A DNA stretch of 64,000 nt. Origin: a virus. Its lineage: Duplodnaviria; Caudoviricetes. The position numbers and the translations under genes are program-made. Positions 1-64,000 of the stretch are shown piece after piece (positions within the stretch are counted from its first letter, which is position 1; every line of letters begins with the position of its first letter). The stretch lies in the IMG/VR virus record IMGVR_UViG_3300025838_000032, positions 19,777 to 83,776 of that record. The stretch is one strand, 5' to 3'. The notes beneath the pieces are model-generated. The model made no database searches. It was not told where the DNA came from and saw nothing but the letters and a program-made list of their open reading frames with translations.

Positions 1-1
1 A

Positions 2-289
2 TATAAGGGCAAAAGGCCGGTCTGTAATTTTACTGAGCGTAGAGATGTGCTTCTGAGCTGTAAATATGTCGATGAAGTCGTGGCGAACATCGGTGGTGTT
101 AATTCTAAGATCTCCGTAGAGCTCTGTATGCCTGATTATATAGTTATTGGGTCAGACTGGGCCGAAAGGGACTACTACAAGCAAATGGGATTTGATCAGA
201 AGTGGCTTAATGAGCATAATATTGGGCTCGTCTATGTTCCATATACACCCGGCGTTTCTTCCACTGATATTAAGAAGAGAATGTCTTGA
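2..289 (+). CDS. Cytidylyltransferase (TagD/RfaE-II-like), 5'-truncated by window edge
   Basis: Frame open from base 2: YKGKRPVCNFTERRDVLLSCKYVDEVV...PDYIVIGSDW...YVPYTPGVSSTDIKKR, matching the C-terminal half of the CTP-transferase family (ER..L..CKYVDEV, GxDW, SST.IK). Confidence 0.75.
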   Translation, partial: YKGKRPVCNFTERRDVLLSCKYVDEVVANIGGVNSKISVELCMPDYIVIGSDWAERDYYKQMGFDQKWLNEHNIGLVYVPYTPGVSSTDIKKRMS

Positions 290-834
290 AAGAACTGATT
301 GTGGTTGCCACTTCTCCTGGCAGGGAAGAATGGGCTAAAGATTGTTCAGAATCTATAAAAAGACCGCATATGGTTCTAAGTATATACGGTTATGAACTTG
401 GTAAGATCAAGTGGCTTTATGAAAACACTAATTTAGATAGATTTGCCATTTTACAAGATAGTGTTGTTATAACAAACCCAGATATTTTTGATAAAATTTG
501 GGATACTCCAGGCAGTATCTGTCTCCATCACGAAGCACGCCATATGAGCTGCTATCTCGGTGTATACGAAAGAAAAGTCTTAGACAAGATTGATATACCA
601 GTTATAAATACAAAAGATGCATCAGTATTTAATGAGAGTGCCTGGATAACCAATTATCTACAGGCTGCTGATGAGACTGTTTGCTTTGACACTGACGGAT
701 CCTTTGGGGCCATAGAACCTCGTCATGGCAGAGACAATCTTATATACTCCAATAGTTTTTTAATAAAATATAGGGGGAATTGGGGGCAGTTACCATTCGA
801 CGGGAGTGACCCACAAGACGCAAAGGAAAAATAA
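286..834 (+). CDS. Hypothetical protein, possibly GT-A-like glycosyltransferase
   Basis: 182 aa, overlaps the previous stop. N-terminal beta strand (LIVVAT) and FAILQDSVV acidic motif at a DxD-like position; next to a cytidylyltransferase. Confidence 0.45.
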   Translation: MKELIVVATSPGREEWAKDCSESIKRPHMVLSIYGYELGKIKWLYENTNLDRFAILQDSVVITNPDIFDKIWDTPGSICLHHEARHMSCYLGVYERKVLDKIDIPVINTKDASVFNESAWITNYLQAADETVCFDTDGSFGAIEPRHGRDNLIYSNSFLIKYRGNWGQLPFDGSDPQDAKEK

Positions 835-986
835 TGGACAAAAAAGAGATAAAATTCAATATTCCAATGAGATTATTTGCTAGAATAGAGAGGGTAGCAG
901 ATTCTTTAGGATATAATGATGTGGATGAATTTATGAGCTATTACATGAGTCTTAATTTCCAAGTTTTTGATACTCCTGAAGAGTAG
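834..986 (+). CDS. Small ribbon-helix-helix-like protein (50 aa)
   Basis: Below the ORF track cutoff. ATG overlaps the upstream TAA; MDKKEIKFNIPMRLFARIERVADSLGYNDVDEFMSYYM has an alternating strand followed by two helices. Confidence 0.45.
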   Translation: MDKKEIKFNIPMRLFARIERVADSLGYNDVDEFMSYYMSLNFQVFDTPEE

Positions 987-995
987 TAGCATAGA

Positions 996-1066
996 TCTGG
1001 GGTAGTGTAAAGGTAGCACGCAACTCTTTGAAAGTTGTAGCCCTCGTTCGACCCGAGGCCCCAGAG
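996..1066 (+). tRNA. tRNA-Gln(TTG)
   Basis: Acceptor TCTGGGG/CCCCAGA, anticodon arm CAACT-CTTTGAA-AGTTG, T arm CCTCG-TTCGACC-CGAGG. Confidence 0.92.
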
Positions 1067-1068
1067 CA

Positions 1069-1103
1069 CTGAGAATTGGGGTTCGGTTCCCTATTCCTCA
1101 GCA
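1069..1103 (+). pseudogene. tRNA minihelix-like remnant (acceptor stem plus T arm only)
   Basis: TGAGAA...TGGGG-TTCGGTT-CCCTA-TTCCTCA-G-CA between two tRNAs; no D or anticodon arm. Confidence 0.4.
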
Positions 1104-1106
1104 AAT

Positions 1107-1190
1107 CGATGGGTGGCGGAGTGGCCAAAGGAATCTGGCTGTAAACTAGCTCCTTCGGGTACGGGAGTTCGAATCTCTCTCCATCGACCA
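1107..1190 (+). tRNA. tRNA-Tyr(GTA), CCA encoded
   Basis: Acceptor CGATGGG/TCCATCG, loop CTGTAAA, long variable arm CC-TTCG-GG, T arm GGGAG-TTCGAAT-CTCTC, 3' ACCA. D stem imperfect. Confidence 0.88.
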
Positions 1191-1191
1191 A

Positions 1192-1270
1192 CCGGGTAGG
1201 AGCGACGTTGGTAGTTGCTGGCATTCTTATAAAGTGTTGATCCCTGGTTCGATTCCAGGTGCCCGGACCA
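1192..1270 (+). tRNA. tRNA-Ile(TAT), CCA encoded
   Basis: Acceptor CCGGGTA/TGCCCGG, D arm AGCGAC/GTTGCT, anticodon arm GCATT-CTTATAA-AGTGT, T arm CCTGG-TTCGATT-CCAGG, discriminator A then CCA. Confidence 0.85.
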
Positions 1271-1356
1271 TTTAAAACCATATTCAGCGTGTATGAGTTA
1301 ATAGGGAATACCACCCTTTGTCCAGCGCCTTTTTAGGCAGAATAAGGAGCAACACG

Positions 1357-1746
1357 ATGACCTCGATGTTCGACTACGACGATTCAGTAAACTTGGCATG
1401 GGATGCCAAAATCGCGGGTAAGAGTCTTATCGCCGCAAAGCATGATCTATTAACCAAGACCGGTGAGTTCCTTTTTCTTGCGCATAGCCCTAGGGAGCTT
1501 GCTCTGCGTATGCAGATGGTCGAAGAGGATATCGAGAAGATTGCGTACCGCAAACTTGCCAACATCAGTGATTCTAAGGCCAAGTTGGTCCGTGCTGTCT
1601 ATGAAGAGTGGCAGATCCGCCACGCCCACTGCCCTTCGTGCTCTGGACAATCAGGCGATCTGGACGCCGGAAAGCGCGATTATAACAGCGACAGTTACGT
1701 CGATGCTCTCCACCACCCGGAGCACCCAGACACGGTTAATAAGTAA
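1357..1746 (+). CDS. Hypothetical protein
   Basis: AAGGAG RBS upstream of ATG at 1357 (MTSMFDYDD); helical N-terminus, CPSC near the C-terminus. Confidence 0.7.
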   Translation: MTSMFDYDDSVNLAWDAKIAGKSLIAAKHDLLTKTGEFLFLAHSPRELALRMQMVEEDIEKIAYRKLANISDSKAKLVRAVYEEWQIRHAHCPSCSGQSGDLDAGKRDYNSDSYVDALHHPEHPDTVNK

Positions 1747-1771
1747 TTAATCTAATTTAAGTTAGGTTAAT

Positions 1772-3214
1772 ATGAAATTTAATTCAAGCAGAGTAGAGAG
1801 ATCAACCAACCCCGAGACCGGGGAGTCTGCCTACATCCCATTTTGGATGGGGAAGCCTGATGTAAAGTCTAGGGATATTACTCCAAGCCAAGAGTATGAT
1901 AGAAATAGGGACATCCTATATCGTTTTAAGAAAAATACGATGGGTGAGCACAAAGACGCATGTTCTTTCTGCTTGGAAAAGGATTGTAAAGGGTATAACG
2001 GTCTAGGGTTCGGGATCCACTTCGTACCTGGGAAACTGCCAGAACGCCAGCAAAACCCTCCAGAAGAGAAGGTTCATGCGTCGCTGGAAGACGCTTATAA
2101 ATCTCTCCTGCAAGAGATGGAATCTGATCCTGATAGATTCCCAATAAAGTTTACAAAAAAGGCCGGTATTGTTACCGTAACTCTTCGGAACAAGTCTTTT
2201 AATTCTAAAAGATCTTTTGTTGTACGTTCTCACTATCTAGATGATGACTACGAGGAAGCCCAGGCTGCTGCTGCACAGCCGGATAACTATTCTTTAATAT
2301 CTGGCAAAGAAGAAGCAACGCACTTTGATAAATACTTTAGCAAGGACGATCCCGAAGACGTTGGATCTTTACCGGACTACAGCGATTTGGATGATGATAC
2401 TCCATACGAAAATGAGTTCAGTAGTTTTGATAGTGGCCCAGAAAGAATAGATAAAGAAGAAGATAACTTGGTTTGCCCCACTTGTACGGGGATGTCAAAA
2501 CACAACACGGATGGTAACCATATTTTTACCGGTGATCCACATTGTTCCGGTTGTTCTGATGACAATTGTTCTGGAAGCAAAACAACCGTCGGTGTGCACT
2601 GCCCCAGTTGCAAGAACGAAGAGAATTGTGATGGTAAAAAGCGTTATGAATGGGTAGGCGAAAACAAAGAAAAAGTTTGCCCTACCTGCAATAACTCCGG
2701 AGAAATCACTTTTGATCAAATGAGAGCTATTGAGCTCGCTAAACACGAGGGTAGAGACCCTTTAGAGTTATCTAATAGTTCTTCTTTCGTAGACAGAGAT
2801 AAAGATGCCGAGGGCGTTCACGAAGAGCAATACGACAAGAAGGATCTAGAGAACCCTATCGTCCAGAGCACCTTACCAGAATCCTCAAACAAAACACGTG
2901 CTTCGACAGAGGTCTTTAACCCACAGATTTCCAGTGCTATATTAAATAGAATACAGAAAAGAAAGCTTACAAAAGAGCCCGATGTCAATCTAGCTATAAC
3001 TGGTACGCCCACTTCTTCTGCTGAAGTAAAGCACGGGAAAAGCTGTAAGTGTAATGGCACCGGTAGATTGGGCGAAAAAGAGATTGGTGATCTGATCAAT
3101 ACCGATGATTATAAGAAAGGTATCGCTAATATTGTGACGACCTTTTCTGGTGAAGAGAAAAAGCGTAAGTTGGCTGAATTCGTAAAACAACAATATGCGT
3201 GTAAAGGTGAATGA
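1772..3214 (+). CDS. Large acidic Cys-rich (multi-CxxC) hypothetical protein
   Basis: 480 aa; CSFC, CPTC, CSGC, CPSC, CPTCNNSG, CKCNGTG. Confidence 0.75.
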   Translation: MKFNSSRVERSTNPETGESAYIPFWMGKPDVKSRDITPSQEYDRNRDILYRFKKNTMGEHKDACSFCLEKDCKGYNGLGFGIHFVPGKLPERQQNPPEEKVHASLEDAYKSLLQEMESDPDRFPIKFTKKAGIVTVTLRNKSFNSKRSFVVRSHYLDDDYEEAQAAAAQPDNYSLISGKEEATHFDKYFSKDDPEDVGSLPDYSDLDDDTPYENEFSSFDSGPERIDKEEDNLVCPTCTGMSKHNTDGNHIFTGDPHCSGCSDDNCSGSKTTVGVHCPSCKNEENCDGKKRYEWVGENKEKVCPTCNNSGEITFDQMRAIELAKHEGRDPLELSNSSSFVDRDKDAEGVHEEQYDKKDLENPIVQSTLPESSNKTRASTEVFNPQISSAILNRIQKRKLTKEPDVNLAITGTPTSSAEVKHGKSCKCNGTGRLGEKEIGDLINTDDYKKGIANIVTTFSGEEKKRKLAEFVKQQYACKGE

Positions 3215-3858
3215 TGGCACACGCTTACGGTAATAAAAAAGCAGAATGCGTTATCCACGTAGCAAAAAAGAACCTTTCTAGCAAGTTGTTTGATGAACAG
3301 TTTGGCCATTTAGGGCCATGCGATGACGTTGACCGTAGTTCTCCAGGGTTCCTTGAATCAGCGCTAGAGAACGCTGGCGAGGATGTTGTTGAACAACTCG
3401 CAAACAAAGCCGAGCGGCCAAAGGGCGAGATCCAGCTCACTCCTGGAGGCAATGCTCTTCACTACTATTGCAAAAATCATGCTCAAGAAGGTAGAAAAAG
3501 TATAGAGTTTACAGAAAGAGCTTTACAGAACATTAGACCGATCTTGAATGACCGAGAACCGATCAATATAAAAAGAAGATTTATTGATCGTAAAAACGTT
3601 AAAAAAGAGAAGGCTATTTCTTACTATAACCGTCTTTTGAGAGCTATGCATATCAACAAGACTATTACTAACAATGAACAAGATTCCCCAGAAGAAGCCA
3701 TTTATGGAATTTCTTCTGACGCACCAGAACACGATCTTGTTCCATCGCTATATAACAGCGGTAGCGACATCCCGAGACCGTCTGTACGCAAAGCTCCTCA
3801 AGCACAACCTAGTAATAATGAAGAAGAAATGCCTATCACAATGCCATGGGAAAATTAA
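3211..3858 (+). CDS. Hypothetical protein
   Basis: 215 aa, coupled to both neighbours by overlapping start/stop codons. Confidence 0.7.
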   Translation: MMAHAYGNKKAECVIHVAKKNLSSKLFDEQFGHLGPCDDVDRSSPGFLESALENAGEDVVEQLANKAERPKGEIQLTPGGNALHYYCKNHAQEGRKSIEFTERALQNIRPILNDREPINIKRRFIDRKNVKKEKAISYYNRLLRAMHINKTITNNEQDSPEEAIYGISSDAPEHDLVPSLYNSGSDIPRPSVRKAPQAQPSNNEEEMPITMPWEN

Positions 3859-6242
3859 TGTTTAAATTTACTTTTGATGGGAACAACATAAAGACAGCAG
3901 CGGCGAAGCCGGGTCGCCGTGCGCCCGTAAACATTCAGCATTACATCAATGCCAAAGAGAGTAAGAAAAGCCTAAGAGCAGCCGCCCAGAGTCAAAGAGA
4001 TGAAGAATCTCGCCTAGCTGAGATGGATGCTCCATTTGCTTTACATAACGGTGATTCTTGGGAAATAATCCACTCATCTTTGCCTAAATATAGCGGGAAA
4101 AGTAAAAGAGGCACCCCTTACGCTCGTCAACTAAAGTCTTTGCTGAGAAAAAACAATAGTGGCTACGAAAGAGTCCTTTTATCTCCTTCTGACTTTACTC
4201 CTCTACTCAATGATAAGAAACTTAAGCCTTATAATGGTAAGTTAGAGGGTTTTAGGCCGTCCGGATCCAGCGTTAGCAGACAAACCACTAAATTCCTGCG
4301 CACGATAGACAACGCTCGGGCAGCTGACAATCAGGGTGCACCAGTCTCAGATAATACGAATGGGACTTTAGACCCGGACGATCCAATAAATCTTATTAGA
4401 ACTCATCGGCGCGGTGCCTTACGACGAATGTTAAATTCATACGCTCCGTTCAAATCTGGTAAAAATCTTTGTGTTTGTGGAGAAACCCAAGAGAATCACG
4501 TAAGCCCGAGCTCTGCGAGAGAACACCACGAGAAAACTGGTGAGCACCTAGAGATACATGATTATTTGCCACAGACAATAGGCTTCGGTGACGCTGGTCA
4601 CGAAATCCGTGCGAAGCGTTCTCCGCATCTCTTTTCAATGAGACCGGACAGATCTGGTAACGTAAGGCTATTAAAAGCATTTGATAAAGAGGATGGTCCA
4701 AGAACTGAGCAGATGCCAGTCGTTCGTGTTGGTCTCGAGGCTGATGAATACACTCGTTATACGCGATCTGAATACGCCCAAGAAGGTAAAGGCCAACGCA
4801 TACAAAGAGCCATCAGTTCTGTAACGAACGCTTTAAAAAAGTGCCCAGCATGTAATGGAACAAAAAAGATAAATCCTGATCAAAATGAAAATGCTGTCGA
4901 TTGCGGAGATTGTTCTGTAGATAAAATTGTCTATAAAGAAAAAGTTGGCGAGGATGGTAAGCCGACTCTTGAGCCATATACGCGTGGTTTGGGCAACGGG
5001 AAACAAGAGTACATTAACCCAGATGATGCCCCAATTTGTAAAACATGCCGTGGAGAAAAGAAATTACAGGTTGCTGATCGTTCAAACAACACGACGATAG
5101 ATTGCCCGGACTGTGATGTAACCGGTAGAGACACCTCGGCAATTACTTGTAACAATTGTCACTCAGAAAATGGTGCCATAAGGTTAACAACAGATAATAC
5201 ATGCAAATCATGTTCAGGAAAAGGATTCTTTGAAACCACTGTTAAACCTTCATTCAAAAAGATAAAAACAAACACTGATAGTGCTGAGAGACGCTCGGGC
5301 AATGCTAGATACGCGCTTGAATACAAAAGCGATACTTCTGCTGCAACAGGTGTGGACGCATGGAAGGCTCACGGGGATAAAGAATGCACGCGCTGCCATG
5401 GTGACGACGAGTCCCAGATGCCATCAACAGGGCTTCCTTGCAACTGCAGAATCACTAGTCATGAAGATTCTGATTCTTTGCCAAGTGGATTACGGCTTAT
5501 ACACCCCAACCACATAATTATTCCAGAGAATCACTATCAAAGAGCTTTGGCTAGAGCTTATGGCGGCAATCTCTCTACTTCTCCACATGAGATTTCTCAC
5601 GAGCCGAACTACATAGACCCCGACACTAATCAAACCCCTAGCCAGACCTACGGGATTGGTACGTCTCAAGAGTACAAGAATGGGACTAAAAAAATCCCTG
5701 ATAGCGCCATTCTGGGTGTTTGGAGCCTTGGTAAGCAAATCCCACAGAAAGTTCTACAGAGACTCAATGATAAGAGCCGCAAGAATTGGAGCAGCAAGAA
5801 CGCAAAATTTACTGCGTCTAGCGCAGATTTGACGGACATTAAAACAGAACTAGAACAGATGCATACGTGGCCGGATCTTATCCCTTCAGAAAAAGCGACT
5901 GAAGGTAGCGTCATAGAGCGCCAACGTCAAAAAAGAATGCGCGTTAATCCGGAAGATTATCCATCGGACGTTAAACCACATGTTTCTAAGGTTGAAAGAA
6001 CCATGGCAGGATTACCAGATTATGAGCAGGGACGGTATAACGCCGACTTGGATGAAATCTATGAGAATGCTTCGTCAGGAGCTTTTGATCGTCTAGGATC
6101 CAATGTAGATAGATTATTGTCTAATGTAAAACGCTTTAGTGGGCCTGAGACACACGATAGACTATCAGAATCGATATCTGGTCTGAAAGAGCTCGCTGGA
6201 AGAAAAGAATCTCCAAAGACTGAGGAATCAGCGAATGTCTAA
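3858..6242 (+). CDS. Large protein with DnaJ-type CxxCxGxG zinc-finger-like repeats
   Basis: ATG overlaps upstream TAA; CPACNGTK, CGDC, CKTCRGEK, CPDCDVTG, CNNC, CKSCSGKG, CTRCHG. Confidence 0.75.
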   Translation: MFKFTFDGNNIKTAAAKPGRRAPVNIQHYINAKESKKSLRAAAQSQRDEESRLAEMDAPFALHNGDSWEIIHSSLPKYSGKSKRGTPYARQLKSLLRKNNSGYERVLLSPSDFTPLLNDKKLKPYNGKLEGFRPSGSSVSRQTTKFLRTIDNARAADNQGAPVSDNTNGTLDPDDPINLIRTHRRGALRRMLNSYAPFKSGKNLCVCGETQENHVSPSSAREHHEKTGEHLEIHDYLPQTIGFGDAGHEIRAKRSPHLFSMRPDRSGNVRLLKAFDKEDGPRTEQMPVVRVGLEADEYTRYTRSEYAQEGKGQRIQRAISSVTNALKKCPACNGTKKINPDQNENAVDCGDCSVDKIVYKEKVGEDGKPTLEPYTRGLGNGKQEYINPDDAPICKTCRGEKKLQVADRSNNTTIDCPDCDVTGRDTSAITCNNCHSENGAIRLTTDNTCKSCSGKGFFETTVKPSFKKIKTNTDSAERRSGNARYALEYKSDTSAATGVDAWKAHGDKECTRCHGDDESQMPSTGLPCNCRITSHEDSDSLPSGLRLIHPNHIIIPENHYQRALARAYGGNLSTSPHEISHEPNYIDPDTNQTPSQTYGIGTSQEYKNGTKKIPDSAILGVWSLGKQIPQKVLQRLNDKSRKNWSSKNAKFTASSADLTDIKTELEQMHTWPDLIPSEKATEGSVIERQRQKRMRVNPEDYPSDVKPHVSKVERTMAGLPDYEQGRYNADLDEIYENASSGAFDRLGSNVDRLLSNVKRFSGPETHDRLSESISGLKELAGRKESPKTEESANV

Positions 6243-8358
6243 TAAGTTTAACTCAAAATATGCTGCCGACGTAACGGAGACTTCGTTCTCTCCGAGCGAC
6301 CCAGAGCTAGAGCAAGCTGGCATTTCTGCTACGCCAACTAATACTTATAATAGTAGAGAGCTTGAGGAACCAGAGGGCCGTCCAAAGTTCACTCAACTTG
6401 AAACAACAACGAGAGAAGAAGTCAGCAGACCTCCGCTTGTCTATTATGGTCCAGATAAGAACATGGACCCAGAGGATCGTATAGAGAGAATCAAAACGGA
6501 TCCGGAGGCTTTTGCTGAAAAGGAGAAGGCGTTCCATCAGCGTTCTCAGAGGACTCCAGAGCAACGTTCTAGAATGTCTCGATTTCGTCAGAATATTAGC
6601 GATAGGCACACGATCAAAGCAGTTTTCGCGGCTATCGACAGATCAGCACGAGAGTTATATCCATGCCCAGAATGTGGCGGAGCCTTCAACGGAGGCAAAC
6701 CAGTTTTGCCTACGGAAAGAAGACACGAGAGAGAATTTTGTCAAACGTGCGCCAACACCGGGCATACGATAATATCTCCAGAGACAGGTTTCTTTGATCT
6801 AGAAAGAAAAGCTGCTATACACAATGCACACGTAAGTTTTCATAATAAATGGTGCAATCAAACAAAGTGCCACAAAAATTGTGGATTAAACAAAACTGGG
6901 TTAGTTGATCAATTACGTAGACAGCACATAGACTCTGAGGACAGCCGTTTCAATGAAGAAGCCGCTGTCTTGAAGAGAGAAAAGGGTAGAGATCTTAAGC
7001 CAGAAGAGGTTGCTCAAATCGCGCCGAGAGAACCATTGCAGCGTAAGCATACTCACGCCGAACCGGGCGCAGCTGAAAACGTGATCGAAACTGTTGGGCC
7101 AGTGGCTCTTATTGATCATTTTAAGCCAATGACCTCTGCTCATCTATTGGGCGGTCGTGAGCACAGTGATATTACTATGGACGACCACGTTCTAATCACA
7201 AATTATGATACTACTAACCCAAATGCTTCTATAACATCCAATGAGAAAGAAAAGATGTTTGAGACGTATCGACCGTCCCAGTGGGGAGCTACTGATACGA
7301 GCAAAGAACAGGAAGAAAACGGTAAATCTCATAAAAATAGATTCTTTAAGATACCATTTACACGTAGACCAATAAGAGATGAATCAGTACGCGTCAAAGG
7401 GTTTACGGATCCTCAAACAACCGGTATTGTTACCGGTCTGTCGGCAGATGGAAGATCCGCAAAAGTTGTAGAGTTTGGTACCCCATCTGATGTAAGAATC
7501 GAAGAACGCAACACCAGAATGAATGGTCGTCCTGATAAAGTAATCAGGAATAATACCATGGAAGCCATTAATGATACAAACGAGCCAGCGAAAAAACCAG
7601 AAGATACCGAAAAAAATGCAAAGAGAAGCAAATTCAAACAACAGGTAGCTTATTTGTATAGCAAGATCGCTCCGTTAAGAACAGAAAGATCACCCGTAGA
7701 AAAGCGCGAAGCAGCCGTCTCTTACCACCCGGTAGAGAATCTCGCAAGAATGTCAGACATTACTTACCCGTTAGTAGCTACGGTTGGGCATACCCATGAA
7801 AAAGTTGCCCGAAAAGACTTAAAAATCTCTACCAATAATCAGTTCTATTCTAAAAGCAAGATTGTAACTGCAAAGGTAATTCGTAGAAAAGGTTTGGGTC
7901 ACAGCCCAGAAGAGATCCGAGATACGATAAGTAATACTATTAATAATGAGGCCAGAAGAGAACTAAAAAGATGGGGTACACGAACTAATAAAGTTTTGGG
8001 CATAAGTAGAAACGATCCAGAAAGTCTTCTCCCACACGAAACGGGAGCAGAGATCTCTGAACAAAGTGGAGCTCCAAAGAGACGTAAGTTCTCCCCTCCT
8101 AAAAAGTCTGTATCACCAGGTGATTTGTTCAGCATTGGTGAATCCGGAGCCTCTATCCCCATGGCTGAATTGCCGCCCGAGATAAACCCAGTTAATTCTG
8201 AAGAGGGTATAAACGAAGCGATAGATGTTGTAAGAAAAGGCTTGGGCGGTAGAGAGCTAACACCTGAAGAGCACGCTACTGCTAGAAATAATATAAAACA
8301 GCGCGGTCACATAAACGGTGCTTTAGACGATGATTACGAGGAAGACGATGACGAATAA
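6235..8358 (+). CDS. Large charged hypothetical protein with CxxC motifs
   Basis: 707 aa; CPECGG, CQTCANTG, a His/Cys cluster and an acidic tail. Confidence 0.75.
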   Translation: MSNKFNSKYAADVTETSFSPSDPELEQAGISATPTNTYNSRELEEPEGRPKFTQLETTTREEVSRPPLVYYGPDKNMDPEDRIERIKTDPEAFAEKEKAFHQRSQRTPEQRSRMSRFRQNISDRHTIKAVFAAIDRSARELYPCPECGGAFNGGKPVLPTERRHEREFCQTCANTGHTIISPETGFFDLERKAAIHNAHVSFHNKWCNQTKCHKNCGLNKTGLVDQLRRQHIDSEDSRFNEEAAVLKREKGRDLKPEEVAQIAPREPLQRKHTHAEPGAAENVIETVGPVALIDHFKPMTSAHLLGGREHSDITMDDHVLITNYDTTNPNASITSNEKEKMFETYRPSQWGATDTSKEQEENGKSHKNRFFKIPFTRRPIRDESVRVKGFTDPQTTGIVTGLSADGRSAKVVEFGTPSDVRIEERNTRMNGRPDKVIRNNTMEAINDTNEPAKKPEDTEKNAKRSKFKQQVAYLYSKIAPLRTERSPVEKREAAVSYHPVENLARMSDITYPLVATVGHTHEKVARKDLKISTNNQFYSKSKIVTAKVIRRKGLGHSPEEIRDTISNTINNEARRELKRWGTRTNKVLGISRNDPESLLPHETGAEISEQSGAPKRRKFSPPKKSVSPGDLFSIGESGASIPMAELPPEINPVNSEEGINEAIDVVRKGLGGRELTPEEHATARNNIKQRGHINGALDDDYEEDDDE

Positions 8359-8767
8359 GAAAAGCTATGTAGAGCCGAAAGACGCTCCTCCTGGGGTACC
8401 ATGCCGTTTCTGTGATATGCCAGCGGGCACAGATGGCCTAGGGCCTGTCTATCAGGATGGAGTTGCAATAGACAAGAAAAGACCATTGTTCTCACACGCT
8501 TATTGCCTGATGAATTCTGGTGGTGTAAAACAGGATGATCAGGATTTTTCCCTACAGAACTTACTCCCAAACACATTAAAAAATGCCTCCGGCCCTGGAT
8601 CAGACATCTGGGACTTTTCCTTTAAAAATAGGTTTATCGCTCACCCAGAACCTAATAATTTAACAAAGACCAAAAGACCGCCGGAAGTAGAACCAATTGT
8701 TCGCATGAATAAGTCCGAAGAATACGAGGGCGACGACACCGGCGCACCGAATCCACCCAGTAAATAA
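8348..8767 (+). CDS. Hypothetical protein (CxxC...HxxC zinc-binding)
   Basis: ATG 8348 overlaps the upstream gene end; CRFC and HAYC. Confidence 0.65.
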   Translation: MTNKKSYVEPKDAPPGVPCRFCDMPAGTDGLGPVYQDGVAIDKKRPLFSHAYCLMNSGGVKQDDQDFSLQNLLPNTLKNASGPGSDIWDFSFKNRFIAHPEPNNLTKTKRPPEVEPIVRMNKSEEYEGDDTGAPNPPSK

Positions 8768-8771
8768 ATAA

Positions 8772-8801
8772 TGTAATTACCTAAAATATATACCCTAGTG
8801 T
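8772..8801 (+). promoter_or_regulatory. Candidate phage late promoter (TGTAA-N18-TAGTGT)
   Basis: AT-rich intergenic gap upstream of a strongly codon-biased gene; similar elements at 29635 and 34817. Confidence 0.3.
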
Positions 8802-8827
8802 ATGTATCCATATGTACAGGAGAAATA

Positions 8828-9400
8828 ATGGAACCCCGTTTGAACATAAAAGTAGCCGAGATTTTTGACAACGCCAACCCCGTAGATGCCGACTTCCAGG
8901 CCCCGGATGCCAATGGGCAGTTCCCTCAGTGGCTTGGTGACTTCATCGACCAGAACAGCAATCACGCCCAAAAGAACTGGGATGCTTATGCTGAGCAGCG
9001 CCAGGGTCTTGGTGACCAGATCCAACGTTACGTTGATGAATCTCACATGCACGCCACCGATGAGAACCCCGCTCAGGATCCTACTCTCATGGCGATGAAC
9101 CCCTCTCTGGTCAATAGCCCTGACCTTAGTGACGTGCCAGCGCCCAAGGCGGCGAGCAAGTTCGCGTCTCAGGCTAATGGCTTCAGAAATAGTCAGGCGC
9201 ACCCTGACTTTACTCTTGGGCTTGTTGCCAAGGCTAATACCGGGACCATTGTTAACTCTCGAGTTGTTGCCGAGACCCCGACCACGAAGATCGCCGGTAC
9301 GGTAATTGCCGTTGGTGATGCTGAGTTCGCCGTTGTCTGGGATGACAGAACTGCCTCCGTTGAGCGTAAGCGCGACTACGAATTGGTGATTGCCCAATAG
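8828..9400 (+). CDS. Putative head-associated protein
   Basis: AGGAG RBS; codon bias like the capsid gene; C-terminal small beta domain (GTVIAVGDAEFAVVWDD). Confidence 0.7.
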   Translation: MEPRLNIKVAEIFDNANPVDADFQAPDANGQFPQWLGDFIDQNSNHAQKNWDAYAEQRQGLGDQIQRYVDESHMHATDENPAQDPTLMAMNPSLVNSPDLSDVPAPKAASKFASQANGFRNSQAHPDFTLGLVAKANTGTIVNSRVVAETPTTKIAGTVIAVGDAEFAVVWDDRTASVERKRDYELVIAQ

Positions 9401-9403
9401 ATC

Positions 9404-10033
9404 ATGTTCGTAACTAGAAAAACTAAGATCGTTTCTGCTCCTGCGGAAGAGGTCCTTGAAGTTGAAGATCCGTTTATTGAAGAGATCAAGAACGTTGTTA
9501 TACCTCAACAGGTATCAAATATAGAATTCTTAACTGTTGAAGATGAAAAAGACGATATCTATCACGGAACCCTAACTGACTATGATGGGAATCTTTATCA
9601 TTATTGGTGGGATAACAAACCCAAGAGAATAAAAACTCTACTTGGCAAAGAGGTTAACCCACTTACTTGGAATCTTTGCGACATTGTCCTGCAAAAGTAT
9701 TTTGCTAAGCCTAAGAAAGAAAAGGCTAAAAAGACAGAGTCATTATCTGAACAAGTAGAAAAAGCTCTTAAGCCAGTCCATGAGATGATGAAAAGTGTTG
9801 ATGGCAAGGTTGAAAAACTTCTATCCAAGCCAGCGGTAGCGGTCCCGACAGTCTCGTATTCTGCCCCTGTACAGCAGACTACTCAGCGTCCCGCCCCAAC
9901 GACCGTTACAGCCTCAACACAGGTAGATACACCAGCCATAAACGTTGCGGACGATGAAATAAGTATTAACGCACAAAGATTCTTACAGCAATCAAACACT
10001 GAAGATCTTGGTATAGATTATATGAGTCTCTAG
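9404..10033 (+). CDS. Hypothetical protein
   Basis: 209 aa ORF tiling the operon. Confidence 0.7.
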   Translation: MFVTRKTKIVSAPAEEVLEVEDPFIEEIKNVVIPQQVSNIEFLTVEDEKDDIYHGTLTDYDGNLYHYWWDNKPKRIKTLLGKEVNPLTWNLCDIVLQKYFAKPKKEKAKKTESLSEQVEKALKPVHEMMKSVDGKVEKLLSKPAVAVPTVSYSAPVQQTTQRPAPTTVTASTQVDTPAINVADDEISINAQRFLQQSNTEDLGIDYMSL

Positions 10034-10041
10034 GAGAGATT

Positions 10042-10770
10042 ATGAATTTCGCAGAGGGAAAAGGACCAAAGCAAGCAAAGAAGCCTTACGTCCTGGGACA
10101 ATTTGTAACTATTTATGGCAATGATGGGACGCCAGGTGCCGTAAACCCTGCCAACCCTCCTTATACACCTGTTGTGTCTGGCAGCACCTGGAATGGTGGA
10201 GTGGTCGGATCTTTGAACCCAGGTCTTAATGTCAGCCCATCTAACGTATACGATGTTAGTGTTATATGTGCCCCTGGGTCTAATGAAAGTTTACAAGACC
10301 TAGAATCAACTACAGCTGTCCTCAGTCCTGAAACCGGGTTCTCCGGAAGCTGCGTAGTCTCTTTACAAGCTACTTTAGATCGGTATACTCCAAACCCTTA
10401 TACTACATCTCCATCTGGAGCATACGGTAGCACCAACTGGATAACATTAGGAAGCGTCACCGTTACTGGTAATGGACCTAAGATTATTAATCTTGCCGTC
10501 TCCAGTGGTTACGCGTACCCAGCGTATAGGCTAATCGCAAGCGGTAATTCTGCTACGGGTGGTATTATCGACTGGGTTCTCCCGAATATGTTTATCGATC
10601 TAAGCGCTCAAGGAGTTGGACAAGAGGCCAACTGGATTAATGGTAGCATTGGTCAGCCAAATATCGCCTCTCCTGTGTCTATTACTATATCTGGTGGGCA
10701 AACAAACAATTACAGTAAATCTGCTGTGGCGTACGCCGCTACTGAAAACAACCACGACTATATAGGTTAA
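10042..10770 (+). CDS. Putative virion protein (S/T/G-rich beta domain)
   Basis: 242 aa, AGGAG RBS, several xSG motifs. Confidence 0.65.
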   Translation: MNFAEGKGPKQAKKPYVLGQFVTIYGNDGTPGAVNPANPPYTPVVSGSTWNGGVVGSLNPGLNVSPSNVYDVSVICAPGSNESLQDLESTTAVLSPETGFSGSCVVSLQATLDRYTPNPYTTSPSGAYGSTNWITLGSVTVTGNGPKIINLAVSSGYAYPAYRLIASGNSATGGIIDWVLPNMFIDLSAQGVGQEANWINGSIGQPNIASPVSITISGGQTNNYSKSAVAYAATENNHDYIG

Positions 10771-10779
10771 GGTATTGAC

Positions 10780-10968
10780 ATGGAACGATCACAGAATATA
10801 AGATTAAGTAACATACGCCGTGTAGGTGCGAACTTCGATTTTAATGGTAATCCTATTATTCAGAATACCTCTGGGGGTATTGTTCGTTTTAGCGGCGATA
10901 TTAATACTTATCCATGCGGCCACCAATCGATCCCCGGCGTAGATGCCTGTAGCTGCCAGACTTACTAG
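10780..10968 (+). CDS. Small hypothetical protein
   Basis: 62 aa, fills the gap before the portal; C-terminal Cys cluster. Confidence 0.55.
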   Translation: MERSQNIRLSNIRRVGANFDFNGNPIIQNTSGGIVRFSGDINTYPCGHQSIPGVDACSCQTY

Positions 10969-10980
10969 AAAGCACCAATA

Positions 10981-13900
10981 ATGGCGTCAAAAGACTGGAG
11001 TGCCTCTTCGGAGCTTAACCGAATGAGAGCATCTGGGATAACCCTTCCTAAAAACCCCATCGCTGGGCGTGTCGCCGCACGTGACATGCTGAACCGAGCT
11101 AAGACAAGTGGGTCGATGGCTAGCGAAGTAGGACCATTGGCTATGGCCATGAGCGGGCCTCCGGAAGGCCGTCAACGCCTCAACAAACTAGGTTCTGACT
11201 TCCTAGCAGAAAACGGTATGGCACGGACTCAGAATCGTAAGCTTGGTGCCGCAACTGGTAGCGATGCACAATGGGCTTGGCCAAAACTTCATGACCCATT
11301 CGAGTACTGGCGTGAACGTTGCGTCTTGCCCGGAGAAGAAATCACTCTTCTTGATGGTCCAAAGAAGATCGAAGATGTAACGTATGGTGATCAAGCCCTA
11401 ACACACATGGGCCGTTATCGTCGCGTCCTTGACCTCGGTAATCAAGAGTATGAGGGCAAGGTCTATGAGCTGAAGCCTCGTTATCGTACTTCTATCAAGG
11501 CGACTGCTGATCACCCAATTTGGACACTCCGCGAAGATGGCGGACAATTCATTCACGTCCAGGATCTAAAGCCAAATGATAAGATTCTTTTCCCAGTAGA
11601 TCGTAAGATCGAAGACAAAGACTTCATTGATCTTACAGAAATAATTGATCACTCTGACTTGGTCATTGAGAACGGCTATTTCACTCGTAAATTGAGTGAA
11701 AAAAGAAATGCATCACCAAAGCGTCCGACAGGCAAAATTGGTACGCCAATTAGTTCTTTACCAGTAGAGATTGAATTAACTGATGATTTCCTCTGGTTCC
11801 TTGGGCTATACATCGCTGAAGGCTCTACTGGTGGCACAGATAACAAAACGGTTCACATTTCTTTGTCCACAAAAGAAACAGATTTAATAAATAGAACAGT
11901 TAATATTCTTGAAAAGCTCACTGGCAAAGTAGCAGCTATTCGTGACCATACGAAGTATGGTGACAATTCTGTAATCATTGAACTCACAAATATTCCGTTG
12001 TCTCGTGCTCTGCCAGTCCTTTGTGGCAAAGGATCATATAATAAGCACTTTCCAGAATGGGCGCAATTCTTGCCAGAAGACAAGCAGAAGGCGTTGCTGC
12101 GTGGTTACTTTGATGGAGACGGTTGCTACCAGCCAGACATCTCTTCTTGTTTCACTTCATCTAACCATTTGCGTGATCAGATCCTCCAGATGATGGCAAG
12201 AAATGGATTCTTCCCATCTGTCTATCACAGAACCACTAAGTCATTCTCAAAGAAGATCGACGGTAAGAATATTGTTCTTAGTCGGACAGAGAATAGCGCG
12301 TTCCTGAATTGGATGGATATCCACATTTTTGATGAGATTGATGATGATGTTATTGTCAAGCGCGGTCGTAAATACCCAATTGAACATGTAGAAGAAGGCG
12401 TCTGGGTCCCCGTAGAAGAAATAATCGAATCAGATTACAAAGGTACTATTTATAGTCTTACGATTACGGAAGACCACTCGTATTGTGTTTCTGGTATTGC
12501 AACACGCAATACATGGTGGTTCAATATGGAGGACCCCGATGAACAGACTCGTAAGATCCGAGACTGGGCTCGTCTTCTTTACACTACTCACCACTTGGTG
12601 CCTGGTCTTATCGACATTTATACTCGTTTCCCACTTCTAGATATTGAGTTAGTTCACCCGGATAAGCGGATCGCTGATTTTTATAATGACTTATTCTTTA
12701 ATGGTCTTAACTACCAGGAATTTCTGTATGATTTAGGTAGAGAACATTGGGTGGTTGGCGAAGCTTTCGCTATGGGATCCTGGCACGATGGTATCGGTGC
12801 TTGGGAAGAGGATGAACTTATTAATCCCAACGACGTTATCGTTGCTAAGAACCGCGCTTTAAGAACATACCAATACCACGTCAAAGTGCCTGAGGAAATC
12901 AAGCGTCTTATTGAGCGTCGTGATCCTCCTCAGGAATACGCCATGCTCATGCAGCTTTACCCGGACGTAGTCGCCTGGGCTAGACAGGATAAAGAGATCC
13001 CTGTTTCTGATGTGATTATGAAGCAGGTTAAGTTCTCCGCCAATTCGTGGAGCGAGCATGGTACTCCTATTCTACTTCGTGCTTTTCGCATGCTTATGCT
13101 TGAGGAAAGTCTTAACGCCGCGCAAGACGCTATTGCTGACCGACTCTATTCTCCTCTTATTCTGGCTACCCTTGGTCTGCCTGACGTAGACCAGGATGGT
13201 CCGTGGATCCCTGATGCTCAAGAGCTCCAGAGTCTCCGTGACGACCTTGCGATGGCTATCAACTCGGACTTCCGTCTTATGACGTATCACCACGGGCTAC
13301 AGATCCAAAACGCTTTTGGACGAGAGTCTATGCCCCGCTTAGACCAAGACTTTATGAGAGTCCAGACCAATGTCATGGGCGTCTTTGGTATCGGTGCTGA
13401 CCTTATCCAAGGTGGTCAGGGTGGGACATACGCTTCTGGAGCTTTGAACCGTGAGCTTATTACGCAGATGCTCTCTACGTATCAGAATAAGATTAATAAG
13501 TTCTTCCGTAGCCGTATGGAACCCGTAGCAGAGAGGCAGGGCCACTATGAGATGCGTAACGTGGGCGGTCAGCATGTTCCTGTTATGGAAACTGTTCTTA
13601 TGGTCGATGAAGAGACTGGCGCTGAGTACGTTGAGGAACGCCCCAAGCTAGCTATACCTGAGGTCAGATTCCGCTCTATGAACCTCCGTGATGAGACAGT
13701 AGAACGTGGGTTCTTGCAGCAATTAGCTGCCAGCGGGTTCCCGATCTCTCTTGGCACGCTTGCCGTCAATATCCCAATTGACTTCGATGATGAGCTCGAG
13801 GCCCGTAAGGAAGAGAAGATCAAGACTGTTGTCGAAGAGCAGAAGTTCAAAGCAGAGCTCTTCAACCGCCTCTATACTCTACAACTTCCTATCCCGCCAG

Positions 13901-14496
13901 AATACGTTCAGGAGTACCAGGCGTATCTGGCCATGCTCGAGGATCCGTCTCTTGGCGCCCAGCTAGCTCCGGGAGCGATGGCCGGTCTTGTTACTCCTCC
14001 TGCTGCTCCTAATATGACTGATGTTGGCGCTATGGGTAGTGATGCCGCCGCAGGTGCACAAGTTTATCCAAGTATAAACCAGGAGGCTCGCCAACGCCCA
14101 GAGATCTCCTATGAGCAACGTAAGTCTCAACCCAAGCCTTCCAAAAAGGGTCCAAAGAATGGACCGAAGAAGAAGACAGCCTCTGTAGTCGGATGGGATG
14201 AAGACGATGAGTTCCAGGGTCGGGTTGAGTACGGTGATCGTATGAAATTCGCCGTGCCTTTTGAATCGAAGAAACGCAAGCGTATGAAGCTCGCTTCTGG
14301 TATGAAGATTATTATTGATGATTCATACGAGAAATTTGATGAAAATGAATTTATGAAGCATCTATCATCCATCATTGATGAGCCTATGATCCAAGAGCCT
14401 ACTGACCTTATGGAGCATAGTTCTGGTGAAGGTGGTATGGATCAGCCCGCAAGAAAACAAATTGATCCAACAGAAGAAGATTCTTTCCCTGAATAG
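10981..14496 (+). CDS. Portal protein containing an intein
   Basis: Extein reads FEYWRER|TWWFN...RDWARLLYTTHHLVPGLIDIYTRFPL...GEAFAMGSW...GTPILLRAFR, located directly upstream of the protease, scaffold and capsid genes. Confidence 0.8.
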   Translation: MASKDWSASSELNRMRASGITLPKNPIAGRVAARDMLNRAKTSGSMASEVGPLAMAMSGPPEGRQRLNKLGSDFLAENGMARTQNRKLGAATGSDAQWAWPKLHDPFEYWRERCVLPGEEITLLDGPKKIEDVTYGDQALTHMGRYRRVLDLGNQEYEGKVYELKPRYRTSIKATADHPIWTLREDGGQFIHVQDLKPNDKILFPVDRKIEDKDFIDLTEIIDHSDLVIENGYFTRKLSEKRNASPKRPTGKIGTPISSLPVEIELTDDFLWFLGLYIAEGSTGGTDNKTVHISLSTKETDLINRTVNILEKLTGKVAAIRDHTKYGDNSVIIELTNIPLSRALPVLCGKGSYNKHFPEWAQFLPEDKQKALLRGYFDGDGCYQPDISSCFTSSNHLRDQILQMMARNGFFPSVYHRTTKSFSKKIDGKNIVLSRTENSAFLNWMDIHIFDEIDDDVIVKRGRKYPIEHVEEGVWVPVEEIIESDYKGTIYSLTITEDHSYCVSGIATRNTWWFNMEDPDEQTRKIRDWARLLYTTHHLVPGLIDIYTRFPLLDIELVHPDKRIADFYNDLFFNGLNYQEFLYDLGREHWVVGEAFAMGSWHDGIGAWEEDELINPNDVIVAKNRALRTYQYHVKVPEEIKRLIERRDPPQEYAMLMQLYPDVVAWARQDKEIPVSDVIMKQVKFSANSWSEHGTPILLRAFRMLMLEESLNAAQDAIADRLYSPLILATLGLPDVDQDGPWIPDAQELQSLRDDLAMAINSDFRLMTYHHGLQIQNAFGRESMPRLDQDFMRVQTNVMGVFGIGADLIQGGQGGTYASGALNRELITQMLSTYQNKINKFFRSRMEPVAERQGHYEMRNVGGQHVPVMETVLMVDEETGAEYVEERPKLAIPEVRFRSMNLRDETVERGFLQQLAASGFPISLGTLAVNIPIDFDDELEARKEEKIKTVVEEQKFKAELFNRLYTLQLPIPPEYVQEYQAYLAMLEDPSLGAQLAPGAMAGLVTPPAAPNMTDVGAMGSDAAAGAQVYPSINQEARQRPEISYEQRKSQPKPSKKGPKNGPKKKTASVVGWDEDDEFQGRVEYGDRMKFAVPFESKKRKRMKLASGMKIIIDDSYEKFDENEFMKHLSSIIDEPMIQEPTDLMEHSSGEGGMDQPARKQIDPTEEDSFPE
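11320..12510 (+). mobile_element. Intein with LAGLIDADG homing endonuclease (397 aa)
   Basis: Block A CVLPGEEITL; block B IKATADHPIW; LAGLIDADG blocks LGLYIAEGST and LRGYFDGDG; ends HSYCVSGIATRN followed by +1 Thr. Confidence 0.92.
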
Positions 14497-14511
14497 GGTT
14501 TATAAACGTAT

Positions 14512-14546
14512 AAATAATGCACTAATAATTAGACGAAGCATTATTT
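14512..14546 (+). terminator. Intergenic hairpin after portal (possible terminator or regulatory site)
   Basis: AAATAATGC...GCATTATTT outer stem enclosing CTAAT/ATTAG; AT-rich, no clear U tract. Confidence 0.3.
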
Positions 14547-14557
14547 AATCAGGAGTT

Positions 14558-14749
14558 TTGATGAGCACTCTCTTTAATAATGAACCACCTCGAATATTGC
14601 CCAAAAAAGCTTTTAATAAGAGGAGTTTTTTAGACATTGTTAGCCCATTGATTAAGCTAGACATAATCAAAGAAGGTGAAGGTCTTAAGTGCAGAAATGC
14701 TCAAAAGCTTGTTTTAACGAATAGTATTTACGAAAAAATCAGCGAGTAA
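14558..14749 (+). CDS. Small hypothetical protein
   Basis: 63 aa, AGGAG RBS. Confidence 0.6.
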   Translation: MMSTLFNNEPPRILPKKAFNKRSFLDIVSPLIKLDIIKEGEGLKCRNAQKLVLTNSIYEKISE

Positions 14750-14752
14750 ACC

Positions 14753-15199
14753 ATGCTCGCTTCCTTTATTATTTTTGCTACGTCTTCAGCCGCGTACGAT
14801 GGTATTAATAACCTATATATTGTTCTTGGAATCATTGTTTCTGTAGGAACAATCCTTTTTGGTGTTAATAAATTCATCAAAGGTCTTAAAACTGATCTAG
14901 CTCAAGATATTACTTTAACAGTTGTAGAAAAAGCTAAGACTGATGTCGCAGTAGCTGTACAGCTTGCCGTGAGTCAAGAAGTAAAAGAAGCCATTAGTGC
15001 CTTAGATTATAAGATTACTCAGAATGGTAAGAATAGTAATAACCTAGGTGACGTAGCCGCCCGCACCGAAGAGAACGTTCTCGCTGTGAAGGACTCTTTG
15101 AACGCATTAATACCACTCGTTCAAAAGAATAATGATGTGCTCATGAAACACATAGGAGCACACATTGGGCATGGCGATTCTTGGATACAAATAAATTAA
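14753..15199 (+). CDS. Membrane protein with coiled-coil tail (holin-like candidate)
   Basis: Hydrophobic segments (MLASFIIFA; LYIVLGIIVSVGTILFGV) followed by a heptad-like region. Confidence 0.5.
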   Translation: MLASFIIFATSSAAYDGINNLYIVLGIIVSVGTILFGVNKFIKGLKTDLAQDITLTVVEKAKTDVAVAVQLAVSQEVKEAISALDYKITQNGKNSNNLGDVAARTEENVLAVKDSLNALIPLVQKNNDVLMKHIGAHIGHGDSWIQIN

Positions 15200-15252
15200 C
15201 ACAAAATTAATTATTACAATAGTGTAAAGACTACGCTAGCGCAAAATAGGCT

Positions 15253-15918
15253 ATGAACATGATAAAGTTTGGTGCTCCATCCATAACTCTACAAGGTAGA
15301 GAAACTCTCGCTGGTCACAACCAGCCAATCGAGCTACATAATATCACGTTTGACGACTTTGATTTTAAGCCTGAAAAGGGTTACGTCTACGCAGTATCCA
15401 GGGCTATCTCTTCCAGGGTAAACGCCAACTATGATGGTTGGCCGGTAGACCAGATCAAGAAAAGCTATAAGACTTTCGTTGGAAGACCAATCTACGTAGA
15501 GCACAATAATAGCGATCCTGAGAGATCTCGTGGTGTTATTCTTGACGCTATTTATCGTGAGTCTAAATTGGCGAGCGGTATAACCGACGCGAGCGTTTAT
15601 TGCTTGATGGAAGTCGATGCTCAGACTTTCCCCAAGCTTGGCAGCGCAATTATGGATGGAAGACTGAACGCTGTCAGCATGGGTGCTGATGTTGAGGGAA
15701 CGCAGTGCTCTGCTTGTGGTAAATACGCCAGCAAACCAGCTGAGTATTGCACGCACATTCCTCGTCTTAAAGGTAGAACTGTAACTGTTTACAAGCAAGG
15801 TAAAAGAATCGAAAGCCTTGTTTATGAAAGTTGTATCAAGCCAAACTTCTTCGAGCTCAGCTTCGTTTTTGAGCCCGCAGACGAGAGTGCCCATCTTATG
15901 CATAGAAAAAGATTCTAA
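15253..15918 (+). CDS. Capsid maturation (prohead) protease
   Basis: FVGRPIYVEHN (His), AVSMG (Ser), CSACG..YCTH zinc insert, FELSFVFEPAD; between portal and capsid. Confidence 0.85.
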   Translation: MNMIKFGAPSITLQGRETLAGHNQPIELHNITFDDFDFKPEKGYVYAVSRAISSRVNANYDGWPVDQIKKSYKTFVGRPIYVEHNNSDPERSRGVILDAIYRESKLASGITDASVYCLMEVDAQTFPKLGSAIMDGRLNAVSMGADVEGTQCSACGKYASKPAEYCTHIPRLKGRTVTVYKQGKRIESLVYESCIKPNFFELSFVFEPADESAHLMHRKRF

Positions 15919-15923
15919 TCTAA

Positions 15924-16619
15924 ATGCCATTTCTTAAGGTTTCGGACAATATAAAGAAATACGCCCTTGAGACTATCAGGGTTCCTATTTCTCCACTCGG
16001 GAATTGTCCACAATGCCAAAGCAACGGTTATAGAGATGGTATCTGCCCAGATTGTAGCTATATCGATCCGCAGGTTCTTGAAGCAATTCAAGAGTGGCAG
16101 AACGCTATGGGGATTCAACAAGTAATAAAGCAACAGCAATCAGAATTGTCTGAACAGAATCCTAACGCGAAAGCTGCTTATAGAAGCCTGTCTTTCGTAG
16201 ATATTTTACCATCGATTAGCAACGCAAAGACTAAATGCCCAAATTGCGGGCAAATGACCTTCAATAATGATTCCTTAAAAAAGGGAGAATTATCCGGATC
16301 TTGTGAGAATCCTGCGTGCAGTCATGAAATTGCTGGTGCCTTAGGGTTTAAAAGACCCAATTACTTGGGTATAGATCCTGAGATAATAAATTCTGTTAAG
16401 CGCAACTTTTTAAGTCCTGCGTCAATAAAGATCGAAAAGAATAAAAAGAAGTTGAAGAAAAGCGCGAAAGAGTCTTACGACCCAGGCGCTTTACAAGACG
16501 ATTCTATGAATGCCTCTATGGATGCTACCACTCGTATGTGGGACATGCTCAAAGACAATGCACAAATAGATTCACAGAATAAAAGCGAAGAAAACGCAAA
16601 AAACAGCGAGGAGCTATAA
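15924..16619 (+). CDS. Zinc-ribbon head-region protein
   Basis: CPQC, CPDC, CPNC, CENPAC motifs. Confidence 0.7.
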   Translation: MPFLKVSDNIKKYALETIRVPISPLGNCPQCQSNGYRDGICPDCSYIDPQVLEAIQEWQNAMGIQQVIKQQQSELSEQNPNAKAAYRSLSFVDILPSISNAKTKCPNCGQMTFNNDSLKKGELSGSCENPACSHEIAGALGFKRPNYLGIDPEIINSVKRNFLSPASIKIEKNKKKLKKSAKESYDPGALQDDSMNASMDATTRMWDMLKDNAQIDSQNKSEENAKNSEEL

Positions 16620-17941
16620 TGAGTCGTTTCGATGACGAGCTGGTTAAGACAGCCGAGAACGCTTACCAAGAGCGAGGTCTCTCTGGTCAGTTTACCACAC
16701 CAAGACAACAGCCATACGACCAGGTCAATACGGTTGGAACCGACTCGGCTCCTGGTGTGACTCAGGCACCCGCCCCTGCAGAAGAGGCTGGAGACTGGAT
16801 CGCCAACCAGCCCGCTGCGCACGTAGTTGATGTACGTGACCTTGATGCTGCTGATCAGGGCGAGATTATCGGTGGTCCCGGCTCGAGCGCCGTCTACGCC
16901 GAGGGTGGTCCCGTATACGCTAGCGTGAACCCGATTGATGAAAGTCTCTACAACGTTTACAAGGCTAGCCGAGACATTCGTACGGCTATCGATGAGCAAA
17001 CTGACTTTGACTTCTCTAACTTAATGACTGCTTCTACAGATGCGGCTACTGTACTTCGTTTCGCTAGCACAGACGACAATGCCAAGCAGGTCATTGGTAC
17101 TGTGGCGAGCATCGTTCAGGACATTGAGAACGACCTTGCCACAACTGGCGATTACAAACAGGCCGCTAAGGACCTTACAGAGCTCGAGAGCCTGTTGAAG
17201 GAAGTTAAGAAGGCTGCTACTGGCGATTCCGATGAAGAGTCTGACGATGACTCTGATGATTCTAAGACTGCCTCTAAGAAAGACGATGACTGCACCTGTG
17301 ACGGAGAGGGCACTTGCAAGTCTTGCAAGAAAGCTAAGAAGACCAAGAAGAAGCAGAAGAAGGCTTCTAATGGTAACCAGGAAAGCCTCGCTGTTATCGA
17401 TGTACGTGACCTTGACGATCAGGCTGGTCTGTTCGACCGCCAGCGCGTTATGACTCCTGACCACGTCACCAACCCTCTTGTTCCTGAAAAGGTGAATGGT
17501 GAGGACGCTGCTTATGTCCCATTCTACAACGATGGTGCTGAGTCGGGCGTAACTCCTCAGGTTGACCACGACCGCAATGCGTGGCCCTATGACGGCACTA
17601 ACCCAGCCCTAGTTGGCTATGCGGGCACCGTTGCCGCCGTACAGGCTAGCCGTGAGAAGATTTTTGAGGCTCTGCAGGTCGTAGAGCGTCTTGAGAAGCT
17701 GGGCATGGTCAATCACGATGACCGCGCCAAGCATATCGCAAAGTTTGAACAAATGTCAGATGCCAGTCTTACCGGTTTCAAAACGGCACTGGATGCGTTC
17801 GAAGAGTCTGGGGCTCGTCAACCCCGGAGCCAGAAAGTGGCAAGTGGTAATAACCGCATGCCAGAAATGGGTCGGTTGACAACGGCCTCAACAGTTACTC
17901 GTCAGGATGTTCAGTCTGACGATTGGCTGATGACACTTTAA
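16619..17941 (+). CDS. Putative scaffolding protein
   Basis: 440 aa acidic/helical, strong codon bias, precedes decoration and capsid genes; DVRDLD motif twice. Confidence 0.65.
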   Translation: MSRFDDELVKTAENAYQERGLSGQFTTPRQQPYDQVNTVGTDSAPGVTQAPAPAEEAGDWIANQPAAHVVDVRDLDAADQGEIIGGPGSSAVYAEGGPVYASVNPIDESLYNVYKASRDIRTAIDEQTDFDFSNLMTASTDAATVLRFASTDDNAKQVIGTVASIVQDIENDLATTGDYKQAAKDLTELESLLKEVKKAATGDSDEESDDDSDDSKTASKKDDDCTCDGEGTCKSCKKAKKTKKKQKKASNGNQESLAVIDVRDLDDQAGLFDRQRVMTPDHVTNPLVPEKVNGEDAAYVPFYNDGAESGVTPQVDHDRNAWPYDGTNPALVGYAGTVAAVQASREKIFEALQVVERLEKLGMVNHDDRAKHIAKFEQMSDASLTGFKTALDAFEESGARQPRSQKVASGNNRMPEMGRLTTASTVTRQDVQSDDWLMTL

Positions 17942-17969
17942 CCAAATCCCCTACTAAGGAGAAAGAAAA

Positions 17970-18491
17970 ATGCTGCAACTCAATAGCGTAGCCAACGTTG
18001 GGGTTCACCGTACGTGCACCCCACTGTACGAAAAGTACGAGGCTACACCCTACAACACATTCCTTGACCCCGCCGATACGACTAACATCTACTCGGGTAT
18101 GGTCTTGTACCGTACTGGTCCTGACACCGTAGCCAATGCTAGCGCCGCGACTTCTGTCGTTGGTGCCAAGCCTTTCGGCCTCTCGGCTCTTGACCGTAAC
18201 CCTAACATCGATGATGTTACTCAGGTTGGTGTTAACTCTTGGGCGGTTTGGCTCGGTGGTGCGAACGCGTTCTTCACCATTACGGCTCCCGCGTTTGACA
18301 CGACTCAGTCGTACTCTATCACTACCTCTGGTGTCCGTACTCTTCTGTACACCGCCTCTGGTACTGGTCAGCTTACTTCCGTTTCGGGTGCTGCCACAAC
18401 TCTGGCTGCTGTTCCTGTCGCTGAGCTTATCGATGTTATTAGCCCAACACAAATTGTTGTCCGTCTCGTCCCATTCGGCGCAACAGCCTAA
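17970..18491 (+). CDS. Capsid decoration / minor capsid protein
   Basis: 173 aa beta-rich, AAGGAG RBS, directly upstream of the major capsid gene, high-expression codon bias. Confidence 0.65.
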   Translation: MLQLNSVANVGVHRTCTPLYEKYEATPYNTFLDPADTTNIYSGMVLYRTGPDTVANASAATSVVGAKPFGLSALDRNPNIDDVTQVGVNSWAVWLGGANAFFTITAPAFDTTQSYSITTSGVRTLLYTASGTGQLTSVSGAATTLAAVPVAELIDVISPTQIVVRLVPFGATA

Positions 18492-18514
18492 GGTATCTGA
18501 AAGGAAATATAAAC

Positions 18515-19528
18515 ATGAGTACTATCCTTCCCAATGGCGCTGTTGCCGAGCATCTCGCTCCGCGCACGGCCAAAAAGTCGGACGATTATGTCGCCGGTAT
18601 TGTAGAGGCTCAAGAGCGTCTCGCTGCGGCTACTGGTCGTAAGACTGCCACCCGTGAGGAGAAGCAGCGTCGTCTGGCCGGTGTTCTGGCTGACAAGGAC
18701 AACTACATGGTCCGTTTGGGCCAGGGTATGATCGGTCCTATCCAGCTGAAGCTCCGCTATCAGGGTATGACCCGTAACGTCCTCCTTGAGGATCCGTTAA
18801 CTCCCGGTGTCCCCGTCATGTATGACGTATTGGACGAGTATGGTCAGGCTTACATTCTTTCCGGTAACGAGGGTGAGGTCCGTGTGACTCCCTTCGAAGG
18901 TAAGAAGGTTCCAGTCCGCTTGTTCCGTATTGCCACCTTCCCTCAGATCAAGAAGGAAGACCTGTGGTACCTGCGTGTAAACATCGTTGAGTACGCTCAG
19001 GACATGTCCAAGCAGGCCATCATGATGCAGGAGGACGCCCGCCTTATCACCGTCCTCGAGGCTGCTATCAACAACTACGCTGTTGACCCCAACCACGTAG
19101 TTTCCCCCAACCACATCGTCAACGAGCTCTCGGGTTACATTACTCCTGACTCGATGTACGACCTCGTGGCCCTCATTGAGGTTCACCAGTTGGAGGCTAG
19201 CCGTCTTCTGTTCAACCCCATCGACTACCGTGACCTCTACAAGTGGGACATCAACCAGACTGGTTGGGCCTTCAAGGACCGCGTTGTTGCCGGTGAGCGT
19301 ATTGTTCAGTTCGGTGGCTTCCAGGTTCAGCGTAGCATTGAGGTCCCTCAGGGAACTGTTTACATGACTCCTAGCCCCGAGTTCCTCGGTGTCTTCCCTG
19401 TCATGTACTCGCTCGATGTTGAGGAGAACCACACCCCTGAGAAGTTCCACAAGGGCTGGGTCATGGACGAGCTCGTTTCCGAGATAGTCTTGAATCCACG
19501 TGGCCTTGGCAAGATCGTGAAGGCATGA
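18515..19528 (+). CDS. Major capsid protein (HK97 fold)
   Basis: 337 aa, strongest codon bias in the window; C-terminal GWVMDELVSEIVLNPRG resembles Bxz1-type myovirus capsids (recall). Confidence 0.85.
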   Translation: MSTILPNGAVAEHLAPRTAKKSDDYVAGIVEAQERLAAATGRKTATREEKQRRLAGVLADKDNYMVRLGQGMIGPIQLKLRYQGMTRNVLLEDPLTPGVPVMYDVLDEYGQAYILSGNEGEVRVTPFEGKKVPVRLFRIATFPQIKKEDLWYLRVNIVEYAQDMSKQAIMMQEDARLITVLEAAINNYAVDPNHVVSPNHIVNELSGYITPDSMYDLVALIEVHQLEASRLLFNPIDYRDLYKWDINQTGWAFKDRVVAGERIVQFGGFQVQRSIEVPQGTVYMTPSPEFLGVFPVMYSLDVEENHTPEKFHKGWVMDELVSEIVLNPRGLGKIVKA

Positions 19529-19563
19529 GTCTAGTTAAGTTTGTAAAGGCTTAATTAAATAAT

Positions 19564-20268
19564 ATGTCTAATGTTCGTAAACCAAAGTATGAGTTGAAAT
19601 GCCAAAAGTGTGACAACTCATACTTTGGTTACAGAACAGATTCACGTTTTTGTTCTCAAAAATGTATGTTTAGCAATACACAACAAAAAGAACGAGATTG
19701 TTTAACTTGTAACAACACATATGTTGGTTATGCAAATAGCAAATATTGTTCTTCTGAATGCCGAAAAGCTGCAGGAAATTATAAAAAACCTGGGAAAACT
19801 AAATCTGCAATCTGTATAGGTTGTGGAGAAGAATTTACTAGACCATCGTCTTATGCCTCAGCGATGAAGTACTGCTCTAATAAGTGCAGCCACTCAGAGA
19901 TAAAGCGCGTAAGAGATAGGTACGTAATGACACTCCACGAAGACACAATCGTTTTTCGTAGTACATGGGAGCTCAGATTTGTGGCCGCTTGCCTCAGATT
20001 TGGGCTCCCATGGAGACGATATGACGGTGACTATATCGAGACTTCTGAAGGAAATTACCGCCCGGACTTTATCGCTGGCCTTGAAGAATACGTTGTAGAA
20101 ATTAAGGGCTACATGAATTTTGAATCAGCCGTAAAGATTGAGGCTGGAAGACAGGCATTCGGAGATAAGTATATCTTACTTCTGGAAGAGGATCTTATCA
20201 GATTCGAAGAAACTGGTGAGCTCGATGTAAAGAATGTTTCTACTCGCTCTAGTGAGTGGATGAATTAA
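19564..20268 (+). mobile_element. Free-standing zinc-finger plus PD-(D/E)xK endonuclease (homing endonuclease-like)
   Basis: Three CxxC...CSxxC repeats then FRSTWE...YRPDF...VEIKG; AT-rich relative to the capsid gene. Confidence 0.75.
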
Positions 20269-20293
20269 AGAAATACCCTTGAAGTTGAATTAA

Positions 20294-20336
20294 CTAGGTA
20301 TAGAAAATCTCTTTACCTACCTAGGGCGAAAGCCCC
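20294..20336 (+). other. Tandem RNA hairpins (CTAGGTA/TACCTAG; GGGC-GAAA-GCCC)
   Basis: Direct inspection; GNRA tetraloop hairpin in the intergenic gap. Confidence 0.35.
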
Positions 20337-20357
20337 TTGAAGATAGGAAGCATTAAA

Positions 20358-20927
20358 ATGGCACCAAGAACCGTATCGAAATCAAGCGACGTTAGTAGCG
20401 AGAGCACTCCGGTCCCCGTTGTGGACTTGGGCGGTCACTACGAAGAGCACAAGGCTGATCCAGCGGATCGAGCTGCGGCCCTTCAGAAGCGACCTCCTGC
20501 TGCGTTTAAAGATATGCAGGATATACAGGTAGCAGATTGGATTGAGAACCTGATGGAAGGTTCCACTGTTTTTACCAGTGATAAGGGTAGCTTTAAGCTA
20601 GCCGGAGCCGGTTACCACAACAGTATTCAACCAATCGCTGAGGAAATTCGCAAAGATCCTTATTTGCTGAGAGCAGTGCAGCGCGGAAGAATTGCTTATA
20701 TAACTGCTGATGATGCGATGGAAAAGATCGCTGGGCTTAAGGATGAAAGTAGTACAAGCGAGAGTCACATGGACCATCTCCGTGAGAGTCTCTCCGCAGG
20801 AGCTAGCGAGAACACGGGCATGTACAAGATCCCGCTGCCAGACGAAGCAGAGCCTAAGGGTCCCGCTCAAACCTGGGAGCAGATCTGGTCCAACAGTACT
20901 AGCACTGCCAAGCCAAAGAACGTATAA
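20358..20927 (+). CDS. Hypothetical head-region protein
   Basis: AGGAAG RBS, ATG 20358 (MAPRTVSK). Confidence 0.7.
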   Translation: MAPRTVSKSSDVSSESTPVPVVDLGGHYEEHKADPADRAAALQKRPPAAFKDMQDIQVADWIENLMEGSTVFTSDKGSFKLAGAGYHNSIQPIAEEIRKDPYLLRAVQRGRIAYITADDAMEKIAGLKDESSTSESHMDHLRESLSAGASENTGMYKIPLPDEAEPKGPAQTWEQIWSNSTSTAKPKNV

Positions 20928-20969
20928 CAACCGGTGGACTGAAAAGCTCCACCTTTATAAGGAGCTTAA

Positions 20970-21230
20970 ATGAGCGACGAGATCAAGAACACAGTGAAGG
21001 CTGAAGAGGCCGAACCACTTGGCGCAGTTCTTCCTCAGAACACAGTTTTGAGTGGTACGACCATTTACAATGAGCCATGGTTCAGCGTCTGGGTCCCTCA
21101 GACCTTTGCCGGTGCCGTTGCTAGCGGTTACGCTGCCCCTACTTTGAGCGGTAACGGGTGGGCTGGAACGAACAACACTGGGTTCGCTTTCCAGAACGAC
21201 CAGTACAACACTACCGTAAGAGGCTTCTAA
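20970..21230 (+). CDS. Small virion protein
   Basis: 86 aa, AAGGAG RBS, high-expression codons. Confidence 0.65.
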   Translation: MSDEIKNTVKAEEAEPLGAVLPQNTVLSGTTIYNEPWFSVWVPQTFAGAVASGYAAPTLSGNGWAGTNNTGFAFQNDQYNTTVRGF

Positions 21231-21409
21231 TGGCAGTTAAAGTACCACCACACGCTGTAGTGACAACTCAGAGCAAGCCGGGAACTGTTATTGCTCAAGG
21301 GGTTTCCGTCCCAGACGTGAGCAAGCCTACTCCATCATACGTAACAGCAACAATGCACTCGAGCACTGCTCAGTCCGCACAACTCATCAACAGAATAGGT
21401 GATATATAA
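21230..21409 (+). CDS. Small hypothetical protein
   Basis: ATG overlaps upstream TAA (MAVKVPPHAVV); its stop overlaps the next ATG. Confidence 0.6.
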   Translation: MAVKVPPHAVVTTQSKPGTVIAQGVSVPDVSKPTPSYVTATMHSSTAQSAQLINRIGDI

Positions 21410-22404
21410 TGGTTACTCCAAACACCGCTACAGAAATGGCCAACAAGCTCGCGCTTCGTAGCGTTACGCGAGGTGGCGCGAACACATGGTTCGAAGCAAT
21501 TGATCCCGCTATCATGGTAAACGCCGCCGCGACCACGAACGGTCTTGTCGGGCTCTCGGTCCCGACGAACAACACAACGTTCCAGGTAGGTATCACCAGC
21601 GCAATTGCTTCGGGTGTGTTCGCCGTTACCGCCATTACTGGTGCTGGTTCGGGTTCATTCCCTTACACGATCACCTTGACTGGTTCTTCGGCTAGCGCCT
21701 TCTCTACGGGTAGCACGTTTAACGTAGCTGGTGTAACCACTACCACTGGTTATAACCAAGCCTACGTCATCAGCTCGGTAACCTATAGTGGAGCCTCCTC
21801 GGGAGCCACGACGTTTACCGCTTCTGGTACCACGAGTAACGTGGTCACTGGTGCTGCGACACTGACGAACGCCTGGGTGAGTGGTACTGGTTACGGTACT
21901 CTTACGACAACCTTGACCGGAACATCAACCGGGAACAATGTTGCCGCGCTTGTATCTGGTCTAGCTGCTGGGCCGCTGAGTGGTTATACATTCTACGCTA
22001 ATGCCGGAAATGCTAACTACCTATACGACACGACTACCACGCTGGTCATCCCTAGTGGTGCTGCGCTCGGTGTTGTTAATGCCCTAGGTACTGCGCCGGT
22101 TCTTACCTCGCTTGCCCTGAGTGGTACTAATGCCGAGGCGACGACCTACCCCAACTACACAGGTACTCCGAACGCTGTGCCTACGTGGGTAGACGACGCT
22201 ACGGTACACGCTACGCAGGTTGGTTTCAACGGTCTGGCTGTAGCCGCTACCACTCTGAGCGGTACTGGTCTTGTAACCCAGCAACAGGTACGTCAGATCC
22301 AGACCAATGTGTCTGAGACCCAGACGTACGCCGGTTACCAGGCTACCTACAGCGGTAACCTGTACCAGACTGGCCAGAAGAGAACGTACCGTCAGCAAAG
22401 CTAA
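21409..22404 (+). CDS. S/T/G/A-rich virion decoration protein
   Basis: 331 aa, capsid-like codon bias, about 12 SG dipeptides. Confidence 0.7.
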   Translation: MVTPNTATEMANKLALRSVTRGGANTWFEAIDPAIMVNAAATTNGLVGLSVPTNNTTFQVGITSAIASGVFAVTAITGAGSGSFPYTITLTGSSASAFSTGSTFNVAGVTTTTGYNQAYVISSVTYSGASSGATTFTASGTTSNVVTGAATLTNAWVSGTGYGTLTTTLTGTSTGNNVAALVSGLAAGPLSGYTFYANAGNANYLYDTTTTLVIPSGAALGVVNALGTAPVLTSLALSGTNAEATTYPNYTGTPNAVPTWVDDATVHATQVGFNGLAVAATTLSGTGLVTQQQVRQIQTNVSETQTYAGYQATYSGNLYQTGQKRTYRQQS

Positions 22405-22544
22405 TGGAACACTTACCTTTTGTTATAAAGGTTGATGCAGTAATTACTAGAGCCAATGGTGACCGTGAAGACCTCGGCACCATTGGTTCTACTGTATTGG
22501 AACTAGAACGTGATAACACTACTGACATCGAAGACGAGAAGTAG
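22404..22544 (+). CDS. Small protein (46 aa, AVITRANGDREDLGTI)
   Basis: Below the track cutoff; ATG overlaps upstream TAA. Confidence 0.5.
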   Translation: MEHLPFVIKVDAVITRANGDREDLGTIGSTVLELERDNTTDIEDEK

Positions 22545-23115
22545 TTTAGCCAATGCGATAGCAGGATCTGGTTACTCTCTGAGTGTGCCAAAATACCTGG
22601 CTTGGGGTATTGGTGCCGGAGATACTCAATCATCTGATATAGGTCTTTTCTATCCTGTTGGATCACCTATATCTGGAACAGTAAGTGTTATAACTACTTC
22701 TTCTTCTGGAGATACCTTTTTATCTAGTACTTCTTTGACTTCTTCTGGTAGTTATAAGATTACTGAGGTTGGTCTTTTTGACACTAATTCTAGTCCAGCC
22801 GTGGGGTTCTTGTCAAGTCAAGTAAATCCTGGCGATAAAACCATTACCATCAGCGGTTATTCACGCTTCCCAAATACCTTCCCGTTCTTTGTACAGGTCT
22901 ATGAAGAGGTCATGACGGTAATTTCTGGAAATGGTACCAATATCTTCAATGTAATTAGGGGCTCAAACGGCTCTAGTATGTTGATAACGATAATTCCTTC
23001 TCTCACTCCGGTGGTTGGACCAGCCGGGAATATGTTCATGAAGAGCAGCTTCCCAAGCATAAGTCTCGCTCCTGGTGATGGCGTTCAATTTAATATTAGT
23101 GTTCAATTTATTTAG
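22510..23115 (+). CDS. Minor structural protein (fibre-base type)
   Basis: PKYLAWGIGAG and ITEVGLFD motifs are typical of phage fibre/baseplate attachment domains. Confidence 0.6.
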   Translation: MITLLTSKTRSSLANAIAGSGYSLSVPKYLAWGIGAGDTQSSDIGLFYPVGSPISGTVSVITTSSSGDTFLSSTSLTSSGSYKITEVGLFDTNSSPAVGFLSSQVNPGDKTITISGYSRFPNTFPFFVQVYEEVMTVISGNGTNIFNVIRGSNGSSMLITIIPSLTPVVGPAGNMFMKSSFPSISLAPGDGVQFNISVQFI

Positions 23116-23123
23116 GAGCATAT

Positions 23124-23657
23124 ATGGCTAGTAGTTTCAACTCTACATTCTATTTCCCTCAGGAGGGTCTGAACTACCTTCTGAACCTATTCCCGCGAAA
23201 CACCGCTACGATCTCTGGTACGACATACATAGGATTGATTGGTACCCCATGGGCTACAATCAGCGGTTATGTGGCCGCTACCGATGAGCCGATCACACTG
23301 AACTCTGGTACATACACCGTTGCTGAGGTTTCTGGTATGACCGGCTACTCGCGTCAGGCGATTACTTCTGCGACGTGGAACGCTCCGGCGTTCACCACGA
23401 TTAGCATTAACACCAGTACCGGCATCCCTGTCCAGTACACGACTACATCGAGTGGTTATACTTGGACAAATACAGGAACAACTTTCTCCGGTATTAACGG
23501 TATTTTCATCACTCTTGGATCTGGTGTCAACTACACCAGTGCGAGCGGTGCCGTTATTTGGTATGCGCCATTCTCCGACCTCTCAACTGTTACGCTGGCA
23601 TCTGGTGACTCCTTGACCGTAACTCCTACCTGGCAGATGGCTTCTTACCCGTACTAA
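23124..23657 (+). CDS. Minor structural protein
   Basis: EGLNYLL...YIGL...GYSRQAI...VTLASGDSLTVT pattern; about 9 SG in 177 aa. Confidence 0.65.
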   Translation: MASSFNSTFYFPQEGLNYLLNLFPRNTATISGTTYIGLIGTPWATISGYVAATDEPITLNSGTYTVAEVSGMTGYSRQAITSATWNAPAFTTISINTSTGIPVQYTTTSSGYTWTNTGTTFSGINGIFITLGSGVNYTSASGAVIWYAPFSDLSTVTLASGDSLTVTPTWQMASYPY

Positions 23658-23676
23658 TGAGCTAGGGGCCTAGTCA

Positions 23677-26403
23677 ATGGCATTGAATATACCCAATATT
23701 GAATCATCGCCATCTTTTGACGCCCAATCTGTAACAGACTACACTGACGTATCCGCTTGGCTGGCTTTGAGCCAGGGTACTGGCGTCATTTCTGGTATGC
23801 AGGTAACGCCAAGTGCTGGTATGACGGTGAGCGTTGCTCCCGGTGCATTCACTATCAACAACGTCCAGCACTCGTATGCTGGTGGCACAGTCACGATCAG
23901 CGGTGCAGCAGCGTTCGATAGAAAAGACATAATAGTTGCCTCGGGTACAACGATATTTGTTGTGTCGGGTACGAACAGCACAGTATCGGGATGGACAAGA
24001 AGCTCGTCTTCCCTGCCACCAGTCAAGCCGGTTATCCCATCTAGCTCTGCTCTAGTCGCAGAGATCTACGTTGGTGCTGCCACCACAACCGTAGCAGCCG
24101 GTAACATCATTGACAAAACTGCCCTGAACGGAATTAGTAATAACTTTTTGCCGACGAGTGGTGGTACCGTTAGTGGTAACCTGGTCGTAGTAAGTGGGTT
24201 CACCGTCAGCGGTACAGTAAACGTAGTTAGTGGGGTTATCAGTACAAACAGTATTCCATTAGTATACGGATCAGGAAACTCCGCGAATGTTCCCAGTGGT
24301 GTAGCAATCGGTTATAAAGCACTTGCCGTGAACACAACATCTGGTATTAATAATATTGCAATAGGTACTACTGCAATGCAGGCTAATACTAGTGGTAGCT
24401 ATAACACTGTAGTAGGTAACCAGGCTAGCTATAGCGGTACAACAGGTGGATATATAACCGCAATTGGTTACCAAGCTGCATATAACAACGTAACAGGTGG
24501 ATATATAACCGCAATTGGTTACCAAGCCGGTCAGTCACAGATAAACAGTTACGGTACATACGTAGGATATCGTGCGGGATCCAACGATACTGGTTCGTAT
24601 AACATTATCATTGGTTATAACATCGGTGGTGGTGCAGGAAGCAACAACGTCGTTGTTGGTGCAGCCGCTACTGTTTCAACCTACAGTGGTTCCTCTGCCA
24701 TTGGTTATGGTGTACAGCTCGGAGGGCACAACAGCACTACTATCGGCTCCAATTCGGTCGGCTCCTCAGGATCCGTAACATTAGGATATTCTTCGAGCAC
24801 TATAGGCGCAACAAACACTGTTGCAATTGGAACAAACATACAAACTGCAGGTGCTTCTAGTGTTATTATGGGCATAAATGCCGGTGGTAACTATGGCACA
24901 AATGCAATGACGATTAATAGTGGTGTTGCAATCGGAGCTTATGCCGGTGGGTACGTCTCGGCGGGAACATCTGCATATGTTAATACCGGGTCGGTGGCAA
25001 TAGGTGCTTATGCTGGTACAAGCATACAGATAAACCCAATAACTGCCGTGGGGTTCCAAGCCGGGTACTCAGCATACGGGCAGTACAACACATATATCGG
25101 ATATAACTCAGGTTATCCCAACGGAACAAACGCAAGTACTCTGGCGATTGGACAAACCCTAGTTGGTTACAACACAGGACAGGCCAACGCCACACAGTCG
25201 AACTATATAACGGCCCTCGGGTACGGAGTAACCGTCGGTGCGTCGGGTGGTGTTGCGATAGGTGTAGACTACGCAGGTAACTCAGCGACCACATCTGTAG
25301 CGAATCAGTTCGTTCTCGGTACTGTCAACCACACGGTGGTTATACCTGGTACATTTGCCGCAAGCGGTGTAGCGACAGTAAGTGGTAGACAAATACTTAC
25401 AATAGTTCCAGGCACCCAGGCGGGTAAGAACTATATCATTAATGGTGCAATGGAAATTGCCCAAAGAGGTACGAGCACATCAGGTTCAACAACAACCGCG
25501 TACGGTCTAGATAGATGGGCTAACAAAGCTACGGTGGCGACTGGTGTTTATTACTCTCAAAGTACTAACCTATACCCGAGTGTCAACCAATATATACAGT
25601 ACTTCCAGCAGGTTGCCGCTTCAGGAACAACGAGTACGACTTGGTATTTAGGACAATCGTTAGAAAACAACATGGCGTTCTCTTTGCAGGGCCAAAATGT
25701 GACTCTGTCGTTCTGGTATAAAATCCCAGTTAACTTTACTAACTCTGTCAACGTAGCTCTGCAATATGCCACCGCCTCGGGTAACCAGAACATGGTTACT
25801 ACATCTGGTACAACAATAGCCGCAAGTACCGGGACAAACATTAGTACATCTACTACTGCTATTACTGCCAACACAAACTGGACATTCGCCCAGGCAACAT
25901 ACGCGGTTCCTTCCGGGGCGCTATCGCTCGGAGTTGTGTTTTCAAGCCTTACGAATACTGTATCTAGCGGTTTATTTCAAGTAACGGCTGTCCAATTAGA
26001 AATCGGTTCGTATGCATCACTTTTCTCAAGAGCAGGAGGAACATACCAAGGAGAGTTGGCGAACTGTCAAAGATATTTCTACCGTGTAGGCGGCAACAAC
26101 ACCTTCGAGCTCATGGGTACCGGTGTATGCACGACAACAGCCAACACGGCTTTCGTTGATATTAAGTTCCCAGTTACAATGAGATCTGCTCCATCTCTTA
26201 CAGCTGCGGCAGCATCTGGGTTCGGCATCATTACCGGTGTAACAACGACCGTAACCGGTATAACTCTGAACAACGCTTCCGTAGACCAAGCCGCTGTACA
26301 GCTCGTAGTTTCGGGCACCGCGACGGTAGCGGGGCAAGGATGTATCCTACAGGCCGGTAACAACACCACCGCAACCCTACAATTCTCGTCGGAGCTGCTA
26401 TAA
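23677..26403 (+). CDS. Long fibre/adhesin with YadA/Hep-Hag-like (AIG) repeats and C-terminal CBM-like domain
   Basis: Repeated xAIGYxA units; NYIINGAMEIAQRG...DRW and ELANCQRYF motifs typical of phage fibre tips. Confidence 0.8.
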   Translation: MALNIPNIESSPSFDAQSVTDYTDVSAWLALSQGTGVISGMQVTPSAGMTVSVAPGAFTINNVQHSYAGGTVTISGAAAFDRKDIIVASGTTIFVVSGTNSTVSGWTRSSSSLPPVKPVIPSSSALVAEIYVGAATTTVAAGNIIDKTALNGISNNFLPTSGGTVSGNLVVVSGFTVSGTVNVVSGVISTNSIPLVYGSGNSANVPSGVAIGYKALAVNTTSGINNIAIGTTAMQANTSGSYNTVVGNQASYSGTTGGYITAIGYQAAYNNVTGGYITAIGYQAGQSQINSYGTYVGYRAGSNDTGSYNIIIGYNIGGGAGSNNVVVGAAATVSTYSGSSAIGYGVQLGGHNSTTIGSNSVGSSGSVTLGYSSSTIGATNTVAIGTNIQTAGASSVIMGINAGGNYGTNAMTINSGVAIGAYAGGYVSAGTSAYVNTGSVAIGAYAGTSIQINPITAVGFQAGYSAYGQYNTYIGYNSGYPNGTNASTLAIGQTLVGYNTGQANATQSNYITALGYGVTVGASGGVAIGVDYAGNSATTSVANQFVLGTVNHTVVIPGTFAASGVATVSGRQILTIVPGTQAGKNYIINGAMEIAQRGTSTSGSTTTAYGLDRWANKATVATGVYYSQSTNLYPSVNQYIQYFQQVAASGTTSTTWYLGQSLENNMAFSLQGQNVTLSFWYKIPVNFTNSVNVALQYATASGNQNMVTTSGTTIAASTGTNISTSTTAITANTNWTFAQATYAVPSGALSLGVVFSSLTNTVSSGLFQVTAVQLEIGSYASLFSRAGGTYQGELANCQRYFYRVGGNNTFELMGTGVCTTTANTAFVDIKFPVTMRSAPSLTAAAASGFGIITGVTTTVTGITLNNASVDQAAVQLVVSGTATVAGQGCILQAGNNTTATLQFSSELL
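24441..24527 (+). repeat. 36-nt direct repeat, 51-nt period (TGGYITAIGYQA x2)
   Basis: aacaggtggatatataaccgcaattggttaccaagc at 24441 and 24492. Confidence 0.9.
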
Positions 26404-26822
26404 TGTCATCCTACTTAATCCCACTTGACATAAACAATGAGCCCAGCACGACAATAATTTATCTTATTGAAGATGATGGGTCTACGCTCTCTATACCGGT
26501 TGATCCTGACAATGCAGATTATCAGACATACCTGAACTCAGGTCTTACTGCTGCCGTGCAAGTCCTTTCCACTTCCCAGCAAGAAGCTATAGCAGCAGAA
26601 GCAGCCATTAAACAAGCGGTTGTACAAGCAGTAGCTAACCTAACGGCACTGGACTCACAAATGGCCCCAATGGTGGCTCAGGCGCAAACAGATTTAGCAA
26701 CTCTCGCGGCATCTACCGACCCATTAGCACCAATAATAGCTCGAGATATTGAAGGTTCCTTGACAATCGCGCAGGCTGTATCAGACATCCTTACGGCGCT
26801 TCAGCTTATTTCGACAGAGTAA
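26403..26822 (+). CDS. Fibre assembly chaperone-like protein
   Basis: SIPVDPDNADYQTYL motif directly after the fibre gene; helical C-terminus. Confidence 0.55.
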   Translation: MSSYLIPLDINNEPSTTIIYLIEDDGSTLSIPVDPDNADYQTYLNSGLTAAVQVLSTSQQEAIAAEAAIKQAVVQAVANLTALDSQMAPMVAQAQTDLATLAASTDPLAPIIARDIEGSLTIAQAVSDILTALQLISTE

Positions 26823-26834
26823 GAGAGCCATTAA

Positions 26835-29633
26835 ATGGCTATTAACTATGTACAAAGCTCTGCAGTAGTAACGAGTGGCGGACCAGCGTCGATCACCATC
26901 TCTGGCGTGACACCAGGCAACCAGCTCATCTTCAACATCAACGTTGAAGCTGCGTCACAACCATCTATAACAAGCGTTGCCGATAGTAAGACCAATACTT
27001 GGTCAAAAGTATACGGAACGTCTTCTGGTGGTTATTTCACTCAACAGAACGAGATATGGTTCTGTAACTCAGCAGCTAGTGGTAATACTACTATAACTGG
27101 TACATTCACACCGGTAGGAACGTACGGAAACGGCGTTAGCCTGACGGTGTTTGAATTTAGTGGTATTGGTGGTGTCGATGGATCAGCAACATATAATACT
27201 GCGAGTGGAACACAGAACCCAAATGTTACGATAACGCCTAATCAATTCGGGGATCTTCTTCTCGGATATTTCCCAGATGCCAACTGGGGACCAAGCGCTC
27301 TACCGGGAGTTCCATGGAATAGCTTTACCAATGGAGCATCTCAAGCGTTTGCTTGGCAAGTATACCCAAGTACTAGCCCAACGAACCCCACGTGGACGCT
27401 GGTAGGAAATACACTTACATGGGGTGTTATCGGGGCTGCGTTCTACCCTGCGATTAACCCATCGGGGTCTCTCGCTAATTATCCAGGGTTTATGGGAGAT
27501 ATTCTGCTAGGGGCAAGCCCATTGGGTACTGGCGGGACTATTGTCCATAATATTTATGTAAAATTAGCATTAATTGTTTCTACGAGCATTAGTACAACTA
27601 ATAAATTTGCTCATAGAATAAAGACTTCAAATGTTATTCAAACATCATTGTCGAATGTGTCTAGAGCTCTAGCAAGAGTAAGACAATCTGCTGTCGTTGC
27701 CACTAATTTAGTAACTAGTAGTAAACTCTTTAAAAGAGTAAAAAACTCCGCTGTCGTTGCCACTAATTTAGTAACTAGTAGTAAACTCTTTAAAAGAGTA
27801 AAAAACTCCGCTGTAGTGCAGACAAGTATTGCTAATAGTGTAAAGACCATAAAACGGATAAAAACATCAGTCGTTGATGCTACGAATCTAATTAATACAG
27901 TTAGAATAAGATCAAAGAATAAAGCTATATCAGTAGTACAATCTGCCCTGATAACTTCTACACGCTTGCGTTCAAAAGTTAGATCGATAACATTAGTTCA
28001 ATCTTCTTTATCGATAGCTAAAAAAACACTTGCTCGAGTAAGAACTACTAAAGTAACATCTACACAATTAGTGCAGATTATAAGATCTATAAAAAGAATA
28101 AGAGTAACAACTGTAATACAAACTAATCTTGCAATAGCTATTAAAACAATTAAACGTGTTAAAGCAACTACTGTTATCCAGATACCATTATCGATAGCTA
28201 AGAAGACAATATCAAGAGTCAAATTATCTTCCGCTAATCTAGCAAACCTAGTCAAATCTGTGAAGATTTTCTCTAGGGTCAAAAAATCTATCGCAGTAGG
28301 TACTAATCTAATCCGTTCCAATAAGGCTTTGAATAAATCGTCTAAAGTGATACAAACGTTACTTGCCACTTCTTCAAAAGCAGCAAAGCACTTAAGAACA
28401 GTTCTTGCGAATGCTATAAACTATGTTCTACCTAAGAGAGTAGACCAGATATTCCGCTATAGCACTGTTAGAGCAATAAACCTAATAATATCTACAAAGA
28501 AGTTCGCTCGTGTTCGTATTGTTAAACCAATACAGGTATCTACCGCTATTGCTGTAAAAACAGCTAAGTATCTTAGAAAAACGACCGTAACTTCCACGAA
28601 TCTTGTTAAGAGCTTGCGCGGGAAAGCAAAATCCGCGCTGGTGACAGCAACCTCACTGGTCACGTCATCGAAGCTTTTCAAGAGAATAAGAATCTCCGTT
28701 GTTGTTCAAACTCCGATAGTTTATTCGGTAAAATTGCTAAAGAGAATTAGAAAAGCTTTGGCAACAGGGACGGATGCGGCTCTAAACAACAGGACAATAA
28801 TCCGCATAAAGACGAGCAAGGCGATCCAAACTTCGCTGACTATAGCAAAGAGAATATCAGGGAAAACTAGAACTGCTGTGGCCACCGCCATCTCTTCCGT
28901 GAAGATAGCCAGGAAATTTAATAGAGTCAAAAATACAATCGTTACTGCGGTGGATCTTATAACCAGCACTAAAACAGCCAAACGCATAAAGACGAGTAAA
29001 GTCGTACAGATCCCTCTTTCGTTCGGCCTCAGAGGCGGATACCACATAAAAACCGCCGTAGCGAACCTAGTTACTCTTGTCAGAGTACAGAGAACTAGAA
29101 GCAAGACCGTAAGAGTTATTGGTATTTCTCTGGTTAAAGTTGGTAGAGGGCTGGGCCGTCTGGCGGGAGCAATAGCCGTACCGCTTGTGTACTTAACTAA
29201 GAGATTCAGCAGAAAACGTCAGGCTGTTGCCCTACAAGTGGTTTCCGCAACAATAACCAGGAACGTGAAAGTAACCCGCCGAGGGACCGTAACAGTCAGC
29301 TACCACATCGGGACGAGTAAAGGCAGAACGAAGTTTAAGCAGGCAATCGCCGGTCTTATCGGGTTAGCTAAAGTAACCAGAGCTTACATAATTAACATTA
29401 AATCGAAGGAAGATTCCAATGTACAACCAATTAGTAAAATTAATAATTATGTAATAACTAATAGTTCGCTGGATAACGTGGGCAATTTCTCGCAGGGCGT
29501 AGATTCCCCGGCCTCTACGTACCAAGAGCCGTTCGTTGACAACCCTGGTAATTATAATGAACCAACGGATAATCCACCGAATGATCATTCTGAGCCGGAG
29601 AACGCCTCTGGCGAGGATATTGTCCCGTTCTGA
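26835..29633 (+). CDS. Fibre-like protein: N-terminal beta domain, about 30 cationic 20-aa repeats, acidic tail
   Basis: Repeats such as VKNSAVVATNLVTSSKLFKR; about 4 Asp and no Glu in about 590 aa. Confidence 0.75.
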   Translation: MAINYVQSSAVVTSGGPASITISGVTPGNQLIFNINVEAASQPSITSVADSKTNTWSKVYGTSSGGYFTQQNEIWFCNSAASGNTTITGTFTPVGTYGNGVSLTVFEFSGIGGVDGSATYNTASGTQNPNVTITPNQFGDLLLGYFPDANWGPSALPGVPWNSFTNGASQAFAWQVYPSTSPTNPTWTLVGNTLTWGVIGAAFYPAINPSGSLANYPGFMGDILLGASPLGTGGTIVHNIYVKLALIVSTSISTTNKFAHRIKTSNVIQTSLSNVSRALARVRQSAVVATNLVTSSKLFKRVKNSAVVATNLVTSSKLFKRVKNSAVVQTSIANSVKTIKRIKTSVVDATNLINTVRIRSKNKAISVVQSALITSTRLRSKVRSITLVQSSLSIAKKTLARVRTTKVTSTQLVQIIRSIKRIRVTTVIQTNLAIAIKTIKRVKATTVIQIPLSIAKKTISRVKLSSANLANLVKSVKIFSRVKKSIAVGTNLIRSNKALNKSSKVIQTLLATSSKAAKHLRTVLANAINYVLPKRVDQIFRYSTVRAINLIISTKKFARVRIVKPIQVSTAIAVKTAKYLRKTTVTSTNLVKSLRGKAKSALVTATSLVTSSKLFKRIRISVVVQTPIVYSVKLLKRIRKALATGTDAALNNRTIIRIKTSKAIQTSLTIAKRISGKTRTAVATAISSVKIARKFNRVKNTIVTAVDLITSTKTAKRIKTSKVVQIPLSFGLRGGYHIKTAVANLVTLVRVQRTRSKTVRVIGISLVKVGRGLGRLAGAIAVPLVYLTKRFSRKRQAVALQVVSATITRNVKVTRRGTVTVSYHIGTSKGRTKFKQAIAGLIGLAKVTRAYIINIKSKEDSNVQPISKINNYVITNSSLDNVGNFSQGVDSPASTYQEPFVDNPGNYNEPTDNPPNDHSEPENASGEDIVPF
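27690..27814 (+). repeat. Exact 60-nt tandem repeat (about 2.1 copies)
   Basis: Lines 27661, 27721 and 27781 align exactly at 60-nt period. Confidence 0.95.
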
Positions 29634-29634
29634 A

Positions 29635-29664
29635 TGTAAAACAACTCAGTATTTACCATAGTTT
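29635..29664 (+). promoter_or_regulatory. Candidate late promoter (TGTAAAACAA...TAGTTT)
   Basis: 10-mer TGTAAAACAA shared with 34817; 18-nt spacer. Confidence 0.35.
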
Positions 29665-29684
29665 ATAGATCTAGAGGAGAAAAA

Positions 29685-30182
29685 ATGACCGTCAAAGATA
29701 CTCGTCTTACAATCGTTTCGTGGGCTTCCAAGTGGGGCGTCGGGAATAAGCGCTATTTCCAGTACTCCAAGGGGCCTGAGCGCATGGATTTTTTGAAGCA
29801 CCAAAGAGGGTACGTCCCTCTTTCCCTAGATTGCTCCGCTGCGGTTACTCTGTGGTATTGGGCTGCGGGAGCTCAAGACCCCAATGGGCTTCACTACGAT
29901 GGTGAAGGATACACCGGGACACTCCTGAGCAATGGCGTAAAAATTGGCCTGAAGCAACTTCAGCCAGCTGACGTTATTGTTTACGGCCCTGGCACAGGAG
30001 TGCACGCCGTGCTTGTCGTAGACGCTACGAACAAAGCCAACCCGCTCTGTGTTTCGATGGGAGAAGACGGGGATCCAAGTTTCGTTCGTCACTCCGTGCT
30101 CCTTGGGCTGGGTGAGCCAACATTTCTCCGCTACCACACTGGGACCACAGGGCCCGTTTACAATCCACCAGCAGTTAAGTAG
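29685..30182 (+). CDS. NlpC/P60 peptidoglycan hydrolase (endolysin candidate)
   Basis: LDCSAAV (Cys), YTGTLL, PADVIVYG, HAVLVV (His); GAGGAG RBS. Confidence 0.8.
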   Translation: MTVKDTRLTIVSWASKWGVGNKRYFQYSKGPERMDFLKHQRGYVPLSLDCSAAVTLWYWAAGAQDPNGLHYDGEGYTGTLLSNGVKIGLKQLQPADVIVYGPGTGVHAVLVVDATNKANPLCVSMGEDGDPSFVRHSVLLGLGEPTFLRYHTGTTGPVYNPPAVK

Positions 30183-30190
30183 GACTATAA

Positions 30191-31135
30191 ATGTCACGTT
30201 ATCGCGTTAATTTTGCCCAGGGAGTTGCTTACAACGTATCTGGTACTGGTGCACAGCTAACAATATCAGGTATTAACTTCCCTCAGGTGTCGGGGACGTA
30301 CATGCCTATTGTTCTGAATCCAGGGTACTTTGGCGCGACAAACACTAGCGGTCCAGAGATCGTATACGTTACGTCAGTGAACTCATCGGGGACAGTCGCC
30401 ACGTTAAGTGCTCGGGCCCAAGAAGGCTCTTCTCTCGCCAGTGGAGCAGTAGTCCCGTGGGTAGCTGGCCCTGTTGTGGCCGACTTCGACGTATCGAACC
30501 TGACTTCTACGGGCACTCTCTCGCTGAATAATGGCATCTCCGCATCTGGATCCACTACATTCAATAGTGGAGCAACTGTAACTAGCGGTATAACCGTCAA
30601 CGGGAACTCAACATTCAACAACAACCTCACGGTTATTGGCAACGAGACCATCAGCGGGACCGTCACGGCGGGGGGAGGTACCTTCGGGGGGACATCTATT
30701 CCTGCGGGAACGTCTCTTCTAACTCTCAATGGTAATGCCGGTACTCCTTCAGCAATTAATCTTGCTAATGGTACTAACTTACCCGCTGCAAGTATAGTTG
30801 GTACAGTAGCTAACGCCACTAATGCCACTACAGCTTCTAGTTTACTTGATCATGGGGGTGTAGGAACTGGACTCATTATACAATATGGTGTTGTTAATGA
30901 TACTACTAACTCATATGGTAATATATCTTTTAATTTTCCAAGTTCATTCCCCAATGCATGTCTTTCAATTTTTATGGAAAACCAAAACAATGGTAGTGGG
31001 GGTATGTATGTTAACTCTATAGTAAGCGCTAGTAAAACTGGTGCAGTTATGTCACAATGGGTTGGTAATACAAGTTCATTTATACCCAGAAATGCAGTTT
31101 TAATTTCAGTCCAATATATAGCTATTGGATACTAA
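30191..31135 (+). CDS. Fibre/decoration protein
   Basis: PEIVYVT..RAQEG N-domain, beta-rich middle, IIQYG...FPSSFPNAC...YIAIGY fibre-tip-type C-terminus. Confidence 0.7.
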   Translation: MSRYRVNFAQGVAYNVSGTGAQLTISGINFPQVSGTYMPIVLNPGYFGATNTSGPEIVYVTSVNSSGTVATLSARAQEGSSLASGAVVPWVAGPVVADFDVSNLTSTGTLSLNNGISASGSTTFNSGATVTSGITVNGNSTFNNNLTVIGNETISGTVTAGGGTFGGTSIPAGTSLLTLNGNAGTPSAINLANGTNLPAASIVGTVANATNATTASSLLDHGGVGTGLIIQYGVVNDTTNSYGNISFNFPSSFPNACLSIFMENQNNGSGGMYVNSIVSASKTGAVMSQWVGNTSSFIPRNAVLISVQYIAIGY

Positions 31136-32002
31136 ATGAGACCAAGACCAATACCAATGTATAGCGTGGAGCCCATCGGCATCATGACGTATTCGCTGGG
31201 TGCTCTGACAGATCCTGACAACAAACTGGTTTATGTCGAAGTGGTGAATACTGATAATAATCTGGTGGTTGTGCCAAGCGGGACACAAACAACTTGGGAA
31301 GGCACCGGAACCTATCAGTACACATTTAACTCTAGTCAAACTGCCGAGCAAGGCAATTATGCCGCAACGTATACATACACGATTAGCGGCTCTCCGCGAA
31401 CATATGTAGATTATCTCGTCATCACCGATCAGATGCCCTACTGGAGCAATCTAGACACCAATACGCGGGAAATAGCGACAGGTATCGTTCACAGACTGGA
31501 TAAGAGCTTCGACAGCACGGCGGGAGGACCTTATCTCCAAGAACTACAACAAAGCGGGTTCATTATCTACGAAGAAGTAGCTATGGTCATGCAAGACGAA
31601 ACCATGGACTATATCAACTTTGAATTCCAGCCGATATTCAATCCCCCATACGATATTGGGCTCAACGCGCAAGTTCCATTCCCCACCACATACTACGGGG
31701 TGCTGGCTAACCAAACATACGCTCATTTCCTAAAGCACATTGCCCGTAACTACATTGAACAACCGTCGCCGGAAGGCATGAACGCCGCCTGGATGAACCG
31801 TAGAGATTACTATAACAGATGGTGGCAACTCTATCTATTTGAGAAAGAGATAGCTGATAAGCAACTCCGACAGATGAAGCGTCAATTCATGGTTGGATCC
31901 AAGCGTAGTCTGCTTGTAGCGGGTGGATTGATTCCACGAATGTTTGTTAATCCAGCAAGACCACATTTTGCTTATGCCGCAGTCAATATGTCGGGCGTTT
32001 AG
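31136..32002 (+). CDS. Putative head-tail adaptor / neck protein
   Basis: 288 aa; first gene of the neck-to-sheath block; helical C-terminal half. Confidence 0.55.
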   Translation: MRPRPIPMYSVEPIGIMTYSLGALTDPDNKLVYVEVVNTDNNLVVVPSGTQTTWEGTGTYQYTFNSSQTAEQGNYAATYTYTISGSPRTYVDYLVITDQMPYWSNLDTNTREIATGIVHRLDKSFDSTAGGPYLQELQQSGFIIYEEVAMVMQDETMDYINFEFQPIFNPPYDIGLNAQVPFPTTYYGVLANQTYAHFLKHIARNYIEQPSPEGMNAAWMNRRDYYNRWWQLYLFEKEIADKQLRQMKRQFMVGSKRSLLVAGGLIPRMFVNPARPHFAYAAVNMSGV

Positions 32003-32043
32003 CAGGAATAAATATTGGTGGGATGTAATTCATTCAACTTGTT

Positions 32044-32916
32044 ATGCTAGCAGGTATGAGTACTTATACCTGTGTCGTTTGTAATGAAGAAAATGATGGT
32101 GGCGTAACTAGAAAAATCTGCGCTGATTGTAAAGATATACCCCGATATTGCAAATGTGGTTGTAATACCAAGCTTTCATCATCTGTTTATGCAGGAGCAA
32201 AATTTGCTCCAGGACATAACGTTTATTTACAGAGCAAAGAAGAAATTGTTAACAGAGGGAAGAAAGGGCATAAGAAAAGTATGGATCACTTCCCAATTAT
32301 TAAAAAATATACATGTCGTGTTTGCAACGAAGAAAAAGAAGAGACTTTGACACGCCCCGGTCCTAGTCGTAAAACGTGTGAAGCATGCCAGGATAGAGAG
32401 ATTATCTGCGCGTGCGGTTGTGGAACAGTGATTAAATCTGATAAACATCATCAACCAAAATATGCTGTTGGGCATAATACTAGAGCTTTAACTTTTGAAG
32501 AACAAAAAAGACGCAATGCTAAAAGATTATCTCATCATAAATATGATGATGAATTTCGTAAAAAAATGTCCGAAAAGATTGTACGTCTTCATAAAGAAGG
32601 TAAATTCCTCAATCTCTATGGCTCAAACAATAAATCTTCTAAGGTTGAGTTGTCGCTCAAACCCGTGCTTGAACCTCTTGGATACGTAAGTACACAGGAT
32701 AAGAAATACCACATTGGTAATTCAAAGATAGGTGTCCACATACCAGATTATGTCAATCGCTCTGAACGAAAGATCGTAGAAGTATGGGGAACATACTGGC
32801 ATCGTGGCGAGAATCCCCAAGATTTAATTGATTGGTACGCAGAACAGGGATGGACCGCTCAGGTGGTATGGGAAAATGAAGTCCCCGCGTTTGCAGTCAA
32901 TATGGGAGGAGTATAG
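32044..32916 (+). mobile_element. Free-standing Vsr/EDxHD-like endonuclease with CxCGC DNA-binding modules
   Basis: CKCGC..FAPGHN and CACGC..YAVGHN repeats; IPDY...IVEVWGTYWH...VVWENE catalytic region. Confidence 0.75.
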
Positions 32917-32917
32917 T

Positions 32918-33607
32918 GTGTCCGGGATTGATCCTCAACCGGGTCCGGTAGTATCTGGTACGGGAACCGGTTTATTCACGCAATTAGAGAGCCCGCTTTT
33001 AGTTGTAAAACAACGTGAGATATGGGCTGAAATAGATCAGCAACGTTTCCATGATGAGTCTCTTCAATGGTTTGGAGAGGAAACAATCGTTCGTCAACTA
33101 TGGCGTGCTGAGGATGCTGCTCTTGGTTTGGTTGGGTATTGCCAGCAGTGCCAAGATTCCCCGAATCCGCTGTACCCGGATGCCACGATACAATCACGGG
33201 TTAGTACTGTATACAGACAAACGGGGAATAGCTACTGCCCGACCTGTTTCGGTACTACCTTCAGCGGTGGATTCAAACCTATTTGCTATCATCTGTATAT
33301 GTTGGCGGCAGATACTCCGCAGGTGCGTTCTAACTTATCAACGGGACAATTCTGGAGAGACAACCCCCAGGTACAGTTCAGTTGGTTCCCCGAGATTAGA
33401 ACTGGTGATTTAGTTGTCCGCGTTAATTCCTGGAGCAATGGCACACCGACTGCCCTAGGTCTTAGATTCCAGGTGAGCGCGGTCAATGTGCAGACCGTGA
33501 GAACTGGCCCCGGTATCAGTTACGATACCACCAAGATTGTTAGTCAGTCTTGCACGTTAGAGAATGTATTCCCGAGCCACCCATATTATAACGTCCCAGT
33601 CATATGA
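32918..33607 (+). CDS. Putative head-closure / stopper protein
   Basis: GTG start with GGAGGAG RBS; CQQC and CPTCFGT; PEIRTGDLVVR..RFQV beta barrel. Confidence 0.55.
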   Translation: MSGIDPQPGPVVSGTGTGLFTQLESPLLVVKQREIWAEIDQQRFHDESLQWFGEETIVRQLWRAEDAALGLVGYCQQCQDSPNPLYPDATIQSRVSTVYRQTGNSYCPTCFGTTFSGGFKPICYHLYMLAADTPQVRSNLSTGQFWRDNPQVQFSWFPEIRTGDLVVRVNSWSNGTPTALGLRFQVSAVNVQTVRTGPGISYDTTKIVSQSCTLENVFPSHPYYNVPVI

Positions 33608-34125
33608 TTAATGGAGTTCTTTTACCAGAGTTATTAACGCAGAGATTATCTCGCCGCGCAGTTGAGATCGCTCAGCTAATAGGACCGCGTAAAACAGGGC
33701 GTGGACTGAATAGCCTCTTGCCGCTGTATCAACCAGGGATAATAGGTATAGAAGTACCTGATAACACTGCCTATATGTACGACCTTGAGAAGGGCGTCCG
33801 GGCACATGCCATGGTGGATCTCGCTGGGAAGGTAATCCCGATTAGAGAAACTAACGGGAATATCTCTTTTAGAAGAGCTAGCGCGAACAAGATTGGCACT
33901 ATACCAATTATTACAAGATCAGCTAAAGACGGAAGAATACAGACGGATAAGAGAGAGTGGTATTACCCGGAGAAACAGGGGCTCTCATTCCTGGATAAAT
34001 CACTTCGTATGAGTGTAGAGGAATGGAAGAGAACAACCAATACACAAGAAGTTATAAGTATTCTTATGCAAACTAGCATGAAGAATGATATAAGCGAGAT
34101 CTTATATGGCAGACCCACACCTTAA
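33604..34125 (+). CDS. Putative neck / tail completion protein
   Basis: 173 aa basic protein in neck position. Confidence 0.5.
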   Translation: MINGVLLPELLTQRLSRRAVEIAQLIGPRKTGRGLNSLLPLYQPGIIGIEVPDNTAYMYDLEKGVRAHAMVDLAGKVIPIRETNGNISFRRASANKIGTIPIITRSAKDGRIQTDKREWYYPEKQGLSFLDKSLRMSVEEWKRTTNTQEVISILMQTSMKNDISEILYGRPTP

Positions 34126-34137
34126 TAAGGATTAATT

Positions 34138-34785
34138 TTGTTTCAGACAGCCGTAAAAACGTGCATCATAGAGGCTCTTGAAGCTGGATTTTCTACCCTC
34201 GCGTCCTCCCCAAGTGATTATAGCCTTGAGTTGACGCCAAATAGTATCACGATTGAGTACCCTCTCGAGCTTGTCCAATGGCCAGCGATATTTGTGCAAT
34301 TTAGGCCCAACAAGATCCAGTGGTCTGGGCTCAACCCCGATATATTCAGCACATCAGTGTCGGGAATCACCATAAGTGGTATAAATTATCCAGGGTCTAA
34401 CGCCACCAGAACCGGGTATTTTGAGGGCAGTATTGACCTACAAATCATGGCTATGCACAGCGAGGAACGAGACCGTCTTTACGATAGTGTTACGAACCTG
34501 ATCTTATTAGACAGTATTAGCCCTGCCAGTACGGCTTTTGTCCAGAGTATCTATAACAATAATCTAGTCGGGATGACGCTGCTTTTGGACACATTCACCC
34601 CTCTCGGGGACAGCATCAGTGTGGGAACCCCGTGGAGCCCCGAAGAACTTACCTATGAATCCAGCATCCGAGTCAGTTGCATAGGTGACTTCTACGAGAC
34701 AAAGTACCAGCCACTTTACCCACAGATCACTGCCGCAACTTTCTCGGGGACCATGGTGCCTCAAATCATTACGTTTTCTGGCTAA
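34138..34785 (+). CDS. Putative tail terminator
   Basis: TTG start with AAGGA RBS; IEYP..WPAIFV...ERDRLYD; directly before the sheath. Confidence 0.55.
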   Translation: MFQTAVKTCIIEALEAGFSTLASSPSDYSLELTPNSITIEYPLELVQWPAIFVQFRPNKIQWSGLNPDIFSTSVSGITISGINYPGSNATRTGYFEGSIDLQIMAMHSEERDRLYDSVTNLILLDSISPASTAFVQSIYNNNLVGMTLLLDTFTPLGDSISVGTPWSPEELTYESSIRVSCIGDFYETKYQPLYPQITAATFSGTMVPQIITFSG

Positions 34786-34816
34786 TTATTCAGAATAAAA
34801 GTATTAAAAGAAACAC

Positions 34817-34845
34817 TGTAAAACAATAAACCATTCGCATAAGGC
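34817..34845 (+). promoter_or_regulatory. Candidate late promoter (TGTAAAACAA...TAAGGC)
   Basis: Same 10-mer as 29635, 17-nt spacer, upstream of the sheath gene. Confidence 0.35.
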
Positions 34846-34860
34846 ATTGAAGGAGAATGT

Positions 34861-36423
34861 ATGCCTATTCCCAATTATCAGATTCCTGGGGTTTATGTCA
34901 CACAGTCTGGTTCCTCACTGACCGCTGTGAACCCAACAAATCTTAATATCGCTATTATTGCCGACGATGTCGTGCAGGGCTACAACATGGATACGTTCAA
35001 TAACGTTGTATCTGTGAGTGGTGTCACAATCGGTCAGCTCTCTGTACCAATGGTTAATAATACATATAGCGGAACATATTCGACGTATTCCGGATACACA
35101 GTAACATGGACCAGCAACAGCGGAACGACAATTACCGGTGCTTATGGAACCAACTTTAACATAACAAATGCTAGCGGTAGTGCGTTCTCTTACCTCACGA
35201 CAAGCGGAATTTCTTCGAGCACCGTCCCAAGCGGGACCGTACAGATAACGTATGGTCACAACTGGGGTGCCTATGGGAATTTCACAGAGTATACACAGGC
35301 TGCTCAGGCCATAGGGTCGTCCATCAGCGGAACAACGATTGTTCACCCAGCATTGCTCGCTACGCAGCTCGCTTTCCAGAATGGTGCGAACACTGTATCG
35401 ATTCTTCCTGTGGCCAGAACATCCAGTGGCACTACAGCATCTACTCAGGATTGGGCGAACGTGTTCTCCACTGGTAGTGGGTTTACCGGGAACAACCCGA
35501 TCTACGCTGCCGCCCTTAATAACATTGATGTAATTGTCCCCCTTTACGGATTCATCAGCATGAGCGGAGCTACATACGGTCAGATAACTCCGTACGGTAG
35601 CAACAACGTAGCTGCCGCGATTACCAGCTATCTTCTTGCTCAGAGCAGTAATGGCGTTTACCAAAGAGCCTTCCTTGGTGTAGACGGCACCTTTAACCAG
35701 GTAACGACCACCGCTATGCAAGCCCTGGCAAGTGGCTTCGGTATCGGTGGAGCGGGAACAAGAGTGAGCCTTCTTTTCCCTTCTACAATCAACTATAACC
35801 CTGGTCTGAGCACTTCGACTGGTCTTACGAACGTCAGCTTTAACATCCCAGGGTACTACTTAGCTGCCGCCGTAGCCGGTACATTTGTAGGACAAACCAA
35901 CGTTGCTACACCAATTACTAATAAGATTGTTAATGGTTTCAACTATGTGCCAAACCAGATTAGCCTGATTGATGCCCAAACCAACTATCTTCCATATGGA
36001 TTGACGACGGTATATCAGAAGCGAGACGGTAAACTCTGGATCCTTCAGGGGTTAACAACAAATATTACAAACTGGTTAACACAAGAGATATCTATTAACG
36101 CGATTGGCGATGTTCTTGCGAATCAGATTAGAAATGGTCTACAGGCTACTAGCCTCATTGGTGGTCCATTGACGCAAATTACAGCTGCTGCTGCCCTCGG
36201 TGAGGTGCAAGGACAGCTAACGGATGCTGTTGCTAACGGTTTAATTCAAAATTATCAGAACTTGGCGTATACAGTTAATCCTGCCACACCAACAACTATC
36301 AATATAACTTTCCAATACTCTCCGACCTACCCAATTAACTACATCCAAGTTGTACTGAGTCTGAACACTCAGACCGGTGTAGTCCTGGCTAGTAGCGCTC
36401 AGAGCAACCTCGTAGTTTACTAG
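34861..36423 (+). CDS. Contractile tail sheath protein
   Basis: YQIPGVYV N-terminus; C-terminal QEISINAIGD and PINYIQVVLSL sheath core. Confidence 0.85.
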   Translation: MPIPNYQIPGVYVTQSGSSLTAVNPTNLNIAIIADDVVQGYNMDTFNNVVSVSGVTIGQLSVPMVNNTYSGTYSTYSGYTVTWTSNSGTTITGAYGTNFNITNASGSAFSYLTTSGISSSTVPSGTVQITYGHNWGAYGNFTEYTQAAQAIGSSISGTTIVHPALLATQLAFQNGANTVSILPVARTSSGTTASTQDWANVFSTGSGFTGNNPIYAAALNNIDVIVPLYGFISMSGATYGQITPYGSNNVAAAITSYLLAQSSNGVYQRAFLGVDGTFNQVTTTAMQALASGFGIGGAGTRVSLLFPSTINYNPGLSTSTGLTNVSFNIPGYYLAAAVAGTFVGQTNVATPITNKIVNGFNYVPNQISLIDAQTNYLPYGLTTVYQKRDGKLWILQGLTTNITNWLTQEISINAIGDVLANQIRNGLQATSLIGGPLTQITAAAALGEVQGQLTDAVANGLIQNYQNLAYTVNPATPTTINITFQYSPTYPINYIQVVLSLNTQTGVVLASSAQSNLVVY

Positions 36424-36432
36424 GAGTAACTT

Positions 36433-36906
36433 ATGGCAAAATCAACATTCCGCGTAGGTGGTGGTCAATATACAGCATTTACCTATAAGGGAGCTCCTCT
36501 AATCTATGCTCAGATGATCAACGAGCGCGGTCCTCAGCCCGTTGCTCAGCCCCAGCCAATACAACCATTAGATTCTCCTTACCCCATTGAAATTGCGCTA
36601 CCCTCCGCTCTTCAGGCTGGAACGCTAGAAATAACGTTCCTCGAGCAATGGAACGCAGAAGTCTGGGCGCAACTTGGTGGAGACTTTACAACTGCCTCTG
36701 ACTTGCTCGATGTGTTTAATGCTCAGCTGGCACAGGGCGAAGTTCAGTGTCAAAAGATCATCAAAAAGCCAGACGGTACAACACGCAGAATTACTTATCA
36801 GGGCTGCGTCGTTGTCAATGCACAAATTGATGAGTTGATCCAAATTGGAACAATGACGATCCCCAAGACAATAACAATTATGTATCGTTCTAGAAAAGAA
36901 TCCTGA
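36433..36906 (+). CDS. Tail tube protein
   Basis: 157 aa directly after the sheath; IQPLDSPYPIEI, GTLEIT, RRITYQGCVV. Confidence 0.8.
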   Translation: MAKSTFRVGGGQYTAFTYKGAPLIYAQMINERGPQPVAQPQPIQPLDSPYPIEIALPSALQAGTLEITFLEQWNAEVWAQLGGDFTTASDLLDVFNAQLAQGEVQCQKIIKKPDGTTRRITYQGCVVVNAQIDELIQIGTMTIPKTITIMYRSRKES

Positions 36907-36926
36907 CAGAAAGGTAACGAAGTAAA

Positions 36927-37916
36927 ATGACCGTACGTTCATATTTAATCCAGCTGCAGCCAGGAGTTGGTCAAGCCATTCTCCCTGACCACCGTAAGAT
37001 GGTACAAGGTGTGCAGTATGTAGTCGATGCCGACACATTCTCCAAGATTAGCCTCGGTGCTCGCCAGAATGTTGTTAGCGTTGTATCAGTCTACACTGAC
37101 AACACTACTTCCAGTGGTGGCTACGTCCCCGCTCAGGTCTCTACGGGTGTAAACCGTCAGATCGGTGCGAGTGGCCAGAGCTTCCTCAACATCCTCTCGC
37201 AGACGAGTTCTACTCTGACAGCGTTCAGCATTGCTGGCTTCGCTGCTCAGGGTGCCTCTCCCGGTGGTTCTCAGGGCGCTGGCGCCGGTATCGGCACCGC
37301 TCAGTCTACGCTTAGCGGTTCTGCGAGTAACTACTCGCTAACCGGACCAGATGGTGCCCGTTATACCCTCGTATATAACGGAACATCTTCTACCATTTCT
37401 GGCGGTTGGTCTACAGTATGGCAAGACTTTAATAACCGGTACGTATCGACCGCCTCTGGTATCACATTCCAGGTACGTCAGGATGGTCTCGGCACATCTT
37501 ACCTAATCAGCGCGAACACCACGCTGACTGGTACTGCCGGAGCCGTAACGACAGTCGGTACAAAGCAGGGTGAGTTCGCCGGTATCACATTGGTTAACAT
37601 CCCTGCCGGTAACTTCGGGTTCGTACAGATTGAGGGTATCCACCCTAACGCAGCAGTATACAGCGGAACCGCCGTTGGTGCCGTGGTCGCGGTCAGTGGT
37701 ACAAGCTCTACTGGTGTGCTTGCTCCTCCTGCTACGACTGTAACGTCTGTCAGCACCGCTGGTGTCGTGACCGGATCGGCCCTTGCGAATAACGTTGTTG
37801 GTACAGTTCTGACGACTCCCGCCAGTGGTACTGGTACTGGTCAGTACTTTGCCCAGGTTGAGCTTCGTAGCCGTCGTGTCAAGAAACCGTACAACCGTTT
37901 TCTGAATAAGAACTAG
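36927..37916 (+). CDS. S/T/G-rich tail-associated protein
   Basis: 329 aa, high-expression codons, between tube and chaperone genes. Confidence 0.65.
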   Translation: MTVRSYLIQLQPGVGQAILPDHRKMVQGVQYVVDADTFSKISLGARQNVVSVVSVYTDNTTSSGGYVPAQVSTGVNRQIGASGQSFLNILSQTSSTLTAFSIAGFAAQGASPGGSQGAGAGIGTAQSTLSGSASNYSLTGPDGARYTLVYNGTSSTISGGWSTVWQDFNNRYVSTASGITFQVRQDGLGTSYLISANTTLTGTAGAVTTVGTKQGEFAGITLVNIPAGNFGFVQIEGIHPNAAVYSGTAVGAVVAVSGTSSTGVLAPPATTVTSVSTAGVVTGSALANNVVGTVLTTPASGTGTGQYFAQVELRSRRVKKPYNRFLNKN

Positions 37917-37972
37917 AAAATTGCATAATTTACTGGTAGGCTACAAGGTAAGCCCTAGACCCAGAGGATAAT

Positions 37973-38494
37973 ATGACAATTGCAGACAATAGAGGTTGGG
38001 AGACAGAAGACCCCTCCCAACCAATGAATGAAGTTATATCTTTCCCCGATGAGTGGAAGGAAGAGTTTGAAGGTCTCTTATTCCTCGGCTATTTACAGCA
38101 TGAGGTAAAGAGAATACCTTTCCACAGTTTTGTAATTAAGACTCTCAATATCAATGAGAAGTTAGAGGTAAGTCTTATCGCCAAGCCCTACCTGGAGAGT
38201 GTTGGTTATAATCGTGCTTGGAAGGCGGCGGTCGTTGCTGCTGCCCTAGTCAGCATTGATGGACGACCTCTCATACCTAGTAATAAAACAACAAATGTTG
38301 TTAAGCAAAAGTATGATTACGTAGTCAATAATTGGTATGACACAACAATTGATCTTCTTTACGAAGAGCTCGATATGTTGGAGAATAAAGTCATTATGGT
38401 TCTTCAAGAGCTTAATATCATTGAGCCGATCATGCCAGTAAATATTTTTGATGATGACAACAAGGAAACGGATAACCCAAAAGATGGCAACTAG
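37973..38494 (+). CDS. Tail assembly chaperone
   Basis: Located before the tape measure gene, with a slippery site near its 3' end. Confidence 0.75.
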   Translation: MTIADNRGWETEDPSQPMNEVISFPDEWKEEFEGLLFLGYLQHEVKRIPFHSFVIKTLNINEKLEVSLIAKPYLESVGYNRAWKAAVVAAALVSIDGRPLIPSNKTTNVVKQKYDYVVNNWYDTTIDLLYEELDMLENKVIMVLQELNIIEPIMPVNIFDDDNKETDNPKDGN

Positions 38495-38901
38495 ACCCGT
38501 ACGTTGTTGAAAAAAGTGAGATAGCGTACTTAACCGGTGTCTTCAATAAGTCTGATCTTAATTTTCTTCAGGAAAAGCTATTAATAGCTGTCACATTGCG
38601 TAAGCGTAAGCAAGAAGCCGAGTTAGAAGAAGCGCATTTTGAACAGAACATGTTCTTGATTAACCCAGAGATGTATCGACAGTACATGAAGAACAAAGAA
38701 GATAACTCTGAGAACGAAGGCATTGCCTGGGGCGCTCCTGAAAGTATTGAAGAGCAACAGGAACTCCAACGTATCTTTGAAGAAATCAATCAGCAGCTTG
38801 ATAGTGATGAAGATAAAAAAGCCAATGAAGAGTTTGTTAATCAACTGGGCATAATGAATATATTCAACGGCATTGATATAGATAAAATTGGGGGTGACTA
38901 A
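38476..38901 (+). CDS. Tail assembly chaperone -1 frameshift extension
   Basis: C CCA AAA heptamer at 38476-38482; the -1 frame is open from 38476 to 38901 (PKRWQLDPYVVEKSEIAYL...) with no ATG near its start. Confidence 0.7.
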   Translation, partial: PKRWQLDPYVVEKSEIAYLTGVFNKSDLNFLQEKLLIAVTLRKRKQEAELEEAHFEQNMFLINPEMYRQYMKNKEDNSENEGIAWGAPESIEEQQELQRIFEEINQQLDSDEDKKANEEFVNQLGIMNIFNGIDIDKIGGD

Positions 38902-41357
38902 TGGCACAAAATGATGGTGTTGAACTAAATTTTGATATGAATGCCAACACCGGGCCCATGCTCGAAGGCATGCAAAGAGTCGCCGCAGTAACAAAACAGA
39001 TCCGTGCAGATATTGAGGCCATGAGCGATGGATTGGATGGTACTATTGATAGAGCAAATAAACTCAGAACCTCTTTTGAAGGTAGCTTAAATCTTGTCGA
39101 TCAGATAAAAGCTGGAATGGATGTTGTAGGAACATTCGCGCAGACTTTTCAAACTGCTCAAAATAACAATACCAATGCCTTATTGGAAATGATGAGAAGC
39201 ACCCGCGCCCTTGGCGGGAATATGAACCAGTTTATGAATATCGCATCGTCTGCTGGGTTTGGTAGGGGGACCCCAGGCTACGGCGGTGTATACACGGGCG
39301 GTATAACTCAGAGCCAAGATTTCAGTAGTTATGCACAAGACCAAGAATCAAACATATCTTCTTCTCCATACGATAGGATTATCAAACGCCGAGCTAAACC
39401 AGCGTCTGGCGGCGGTGCAGGCGGAGGAATCCCGCCAATCTTCACCAGTGGCGGAGAAGTACCCTACGAAGAAGTACCTTACAATGGTCAAGGCCCGAAT
39501 ACAGATGCGATAAATGGCATCTATGGCACCAGGGGGATCAATCTTGGCGGTAACCGACAAGTTCCTATAAAGCCAGCTCAATTGATGATCCAAGATCAAT
39601 TAAAGCAGTACTACCCTAATTTATATGATGACATAGTGGGTAATGGCAAAGAAGGAACCGCTGCTGAGTTCGCGTATAGAAATATGATGTACCAGGCGGG
39701 AAGCCTGATCGGGAGAATCCCTGGCGGCGGAAGAATAATGGGACGCCTTCAGGAGGGTCTCAATAATTATGGCATAAATCTCGATGCTATTAAAGCTTCG
39801 CAAAGAAGCAACACAATCCCCACTGGTAATGTTGATGAGTATGGGAACCCAACATATACCAGGCCGTTCGGCATACCGAATGCTGGTGCAAGCGGTGGCA
39901 TTGCAGACGCTGGTGCAGAAGCAGTGACGCTAAGAATAGCCAACCAAGTATCAAAGATATTTGATTCTAGTGTTGCACAGAATTTTGCGAAATACGCTGG
40001 GTTCGCCGGAGCTGCTGGATCTGTTTACGGGACGCTTTCAGACGTAGCGGGACAAGCCAGACAACTTACGGGATTCGCTCAAGCCCAAGGTAATGCTCTG
40101 GGTATGGTTAATTATGGGCAAAGCGCCGGTCTGTTCGGGCAGGCTTTCCTCAATTCATGGGGTGGTCTGAACCCATTCTTTAGCACGCAACAATCCATGC
40201 AAGCACAGATGAATGGTGCCGCCCTCGGTCTACGTGGAGCAAACTTATCAAATTATGCTAACCAAGCGATGACCGCTCAGACTAAATTTGGAATGGGCGG
40301 ACAGCAGTTCCAGAGTATTATGGGAGCTGGTCTTGGTGTCGGAGTCAACGTTAACCAAAACATGCAGGGCCTCGGTCAAATCCGTCAGTTAGAGGCGAAT
40401 ACACAAACCAGCACCGCTTATGGGAACCAGGCGTATGTTGCGGGGATGCAGTCTAATGCTGGGATGGGTGTTAGCCCAACAGTAGCAGTACAAATGGGTA
40501 TACAGGCCGCTAAATTCGGATCCGGCAATCTTATCGCCCAGTCCTATGGTATGACTGGCCAGGAGGGCCAGGGCACGACGCTTAACAATGCCCTTATGGC
40601 CCAGCAGTTGGGCACATCGTATACTGGTTTGTACGCAGCTGAGCAAAAAGTCGGTGCTGCTGGTCAGGCTAAAGCCCAGAACTCTACCGACGAAGAGATC
40701 CTCTCGTGGTCAGGTATTGACATTACTGCTACGTACAAAGATGAAAATGACTTCAAGGCTAAAAACGGCGACAAAATAATGACTCTTCAGGCGATGCTTC
40801 AATCTGGACAAGTTGGTCAAAAACTTGCTAATGTCGCAAGCACCCCGCAGTCTACAGAAACATGGGCGTGGAGTGTCGTCAGGCAGCATCAGAAACTGAA
40901 TCAAAAGACTAAGAACAGCCCACCAGGATCGGGTTTGGCAAGAATATTTGGGGACGTATCTCACGCTGTTGAACATGCTGTTGGCGGTACATTGAAGACT
41001 GCTGGGAATGCGTTAGAGGCAGCGCAGCATGTAGCAACGGACGTGGGGCTATCTCCAGAATGGCTAGTATCACAATCAGGTTATTCCCATGACACGAACT
41101 CAATAAATAGAAACTTTGACTCTAGCGTAACTGCAACGGGCGATCTTATTAAAGGAGCAGCATCAAGCGCTATTAAAATAGCAGGATCAAGCGCTTTGGA
41201 CCTTTCACAACCGAAAAACATAGCGCATTCAGTAGAAGTAACTTTTAAAGGAGCTGCCGAAAGGCTCTTTAATTCGACAATAAAGCAAGCGACCGCTGGC
41301 AACAACAACGGGTCTCTTCCGCCGAATAAGCAACCAACTCAAAGCCTACCATTTTAA
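38901..41357 (+). CDS. Tape measure protein
   Basis: 818 aa, A/G/Q/M-rich helical, follows the chaperone pair. Confidence 0.8.
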   Translation: MAQNDGVELNFDMNANTGPMLEGMQRVAAVTKQIRADIEAMSDGLDGTIDRANKLRTSFEGSLNLVDQIKAGMDVVGTFAQTFQTAQNNNTNALLEMMRSTRALGGNMNQFMNIASSAGFGRGTPGYGGVYTGGITQSQDFSSYAQDQESNISSSPYDRIIKRRAKPASGGGAGGGIPPIFTSGGEVPYEEVPYNGQGPNTDAINGIYGTRGINLGGNRQVPIKPAQLMIQDQLKQYYPNLYDDIVGNGKEGTAAEFAYRNMMYQAGSLIGRIPGGGRIMGRLQEGLNNYGINLDAIKASQRSNTIPTGNVDEYGNPTYTRPFGIPNAGASGGIADAGAEAVTLRIANQVSKIFDSSVAQNFAKYAGFAGAAGSVYGTLSDVAGQARQLTGFAQAQGNALGMVNYGQSAGLFGQAFLNSWGGLNPFFSTQQSMQAQMNGAALGLRGANLSNYANQAMTAQTKFGMGGQQFQSIMGAGLGVGVNVNQNMQGLGQIRQLEANTQTSTAYGNQAYVAGMQSNAGMGVSPTVAVQMGIQAAKFGSGNLIAQSYGMTGQEGQGTTLNNALMAQQLGTSYTGLYAAEQKVGAAGQAKAQNSTDEEILSWSGIDITATYKDENDFKAKNGDKIMTLQAMLQSGQVGQKLANVASTPQSTETWAWSVVRQHQKLNQKTKNSPPGSGLARIFGDVSHAVEHAVGGTLKTAGNALEAAQHVATDVGLSPEWLVSQSGYSHDTNSINRNFDSSVTATGDLIKGAASSAIKIAGSSALDLSQPKNIAHSVEVTFKGAAERLFNSTIKQATAGNNNGSLPPNKQPTQSLPF

Positions 41358-41360
41358 TAT

Positions 41361-41972
41361 ATGGCAACCCCAACTAATTCACCGTTTATTGATAGTAAAG
41401 AAGTCGCCTTCTTTCAAGACAAAGTTACTAATAAAGTATATAATTTCCCATTTAATATAAATACTTTGAATTGGAACTACCAACTAAACACTCAAAGCTA
41501 TAGCACAATCGGCGGTCGTGTAACACAGATCTTATCTGTACAAATAACAACCATGGTTATTCAGGGAGATGCGGGAAGTCGTAAGAATATTCTTGAAATG
41601 TATAGTAATTATAGAGCCATACAAGACAGCCAAACTCAATATAAAATCCCCGCCAACTTTTCAGTGCCAAGCCGAGGTCTGTCTTTCGACGTGTGGTTGG
41701 AGAACTTCCAAATAGGGTACGGAGTGACTACGGTCGCATATCCATACACCATCGCTATGGAAGTCCATCAAGATATTAGTAATATAGCTGCGAATGCGAC
41801 CATTACTGATGCATTAGCTAGAGTGGTAAATAATAACGGCGGAGAAATAGGCTTCAGTGCCGCGTGGACCGGGCTCTCAAGCAACGAAATAAATATTCAG
41901 TTCCAAGACGTTGTGAACGCTTTGACGGGTGGGATCTTAAGTTCTAATTCTACATCAACGCTAGGAGGTTAA
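41361..41972 (+). CDS. Baseplate / tube-initiator-like protein
   Basis: YNFPFNINTLNWNYQL..TIGGRVTQILS pattern after the tape measure gene. Confidence 0.55.
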   Translation: MATPTNSPFIDSKEVAFFQDKVTNKVYNFPFNINTLNWNYQLNTQSYSTIGGRVTQILSVQITTMVIQGDAGSRKNILEMYSNYRAIQDSQTQYKIPANFSVPSRGLSFDVWLENFQIGYGVTTVAYPYTIAMEVHQDISNIAANATITDALARVVNNNGGEIGFSAAWTGLSSNEINIQFQDVVNALTGGILSSNSTSTLGG

Positions 41973-41973
41973 A

Positions 41974-42156
41974 ATGAGTGACAACAATAACAACAATAGC
42001 TACGCTAATTGTAGGATCTCTAAACCAATCCTATACCCAGACCAGCAGGCGATCAGTTTCAACGGGTTTGCCTGGAGCAACACCATGGGTATGATCCATG
42101 AAGTTGTTCCCATTAACAATGAAAGTTGGAAGCAATGGCTGGGAACGCCGCAATAA
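41974..42156 (+). CDS. Small hypothetical protein
   Basis: AGGAGG RBS, 60 aa. Confidence 0.5.
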   Translation: MSDNNNNNSYANCRISKPILYPDQQAISFNGFAWSNTMGMIHEVVPINNESWKQWLGTPQ

Positions 42157-42794
42157 CCCTCCTGTATAACGGCAAATCTACTGTCTTTGAAGTATGGTTG
42201 ACGATGATAAACACCAGCTCGAACACAGAGTTCTACGCTCAGCAAATACGTGACGGTATGAGCTGGATTCCGATCCGTCGCGCCGAGAGATTCTTCAACT
42301 TCCAGGCGGTATGGCCGTTAATCAGTACACAAAGTACTAGTAAAAAACCAGATTTGGGGTTCGAAGATATAGACCCTTCAGACGGTTTTGCTAAAATGAA
42401 TAAGTTCCAAGACGCCATTAGATCACACCAAATATCAATAGTAAATGGTTCTACAACAAGACCAATGTATGTAGACTATTACAATAACTCTGACCCGACA
42501 CTCCCGATTTATAACACGATGATTAGTCAAAAACCGTTGCCACCGCTTAAATTTACTGGCTGGATAAAGGTCGTGGAAAAACAATACGTACGTTTTCAGA
42601 ACTTATTCGTGACGAATTATACTATGAATATTCTAACGCCAAATATAGCTGGAACGCCGCCAACTGCAATGGATCAATCTGCTAACATAACATATGCACC
42701 GACTGCAGCAGAACAAGCAAGATACGGTGACAGTTGGATCAATACTAGATTAGCCGCAGCTAGGGCCAATAATCTGCAAGGATTACCTAACTAA
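42135..42794 (+). CDS. Baseplate-region protein
   Basis: ATG 42135 (MAGNAAITL); beta-rich; paralogue-like position to 41361. Confidence 0.55.
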   Translation: MAGNAAITLLYNGKSTVFEVWLTMINTSSNTEFYAQQIRDGMSWIPIRRAERFFNFQAVWPLISTQSTSKKPDLGFEDIDPSDGFAKMNKFQDAIRSHQISIVNGSTTRPMYVDYYNNSDPTLPIYNTMISQKPLPPLKFTGWIKVVEKQYVRFQNLFVTNYTMNILTPNIAGTPPTAMDQSANITYAPTAAEQARYGDSWINTRLAAARANNLQGLPN

Positions 42795-45691
42795 TGAGTT
42801 TTAATAATTCAGGAACATTCGTCTATACTCCAGATATTAATGTTGCAATCTATACGATTGACAACAAAGTTCTTGACGTATCTGCTGATATTATAGACTT
42901 CTCAATGGATCGTGAAATAAATGCTGTCAGTACGTTCTCATGCACGCTGGACAACCCAAGTAGGAAATACAATCGTAGAATAAACACGATGGATAGAATA
43001 ACCGTTTTCTTAAAGAGAACGAATTTTGTCCAGTGCTTTACCGGCCTTGTTACGTATGCTCCGGTTGAGACACTCGTTCCTACACCAGTCACCATCCAAG
43101 CAACGTGTACCCTGAGAATTCTTCAAGTTACTTATTGGGATGATACGCTCATTGCGTATCAGCAGCTGTTGCTTAACTCCATGGATACAGCCGCCTGGAG
43201 CTCGAACGGAACTCTTTACGATGGTGGTGTCGCTCAAGCTCTTGTAAACGTCCTTTATAAAGTATGTGGATGGAACCCGAATAGCATTCACATCCAAGGA
43301 ATACCAACAAACTTTATTAACTTCGCCGCTCAGGCGTATACTAACCTAGTCTCATCTAATGAGATAGATCAAAACGTTGTTAAAGAACTGAGTCAGGCGC
43401 TGAGCATCAATAGCATTACGAGTGGGAAGAGTGTGCAGGCCGGTGGTTACGCCTACGGATCCACGGAGACTTTGGGCAATAATTATGCACCACATGGTGG
43501 AGCGGGAGTAACGGTAACCGCTTCAAAGGCTAAAGCATTTATGACTAAAGCGATAGCGGGCGGGCAAGACAACTCTCCCGGTAAGAACCCGCTGAACCCA
43601 GTATCAGATATCAATGTTATAAATGAAGACATATATTGGTGTTCGGCCCCGTGGTCATATTTGCAGTACCAGATTCAACCATATATGAGTTCTTCTAAGA
43701 TCAAAGAATATGAATCTATTATAAACGACTCTAAATCATGGTTATCAGGGGTCAATATAGATAATAAGAATAATAGTCATGATGGTAGACTGTTGTTTCT
43801 TGCTAACCTCAAATGGAACCGAGCGGTTGCTGTAAGAGCCACCAGCATCCCACAGAAACCCAATGTCACACAAAATGGGTACGCAGTATACGACGATAAA
43901 GAAACAGCTTTCCAATGCGACCCCGGAGTCATCGCTTACCTAAATGGTAAGACTGGTGACCCAGGTAGCTGGAAGGCCACGGATGATCCGGGTACGTCTG
44001 ACATAACATTTCAATGGGCAGACACTTCTAAAATACAAAAAGCCGGTAAGCTGCCGGATCTTAGTACTACAGCAGCTAACGCTTACCTAGGAGCTGGTCT
44101 CGCCAACCAATCAGATCCACTTGTTGTTACTCAAGCTCTGAATAAACTGGTATACAATCTTATTGGCCAGTTAGGAGATGCATATTCAGAGCTCCCAGGA
44201 ACAAGAAAAAATCCTGGAGCGTATGGCTCCGGGAAAGGCTCTTTCGACTGTTCAGGGTTTGCTCAATGGGCGTATTCAACAATCCAAATCCCCATCGGGT
44301 CTAGTACATGGTCTCAATACGGACCAATTGCCACTCCTGGGGCGAGCATCTCAGGGACTTACGAACAGGGTGCTAAACCAAAGGAATACGGTCAATGGAT
44401 ACCAAACACACAACAGCCACAGGCCGGTGACCTTATCTTCTGGGAAGTACCAAAAGACTGGCATGGCAAAGCCGGGGATATGAATGAGAATGCCCCGCAA
44501 CATGTTTCTATAATGGTTGCTAATTTTGGTGACCCTCCCCCAAGCGGTACACCGGTCTCTGGCCGAGCCCCGGATACAAATGTTGGTTATACCATCGAAG
44601 CTTCTGGCCCAGGACTTGGACCAAATATACAACCTATTTATTGGGACCAGGTTAGTAATGGAAAGTGGCAAGACTGGGGCAACGGTTGGCAAGGTAGAAT
44701 AATTGGTTCACGTAGACCAATAACCCTGCACCCAGCATGGGGTGCCGCAGCCATGCAAAGTTTTACTTCCGTAAGCACATCGCAGGATAACATGGTAGCC
44801 AATGGCACTAGCACAGGGACAAACCCATCTACTACGAATGGATTAGCTTCGCAAACGTTAGACCCAAATAACCTGCAACAAAGAAACATCACATCATTGA
44901 CAAAAGCTTTTAATAACCTTTATCAAATGCCTCAATTTGATGTTAGAGCGAGCGCCATAGTTGGAACCCCAAGAGCATTTATACTTGATAACCCCGTTAT
45001 GCAAGATATCACGCAAATACTTGGAGCCGGTCTTAGACAGTACCAAAGTGCCCCGAACGGTGACTTCGTAGCCTGGTTCCCAGACTATTACGGCGTGTAT
45101 GGTACAGACCCCGTACTAGATATTAGTCCAGTAGAGATCATAGATTTCCAGATATATCACGATGACAGCCAACTGGCTACACACGTAGGAATAATTGGTG
45201 ATACCAACGGTATTGGTCAGCAAGTTAGTATGGCTGACTATATAACAACAAATGGTATTGTTAGTATCCAAGATGCATCAACAATGAGATTACTATTTGG
45301 TAAGTATTCAAAGAGTATGAAAGCAGATACTCAGAATACCAAGGCGTCTTTAGACTTCCTCAATAGATATGGTATGAGACCATACGTGCAAGAACAGAAT
45401 ATGATCCACAGTCACTCAATGGAATATATGTATGCTTTATATATATTTATGCAACAGTGGACAAACCAGTATGTTAGTACAATCCAATTGACGTTTCTCC
45501 CAGAACTCTATCCGGGTATGAGAGTAAATATGACTGTTGATAATGAGAGCGGAGGGACTGATAAATACCAGTTCTACTGCACCGCTGTTCAGCACCAGGG
45601 GAGTAGAAGCGGTGGCTTTACTACACAGGCTACTCTGACAGCGCCAATCATAAATGGTCACATAATGGACTACGGGCTGGGTATATCATAA
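42794..45691 (+). CDS. Baseplate hub / tail lysin with NlpC/P60 domain
   Basis: Hub-type N- and C-termini (DRITVFLKR; PELYPGMRV); internal FDCSGFAQWAY, GDLIFW, HVSIM. Confidence 0.8.
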   Translation: MSFNNSGTFVYTPDINVAIYTIDNKVLDVSADIIDFSMDREINAVSTFSCTLDNPSRKYNRRINTMDRITVFLKRTNFVQCFTGLVTYAPVETLVPTPVTIQATCTLRILQVTYWDDTLIAYQQLLLNSMDTAAWSSNGTLYDGGVAQALVNVLYKVCGWNPNSIHIQGIPTNFINFAAQAYTNLVSSNEIDQNVVKELSQALSINSITSGKSVQAGGYAYGSTETLGNNYAPHGGAGVTVTASKAKAFMTKAIAGGQDNSPGKNPLNPVSDINVINEDIYWCSAPWSYLQYQIQPYMSSSKIKEYESIINDSKSWLSGVNIDNKNNSHDGRLLFLANLKWNRAVAVRATSIPQKPNVTQNGYAVYDDKETAFQCDPGVIAYLNGKTGDPGSWKATDDPGTSDITFQWADTSKIQKAGKLPDLSTTAANAYLGAGLANQSDPLVVTQALNKLVYNLIGQLGDAYSELPGTRKNPGAYGSGKGSFDCSGFAQWAYSTIQIPIGSSTWSQYGPIATPGASISGTYEQGAKPKEYGQWIPNTQQPQAGDLIFWEVPKDWHGKAGDMNENAPQHVSIMVANFGDPPPSGTPVSGRAPDTNVGYTIEASGPGLGPNIQPIYWDQVSNGKWQDWGNGWQGRIIGSRRPITLHPAWGAAAMQSFTSVSTSQDNMVANGTSTGTNPSTTNGLASQTLDPNNLQQRNITSLTKAFNNLYQMPQFDVRASAIVGTPRAFILDNPVMQDITQILGAGLRQYQSAPNGDFVAWFPDYYGVYGTDPVLDISPVEIIDFQIYHDDSQLATHVGIIGDTNGIGQQVSMADYITTNGIVSIQDASTMRLLFGKYSKSMKADTQNTKASLDFLNRYGMRPYVQEQNMIHSHSMEYMYALYIFMQQWTNQYVSTIQLTFLPELYPGMRVNMTVDNESGGTDKYQFYCTAVQHQGSRSGGFTTQATLTAPIINGHIMDYGLGIS

Positions 45692-45692
45692 T

Positions 45693-46595
45693 ATGGTTTC
45701 TAACGGCGGCACACACAGCACGAATGCCGGGGTAAGGCGAGTTGTTTTAACTACTGGGCCTCAGCTACATCCCTTCAGCACGTCTTCTCCTGACGCTGCA
45801 CAGAATTACTATTGTCTAGCTTTAGATACAAAGGGTTTCCAGATACAGGTCGATCTTCAGGCTATACCACCAGGGGTAACAATAGATCAGATCCAGCAGA
45901 ACCAAGTTTGGTGGGTAGAAAAGCGGACTAGTTTATACCGTCTTTACCTATATGCCGGGACTTATGACCCAACTACTAGACAGATAAATAGTACTGACTA
46001 TATCCCGACATCTATTAATAATGTGGTCGTTAGTGGCACACCAACTAATTATGAGGTTTTGACGGCGACTAGCTCGAGTGGAGCTACGTGGGAACCAATC
46101 AGCAATGTTATTAATGGAGCGTATCTGACCACATCTGGTGGAACGATTAAAGGTAAATTAACAGTAGCAAGCGGCCTAACCGTAAGTGGGAACATATCTT
46201 TGAGCGCGAGTACGGGCACCACCGGTCAAGTAATGTCGGCAGGAACACCACCGACGTGGTCATCTAGTATCCCACTGATTGGGAAAGGATCCGCACTAGC
46301 TGGATCAGCACCGTCTATACCAGGACCGTTCTCTATAATAGCCGGTTATAATCCCGTTTCTTTTTCAGCAGGTTACGGGATATTAGCCATAGATGGAGGA
46401 GGATTCCCGAACGGCTTGTTGTCTTTTACGGCGAATGCCATGGGAGGATCTTCGGTTAGGAACTGGTCTTTGACTATAGATAATCTAACAGCTGCACCAT
46501 CTAAGGCAGCAATAGACTTGTATTTAGCTACTTCTAACACCGGAACCGGGGTAACCGGTACGGTTAACATCTCATACATCGCTATAGGATGGTAG
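45693..46595 (+). CDS. Baseplate spike / minor tail protein
   Basis: N-terminal OB-like region (QVWWVEKR) followed by a beta-rich tail. Confidence 0.55.
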   Translation: MVSNGGTHSTNAGVRRVVLTTGPQLHPFSTSSPDAAQNYYCLALDTKGFQIQVDLQAIPPGVTIDQIQQNQVWWVEKRTSLYRLYLYAGTYDPTTRQINSTDYIPTSINNVVVSGTPTNYEVLTATSSSGATWEPISNVINGAYLTTSGGTIKGKLTVASGLTVSGNISLSASTGTTGQVMSAGTPPTWSSSIPLIGKGSALAGSAPSIPGPFSIIAGYNPVSFSAGYGILAIDGGGFPNGLLSFTANAMGGSSVRNWSLTIDNLTAAPSKAAIDLYLATSNTGTGVTGTVNISYIAIGW

Positions 46596-46637
46596 GTCTC
46601 CTTAATGTACTACAACCCATATTTCACCTAAGATATT

Positions 46638-47087
46638 ATGAAGACGATTACAGTTAGCAACGGAGATATACAACTCAGCGGTGGCAAAATACAGTTTGTC
46701 GTAGCCAGTGATAAGCTCGTTCAGGATATAAGAAGCTGGTTGGTAGAGCCCCTCGGGACGGGTTTCACCACCCCCAATTTTGGCAGCTTGCTCCCAGGCA
46801 TGATTGGTAACCCGCAGACGGGATCCACGGTCAGTTCTGTAACGAACGAAATCAATAGAGTTCTACAGCTTTATCAGGGCCAACAGATAATCAATCTACA
46901 ATCAGCTCAAAATTCAGCTACGTTATCTAACTGGAATAGAGATGAAATTATACAAAATATAGTTTCCGTTGATGTTTCCATACAAAATACAACGATTTTG
47001 GCCCAAGTTACCTTATTGACATTGGCTAATAACACTATTAATCTTAATATAACTATCGACAACAACGGAGTTAACGTAAATGGCTGA
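46638..47087 (+). CDS. gp25-like baseplate wedge protein
   Basis: KLVQDIRSWLVEPLGT..PNFGSLL motif. Confidence 0.75.
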   Translation: MKTITVSNGDIQLSGGKIQFVVASDKLVQDIRSWLVEPLGTGFTTPNFGSLLPGMIGNPQTGSTVSSVTNEINRVLQLYQGQQIINLQSAQNSATLSNWNRDEIIQNIVSVDVSIQNTTILAQVTLLTLANNTINLNITIDNNGVNVNG

Positions 47088-49560
47088 TACATCAGGAGTC
47101 CTCGCCAGACTACAGGCCGCATTATCGATATATGACCCATCGTGGGATGTTAGTGTCGGTAGCGCAACATACAAGATACTAGAGTCGGTTGCCCAAGAGA
47201 TCGCTATTGCTAATAACAACTCTACTCTTCAAACATACAGTTACGATATTAACACCAAGTTTGGTGCTGAACTGGATGCTTTCTGTAACCTATTCGGAGT
47301 ATACCGTCAGCTTGGTAAAAGAGCATCAGGTATAGTAACATTCTCCACGAATACACTTGCCAGTAATATCATCGATATACCGATAGGGACCCAAGTCGCT
47401 GTACCGATTGGCGGTAACTACGCTTCTGCAGTATACTTTGCAACCGTAGCGCCAGCTATAATTGGCATAGGTGAAACATCCACGGACGTTCCAGTAGTAT
47501 CAACATTGCCAGGTATAATCGGTAACATTCCTGCCGGTGCCATAACCATGCAGGTAAGCCCTCTTGTTAACATAACGTCAGTAACTAATAATAGCCCGTT
47601 CTCAGGGGGATTAGACCCAGAGAGTGATGTGGCGCTGAGATCTCGCTGGCAAAGTACTGCGTTTAATAACACAACCGGTACGTATGGGAAATACATATTA
47701 ACTGCGCTACAGGATAATAACGTGTCCATGGCCAACGCTGTAGGATCCCAATCCTTTTATTCCGAACAGCTACAGATTAACTCAGTCGTGAGCGGAAGTG
47801 GACCGGCAACGTTCGATTTTGTAGCATACAGTGGAATGGTTGTCAACACATATTCTGGCACTGTTACCTATACTGGTTCTCCAACTGTCGTTGCATTCTC
47901 TGGGTTCGCTGCTGGGACAAGCGGGACAGTTATAGCCTCCGGGATCCAAACGCTTATTAATAACAACTTCCCAAGCTATGGCATAACAGTCGCGGTAACG
48001 CCAGCTACCGGAACAATAACCACCGGGTTGAATATCAACTTCAGTTCCGCCAGCCCATACCGACTTATCCTAGGAAGTGGTAGCACCATACCAGCGAGCG
48101 GTGTTACAACCAGTGGTATAACTACTATTAGTGGTACATCGTTCTATGATTACGTAGTCTCGAACAACCCAGACGTTGGTGTTTCTGGTACACTTTCTTA
48201 CAACACAACTTTTACCGGTTACTTATACCCCCAGGGGAATGAATTAGTTGGCAGCAACCTCAACTCGTTTAATCAGTCAGTCTATGCGAACACCGTTGAT
48301 TATTACTACCCGAATAACGTAACGCCACAGCTGCAATTGACAATGGCCAATACTACGGCTAACCCTTCACTGTTCATCGGCAATACAGTCCAGGTTACTT
48401 CTGAGTATTGTCCGGCATCGAATAGATCAGTGACGATAACAAGCGGAAACTATGTAGATATATTTATCAATGGAACAACGGCTGATCAAGCATATTCACA
48501 AACTGTTTTTAATACAACATTCACCATGAGTGGTGGAGCGTCAGCCCCAAGATACTTGAATGCAGCGAACTACGTAGTGGCCAGCGGTGTTCTCGCATCC
48601 ACACTGGCTACGGTAAGTGGTGATATCTATGTGCCACTTGATTTTCAACCAACGATTAACTTCCCGGCACAAATAGGAACAGCTAATAGTGGCCAAGCAG
48701 ATACTCTGTACTTATACAATAGTTCTAACGGAGTAGGATATACTTACCCAATTGCTTTGAACCCTTATGGATATATAACATTCACTGGAACCACTACTTC
48801 TGGGGCAGTAGCCTCGGGCACGAACTTCCTAGCGGTTAACAACGCTAGTGGCTTTCTGTACCCAGGTCTTGCGCTCGCTAGCGGATTGGCAACATCAGGA
48901 ACATTGAACTATATCAGTTCCGTATCGTCCAGTGGAGTGACTCTGGGCTATCCAGTCCCTATCACTGCAATAACTGGGAGCACCTCAGCCCTATCGTACA
49001 CGATTAGTGGTAAGGCTTTGGTCTATCCACTCTATGATACAACATACAATAGCAATAGTATATTACAAATGACAGGTCTTGCTTTCGATGTATCAACGCC
49101 GCCGACTGGGTGGCCATCTCTCCCAACGAGTAATACATGGATCCAATATAACTATAACTATAATAATGATGTTGTAGTTGTTGACCAGCTCGTTCAACAA
49201 AGCCGACCAATTGGTGTTAATACTCTGGTACACCAGGCAACATTTATTCCAATGATTGTTAATATAACACTTGTTATATCGAATGGGTATAGTCAGGTCA
49301 CAGTACAATCCAATGTCTATAGCGCAATCGCAAATCTGTTTAGTAACTATAACTATCTAGGGACTATATCTTTCTCGAACATAAATAAGACAATCCTGTC
49401 TGTCCCCGGCGTCTCTAACGTCAGAACAACGAGTATTAACACAACAGCTATCGATGGAACGATACTTCTTACAAAGACGAGTGACTTTAACCTGGCGAGC
49501 AACCAACTCCCACAACTTTATGGAATTAATTACACGATTAAGGGAGCTAGCAACTTCTAA
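47080..49560 (+). CDS. Baseplate J-like wedge protein
   Basis: GAELDAFCNLFGVYR, ASGIVTF, GGLDPESDVALRSR, C-terminal ILSVPGVSNV. Confidence 0.85.
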   Translation: MADTSGVLARLQAALSIYDPSWDVSVGSATYKILESVAQEIAIANNNSTLQTYSYDINTKFGAELDAFCNLFGVYRQLGKRASGIVTFSTNTLASNIIDIPIGTQVAVPIGGNYASAVYFATVAPAIIGIGETSTDVPVVSTLPGIIGNIPAGAITMQVSPLVNITSVTNNSPFSGGLDPESDVALRSRWQSTAFNNTTGTYGKYILTALQDNNVSMANAVGSQSFYSEQLQINSVVSGSGPATFDFVAYSGMVVNTYSGTVTYTGSPTVVAFSGFAAGTSGTVIASGIQTLINNNFPSYGITVAVTPATGTITTGLNINFSSASPYRLILGSGSTIPASGVTTSGITTISGTSFYDYVVSNNPDVGVSGTLSYNTTFTGYLYPQGNELVGSNLNSFNQSVYANTVDYYYPNNVTPQLQLTMANTTANPSLFIGNTVQVTSEYCPASNRSVTITSGNYVDIFINGTTADQAYSQTVFNTTFTMSGGASAPRYLNAANYVVASGVLASTLATVSGDIYVPLDFQPTINFPAQIGTANSGQADTLYLYNSSNGVGYTYPIALNPYGYITFTGTTTSGAVASGTNFLAVNNASGFLYPGLALASGLATSGTLNYISSVSSSGVTLGYPVPITAITGSTSALSYTISGKALVYPLYDTTYNSNSILQMTGLAFDVSTPPTGWPSLPTSNTWIQYNYNYNNDVVVVDQLVQQSRPIGVNTLVHQATFIPMIVNITLVISNGYSQVTVQSNVYSAIANLFSNYNYLGTISFSNINKTILSVPGVSNVRTTSINTTAIDGTILLTKTSDFNLASNQLPQLYGINYTIKGASNF

Positions 49561-50531
49561 TGGCTGGTAATCTTTTCCCGATTAATCTTCACTCTACTTT
49601 TGAGCAGAAGATTAAGAACTTCCCAGATGATCTTTACTACTTCAACGATGGCGACAACATTACCACGTTGATGAAGATCCTCCTGGGCAATAGTGGGACG
49701 GGTCAATTAAGAAACCTTCAGTTAGTCGCCAGACTCGGTCAACAGAATATAGAATTTAACAACCTAGATGATATCCTGGGCATGATATTGGGTGTACAAA
49801 GAATATCACCAGAAATCTACAGTTTTGCTACCAACCCATTTATAGATCAGTTAACAGATTCTCAGTGGCAAGAAGTAATAACAAAAGACTCGAGCTACCG
49901 TGAAAGGCTCCTAGGGGCGGCGGAAGCGTTCCAAACCGGCTGTAATCTCTGGGGAGTTATGACCCTCTGTGAAGCTCTGACTGGGATTAAATTCTATGTA
50001 GTAGAGAGCTGGAGAACCCCTGGGTACGGGAGAACAGGTTTAAACAAGGCACAAGAAATTGTTTTGATACCATTGACTGATGGGAATAACATCTTAAAAT
50101 GGGATCAGAGCAAGGCTCACGCAATATTAAACGTGATACAGAGCCTCACGTTTCTTAACTTCCAGATTAGCTTTGGCTCACCAATAACAACATTTAAGCA
50201 AGTCCCAGTAGCTGCAACTACTGTCTCTACGGCGAGTGGCTATGTTACCGCCAGCGGGTATTCTGAGTTCTTCTACATGCCGATTACTGCGAACAGCACT
50301 CAAATAAATACTCCGTCAACAATTTTGCCCGGTGCTTCGACTAGGTACTGGATAAAAAACAACAATAACAACCCAGCTCCCCACTTTGCTCACTTGCAAA
50401 CACAAGAGATTTCTATAGATCTTACAGGTAGTATAGTATCTATTACTACTTCTGATTTATCAAGCTACGCCTCAAAGAGTGTGGCTAACCCATCAATGCA
50501 AGTAACTTCAACAGTATACGGCGCTCAGTGA
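49560..50531 (+). CDS. Baseplate wedge (gpI-like) protein
   Basis: LDDILGMILGVQR and DSSYRERL motifs after the baseplate J-like gene. Confidence 0.6.
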   Translation: MAGNLFPINLHSTFEQKIKNFPDDLYYFNDGDNITTLMKILLGNSGTGQLRNLQLVARLGQQNIEFNNLDDILGMILGVQRISPEIYSFATNPFIDQLTDSQWQEVITKDSSYRERLLGAAEAFQTGCNLWGVMTLCEALTGIKFYVVESWRTPGYGRTGLNKAQEIVLIPLTDGNNILKWDQSKAHAILNVIQSLTFLNFQISFGSPITTFKQVPVAATTVSTASGYVTASGYSEFFYMPITANSTQINTPSTILPGASTRYWIKNNNNNPAPHFAHLQTQEISIDLTGSIVSITTSDLSSYASKSVANPSMQVTSTVYGAQ

Positions 50532-50535
50532 TAAA

Positions 50536-53232
50536 ATGACAATACTCCCAAACAACATCGACCCGTCTAAAGACTATGTGACACCTGGGGTTGACCCCGC
50601 CATGTCCACCAACGGGCTGGTATACAACAAAATTTATGCCCACACTGGTGTTATTGACTCTCTCGGGAATACTACTGTAAACGGGTATGATGACCCGAAC
50701 TTAAATACAGTTAACAACAATAATGGTCTAGTTTCCTTTAGTCCTAAACCACGGGGGTATTGGATCTCCAACACAGATTTTGGCGGACCCAACAGCACAC
50801 CAATCGTATTGACATACAGTTTTGTTAATACTACTTACTATAACAATTTATCTTTCTATGCCCTAAATGTCCCTTGTTACGTTGAGATATTAGACGCTAA
50901 CTATAACCCACTCCCAGGCACTTCAACGTTCATAGTACCGGGTGGTAGCGATATCTTTACTACAACTGACTGGGTGTTGTTAAATTACAATGCCCCCATG
51001 AATCCAAGCCCAGCAACGGTAACTGGTACAAATGGAGTAAGCAACTTTACGTATCCATTGACTTGTAACAATAATATCTATATAAGGATAACAAGAAATA
51101 AGACCGTACAAACATCAAGCCCGATCAATGGGTTATCAAACGTCGCGTACTCTGTCGGTGTAAAAGATTTCCGTATAAAGTTAAATGTCCAGGCACTTCC
51201 TGATATACCAACTACGGTATATAGTGGTACAAATACCGTAACAACACAAAATCGCTTCCGCATTGTAGAGAATTATTCCTATGCCAGCAACCCAGTTTCT
51301 AACATGTTTGTCAACACCTCTTCATACTGGAAGAGCGGGCCACAGCCGGTAAAAGATGCGATTGTTTACTTTTATGTAAAGGTTAGCGACACAATTAGTG
51401 GCACTCCAGTGCCAGCTACAATAAATCGTTTGTATATAGATCCGCTATATAGTAATTGCAAGTTTAATGTCTATTATACTTCGAGTGGTTCCACCGCTCC
51501 GGTAAGTGGGTCTATTGGCGTGGATCCGGGTACGTTCTCTTGGACCCCAATACAAAGAGACTTCACCCTCCGTAAAGGTATCTATGAGATACCAACTACA
51601 GTATGCACCTACTTGAAATTTGAGTTCACTTCACTTGTCCCAGAAGTATATGATCTGCCATTCGATTCTATTAATAGAACAATAAACGTCTTCCCATATG
51701 ACGTAGAAACGTTCTATGAGAACCTAGAGCAAGACATCATCAATGGAAACGCTGTTACATACTCTACGATAGGTAACTCTAATCTACAGACTCAACCACA
51801 AAGAAGCAACCAAATCGGTGGGTCTACTATCTTCGGTGTATCGAACCAAACCATTGGTAATGCGAGCAACTGGCAGAATCTTAGCCAACTAAATAGCTCA
51901 CAGCTCGGCAATACGACTACTAATAACTTGTCCTCAAGCTCGCAGATTGTTGACCCGAGCATTAGTTATAAATTATTAGACGCTAATGGTAATTATAATC
52001 AGTCGTCTTATACCGCTTTCTTGCAGAGACGTTTCCCGGATAATAGAGTCCATAATTATAACCAAATAACTATAAACCAGACATGGCATCAGGCGTACTT
52101 CACTGGAATTAGATACTTAACGGCATTTTATGAAACCGTTTTCGATGACCTAAGGGCGTTGCCAGGAACACTCATAGCCAGTAACTCAACGACTAGTGGT
52201 TTCTCTTCGCAAGACGTTAATTACGTAGGTTTGAACGTTGATGACATAGCCGTTACCCCATGGTTCAATACTGTTGATACTTTTAATAGTTTTAGCATCG
52301 GTGGTCTCACTACAGACTGGCGTAGCTTCCTTACTCAGGGTAATCCTATTAGCACAGATCCTGCTTTGCTGAATGGGATACCGCCAATTTCAACATCTTC
52401 CTCGGGGACCCCAAAATATATCGGTGCTCTTGGATCTAGTTCTATTTATGCCATATCGGGTAACGGATCCGCTTACGGACTAAAGTCTATACCTTATAAC
52501 GCAGCTAATAACTTATTGAGCTACAATGATGCGAACTTCATACCGAACTCAACAATGCCGTATGGTAGTGTAGCGGGGCCATGGACACTTATTTTTGATG
52601 ATGAATTCACTGGTAACTCGCTGAATACTAATGTTTGGGCTCCGAACTGGTTTGGAGAAAGTGGAGTAATGAATAATGTTGTTACTCACTCGGGTAACGT
52701 TTCTGTCTCTACAGCTAGTGGGCTTAATCTTTTGTTGGCGAGTTCTGGTAGCGGTGCCCTTATTAGCTCTAACCCGAATGGCGGGGCTATCTCAGGTTTT
52801 CAGTTCACATATGGTTACGCCGAGGCACAAGTCACATTCCCGAACAACCAGGATTGGAGTTCCTTCTGGACGGATGGACAGAACTGGCCATTGACAGGCG
52901 AGTTCGACATCGCAGAAACTACGGGTGGTGCATCTAACCAGATCTGGGTGGGTAATTATCATTACAGCGTTTCTGGAAGCGCCACATCCAACATCGATCC
53001 GTCGCCACTCCCATCGGGTTACTTAGGATCGTCGCATATCTTTGGTATGGACTGGGAACCAAATCTTGTTAACTTCTACGTTGATGGCGTTCTGCACAGA
53101 ACTATTAGTGGGTCTATAGTCGTAAGCTCTCCACAGTACATCATCCTCAACCACGGCGTATACCCATCCGGCAACGCCACGGGAGTCGGTTCTGTCGTGA
53201 ATGTTCGTTACGTAAGAGTATGGCAGCACTAA
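50536..53232 (+). CDS. Tail/baseplate protein with C-terminal GH16 glycoside hydrolase
   Basis: WTLIFDDEF...FTYGYAEA...FW...WP..GEFDIAE (ExDxxE)...HIFGMDW..YVDG...YVRVWQ. Confidence 0.8.
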   Translation: MTILPNNIDPSKDYVTPGVDPAMSTNGLVYNKIYAHTGVIDSLGNTTVNGYDDPNLNTVNNNNGLVSFSPKPRGYWISNTDFGGPNSTPIVLTYSFVNTTYYNNLSFYALNVPCYVEILDANYNPLPGTSTFIVPGGSDIFTTTDWVLLNYNAPMNPSPATVTGTNGVSNFTYPLTCNNNIYIRITRNKTVQTSSPINGLSNVAYSVGVKDFRIKLNVQALPDIPTTVYSGTNTVTTQNRFRIVENYSYASNPVSNMFVNTSSYWKSGPQPVKDAIVYFYVKVSDTISGTPVPATINRLYIDPLYSNCKFNVYYTSSGSTAPVSGSIGVDPGTFSWTPIQRDFTLRKGIYEIPTTVCTYLKFEFTSLVPEVYDLPFDSINRTINVFPYDVETFYENLEQDIINGNAVTYSTIGNSNLQTQPQRSNQIGGSTIFGVSNQTIGNASNWQNLSQLNSSQLGNTTTNNLSSSSQIVDPSISYKLLDANGNYNQSSYTAFLQRRFPDNRVHNYNQITINQTWHQAYFTGIRYLTAFYETVFDDLRALPGTLIASNSTTSGFSSQDVNYVGLNVDDIAVTPWFNTVDTFNSFSIGGLTTDWRSFLTQGNPISTDPALLNGIPPISTSSSGTPKYIGALGSSSIYAISGNGSAYGLKSIPYNAANNLLSYNDANFIPNSTMPYGSVAGPWTLIFDDEFTGNSLNTNVWAPNWFGESGVMNNVVTHSGNVSVSTASGLNLLLASSGSGALISSNPNGGAISGFQFTYGYAEAQVTFPNNQDWSSFWTDGQNWPLTGEFDIAETTGGASNQIWVGNYHYSVSGSATSNIDPSPLPSGYLGSSHIFGMDWEPNLVNFYVDGVLHRTISGSIVVSSPQYIILNHGVYPSGNATGVGSVVNVRYVRVWQH

Positions 53233-53253
53233 AGAGTAAATGGTAATTATCTA

Positions 53254-54492
53254 ATGGCAACTTATAACTGGTATGCAGTCAGCAGTGGGACAGCTATACA
53301 TGGAACATCTGTATCGTGGAGCGGAGCAGTCTCTTCTACTTTAAGTGGAACGGGCACTGCCAGTGGCATAACCGCTAGTGGCGGAGCATCTAACAACGTA
53401 ATAGCGTATAACTTCACCATACCAAATGTTTTCATGGCGAGCGGCACATCAAACTGGCAAACACAGCTCGGAGGCCCTGCAGTTGGTGTCGTGGGATATG
53501 CGAGCTATGTCCCCATGAGCGGGGTTAATTACTACTTCCTCGTTAACCTGCAGTCTTCAGGTACAACAAACGTAACAATGTTTACTCAGTTTATAAACCC
53601 AGCCAATGGTTCTGTGATCTCTGGCACTGTTGTAAGCGGGAGCACCGTATCATTATCTGCGGCATCAGGAACCGCCATCATAACCGCTACGGGGACCAAC
53701 TATAACAAGAGTATACCGAGCAACACAATACAACTTGTTTTGAGTGGTTCTAATACTGTTCCTTATAACGTATACGAGTTTGGTATCTATAACTCACCAA
53801 CAACTCTCTGGAGCAGCCCTTCTAACAGAACTAACATGAGAATTGGTGGCGTAGCCAGAGTCTTCTTGCCGACTACTAATAATGGTACGTATAGGGCTAG
53901 CTTGTTAGCAACGGATTCTAACAACAACGTTAGTGAGATTGCCTACAAGATTTATCAGCCGGGAACGATGCCGCTCAACTCATGGTTTGATATTGAGCTA
54001 ACGAGCTATACAGCGTATAACTACATCATGTTCACGATGCAGATCCAACAAACCAATCTACTGGTTACCGAAGTCTTTTATACCAGTATGCTCGCACCAT
54101 TCTACCACCCAGTCCGTTATGAGTACACAAACATTAGTGGTAATAATATCAACGGCACAACTGGGTGGTACCCGATCACAACCGGCATCAATAATCCTGA
54201 TTACTTTATTAGTACCGTGTCAGGTTTGCCAGCCAGTGGTATACAGGTGAGAATGACGGCTCTTGATCCATATATTTTTATATCTGGGGTAAGCGTCGTT
54301 CCTTACTATAAGCAGAACCCATATTATGCCGGATTGGAAATCAATTACCTGGGTACAAGTAAAACAAACGAGCTAAGTAAGCGCGTTTATCTTGACAATA
54401 AGCCTTATTTCCAACTCAATCAAGATATATACCCATCGAAGTTCAAAATCAATAGAATCGCTGGCACCGTTACCTCATATCAGATTGATTGA
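53254..54492 (+). CDS. Minor tail / baseplate protein
   Basis: 412 aa beta-rich, about 16 SG dipeptides. Confidence 0.6.
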   Translation: MATYNWYAVSSGTAIHGTSVSWSGAVSSTLSGTGTASGITASGGASNNVIAYNFTIPNVFMASGTSNWQTQLGGPAVGVVGYASYVPMSGVNYYFLVNLQSSGTTNVTMFTQFINPANGSVISGTVVSGSTVSLSAASGTAIITATGTNYNKSIPSNTIQLVLSGSNTVPYNVYEFGIYNSPTTLWSSPSNRTNMRIGGVARVFLPTTNNGTYRASLLATDSNNNVSEIAYKIYQPGTMPLNSWFDIELTSYTAYNYIMFTMQIQQTNLLVTEVFYTSMLAPFYHPVRYEYTNISGNNINGTTGWYPITTGINNPDYFISTVSGLPASGIQVRMTALDPYIFISGVSVVPYYKQNPYYAGLEINYLGTSKTNELSKRVYLDNKPYFQLNQDIYPSKFKINRIAGTVTSYQID

Positions 54493-54517
54493 CATCCCCG
54501 CGCGGGTGTGGTACCAT
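54489..54517 (+). promoter_or_regulatory. Sigma70/sigmaA-type promoter, probably leaderless
   Basis: TTGACA-N17-TACCAT with TG extension; ATG 54524 lies 7 nt after the -10 box and has no RBS. Confidence 0.7.
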
Positions 54518-54523
54518 CTATGA

Positions 54524-56371
54524 ATGGCTTCTGAAAAAACGATATACGTTCAAAAGAGCAACCTCCTCAACGGGGTTCTGCGGTATAGCTCTTTGGACAA
54601 AACAATCTCCAAGAAGTTCTCTCTCGATGCCTACGGCACACTGAAGAACCGTGATAAGATCGATGAATTTAAACGCCTTCTTGAAGAGAACGACTATTCC
54701 CTACTCTTTGAGGATAAGTCGTCTGAAGATTTTTATAACACACTGGTTCGCTGTAGCGAAGATGAATACGAAGTAAATAGCCCATTCCTCGTAGACCACA
54801 AATTATTCCCATTCCAAAGAATTGGGCTGAACTATATCTGGGAGAGACTACATTCACAAAATCCTCGCGTTCTAGTACAGTGGGACACTGGAGCGGGCAA
54901 GACCCTATTGAGCTGCCTAACTAGTCAGAAGCTCATCGATAACAATGATATCGATATGGTTCTTGTCTTCTGCAAGAAGATCAAGCAGTATGACTGGGAG
55001 CAAGAATACCGTAGAATGACGACTTTGTCCGTGGGGCGAGTCGGAGAAAAGATGGCACGCAAAGCACGCCATGAGTTCTATAAGGAGAACGATAACCAGG
55101 TTCTTATTCTCAACTACGAAAAGGTTAGAGAAGGGAACAAAGTCAAGCGCAAGAAGGACCGTTCCTACGATAGGACAGATCTTCTACAAGTGCTCGAGAT
55201 GATTAAGGGGAAGCGTGTTCTCATCGTTATCGATGAAGCACAGAAGATCAATAGTGGAACGTCCCTTCTCGGAGAAGGGTTCTTCAACCTGATCAATAAC
55301 TCAGACTGCGATATCAAAGCCTTGGGCTTGACAGCGACTCCGTATACCACCAGCCCGCTTAATATCAGAAACATTTTCTCTGTTCTTGACCCAACTATCC
55401 AAGACGTTAGCAATCTTCCGAAGGATGTTTTTAAGCGTTATTACGGTAAGGAGTTCGGGTACTTCAACGCTGGGTACGCTCAAGAACTATACGTAAAAGA
55501 ATGGGATAGGGCAAAGCTCCCGCTTCTCGGCAAGAAACACGAGAATTGGACTCATATCGCCATGAAGAGCGATCCTATCATCGCTGCTCAGTTCCCTGAG
55601 AGCATCCCTAAGAAGGTCGTGTACGAGCTTTCTGATGTAGATCGTGCCATCTATGATTGGGCAGAGGAAGAAGCCCGCAAGCGTTATAACCCAGATAACC
55701 CGGTGGCCAACTGGTCATATATTGATACATTGCGCATGATCTGTAATACTACAGAAGGGCTAAAGAATAGTGAAGGGAAGTTTGCAAAAGAAATCGTCGC
55801 GGAATTCGGGAGTGACATTAGCATCCTCAACAGTACTAAGTACCAGCTGATTGAGAGCAACCTTGAGGCTTATGTAGAGAGCGGAGACAAGGTGGTTCTC
55901 TTCACCTTCTGGACCAATGGGACTTTGTTCCCCTATCTAGAGGCCCTCAAGAAGAAGTTCCCCGATATCCCTGTTCTTCCTATCTGGGGCGTCGGGATGG
56001 ACAGCAACACGGTCACGAACAACATCAGAACTTTCAATACCGTCAGCGGACCAGCTATACTTATTACCTCAGACGTAGGACAAGAAGGACTTAATCTGTA
56101 TGCCCCATATCTTTGGAATATCGAAGTACCGCGCACTTACTCGGATTACAAGCAACGAGCCAACAGAATCAACCGAGCAGATTCCAAGAGTAAAGGCATT
56201 AGCCACACTTGGATCTATAGGGCGGTCGCTGCTGATACGATTGAAGAGAGAGTAGACGCAAAGATTATTCGTCGCCGTGACGAAGCAGAGGCAATTCGTG
56301 GTACTGTTGATGAGAATGTAGATTTGCACAGCACAATCGACGTGACACCAAAGGGATTCCTTTGGGACTAG
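54524..56371 (+). CDS. SF2 (SNF2-like) DNA helicase
   Basis: DTGAGKT, IDEAQK, TATP, SDVGQEGLNL, QRANRINR. Confidence 0.88.
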   Translation: MASEKTIYVQKSNLLNGVLRYSSLDKTISKKFSLDAYGTLKNRDKIDEFKRLLEENDYSLLFEDKSSEDFYNTLVRCSEDEYEVNSPFLVDHKLFPFQRIGLNYIWERLHSQNPRVLVQWDTGAGKTLLSCLTSQKLIDNNDIDMVLVFCKKIKQYDWEQEYRRMTTLSVGRVGEKMARKARHEFYKENDNQVLILNYEKVREGNKVKRKKDRSYDRTDLLQVLEMIKGKRVLIVIDEAQKINSGTSLLGEGFFNLINNSDCDIKALGLTATPYTTSPLNIRNIFSVLDPTIQDVSNLPKDVFKRYYGKEFGYFNAGYAQELYVKEWDRAKLPLLGKKHENWTHIAMKSDPIIAAQFPESIPKKVVYELSDVDRAIYDWAEEEARKRYNPDNPVANWSYIDTLRMICNTTEGLKNSEGKFAKEIVAEFGSDISILNSTKYQLIESNLEAYVESGDKVVLFTFWTNGTLFPYLEALKKKFPDIPVLPIWGVGMDSNTVTNNIRTFNTVSGPAILITSDVGQEGLNLYAPYLWNIEVPRTYSDYKQRANRINRADSKSKGISHTWIYRAVAADTIEERVDAKIIRRRDEAEAIRGTVDENVDLHSTIDVTPKGFLWD

Positions 56372-56440
56372 AAAGAGAAAGGGGGTGATGCCCGTGAACC
56401 AACACCAGAAGATTTTTTATTCCTCTAGGATTGGATAATT

Positions 56441-56767
56441 TTGCTAAAGAAAGCCATCACTTCAATTGTTTTATCATTAATATTAGTATTATCGCCACAT
56501 GCTGCGTCAGCATCGACTAAGATTGTACTTAGCGCCGTTACACTGGCTAAGTGGAAAAAGGTCGCTGTATGCGAAGAAGGCGGTAATTGGAAGTATTTTA
56601 GTTATTGGTACCCGGATGCTCTGGGGATCGATAGACCGAACTATATTCAGTTCGGGGGCAACCCAAATAAACCAAGCAGTAGAGCTCAACAAATTCTTGT
56701 TGGGCAGAGATTCATAAAGTACTATAAAATGGGAGTACCCGATCAATACGGTTGCGCTCCATGGTAG
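56441..56767 (+). CDS. Secreted Rpf-like lytic transglycosylase
   Basis: Signal peptide ending AASA; WKKVAVCEEGGNW and SSRAQQILVGQR align with the Rpf motifs WDxxAxCESGGNW and ASREQQIAVAE. Confidence 0.75.
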   Translation: MLKKAITSIVLSLILVLSPHAASASTKIVLSAVTLAKWKKVAVCEEGGNWKYFSYWYPDALGIDRPNYIQFGGNPNKPSSRAQQILVGQRFIKYYKMGVPDQYGCAPW

Positions 56768-56777
56768 AAAGGTAAAA

Positions 56778-56993
56778 ATGGCCGTTAATAAATATGACCA
56801 AATCCACAGAGATGTTATGGACCTGCTCCTTAGCGGAGAGATGCACAGCACAATAGTTGGAAAGCAAATTACCTTAGGAGGGTCTGTAACCAATGACATC
56901 AAAGAGTCTGAGGAATTCACTGAATATATTGTAAATCTGTTGAAAAAGGCAGAAAACTTTAGAAAGGACAATGTAAAGAAGAGCAAAAAGTAG
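56778..56993 (+). CDS. Hypothetical protein
   Basis: 71 aa, AAGG RBS. Confidence 0.6.
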   Translation: MAVNKYDQIHRDVMDLLLSGEMHSTIVGKQITLGGSVTNDIKESEEFTEYIVNLLKKAENFRKDNVKKSKK

Positions 56994-56996
56994 CCT

Positions 56997-57108
56997 TAGG
57001 TAACGAAGACAGCTATTCTAAAGCGTCTTCCTGAGGGCTGGGTCTTCCTCGGGGGTTGCAGTCGGCGTCATGCCTTGACTCCCCCCGAGGCCCTCCAGTA
57101 AGCTCCTA
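56997..57108 (+). ncRNA. Candidate structured RNA upstream of whiB
   Basis: GC-rich intergenic stems GAAGAC/GTCTTC, GAGGG/CCCTC, CCTCGGGGG/CCCCCGAGG, AGTC/GACT, GGC/GCC. Confidence 0.45.
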
Positions 57109-57117
57109 CAAAATATT

Positions 57118-57525
57118 ATGGGAAATAATCAAATTGACTACGGTTGGCAAAGAAATGCCGCTTGCGCATCGATGTCTGCTGAAAATTATGATAAATTCTA
57201 CGCAATTCTGGGTAGAACGTCTAAAAAGGGTATCGAAAGCGTCTGTAACAGATGCCCAGTATATGAAGAATGTCTACAGCACGCCCTAAAGTACGAAGAG
57301 TTTGGGTACTGGGCTAGAACAACTGCCAAAGAACGCGTAAAAATGCGTAAAGAATTAGGCATAAAGCTTGTTGACATTGACTATGAAGCTATGCTAGAAT
57401 ATGCTGAATATATGACTAAGCAAAAGGTAGTCATTAGAAGCTATATGACTAAGCGTGGGCCAAAGGGCCCTAGGAAGAAGAAGGTAGAGTGCGACTCAGA
57501 ATTGGAATCGTTGTCCCAGTATTAA
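57118..57525 (+). CDS. whiB: WhiB-family Fe-S transcription factor
   Basis: WQRNAAC...CNRCPVYEECLQHAL...GYWARTTAKER: four Cys plus the turn motif. Confidence 0.85.
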   Translation: MGNNQIDYGWQRNAACASMSAENYDKFYAILGRTSKKGIESVCNRCPVYEECLQHALKYEEFGYWARTTAKERVKMRKELGIKLVDIDYEAMLEYAEYMTKQKVVIRSYMTKRGPKGPRKKKVECDSELESLSQY

Positions 57526-58187
57526 ACATGTTCGAACAAGCCGTAGATCTCATCTATAGCGCAAAGAGTCAGAACGAAATCAAGTTTTATCTTCAACCAC
57601 AATACCGGTATCAAGTCCCCCTGGCCGCTGCATGGAATCGCGGCATCCGTAGCGCAATCGCAGATCAATGTGATGTAATTATCGTAAGTAACGATGATGT
57701 GTTGTTCGGGCCACAAAGTATTGATGAGCTCGCTAAGATTGCCCATGAGATGGAAGACAAGTACGTCATGGCTTTCCCGGTAGATGTCCTCGATGGTCTG
57801 AATGACCCAGCAGATATACTCTTCGGTGAGGGATGGAGACTGGGGATTGAGAATAAGGAAGACCAGTCATTTTCTTGTTTTGCTATCAAGCCAGACTTCT
57901 TTGAAAAGTGCGGAACTTTTGACGAGAACTTCGATCCAGCCTGGTGGGAAGATGCTGATATGAAATATCGTATCAAGCTCTTAGGCTATAAGACATTCCA
58001 GACTGATGTTCCATACGTGCACCTTCGCCATCAAACTACTATGAATTTAACGTTGCCCCTTAACTCTGTGAAGAGCGGAGAATATTATGTTAAAAAGTGG
58101 GGAAGTGCTAAAAAGGACTTGCGCGAAGCATATGCTAACCCCTATAATGATGTTAGAGTTAATCCAAAAGAGTGGAGACAGTTGTGA
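57489..58187 (+). CDS. GT2-like glycosyltransferase
   Basis: IVVPVLN, AAAWNRGI, VSNDDV, GTFDENF..WWEDAD. Confidence 0.85.
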   Translation: MRLRIGIVVPVLNMFEQAVDLIYSAKSQNEIKFYLQPQYRYQVPLAAAWNRGIRSAIADQCDVIIVSNDDVLFGPQSIDELAKIAHEMEDKYVMAFPVDVLDGLNDPADILFGEGWRLGIENKEDQSFSCFAIKPDFFEKCGTFDENFDPAWWEDADMKYRIKLLGYKTFQTDVPYVHLRHQTTMNLTLPLNSVKSGEYYVKKWGSAKKDLREAYANPYNDVRVNPKEWRQL

Positions 58188-59464
58188 GCAAAATTAGAGT
58201 ACTGGCCTGGGGAGATTACGCCTGCGGCACAGGATTTGGGACCGTGATGAGAAATATCATGGGAGAGATCTATAGTACGGGCAACTACGAGATCGATGTC
58301 GTAGGTGTTAATTACGACGGTGGTCCATACGATATGGAGAAGTGGCCCGGTACTCTCTGGCCAGCGATTAGCGCTCTACGTACACAAGGCCCGTACGGAG
58401 ACGTGTTCGGTCGTCAAGTTTTCCTTGACATGCTCGCTCAGCGTGACTACGATATTGTTTTCATTGTTCAGGATACTTTTATTGTACTCCCGATTGTTCC
58501 TCAGATTCTTGAGTTGCAGAGAACGAAGCCGAATACTTTCTCAACTATCTACTACTACCCGTTTGACTGCGAGCCACGAGAAGAGTGGGTTAAGCAGTGT
58601 GTGTCTTCTTTCGACTACCCTGTAGCGTACACAGAGTACGCTAAGGCGGAGAGCCGTAAGATCATTGGAGCACTTGCTGATCGTCAAGATGTTATTTACC
58701 ATGGTACTAACACGAGTGACTTCTACCCGGTTTCTCCCGAGCAGAAGAAGCAAGCTAAGGAAATGATTTTCCCCATGCTGAAGGACCGCTTCTTGATTAC
58801 TAACGTTAATCGTAACCAGGGCCGAAAGGATATTTCCCGTAGCCTTATGGTTATGAAGGAGCTTCTAAAGATGGGTGTAGAGGACGCATTCCTTTACATG
58901 CACATGCAGGAGAGCGACTTCGGTGGTAGTGTCATGCAGATGGCTCGTGCAGTTGGTCTTGACCCCAACAAGGATTTCACAGTACCAGACCCTCGTCAGT
59001 TTGGTGCCCACAGTGGGTTCCCAATCGAGTTCTTGAATCAGATTTATAACGCTAGTGATCTGTACCTCACCACGACTCACGGCGAGGGCTGGGGTCTCAG
59101 CATCACAGAGGCTATGGCTACGAAGCTACCGGTAGTTGCCCCTGACAATACTTCTATCCCTGAAATTCTTGGTGATGACCGAGGTTGGAAGATTCCTAGT
59201 GGAACATCTGCGACTCACTGGATCATTAAAGAGAATGATAATGAGCGTATGCGTCCTCTTATGGATGTAGAGAAGACCGCAGAAACCATCAAGTACATTA
59301 TCGACCATCCGGATGAGGCTGCTGAACGCGCTGAGAACGCCTACAATTGGATCATTGACCACACCTGGGAGAAGGTCTGTAAGCAGTGGTTGAATGTCTT
59401 TAATAAGGCAACCAACAAGGCTCGTACTGCTCGCATGTTTAAGGCACAGCAGAACAATGCCTAG
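58184..59464 (+). CDS. GT4-like (GT-B) glycosyltransferase
   Basis: GTGFGTV, NVNRNQGRK, YNASDLYL..GEGWGLSITEAMA. Confidence 0.9.
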   Translation: MSKIRVLAWGDYACGTGFGTVMRNIMGEIYSTGNYEIDVVGVNYDGGPYDMEKWPGTLWPAISALRTQGPYGDVFGRQVFLDMLAQRDYDIVFIVQDTFIVLPIVPQILELQRTKPNTFSTIYYYPFDCEPREEWVKQCVSSFDYPVAYTEYAKAESRKIIGALADRQDVIYHGTNTSDFYPVSPEQKKQAKEMIFPMLKDRFLITNVNRNQGRKDISRSLMVMKELLKMGVEDAFLYMHMQESDFGGSVMQMARAVGLDPNKDFTVPDPRQFGAHSGFPIEFLNQIYNASDLYLTTTHGEGWGLSITEAMATKLPVVAPDNTSIPEILGDDRGWKIPSGTSATHWIIKENDNERMRPLMDVEKTAETIKYIIDHPDEAAERAENAYNWIIDHTWEKVCKQWLNVFNKATNKARTARMFKAQQNNA

Positions 59465-60227
59465 GCGTATTGTAAGCATAACTCCTTTCTGCAACGAGAC
59501 ACACATTCTTGAACTACGTTTAGGAATCCTTGATGGTATTGTTGATCGTTTCTATACCATAGAAGCCGATAGGACTTTCACATACAAGCCTAAGCCCATG
59601 CTCGCTAGCACGGTTATTCATCCTAAGAATGTAGTAGTAGAGATCGAGATGCCGGAAGAGGGCGGATCCTGGACTAGAGACTATTATCAGAGAGATTATA
59701 AGGTAGATTTATCTGATTATGATGATGATGATATCGTTCTGATCACTGACCTCGATGAGATCCCTAGACCTGAGTCACTAGAATTTCTTAGAGATAACTT
59801 TGACCCAGATTACTCATACGCATTCTTGATGCTAACTCATCAATACTATTTGAATAATCAAAACATCACTGAGGGGTACATCGATAGGGCTAAAGCCTAC
59901 AGCGTCAAGCAATACATGAGCCCAGACTTTAAGCCATCTTTGTTCAGATTCAACCAGAACGCCGACATCGTCTTACCCGAGGCTGGGTGGCACTGGACGT
60001 ACATCGGTGATACTAATTTCATCAGAAACAAGATTGAGTCTTTTGCTCATACTGAATTTGATAATCCTTATATCAAGGATGGATTAGAAACTAGATTGCA
60101 GAATAACACTGACACGCTTGGGCGTGCTTTCGAGCTACAACTGGTTGATATCGATACTGATTTCTATCCAAAGTATCTCAGAGATAACAAGGACAAGTAC
60201 AGCAAGTACATTAAGGAATTATCATGA
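59457..60227 (+). CDS. GT17 (MGAT3-like) glycosyltransferase
   Basis: PFCNE..LELRL, EADRTF, TDLDEIP, GWHWTY, KIESFAH. Confidence 0.8.
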   Translation: MPRRIVSITPFCNETHILELRLGILDGIVDRFYTIEADRTFTYKPKPMLASTVIHPKNVVVEIEMPEEGGSWTRDYYQRDYKVDLSDYDDDDIVLITDLDEIPRPESLEFLRDNFDPDYSYAFLMLTHQYYLNNQNITEGYIDRAKAYSVKQYMSPDFKPSLFRFNQNADIVLPEAGWHWTYIGDTNFIRNKIESFAHTEFDNPYIKDGLETRLQNNTDTLGRAFELQLVDIDTDFYPKYLRDNKDKYSKYIKELS

Positions 60228-60412
60228 TGCCAATGAGTTTCAATGAATGGTTGCAGTACGGTATGGATAAAGGATACTGTTCAGAACAGTTTTGTTCTAC
60301 ACACGATATCCTTCCTCTGCACGAGAGCGAAGAAAAAGCTTGGGAAATCGGCGGGGATCCTTGTATGAATGTAGTTCGTCTTGGCTCCTATGATGACTGG
60401 GATATTAGTTAA
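60224..60412 (+). CDS. Small hypothetical protein
   Basis: 62 aa, AAGGA RBS, overlapping start/stop codons. Confidence 0.6.
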   Translation: MMPMSFNEWLQYGMDKGYCSEQFCSTHDILPLHESEEKAWEIGGDPCMNVVRLGSYDDWDIS

Positions 60413-60421
60413 AGGATAAAA

Positions 60422-61408
60422 ATGAAGAAGGCTTTAGTTTTAGGTGCCGGTGGATTTATTGGTAGCCATATGGTTACTAAGTTGAAGAATGAGGGGTATT
60501 TAGTACGAGGAGTTGACCTAAAATTCCCAGAGTTTAGCGAGACTGATGCCGATGATTTTAGGATTAGTGATCTAAGGGACCAGCGTGAAGTTAGTAGAGC
60601 AGTTCTCCATATGGATGAACCGTTCGATGAGATTTACCAGTTCGCAGCGGACATGGGGGGAGCAGGATTTGTGTTCTCGGGTGAGAATGACGCAGATATT
60701 ATGCATAATTCTGCCATGATAAATCTGAATGTTCTTGATGTCGTACAAAAAGCCAACGCCTTCTTTAGAACTAATAAGACAAAGATTTTTTACAGTAGTA
60801 GCGCGTGCATGTACCCCTCTCACAATCAATTAGATCCAAACAATCCTAATTGCAAGGAAGACAGCGCCTACCCAGCGAACCCTGACAGCGAGTATGGATG
60901 GGAGAAGCTTTTTAGTGAGCGTCTATACATGGCATACAGCCGTAATTATGGCATCCCAGTGCGGATCGCTCGCTTCCATAACATCTTCGGTGACAAGGGC
61001 ACCTGGACTGGTGGCAGAGAGAAGGCACCAGCGGCGATGTGCCGAAAGGTGGCTGAGACCCCCGATGGTGGAACAATCGACGTGTGGGGAGACGGGGAGC
61101 AGACACGTAGTTTTCTGTACGTAGACGACTGCACCGAGGCTGTATACAGATTGATGCAGAGTGACTTCACTGGTCCGGTTAATATCGGTAGTGAGGAAAT
61201 GGTTACTATCAATCAGCTTGTACAATTGGTTGCTAAGATCGCTGGGAAGAATATTAGCGTGAACCACATCGATGGTCCTCTCGGAGTACGGGGAAGAAAC
61301 AGTGACAACGCTCTCATCAAGGAGAAGCTTGGTTGGGAGCCCTCGATGAACCTTGAAGCAGGACTTAACAAGACGTATCATTGGATTACATCGCAGTTGG
61401 AGAAATAA
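60422..61408 (+). CDS. NAD-dependent epimerase, GDP-mannose 3',5'-epimerase-like
   Basis: GAGGFIG, AADMGGAG, YSSSACMYP, YGWEK, GREKAPAAMCRK. Confidence 0.85.
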   Translation: MKKALVLGAGGFIGSHMVTKLKNEGYLVRGVDLKFPEFSETDADDFRISDLRDQREVSRAVLHMDEPFDEIYQFAADMGGAGFVFSGENDADIMHNSAMINLNVLDVVQKANAFFRTNKTKIFYSSSACMYPSHNQLDPNNPNCKEDSAYPANPDSEYGWEKLFSERLYMAYSRNYGIPVRIARFHNIFGDKGTWTGGREKAPAAMCRKVAETPDGGTIDVWGDGEQTRSFLYVDDCTEAVYRLMQSDFTGPVNIGSEEMVTINQLVQLVAKIAGKNISVNHIDGPLGVRGRNSDNALIKEKLGWEPSMNLEAGLNKTYHWITSQLEK

Positions 61409-62040
61409 TGCCTACAAAGAGAAAAATTACTTTGAGTAAAGATAAGGTTAGGAACAAGGATGTTTCTCACCTTAAAGAATATTTCACTTATAGGGGAGAT
61501 GAATTCTACTTTGATCAGCCAGCTGGTGAGTGTGAGTTTAGGTTATATGCTGAGCTTTCAGATCTAGTCAATAATACAACAATCCTTGATATTGGTACAC
61601 GGTACGGTGGTTCAGCTTTGGCACTGTCACATAACCCTAATAATCAAGTAATAACATATGATGTTGTTGAATGGGAATCTCATTCCAAGTTAAGAAAAGA
61701 TAATATTGATATGCGTATCGGTAATTTTATGGAAGATAGTTCCATTGATTACAATGACGTTGATATTATTATGATTGATGTAGACCCTCATGATGGTTTG
61801 CAAGAGCCTCCCATGATTCAATTCCTTGAAGAAAAGGGATGGGTTGGTATCTTATTGCTAGATGATATTAGTACAGAAGGTACTAGGGGCAGCGAGGGGC
61901 AAATAGACCCATGGCCTGCAATCAGAGAGATGTGGGAACAACTGCCGTATGAGAAGTATGACGTTACTGATATTGGCCATTTTTCTGGAACTGGTCTTAT
62001 CAATTTCGGGAATAAATTTGATTTTAAATTGGTAGGTTAA
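61408..62040 (+). CDS. Class I SAM-dependent methyltransferase
   Basis: ILDIGTRYGGSA, ITYDV, IMIDVDPHDG, LLDDI. Confidence 0.8.
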   Translation: MPTKRKITLSKDKVRNKDVSHLKEYFTYRGDEFYFDQPAGECEFRLYAELSDLVNNTTILDIGTRYGGSALALSHNPNNQVITYDVVEWESHSKLRKDNIDMRIGNFMEDSSIDYNDVDIIMIDVDPHDGLQEPPMIQFLEEKGWVGILLLDDISTEGTRGSEGQIDPWPAIREMWEQLPYEKYDVTDIGHFSGTGLINFGNKFDFKLVG

Positions 62041-62041
62041 T

Positions 62042-62869
62042 ATGAGAGTACTAGTCCTAGGATCGTCGGGCCAGGTAGGTGCTTATCTCGTAGAGTATCT
62101 CGAGAAGAATGGCCATGAAGTAATAGAATTCGATATTGAAAGATCCTCAGAAGAGGACTTACGTTTAGATACTAACTCTCGTCTTATGATGTCGATGTCA
62201 TATAGCGACTTCGTATTCTTCTTAGCATTCGATGTCGGTGGGTCTAGGTACCTTTCTCAGTACCAAAACACTTTTAATTTCATTAATAACAATTGCCGTA
62301 TTATGGCGAATGTTTTTAAAGAGTTAGAAATGCATGAGAAGCCGTTTATTTTTGCTAGTAGCCAGATGTCCAACATGAATTATAGCCCTTACGGAGTTCT
62401 CAAAGCGGTCGGGGAACTTTATACGAAGAGTCTTAAGGGGCGTATCGTAAAATTCTGGAACGTATATGGTATCGAGCATGACATGTCGAAGTCGCACGTC
62501 ATTACAGACTTCATTCTCAAAGCAAAGAATACCGGTGTCATTGATATGATGACCGACGGTGAGGAAGAGAGAGAGTTCCTCTACGCGGAGGATTGTTGTA
62601 GAGCTCTAGAGCAAATTATGTATAATTATAATGAGTTCGATGAGAATACTGAGCTGCATATTACTAGTTTTGAAAGCACAAAAATAATTGATGTGGCACG
62701 CATCATTGCCGACCATTTTGGTGCTATAATGGTACCGTCAGAGAATAAAGATTCTGTGCAGATGAACAAAAAGAATGAGCCCGATAAGACGATTTTGACT
62801 TATTGGCGACCAAGTACTACAATAGTTGAAGGCATTAATAAAGTGATCGAGAGCATGGAAAATGAATAA
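62042..62869 (+). CDS. NAD-dependent epimerase/dehydratase (extended SDR)
   Basis: LVLGSSGQVG, FASSQM, YGVLK, NVYG. Confidence 0.85.
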   Translation: MRVLVLGSSGQVGAYLVEYLEKNGHEVIEFDIERSSEEDLRLDTNSRLMMSMSYSDFVFFLAFDVGGSRYLSQYQNTFNFINNNCRIMANVFKELEMHEKPFIFASSQMSNMNYSPYGVLKAVGELYTKSLKGRIVKFWNVYGIEHDMSKSHVITDFILKAKNTGVIDMMTDGEEEREFLYAEDCCRALEQIMYNYNEFDENTELHITSFESTKIIDVARIIADHFGAIMVPSENKDSVQMNKKNEPDKTILTYWRPSTTIVEGINKVIESMENE

Positions 62870-63539
62870 CAAAGTAGCAATTCTGACCCCTACGTTTGGT
62901 AGGCCGCATAAGATCCAAGCTTATATCGACAACGTTCGAGAGACTACGGACATGAATTTGGCGGAGATTGTCTTTATTGTTGAGGATGACGATACAGAGG
63001 TGAAGGAACTTTGTCAGCAATCCGGAGAGATCACTCTGATTAATACTAGAAAGCGTAGCTTCGCCGGAGCCATCAATACGGCTGTCCGCCAGCTCGATAA
63101 CCAGTATTTCCTGGGCTCTAGCGATGACTTCTATTTCCATCCTAATTGGCTACCGCCTCTCCTCGCCCTGACTGACCAGTACGGCTTCATTGGGACTAAC
63201 GATCTGGGTAGGAATGACAACCTGGCTACGTGCTATTTCGTGAATAGGAATTATCTTTCCCGCTGTGTTCCAGACTCCCCAGAGGATCTGGTTTGTGAGG
63301 AGTATCTCCACAACTTTACCGATACTGAATTGACGGAAGTTGCGATGTCCCATGGAGAATTTTATCACTGCCACGAGTCCATCACTGAGCACATGCATCC
63401 TGTATACTCTAAGGCACCGTATGATTTGACGTATGCCTTGCAGGAGGGAACGTGGGAGCATGACGTAAAACTGTTCGAAGAGCGCTCTAAGATGTGGAGA
63501 AAGGGAGATTTTACTCCCGATAAGTACGTACATAAGTAA
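62862..63539 (+). CDS. GT2-like glycosyltransferase
   Basis: ILTPTFGRP, FAGAINTA, SSDDFYF, HNFTDTEL, EHMHP. Confidence 0.8.
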   Translation: MNNKVAILTPTFGRPHKIQAYIDNVRETTDMNLAEIVFIVEDDDTEVKELCQQSGEITLINTRKRSFAGAINTAVRQLDNQYFLGSSDDFYFHPNWLPPLLALTDQYGFIGTNDLGRNDNLATCYFVNRNYLSRCVPDSPEDLVCEEYLHNFTDTELTEVAMSHGEFYHCHESITEHMHPVYSKAPYDLTYALQEGTWEHDVKLFEERSKMWRKGDFTPDKYVHK

Positions 63540-63553
63540 GAGAAAGGAAAGTA

Positions 63554-63838
63554 GTGACAGAATGGGTAGAGATTGAACCACATCTGTGTGAGTGTGGTTG
63601 CGGCACTTTTATAACAAAAAAAAGTAAGCTTTCTCAAGGAAGATTTGTTCAAGGTCATGCATTCAAATCAGCAATCAATCTGGTACCAGACCCAGATTCG
63701 CTTTTGCCAGAAGAGTATGATAGAATTAAAAAGATCCCCGCTTGGAAAGCAATGATGGAAAACATGCAGGAAATCACGACGCAAGTACTTAATGGTAAAC
63801 AGGTGTTGAGCTACGGTCTATTAGAAGATTTAGACTGA
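63554..63838 (+). CDS. Small protein with CxCGC...GH zinc module
   Basis: CECGCG...RFVQGH, similar to the modules in 32044-32916. Confidence 0.6.
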   Translation: MTEWVEIEPHLCECGCGTFITKKSKLSQGRFVQGHAFKSAINLVPDPDSLLPEEYDRIKKIPAWKAMMENMQEITTQVLNGKQVLSYGLLEDLD

Positions 63839-63846
63839 TGTTTTTA

Positions 63847-63919
63847 GCTCCTGTGGCGCAATTGGTAGCGCAAGAAACTTTTAATTTCGAGATTGTGGGT
63901 TCGAGTCCCGCCAGGAGCA
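63847..63919 (+). tRNA. tRNA-Lys(TTT)
   Basis: Acceptor GCTCCTG/CAGGAGC, D arm GCGC/GCGC, loop CTTTTAA, T arm GTGGG-TTCGAGT-CCCGC. Confidence 0.92.
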
Positions 63920-63980
63920 CCCGAACGAAGCAAATACCGTAGACACAGAACACCTGGGTAAGTGTATAAAATGCCCATCA

Positions 63981-64000
63981 TGCTCCATAGCCCAATGGTA
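63981..64000 (+). tRNA. 5' part of a further tRNA, truncated by window end
   Basis: TGCTCCA-TA-GCCC-AATGGTA matches an acceptor 5' strand plus D arm start. Confidence 0.6.

Follow-up and report, generated by a model that had tools for sequence, protein, structure and literature searches.

Order-specific Ser-Gly excess on the outer virion proteins of an uncultured freshwater phage and its co-occurrence with a phage-encoded GT4 glycosyltransferase

In an uncultured, Bxz1-like myovirus from freshwater, proteins of the outer tail, the baseplate and the fibres carry an excess of the dipeptide Ser-Gly (SG), and among relatives this excess co-occurs with a single phage-encoded glycosyltransferase of the GT4 family. 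The window, i.e. the whole stretch of 64,000 nucleotides that was analysed, encodes a major capsid protein 64% identical to the capsids of Bxz1-type mycobacteriophages (tblastn against phages). The sequence comparisons lend partial support to a reading in which the serine of SG in virion proteins is an O-glycosylation acceptor, which we consider evenly balanced. The comparisons establish the excess, its sequence context, its specificity for serine at the protein level, its confinement to virion proteins, its co-occurrence with GT4 and a turnover of sites at a steady count. With the same even confidence we infer a protein-directed activity of GT4, the use of SG as its site, and the glycan features described below.

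Across the virion module (38 ORFs, positions 10042-54492), SG occurs 229 times versus 116.9 expected (O/E 1.96, z 10.4), and the reversed pair, GS, is at expectation (108, pooled). SG is by far the top outlier in the pooled dipeptide ranking, followed by Gly-Thr at 1.53. Bacterial proteins from 15 unrelated loci, however, already show an SG O/E of 1.26 (GS 1.01), and control phages, comprising the virion modules of the GT4-less relatives G001 and G002, of Bxz1 and Settecandela and of seven further phage data sets, span 0.97-1.35; the true excess over background is therefore about 1.5-fold, not 2-fold. Non-virion ORFs within the window have an SG O/E of 1.41 (34 versus 24), and SG is not depleted in the non-virion proteins of GT4-positive phages. 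The per-protein SG and GS counts of an earlier, sequence-only reading reproduce exactly, and its control proteins hold up as well, including a helicase with 3 SG and 1 GS. The virion proteins concerned are the following.

17970..18491, + strand: head-associated (decoration-type) protein adjoining the capsid gene, PHROG 2783; 4 SG, 0 GS
18515..19528, + strand: major capsid protein, SG-poor control, PHROG 2522; 2 SG, 0 GS
21409-22404, + strand: small virion-module protein; 12 SG, 4 GS
22510-23115, + strand: small virion-module protein; 6 SG, 5 GS
23124-23657, + strand: small virion-module protein, 177 aa; 9 SG, 1 GS
23677..26403, + strand: long fibre, 908 aa, PHROG 4492 tail fiber protein; 30 SG (14.1 expected), 12 GS
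30191..31135, + strand: virion structural protein, 314 aa, PHROG 2557; 11 SG, 3 GS
34861..36423, + strand: tail sheath, 520 aa, PHROG 2839 tail sheath at residues 245-510; 13 SG, 5 GS
36433..36906, + strand: tail tube-type protein, control, PHROG 2756; 0 SG
38901..41357, + strand: tape-measure-position protein, control; 8 SG (8.3 expected), 7 GS
47080..49560, + strand: baseplate J / wedge protein, 826 aa, PHROG 6 baseplate wedge subunit (E 2.6e-46); 27 SG (8.6 expected), 8 GS
50536..53232, + strand: large tail fibre/baseplate protein, 898 aa; 18 SG (8.5 expected), 12 GS
53254..54492, + strand: fibre-type protein, 412 aa; 16 SG (4.2 expected), 3 GS

For baseplate J, none of 1000 shuffles equalled the observed count, and residues 225-362 alone hold 11 of its SG. 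All 13 SG of the sheath lie at residues 16-291, in agreement with their claimed confinement to the first ~290 residues, and the conserved C-terminal core is free of them. Family searches gave no match for the three small proteins within 21409..23657, nor did PHROG for the 50536-53232 protein or Pfam and PHROG for the fibre-type protein at 53254-54492. Homologues of the 23124 and 21409 proteins are present in the GT4-positive G005 and absent from G001 and G002. The SG-rich window proteins display neither mutual BLAST homology (E 0.01) nor internal repeats, and a shared domain family or repeat was accordingly discarded as the source of the signal.

Only serine is favoured in front of glycine: TG, NG, DG, AG and PG are all at expectation in the virion module. 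The dipeptide is typically embedded in the context [T/S]-[A/V/I/L]-S-G-[T]. From -5 to +6, the commonest residues are T, A, V, I, S, G, N, P, Y and L, and Asp and Glu fall outside the seven commonest at every position. Successive SG are spaced 5-12 residues apart, with flanks typical of beta-strands.

GT4 is present in all 35 SG-rich relatives, and in 35 of 35 relatives with an orthologue the SG O/E of baseplate and fibre genes is 1.4-2.6 (GS 0.7-1.4). L034 and L036, both without GT4, have an SG O/E of 1.1-1.2, equal to GS. G001, the contig to which L034 belongs, is terminally repeated and complete as a genome, and its capsid is 91% identical; its virion module holds 157 SG and 156 GS, i.e. 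no asymmetry, and that of G002 is within the control range. Equal SG enrichment in close GT-less relatives, raised by the sequence-only reading as a counter-argument, was thus not seen. Bxz1, Settecandela, E3, Pupper, Stormageddon, Myrna and T4 also have SG O/E values of 0.97-1.35, and among control phages SG tops the dipeptide list in G001 only, where it is tied with GS. A wider helicase-profile scan added a single contig to what was essentially the existing set of 38, and yielded no further GT4-less sisters. The Bxz1-like group offers one phylogenetic contrast, between the GT4-positive clade and the G001/G002 clade, and shared ancestry could explain the co-occurrence.

The expected co-variation of SG with glycosyltransferase content holds for GT4 (58172-59464) but not for the complete operon. 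In relatives keeping GT4 alone (L001, L007-L009 and L028) the excess is undiminished (O/E 2.2-2.5), and the accessory sugar genes at 59394..63539 vary freely among relatives whereas the SG excess does not. G001 has a GT2 gene inside its virion module, yet no SG asymmetry, and the presence of any glycosyltransferase was rejected as the correlate. Among recognisable enzyme genes, GT4 alone is common to the SG-rich G000, G005 and G006 and absent from G001 and G002.

Two unrelated siphovirus lineages encode GT4 orthologues (~50% identical) directly upstream of the terminase. In one, G006 (= G014 C23), SG amounts to 89 and GS to 50 with 44 expected (O/E 2.0); in the other, G016, to 62 and 46 with 36.5 expected (O/E 1.7). 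The position preceding SG is A/V/I/L at 51-52% of sites in G000, G005 and G006 versus a background of 29-30%, and at 0.8-1.3 times background in twelve other phages. Carriers of more distant GT4 homologues, namely TJE1, G013c8, G012c1, S-CBS4, S-EIVl and Mae-JY09, have SG in or near the control range; for the first three (39-47% identity) the O/E is 1.31, 1.37 and 1.44 (GS 1.23 in G012c1).

GT4 is situated in an operon of sugar genes.

57489..58187, + strand: partner ORF, 232 aa, faintly GT2/GT-A-like, with a 16-nt overlap onto the beginning of GT4
58172..59464, + strand: GT4-family retaining glycosyltransferase, 430 aa, candidate enzyme for the SG sites
59394-60227, + strand: GT17-like gene (Pfam/NCBIfam)
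60422-61408, + strand: SDR epimerase/reductase (Pfam/NCBIfam)
61381-62040, + strand: methyltransferase-like gene (Pfam/NCBIfam)
62042-62869, + strand: second SDR (Pfam/NCBIfam)
62862-63539, + strand: GT2 (Pfam/NCBIfam)

GT4 matches PF00534 (41.1 bits, cut-off 26.4) and PF13692 (38.1 bits, cut-off 27). An E-x7-E motif in the C-terminal domain is a feature of GT4 enzymes, and here E305-x7-E313, within G304-E-G-W-G-L-x-x-T-E313, is invariant in 27 homologues. The AF2 model (pLDDT 87.4, pTM 0.87) has a GT-B fold with two Rossmann-like domains, and its top Foldseek matches, all with E below 1e-11, are 3oy2, MshA, BshA, GlgM and PimA, the best in the PDB being 3oy2, chlorella-virus B736L (E 1.4e-17, TM 0.73-0.80). 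The model contains no acceptor-binding insertion or extra domain and the fold search returned generic retaining GT-B matches only, so protein, cell-wall and DNA acceptors are all compatible with the enzyme. A tblastn search of 50,697 phage records with GT4 gave 12 matches, none of them a mycobacteriophage, and Myrna, Bxz1 and Settecandela lack PF00534. The partner ORF adjoins GT4 in some members of the clade as well as in the siphovirus lineage (37% identical in G006), whereas roughly half of the GT4-positive relatives do without it. A candidate late-promoter motif, TGTAAW-N18-TAG, occurs at six sites, none of which precedes the operon.

Several explanations other than glycosylation have to be weighed. 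A DNA-level or compositional artefact, through codon-pair bias, an oligonucleotide motif or Ser/Gly richness, is extremely improbable. Serine and glycine are both abundant in the SG-rich proteins (about 9% each), but composition-preserving shuffles yield z values of up to 7 for single proteins while GS stays at expectation, which upholds the claim of a bias in residue order beyond richness. Moreover, SG-encoding hexamers are enriched only in sense-strand frame 0 (229, versus 46 and 87 in the two remaining sense frames and 78-90 on the antisense strand), and the serine codons at SG sites are mixed, with both codon families in use; this places the bias at the protein level and rules out a DNA-level cause. 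Rather unlikely, in our view, is a lineage-specific structural or compositional habit, whereby variable, beta-rich outer domains and fibre repeats would favour SG in loops, at the edges of strands and where repeats turn, to serve folding or the packing of trimers. In that case GT4 would be co-inherited and glycosylate another target, e.g. DNA, the envelope of the host or a small number of particular proteins. The spacing and strand-like flanks of SG fit such a habit, as do the single contrast in the main clade, the distant GT4 carriers without excess and a fold uninformative on the acceptor. In addition, much of the signal in relatives stems from regular tandem repeats, in which SG may have a structural role: a 2057-aa fibre of G005 has 103 SG at 7/14-residue spacing, and an 889-aa protein of G006 repeats, as judged by eye, every 20 residues or so. 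Against the habit, the usual turn formers Asn, Asp, Thr and Pro are not enriched before glycine, the homologous virion modules of G001, G002, Bxz1 and Settecandela lack the excess, many proteins without detectable homology share it, and it recurs in the unrelated siphoviruses with the same GT4, of which G006 clearly has the same context.

Site turnover bears on the same question. Baseplate J orthologues from 24 GT4-positive contigs contain 16-32 SG versus 7-11 expected. Those 38-40% identical to the window protein have only 3-6 of its 27 sites in common, yet hold 16-22 SG each (7-9 expected). Individual sites are thus replaced at a steady total, an argument against turns fixed by structure. 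The AF2 model of baseplate J (pLDDT 68) places several SG at hairpin turns (residues 251, 259, 351 and 618), but the share located between two strands, 41%, equals the background of 40%. Obligatory beta-turns, the alternative named by the sequence-only reading, are thereby weakened, and a generic turn preference was dismissed. Positional conservation was likewise set aside, as SG serines are not significantly more conserved than other serines (0.45 versus 0.40, p 0.12). At glycine columns conserved with GT4-less orthologues, the preceding serine is barely commoner in GT4-positive proteins (11.7% versus 9.7%), placing the SG excess in non-conserved regions. Finally, SG could be a site for another modification or interaction, the link to GT4 being indirect, through a host-encoded or unrecognised phage enzyme (a kinase, an acyl- or phospho-glycosyl transferase), a chaperone or an assembly factor. 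A virion-wide shift in one clade does suggest a trans-acting factor, whose identity is here deduced from co-occurrence only, several clade-specific ORFs have no known function, and G000 is about 53% complete. Nevertheless, we judge this improbable, given that no other enzyme family is recognised among the clade-specific genes and that GT4 alone of these genes is also found in the motif-sharing siphovirus lineage.

Glycosylation of SG serines is favoured by an excess that is large, order-specific, in frame and confined to one X-Gly pair, that co-occurs with GT4 including in two unrelated siphovirus lineages, that is complete in GT4-only relatives and spread over mutually non-homologous window proteins, and whose sites turn over at a maintained count. 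The single clade contrast, the distant GT4 carriers near the control range, the generic fold, the SG inside structural repeats of relatives, the unremarkable conservation of SG serines, the near-equal serine frequency before conserved glycines and the undepleted non-virion proteins speak against it. In the proposed mechanism, the acceptor serines would lie where sheath, baseplate, fibre and head-decoration proteins are variable and face outward. Inside the infected cell, the conserved, soluble GT4 would attach the first sugar in the cytoplasm, to virion proteins that are folded or still folding, and the 57489 partner, the GT17-like and GT2 proteins, the two SDR sugar-nucleotide enzymes and the methyltransferase would synthesise and attach additional ones. 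What selection maintains would be how many SG a protein has instead of their fixed positions, producing a glycan coat on tail and fibres. Of the original proposal that the operon modifies SG serines, the part concerning GT4, which alone tracks the excess, is partly supported; the variable accessory glycosyltransferases and the little or no excess alongside distant GT4 homologues do not fit. More tentatively, and somewhat short of even confidence, a phage-specific GT4 clade may read [T/S]-[A/V/I/L]-S-G-[T] and coat whole tails, baseplates and fibres with O-glycans, as an enzyme-sequon pair that spread between unrelated lineages of myoviruses and siphoviruses and in which site number is selected.

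Virion glycosylation in phages is known from a few mycobacteriophages, and no sequence rule or sequon for it turned up in the literature searched. If the SG context is the acceptor of the GT4 clade, glycosylated virion proteins would be predictable from sequence in many uncultured phages, the pair would represent a small cytoplasmic O-glycosylation tool, and the role of a tail glycan coat in aquatic settings would become testable with respect to proteases, grazers, non-specific adsorption and host defences. If the cause is structural instead, phage tail domains follow an unexplained and strongly lineage-specific Ser-before-Gly rule.

Among known systems, the animal proteoglycan xylosyltransferase uses a serine acceptor followed by glycine. 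This analogy, drawn by the sequence-only reading, fails because the flanks of SG are T/A/V/I and not acidic, and Pfam and NCBIfam matches of the operon proteins include no xylosyltransferase-type family. As a precedent for the glycosylation reading, PMC12363180, citing Freeman 2023, lists Myrna (cluster C) and two other mycobacteriophages as having glycosylated virions, and attributes the virion glycosylation of Che8, Corndog and Myrna to phage-encoded glycosyltransferases (Freeman et al. 2023, via PMC12363180). The present phage resembles these in encoding glycosyltransferases with virion proteins as proposed targets, and actinobacteriophages more generally in its WhiB and Rpf-like genes and in a capsid whose 64% identity is to phages of Myrna's cluster. 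Its host is probably an actinobacterium living in freshwater. It differs in that its GT4 is without a tblastn match in any mycobacteriophage record, in that sheath, baseplate and fibres are the proposed targets, and in its SG excess, the 30-110 kb region of Myrna having an O/E of 1.16. A second precedent is TibC, a cytoplasmic bacterial enzyme that heptosylates Ser, not Thr, on the TibA beta-helix, and one of two mapped serines (Ser-313) precedes Gly, as counted along the printed peptide (PMC4358343). As with TibC/AAH on TibA/AIDA-I, a cytoplasmic enzyme would modify many serines on beta-rich surface-protein loops with hydrophobic or hydroxylated strand flanks. BAHTs, however, are iron-finger dodecamers using ADP-heptose whereas the phage enzyme is a plain GT-B protein of the GT4 family, and an NCBIfam scan of the eight operon-region proteins (56441-63539) matched no BAHT model. 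Chlorella-virus B736L is also virus-encoded and the best structural match, but shares 17% identity, and 3oy2 is titled 'putative glycosyltransferase', with no acceptor information. In Gram-positive bacteria, GtfA/GtfB (serine-rich repeat proteins) and SdgA/SdgB (Ser-Asp repeats) are GT4 protein O-glycosyltransferases. Resemblance to them in sequence is limited to the generic C-terminal GT4 domain, with equivalog models below cut-off (TIGR02918 18.3 bits/574.6, NF047881 15.7/800, NF047880 15.0/800), and the 232-aa partner ORF is faintly GT2/GT-A-like, unlike GtfB, a GT-B-like non-catalytic partner. In arrangement they offer a parallel, being retaining GT4 enzymes, sometimes with an adjacent partner, that act in the cytoplasm on many serines of repetitive surface proteins, to whose substrates the SG-repeat fibre of G005 would be analogous. 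Selection on site number and not on position, in turn, may be likened to the shifting glycan shields of animal viruses.

Ser-Gly (SG) is strongly over-represented in the virion proteins of the window, which confirms the observation made in the sequence-only reading, and every one of the per-protein counts of SG and the reversed Gly-Ser (GS) given there was reproduced. Across the 38 ORFs of 10042-54492, SG occurs 229 times, whereas the composition of each protein taken singly predicts 116.9 (z 10.4), by a wide margin the top dipeptide outlier, and GS 108 times; for seven proteins the SG count was never reached in 1000 composition-preserving shuffles. The tube, capsid and tape measure proteins show no SG enrichment, as previously read, nor does the portal. 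SG-coding hexamers are enriched in the coding frame only (229 versus 46 and 87 in the other two frames of the strand and 78-90 on the opposite one) and both serine codon families are in use at SG, and therefore selection acts on the protein. Among X-Gly pairs enrichment is confined to Ser-Gly, with TG, NG, DG, AG and PG at expectation, and the sites have a preferred context: position -2 favours T or S, position -1 A/V/I/L (51% versus a background of 29%) and position +2 T. As tripeptides, SGT and ASG are each found at about five times expectation. The SG-rich window proteins display no mutual homology by BLAST and no internal repeats. As ordinary proteins already have an observed/expected ratio (O/E) near 1.25 for SG (near 1.0 for GS), the real enrichment amounts to about 1.5 times background. 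Upstream of the portal, the two large ORFs at 1772-3214 and 3846-6242 have SG/GS counts of 6/2 and 11/3 with about 8 SG expected in total, and hence the bias reaches beyond 10042-54492. SG is the leading dipeptide in none of seven control data sets.

SG and GS O/E in control phages
Bxz1 (virion module): SG 1.05, GS 0.96
Settecandela (virion module): SG 1.22, GS 1.05
E3 (50-kb virion region): SG 1.33, GS 0.95
Pupper (50-kb virion region): SG 1.17, GS 0.86
Stormageddon (50-kb virion region): SG 1.28, GS 1.10
Myrna (30-110 kb): SG 1.16, GS 1.04
T4 (whole genome): SG 1.11, GS 1.02

Myrna virions are reported to be glycosylated (PMC12363180), and given the lack of SG excess the feature recognised by its enzymes is not SG.

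The window corresponds to positions 19777-83776 of an IMG/VR-type virus record that is 83.8 kb long and has a completeness rating of about 53%. It holds a full myovirus morphogenesis module on the + strand, beyond which lie an SNF2 helicase gene, genes for an Rpf-like protein and for WhiB, and a sugar operon.

+ strand, morphogenesis module: portal (1171 aa), major capsid, sheath, tube-type protein, tape-measure-position protein, baseplate J, fibres
10981-14496: portal ORF, 1171 aa, matching the portal PHROG at residues 514-1068 only
56441-56767: Rpf-like (resuscitation-promoting factor) ORF, between helicase and sugar operon
57118-57525: WhiB regulator, likewise between the two
57489 onwards, sugar operon: faintly GT2-like ORF (57489), GT4 glycosyltransferase (58172), GT17-like gene (59394), two SDR sugar-nucleotide enzymes, methyltransferase-like ORF, GT2

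Capsids of Bxz1-type cluster C mycobacteriophages, Rhodococcus phage E3 and Gordonia phages share 64% identity with that of the window, and together with WhiB, Rpf and a GC content of 45% this marks the phage as Bxz1-like, with a low-GC aquatic actinobacterium as its probable host. The WhiB has no match in the GT4-less relatives G001 and G002 (tblastn, E 1e-3). Since endonuclease- and RNR-type PHROGs match this ORF over residues about 110-514, outside the portal match, the portal may carry an intein; its orthologues measure 1173 aa in G001 and 780 aa in the GT4-positive relative G005.

An IMG/VR scan anchored on the helicase (38 contigs, 10 kb on each side) detected a GT4 orthologue (60-82% identical) in 35 of 35 contigs with a helicase identity of at least 64%, and in the baseplate and fibre genes of these relatives SG O/E is 1.4-2.6 and GS 0.7-1.4. 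The loci L034 and L036 are without GT4, and here SG is 1.1-1.2, equal to GS. The genome of G001, the contig of L034, is complete (124.7 kb, with terminal repeats) and encodes a capsid sharing 91% identity with that of the window; protein and Pfam searches find no GT4 in it, none of the dipeptides is prominent among its virion proteins, and its virion module has 157 SG and 156 GS with 116 expected (G002: 106, 122 and 103).

G001 33698-34963, minus strand: GT2-family gene, 421 aa, inside the virion module

Several GT4-positive relatives have lost all of the window's other sugar genes and kept the full SG excess. As G001 has a GT2 and these relatives retain the excess, the correlate of SG is GT4 rather than the operon. 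Of the genes common to the window's phage and G005 and absent from G001 and G002, GT4 is the sole recognisable enzyme, and also the sole one found in the siphovirus contig G006.

Homologues of GT4 number more than 1100, most of them from metagenomes. In the siphovirus-like contigs G006, G014 C23 and L046, a GT4 49-51% identical to that of the window is paired with a homologue of the 57489 ORF, in an island of GroEL, GT2 and methyltransferase genes directly upstream of terminase and portal. The G006 virion module holds 89 SG and 50 GS with 44 expected, in the same context as in the window, but 27 of these SG fall in a single protein without PHROG match, encoded immediately behind the portal and MuF-type genes and by eye built of units of about 20 residues.

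L070 16473-19142 (G006 16093-18762): 889-aa protein, unit by eye S-G-T-x-N/H-x-x-I/V-D-N-F/Y-P-T-x-Q-T-V

The siphovirus lineage G016/L098 (GT4 about 51% identical) has 62 SG and 46 GS with 36.5 expected and a weaker context, about 1.3-fold at -1. Values for more distant carriers fall inside or close to the range of the controls, with SG O/E of 1.31 in TJE1 (39% identical), 1.37 in G013c8 (47%), 1.44 in G012c1 (39%; GS 1.23) and 0.97-1.31 in cyanophages. Judged by branch length, the GT4 tree has short branches for P0114, the G006 group and the main clade, and long ones for the non-enriched carriers. Three lineages with close GT4 orthologues thus exceed every control, and the link weakens with divergence. 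A Cpn60/GroEL gene heads the island in the siphovirus lineages (L046 4232-5779, L098 3468-5060), followed by GT2, methyltransferases and GT4. Two GT4-island phage contigs of 43-44 kb (L070/G014 C23 and L077/G013 C8) were assigned to MAGs of the 'Patescibacteria group', which either hints at the host or reflects a binning error; G014 C23 is identical in ORFs and SG counts to G006, which IMG/VR classes as provirus.

The GT4 model is confident (pLDDT 87), with a plain GT-B fold, an invariant E-x7-E motif and best matches to chlorella-virus B736L, MshA, BshA, GlgM and PimA. Sequence matches to GtfA and SdgA/B score well short of the cut-offs, and neither fold nor sequence matches provide an acceptor clue. 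In TJE1 and the siphovirus lineages the island adjoins genes for packaging and the head, an arrangement that fits a possible virion-related role.

We consider a glycosylation sequon read by GT4 the best single explanation of the SG excess, with about an even chance of being correct; the earlier proposal that the operon modifies SG serines is partly supported, being retained as a sequon and narrowed to one enzyme. The main rival, a structural habit of the lineage, is possible and ranks clearly lower. Regular SG repeats in relatives' fibres demonstrate that SG can also belong to a structural unit, as in G005, the contig of L019, where SG lies mostly in 7- or 14-residue repeats of the type N-I-A-T-L-S-G-Q.

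G005 83064-89237, minus strand: fibre, 2057 aa, SG 103 versus GS 23

If glycosylated, this would be a bottle-brush fibre; a structural repeat is equally possible. Baseplate J (47080-49560, 826 aa) argues against the rival, for its orthologues keep 16-32 SG versus 7-11 expected, and of the 27 window sites only 3-6 are common to orthologues of 38-40% identity and 10-16 to those of 54-60%, an apparent turnover that misalignment of variable stretches inflates. SG serines do not significantly exceed other serines in conservation, and Ser is hardly commoner at those Gly columns that GT4-less orthologues conserve as well. In the J model (AF2, moderate, pLDDT 68), SG is found in coil (16), strand (8) and helix (3), and between two strands no oftener than any other residue. 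Taken together, these results argue for site number being upheld in variable regions, and against obligatory turns at fixed positions.

The mechanism favoured here, glycosylation by GT4, would resemble the way in which TibC/AAH, GtfA and SdgB O-glycosylate bacterial surface proteins at multiple serines in the cytoplasm. GtfA and SdgB are GT4 enzymes acting on serine-rich adhesins. The window enzyme belongs to neither the GtfA/SdgB nor the TibC/AAH family. TibC/AAH targets Ser, not Thr, on TibA, and one of two mapped serines, Ser-313, precedes Gly by our own count along the printed peptide (PMC4358343). The likeness to proteoglycan Ser-Gly sites drawn in the sequence-only reading does not hold, as the SG flanks are not acidic here. 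A literature search found no described phage sequon. The nearest biological precedent, through enzymes not homologous to the window GT4, is the virion glycosylation of mycobacteriophages.
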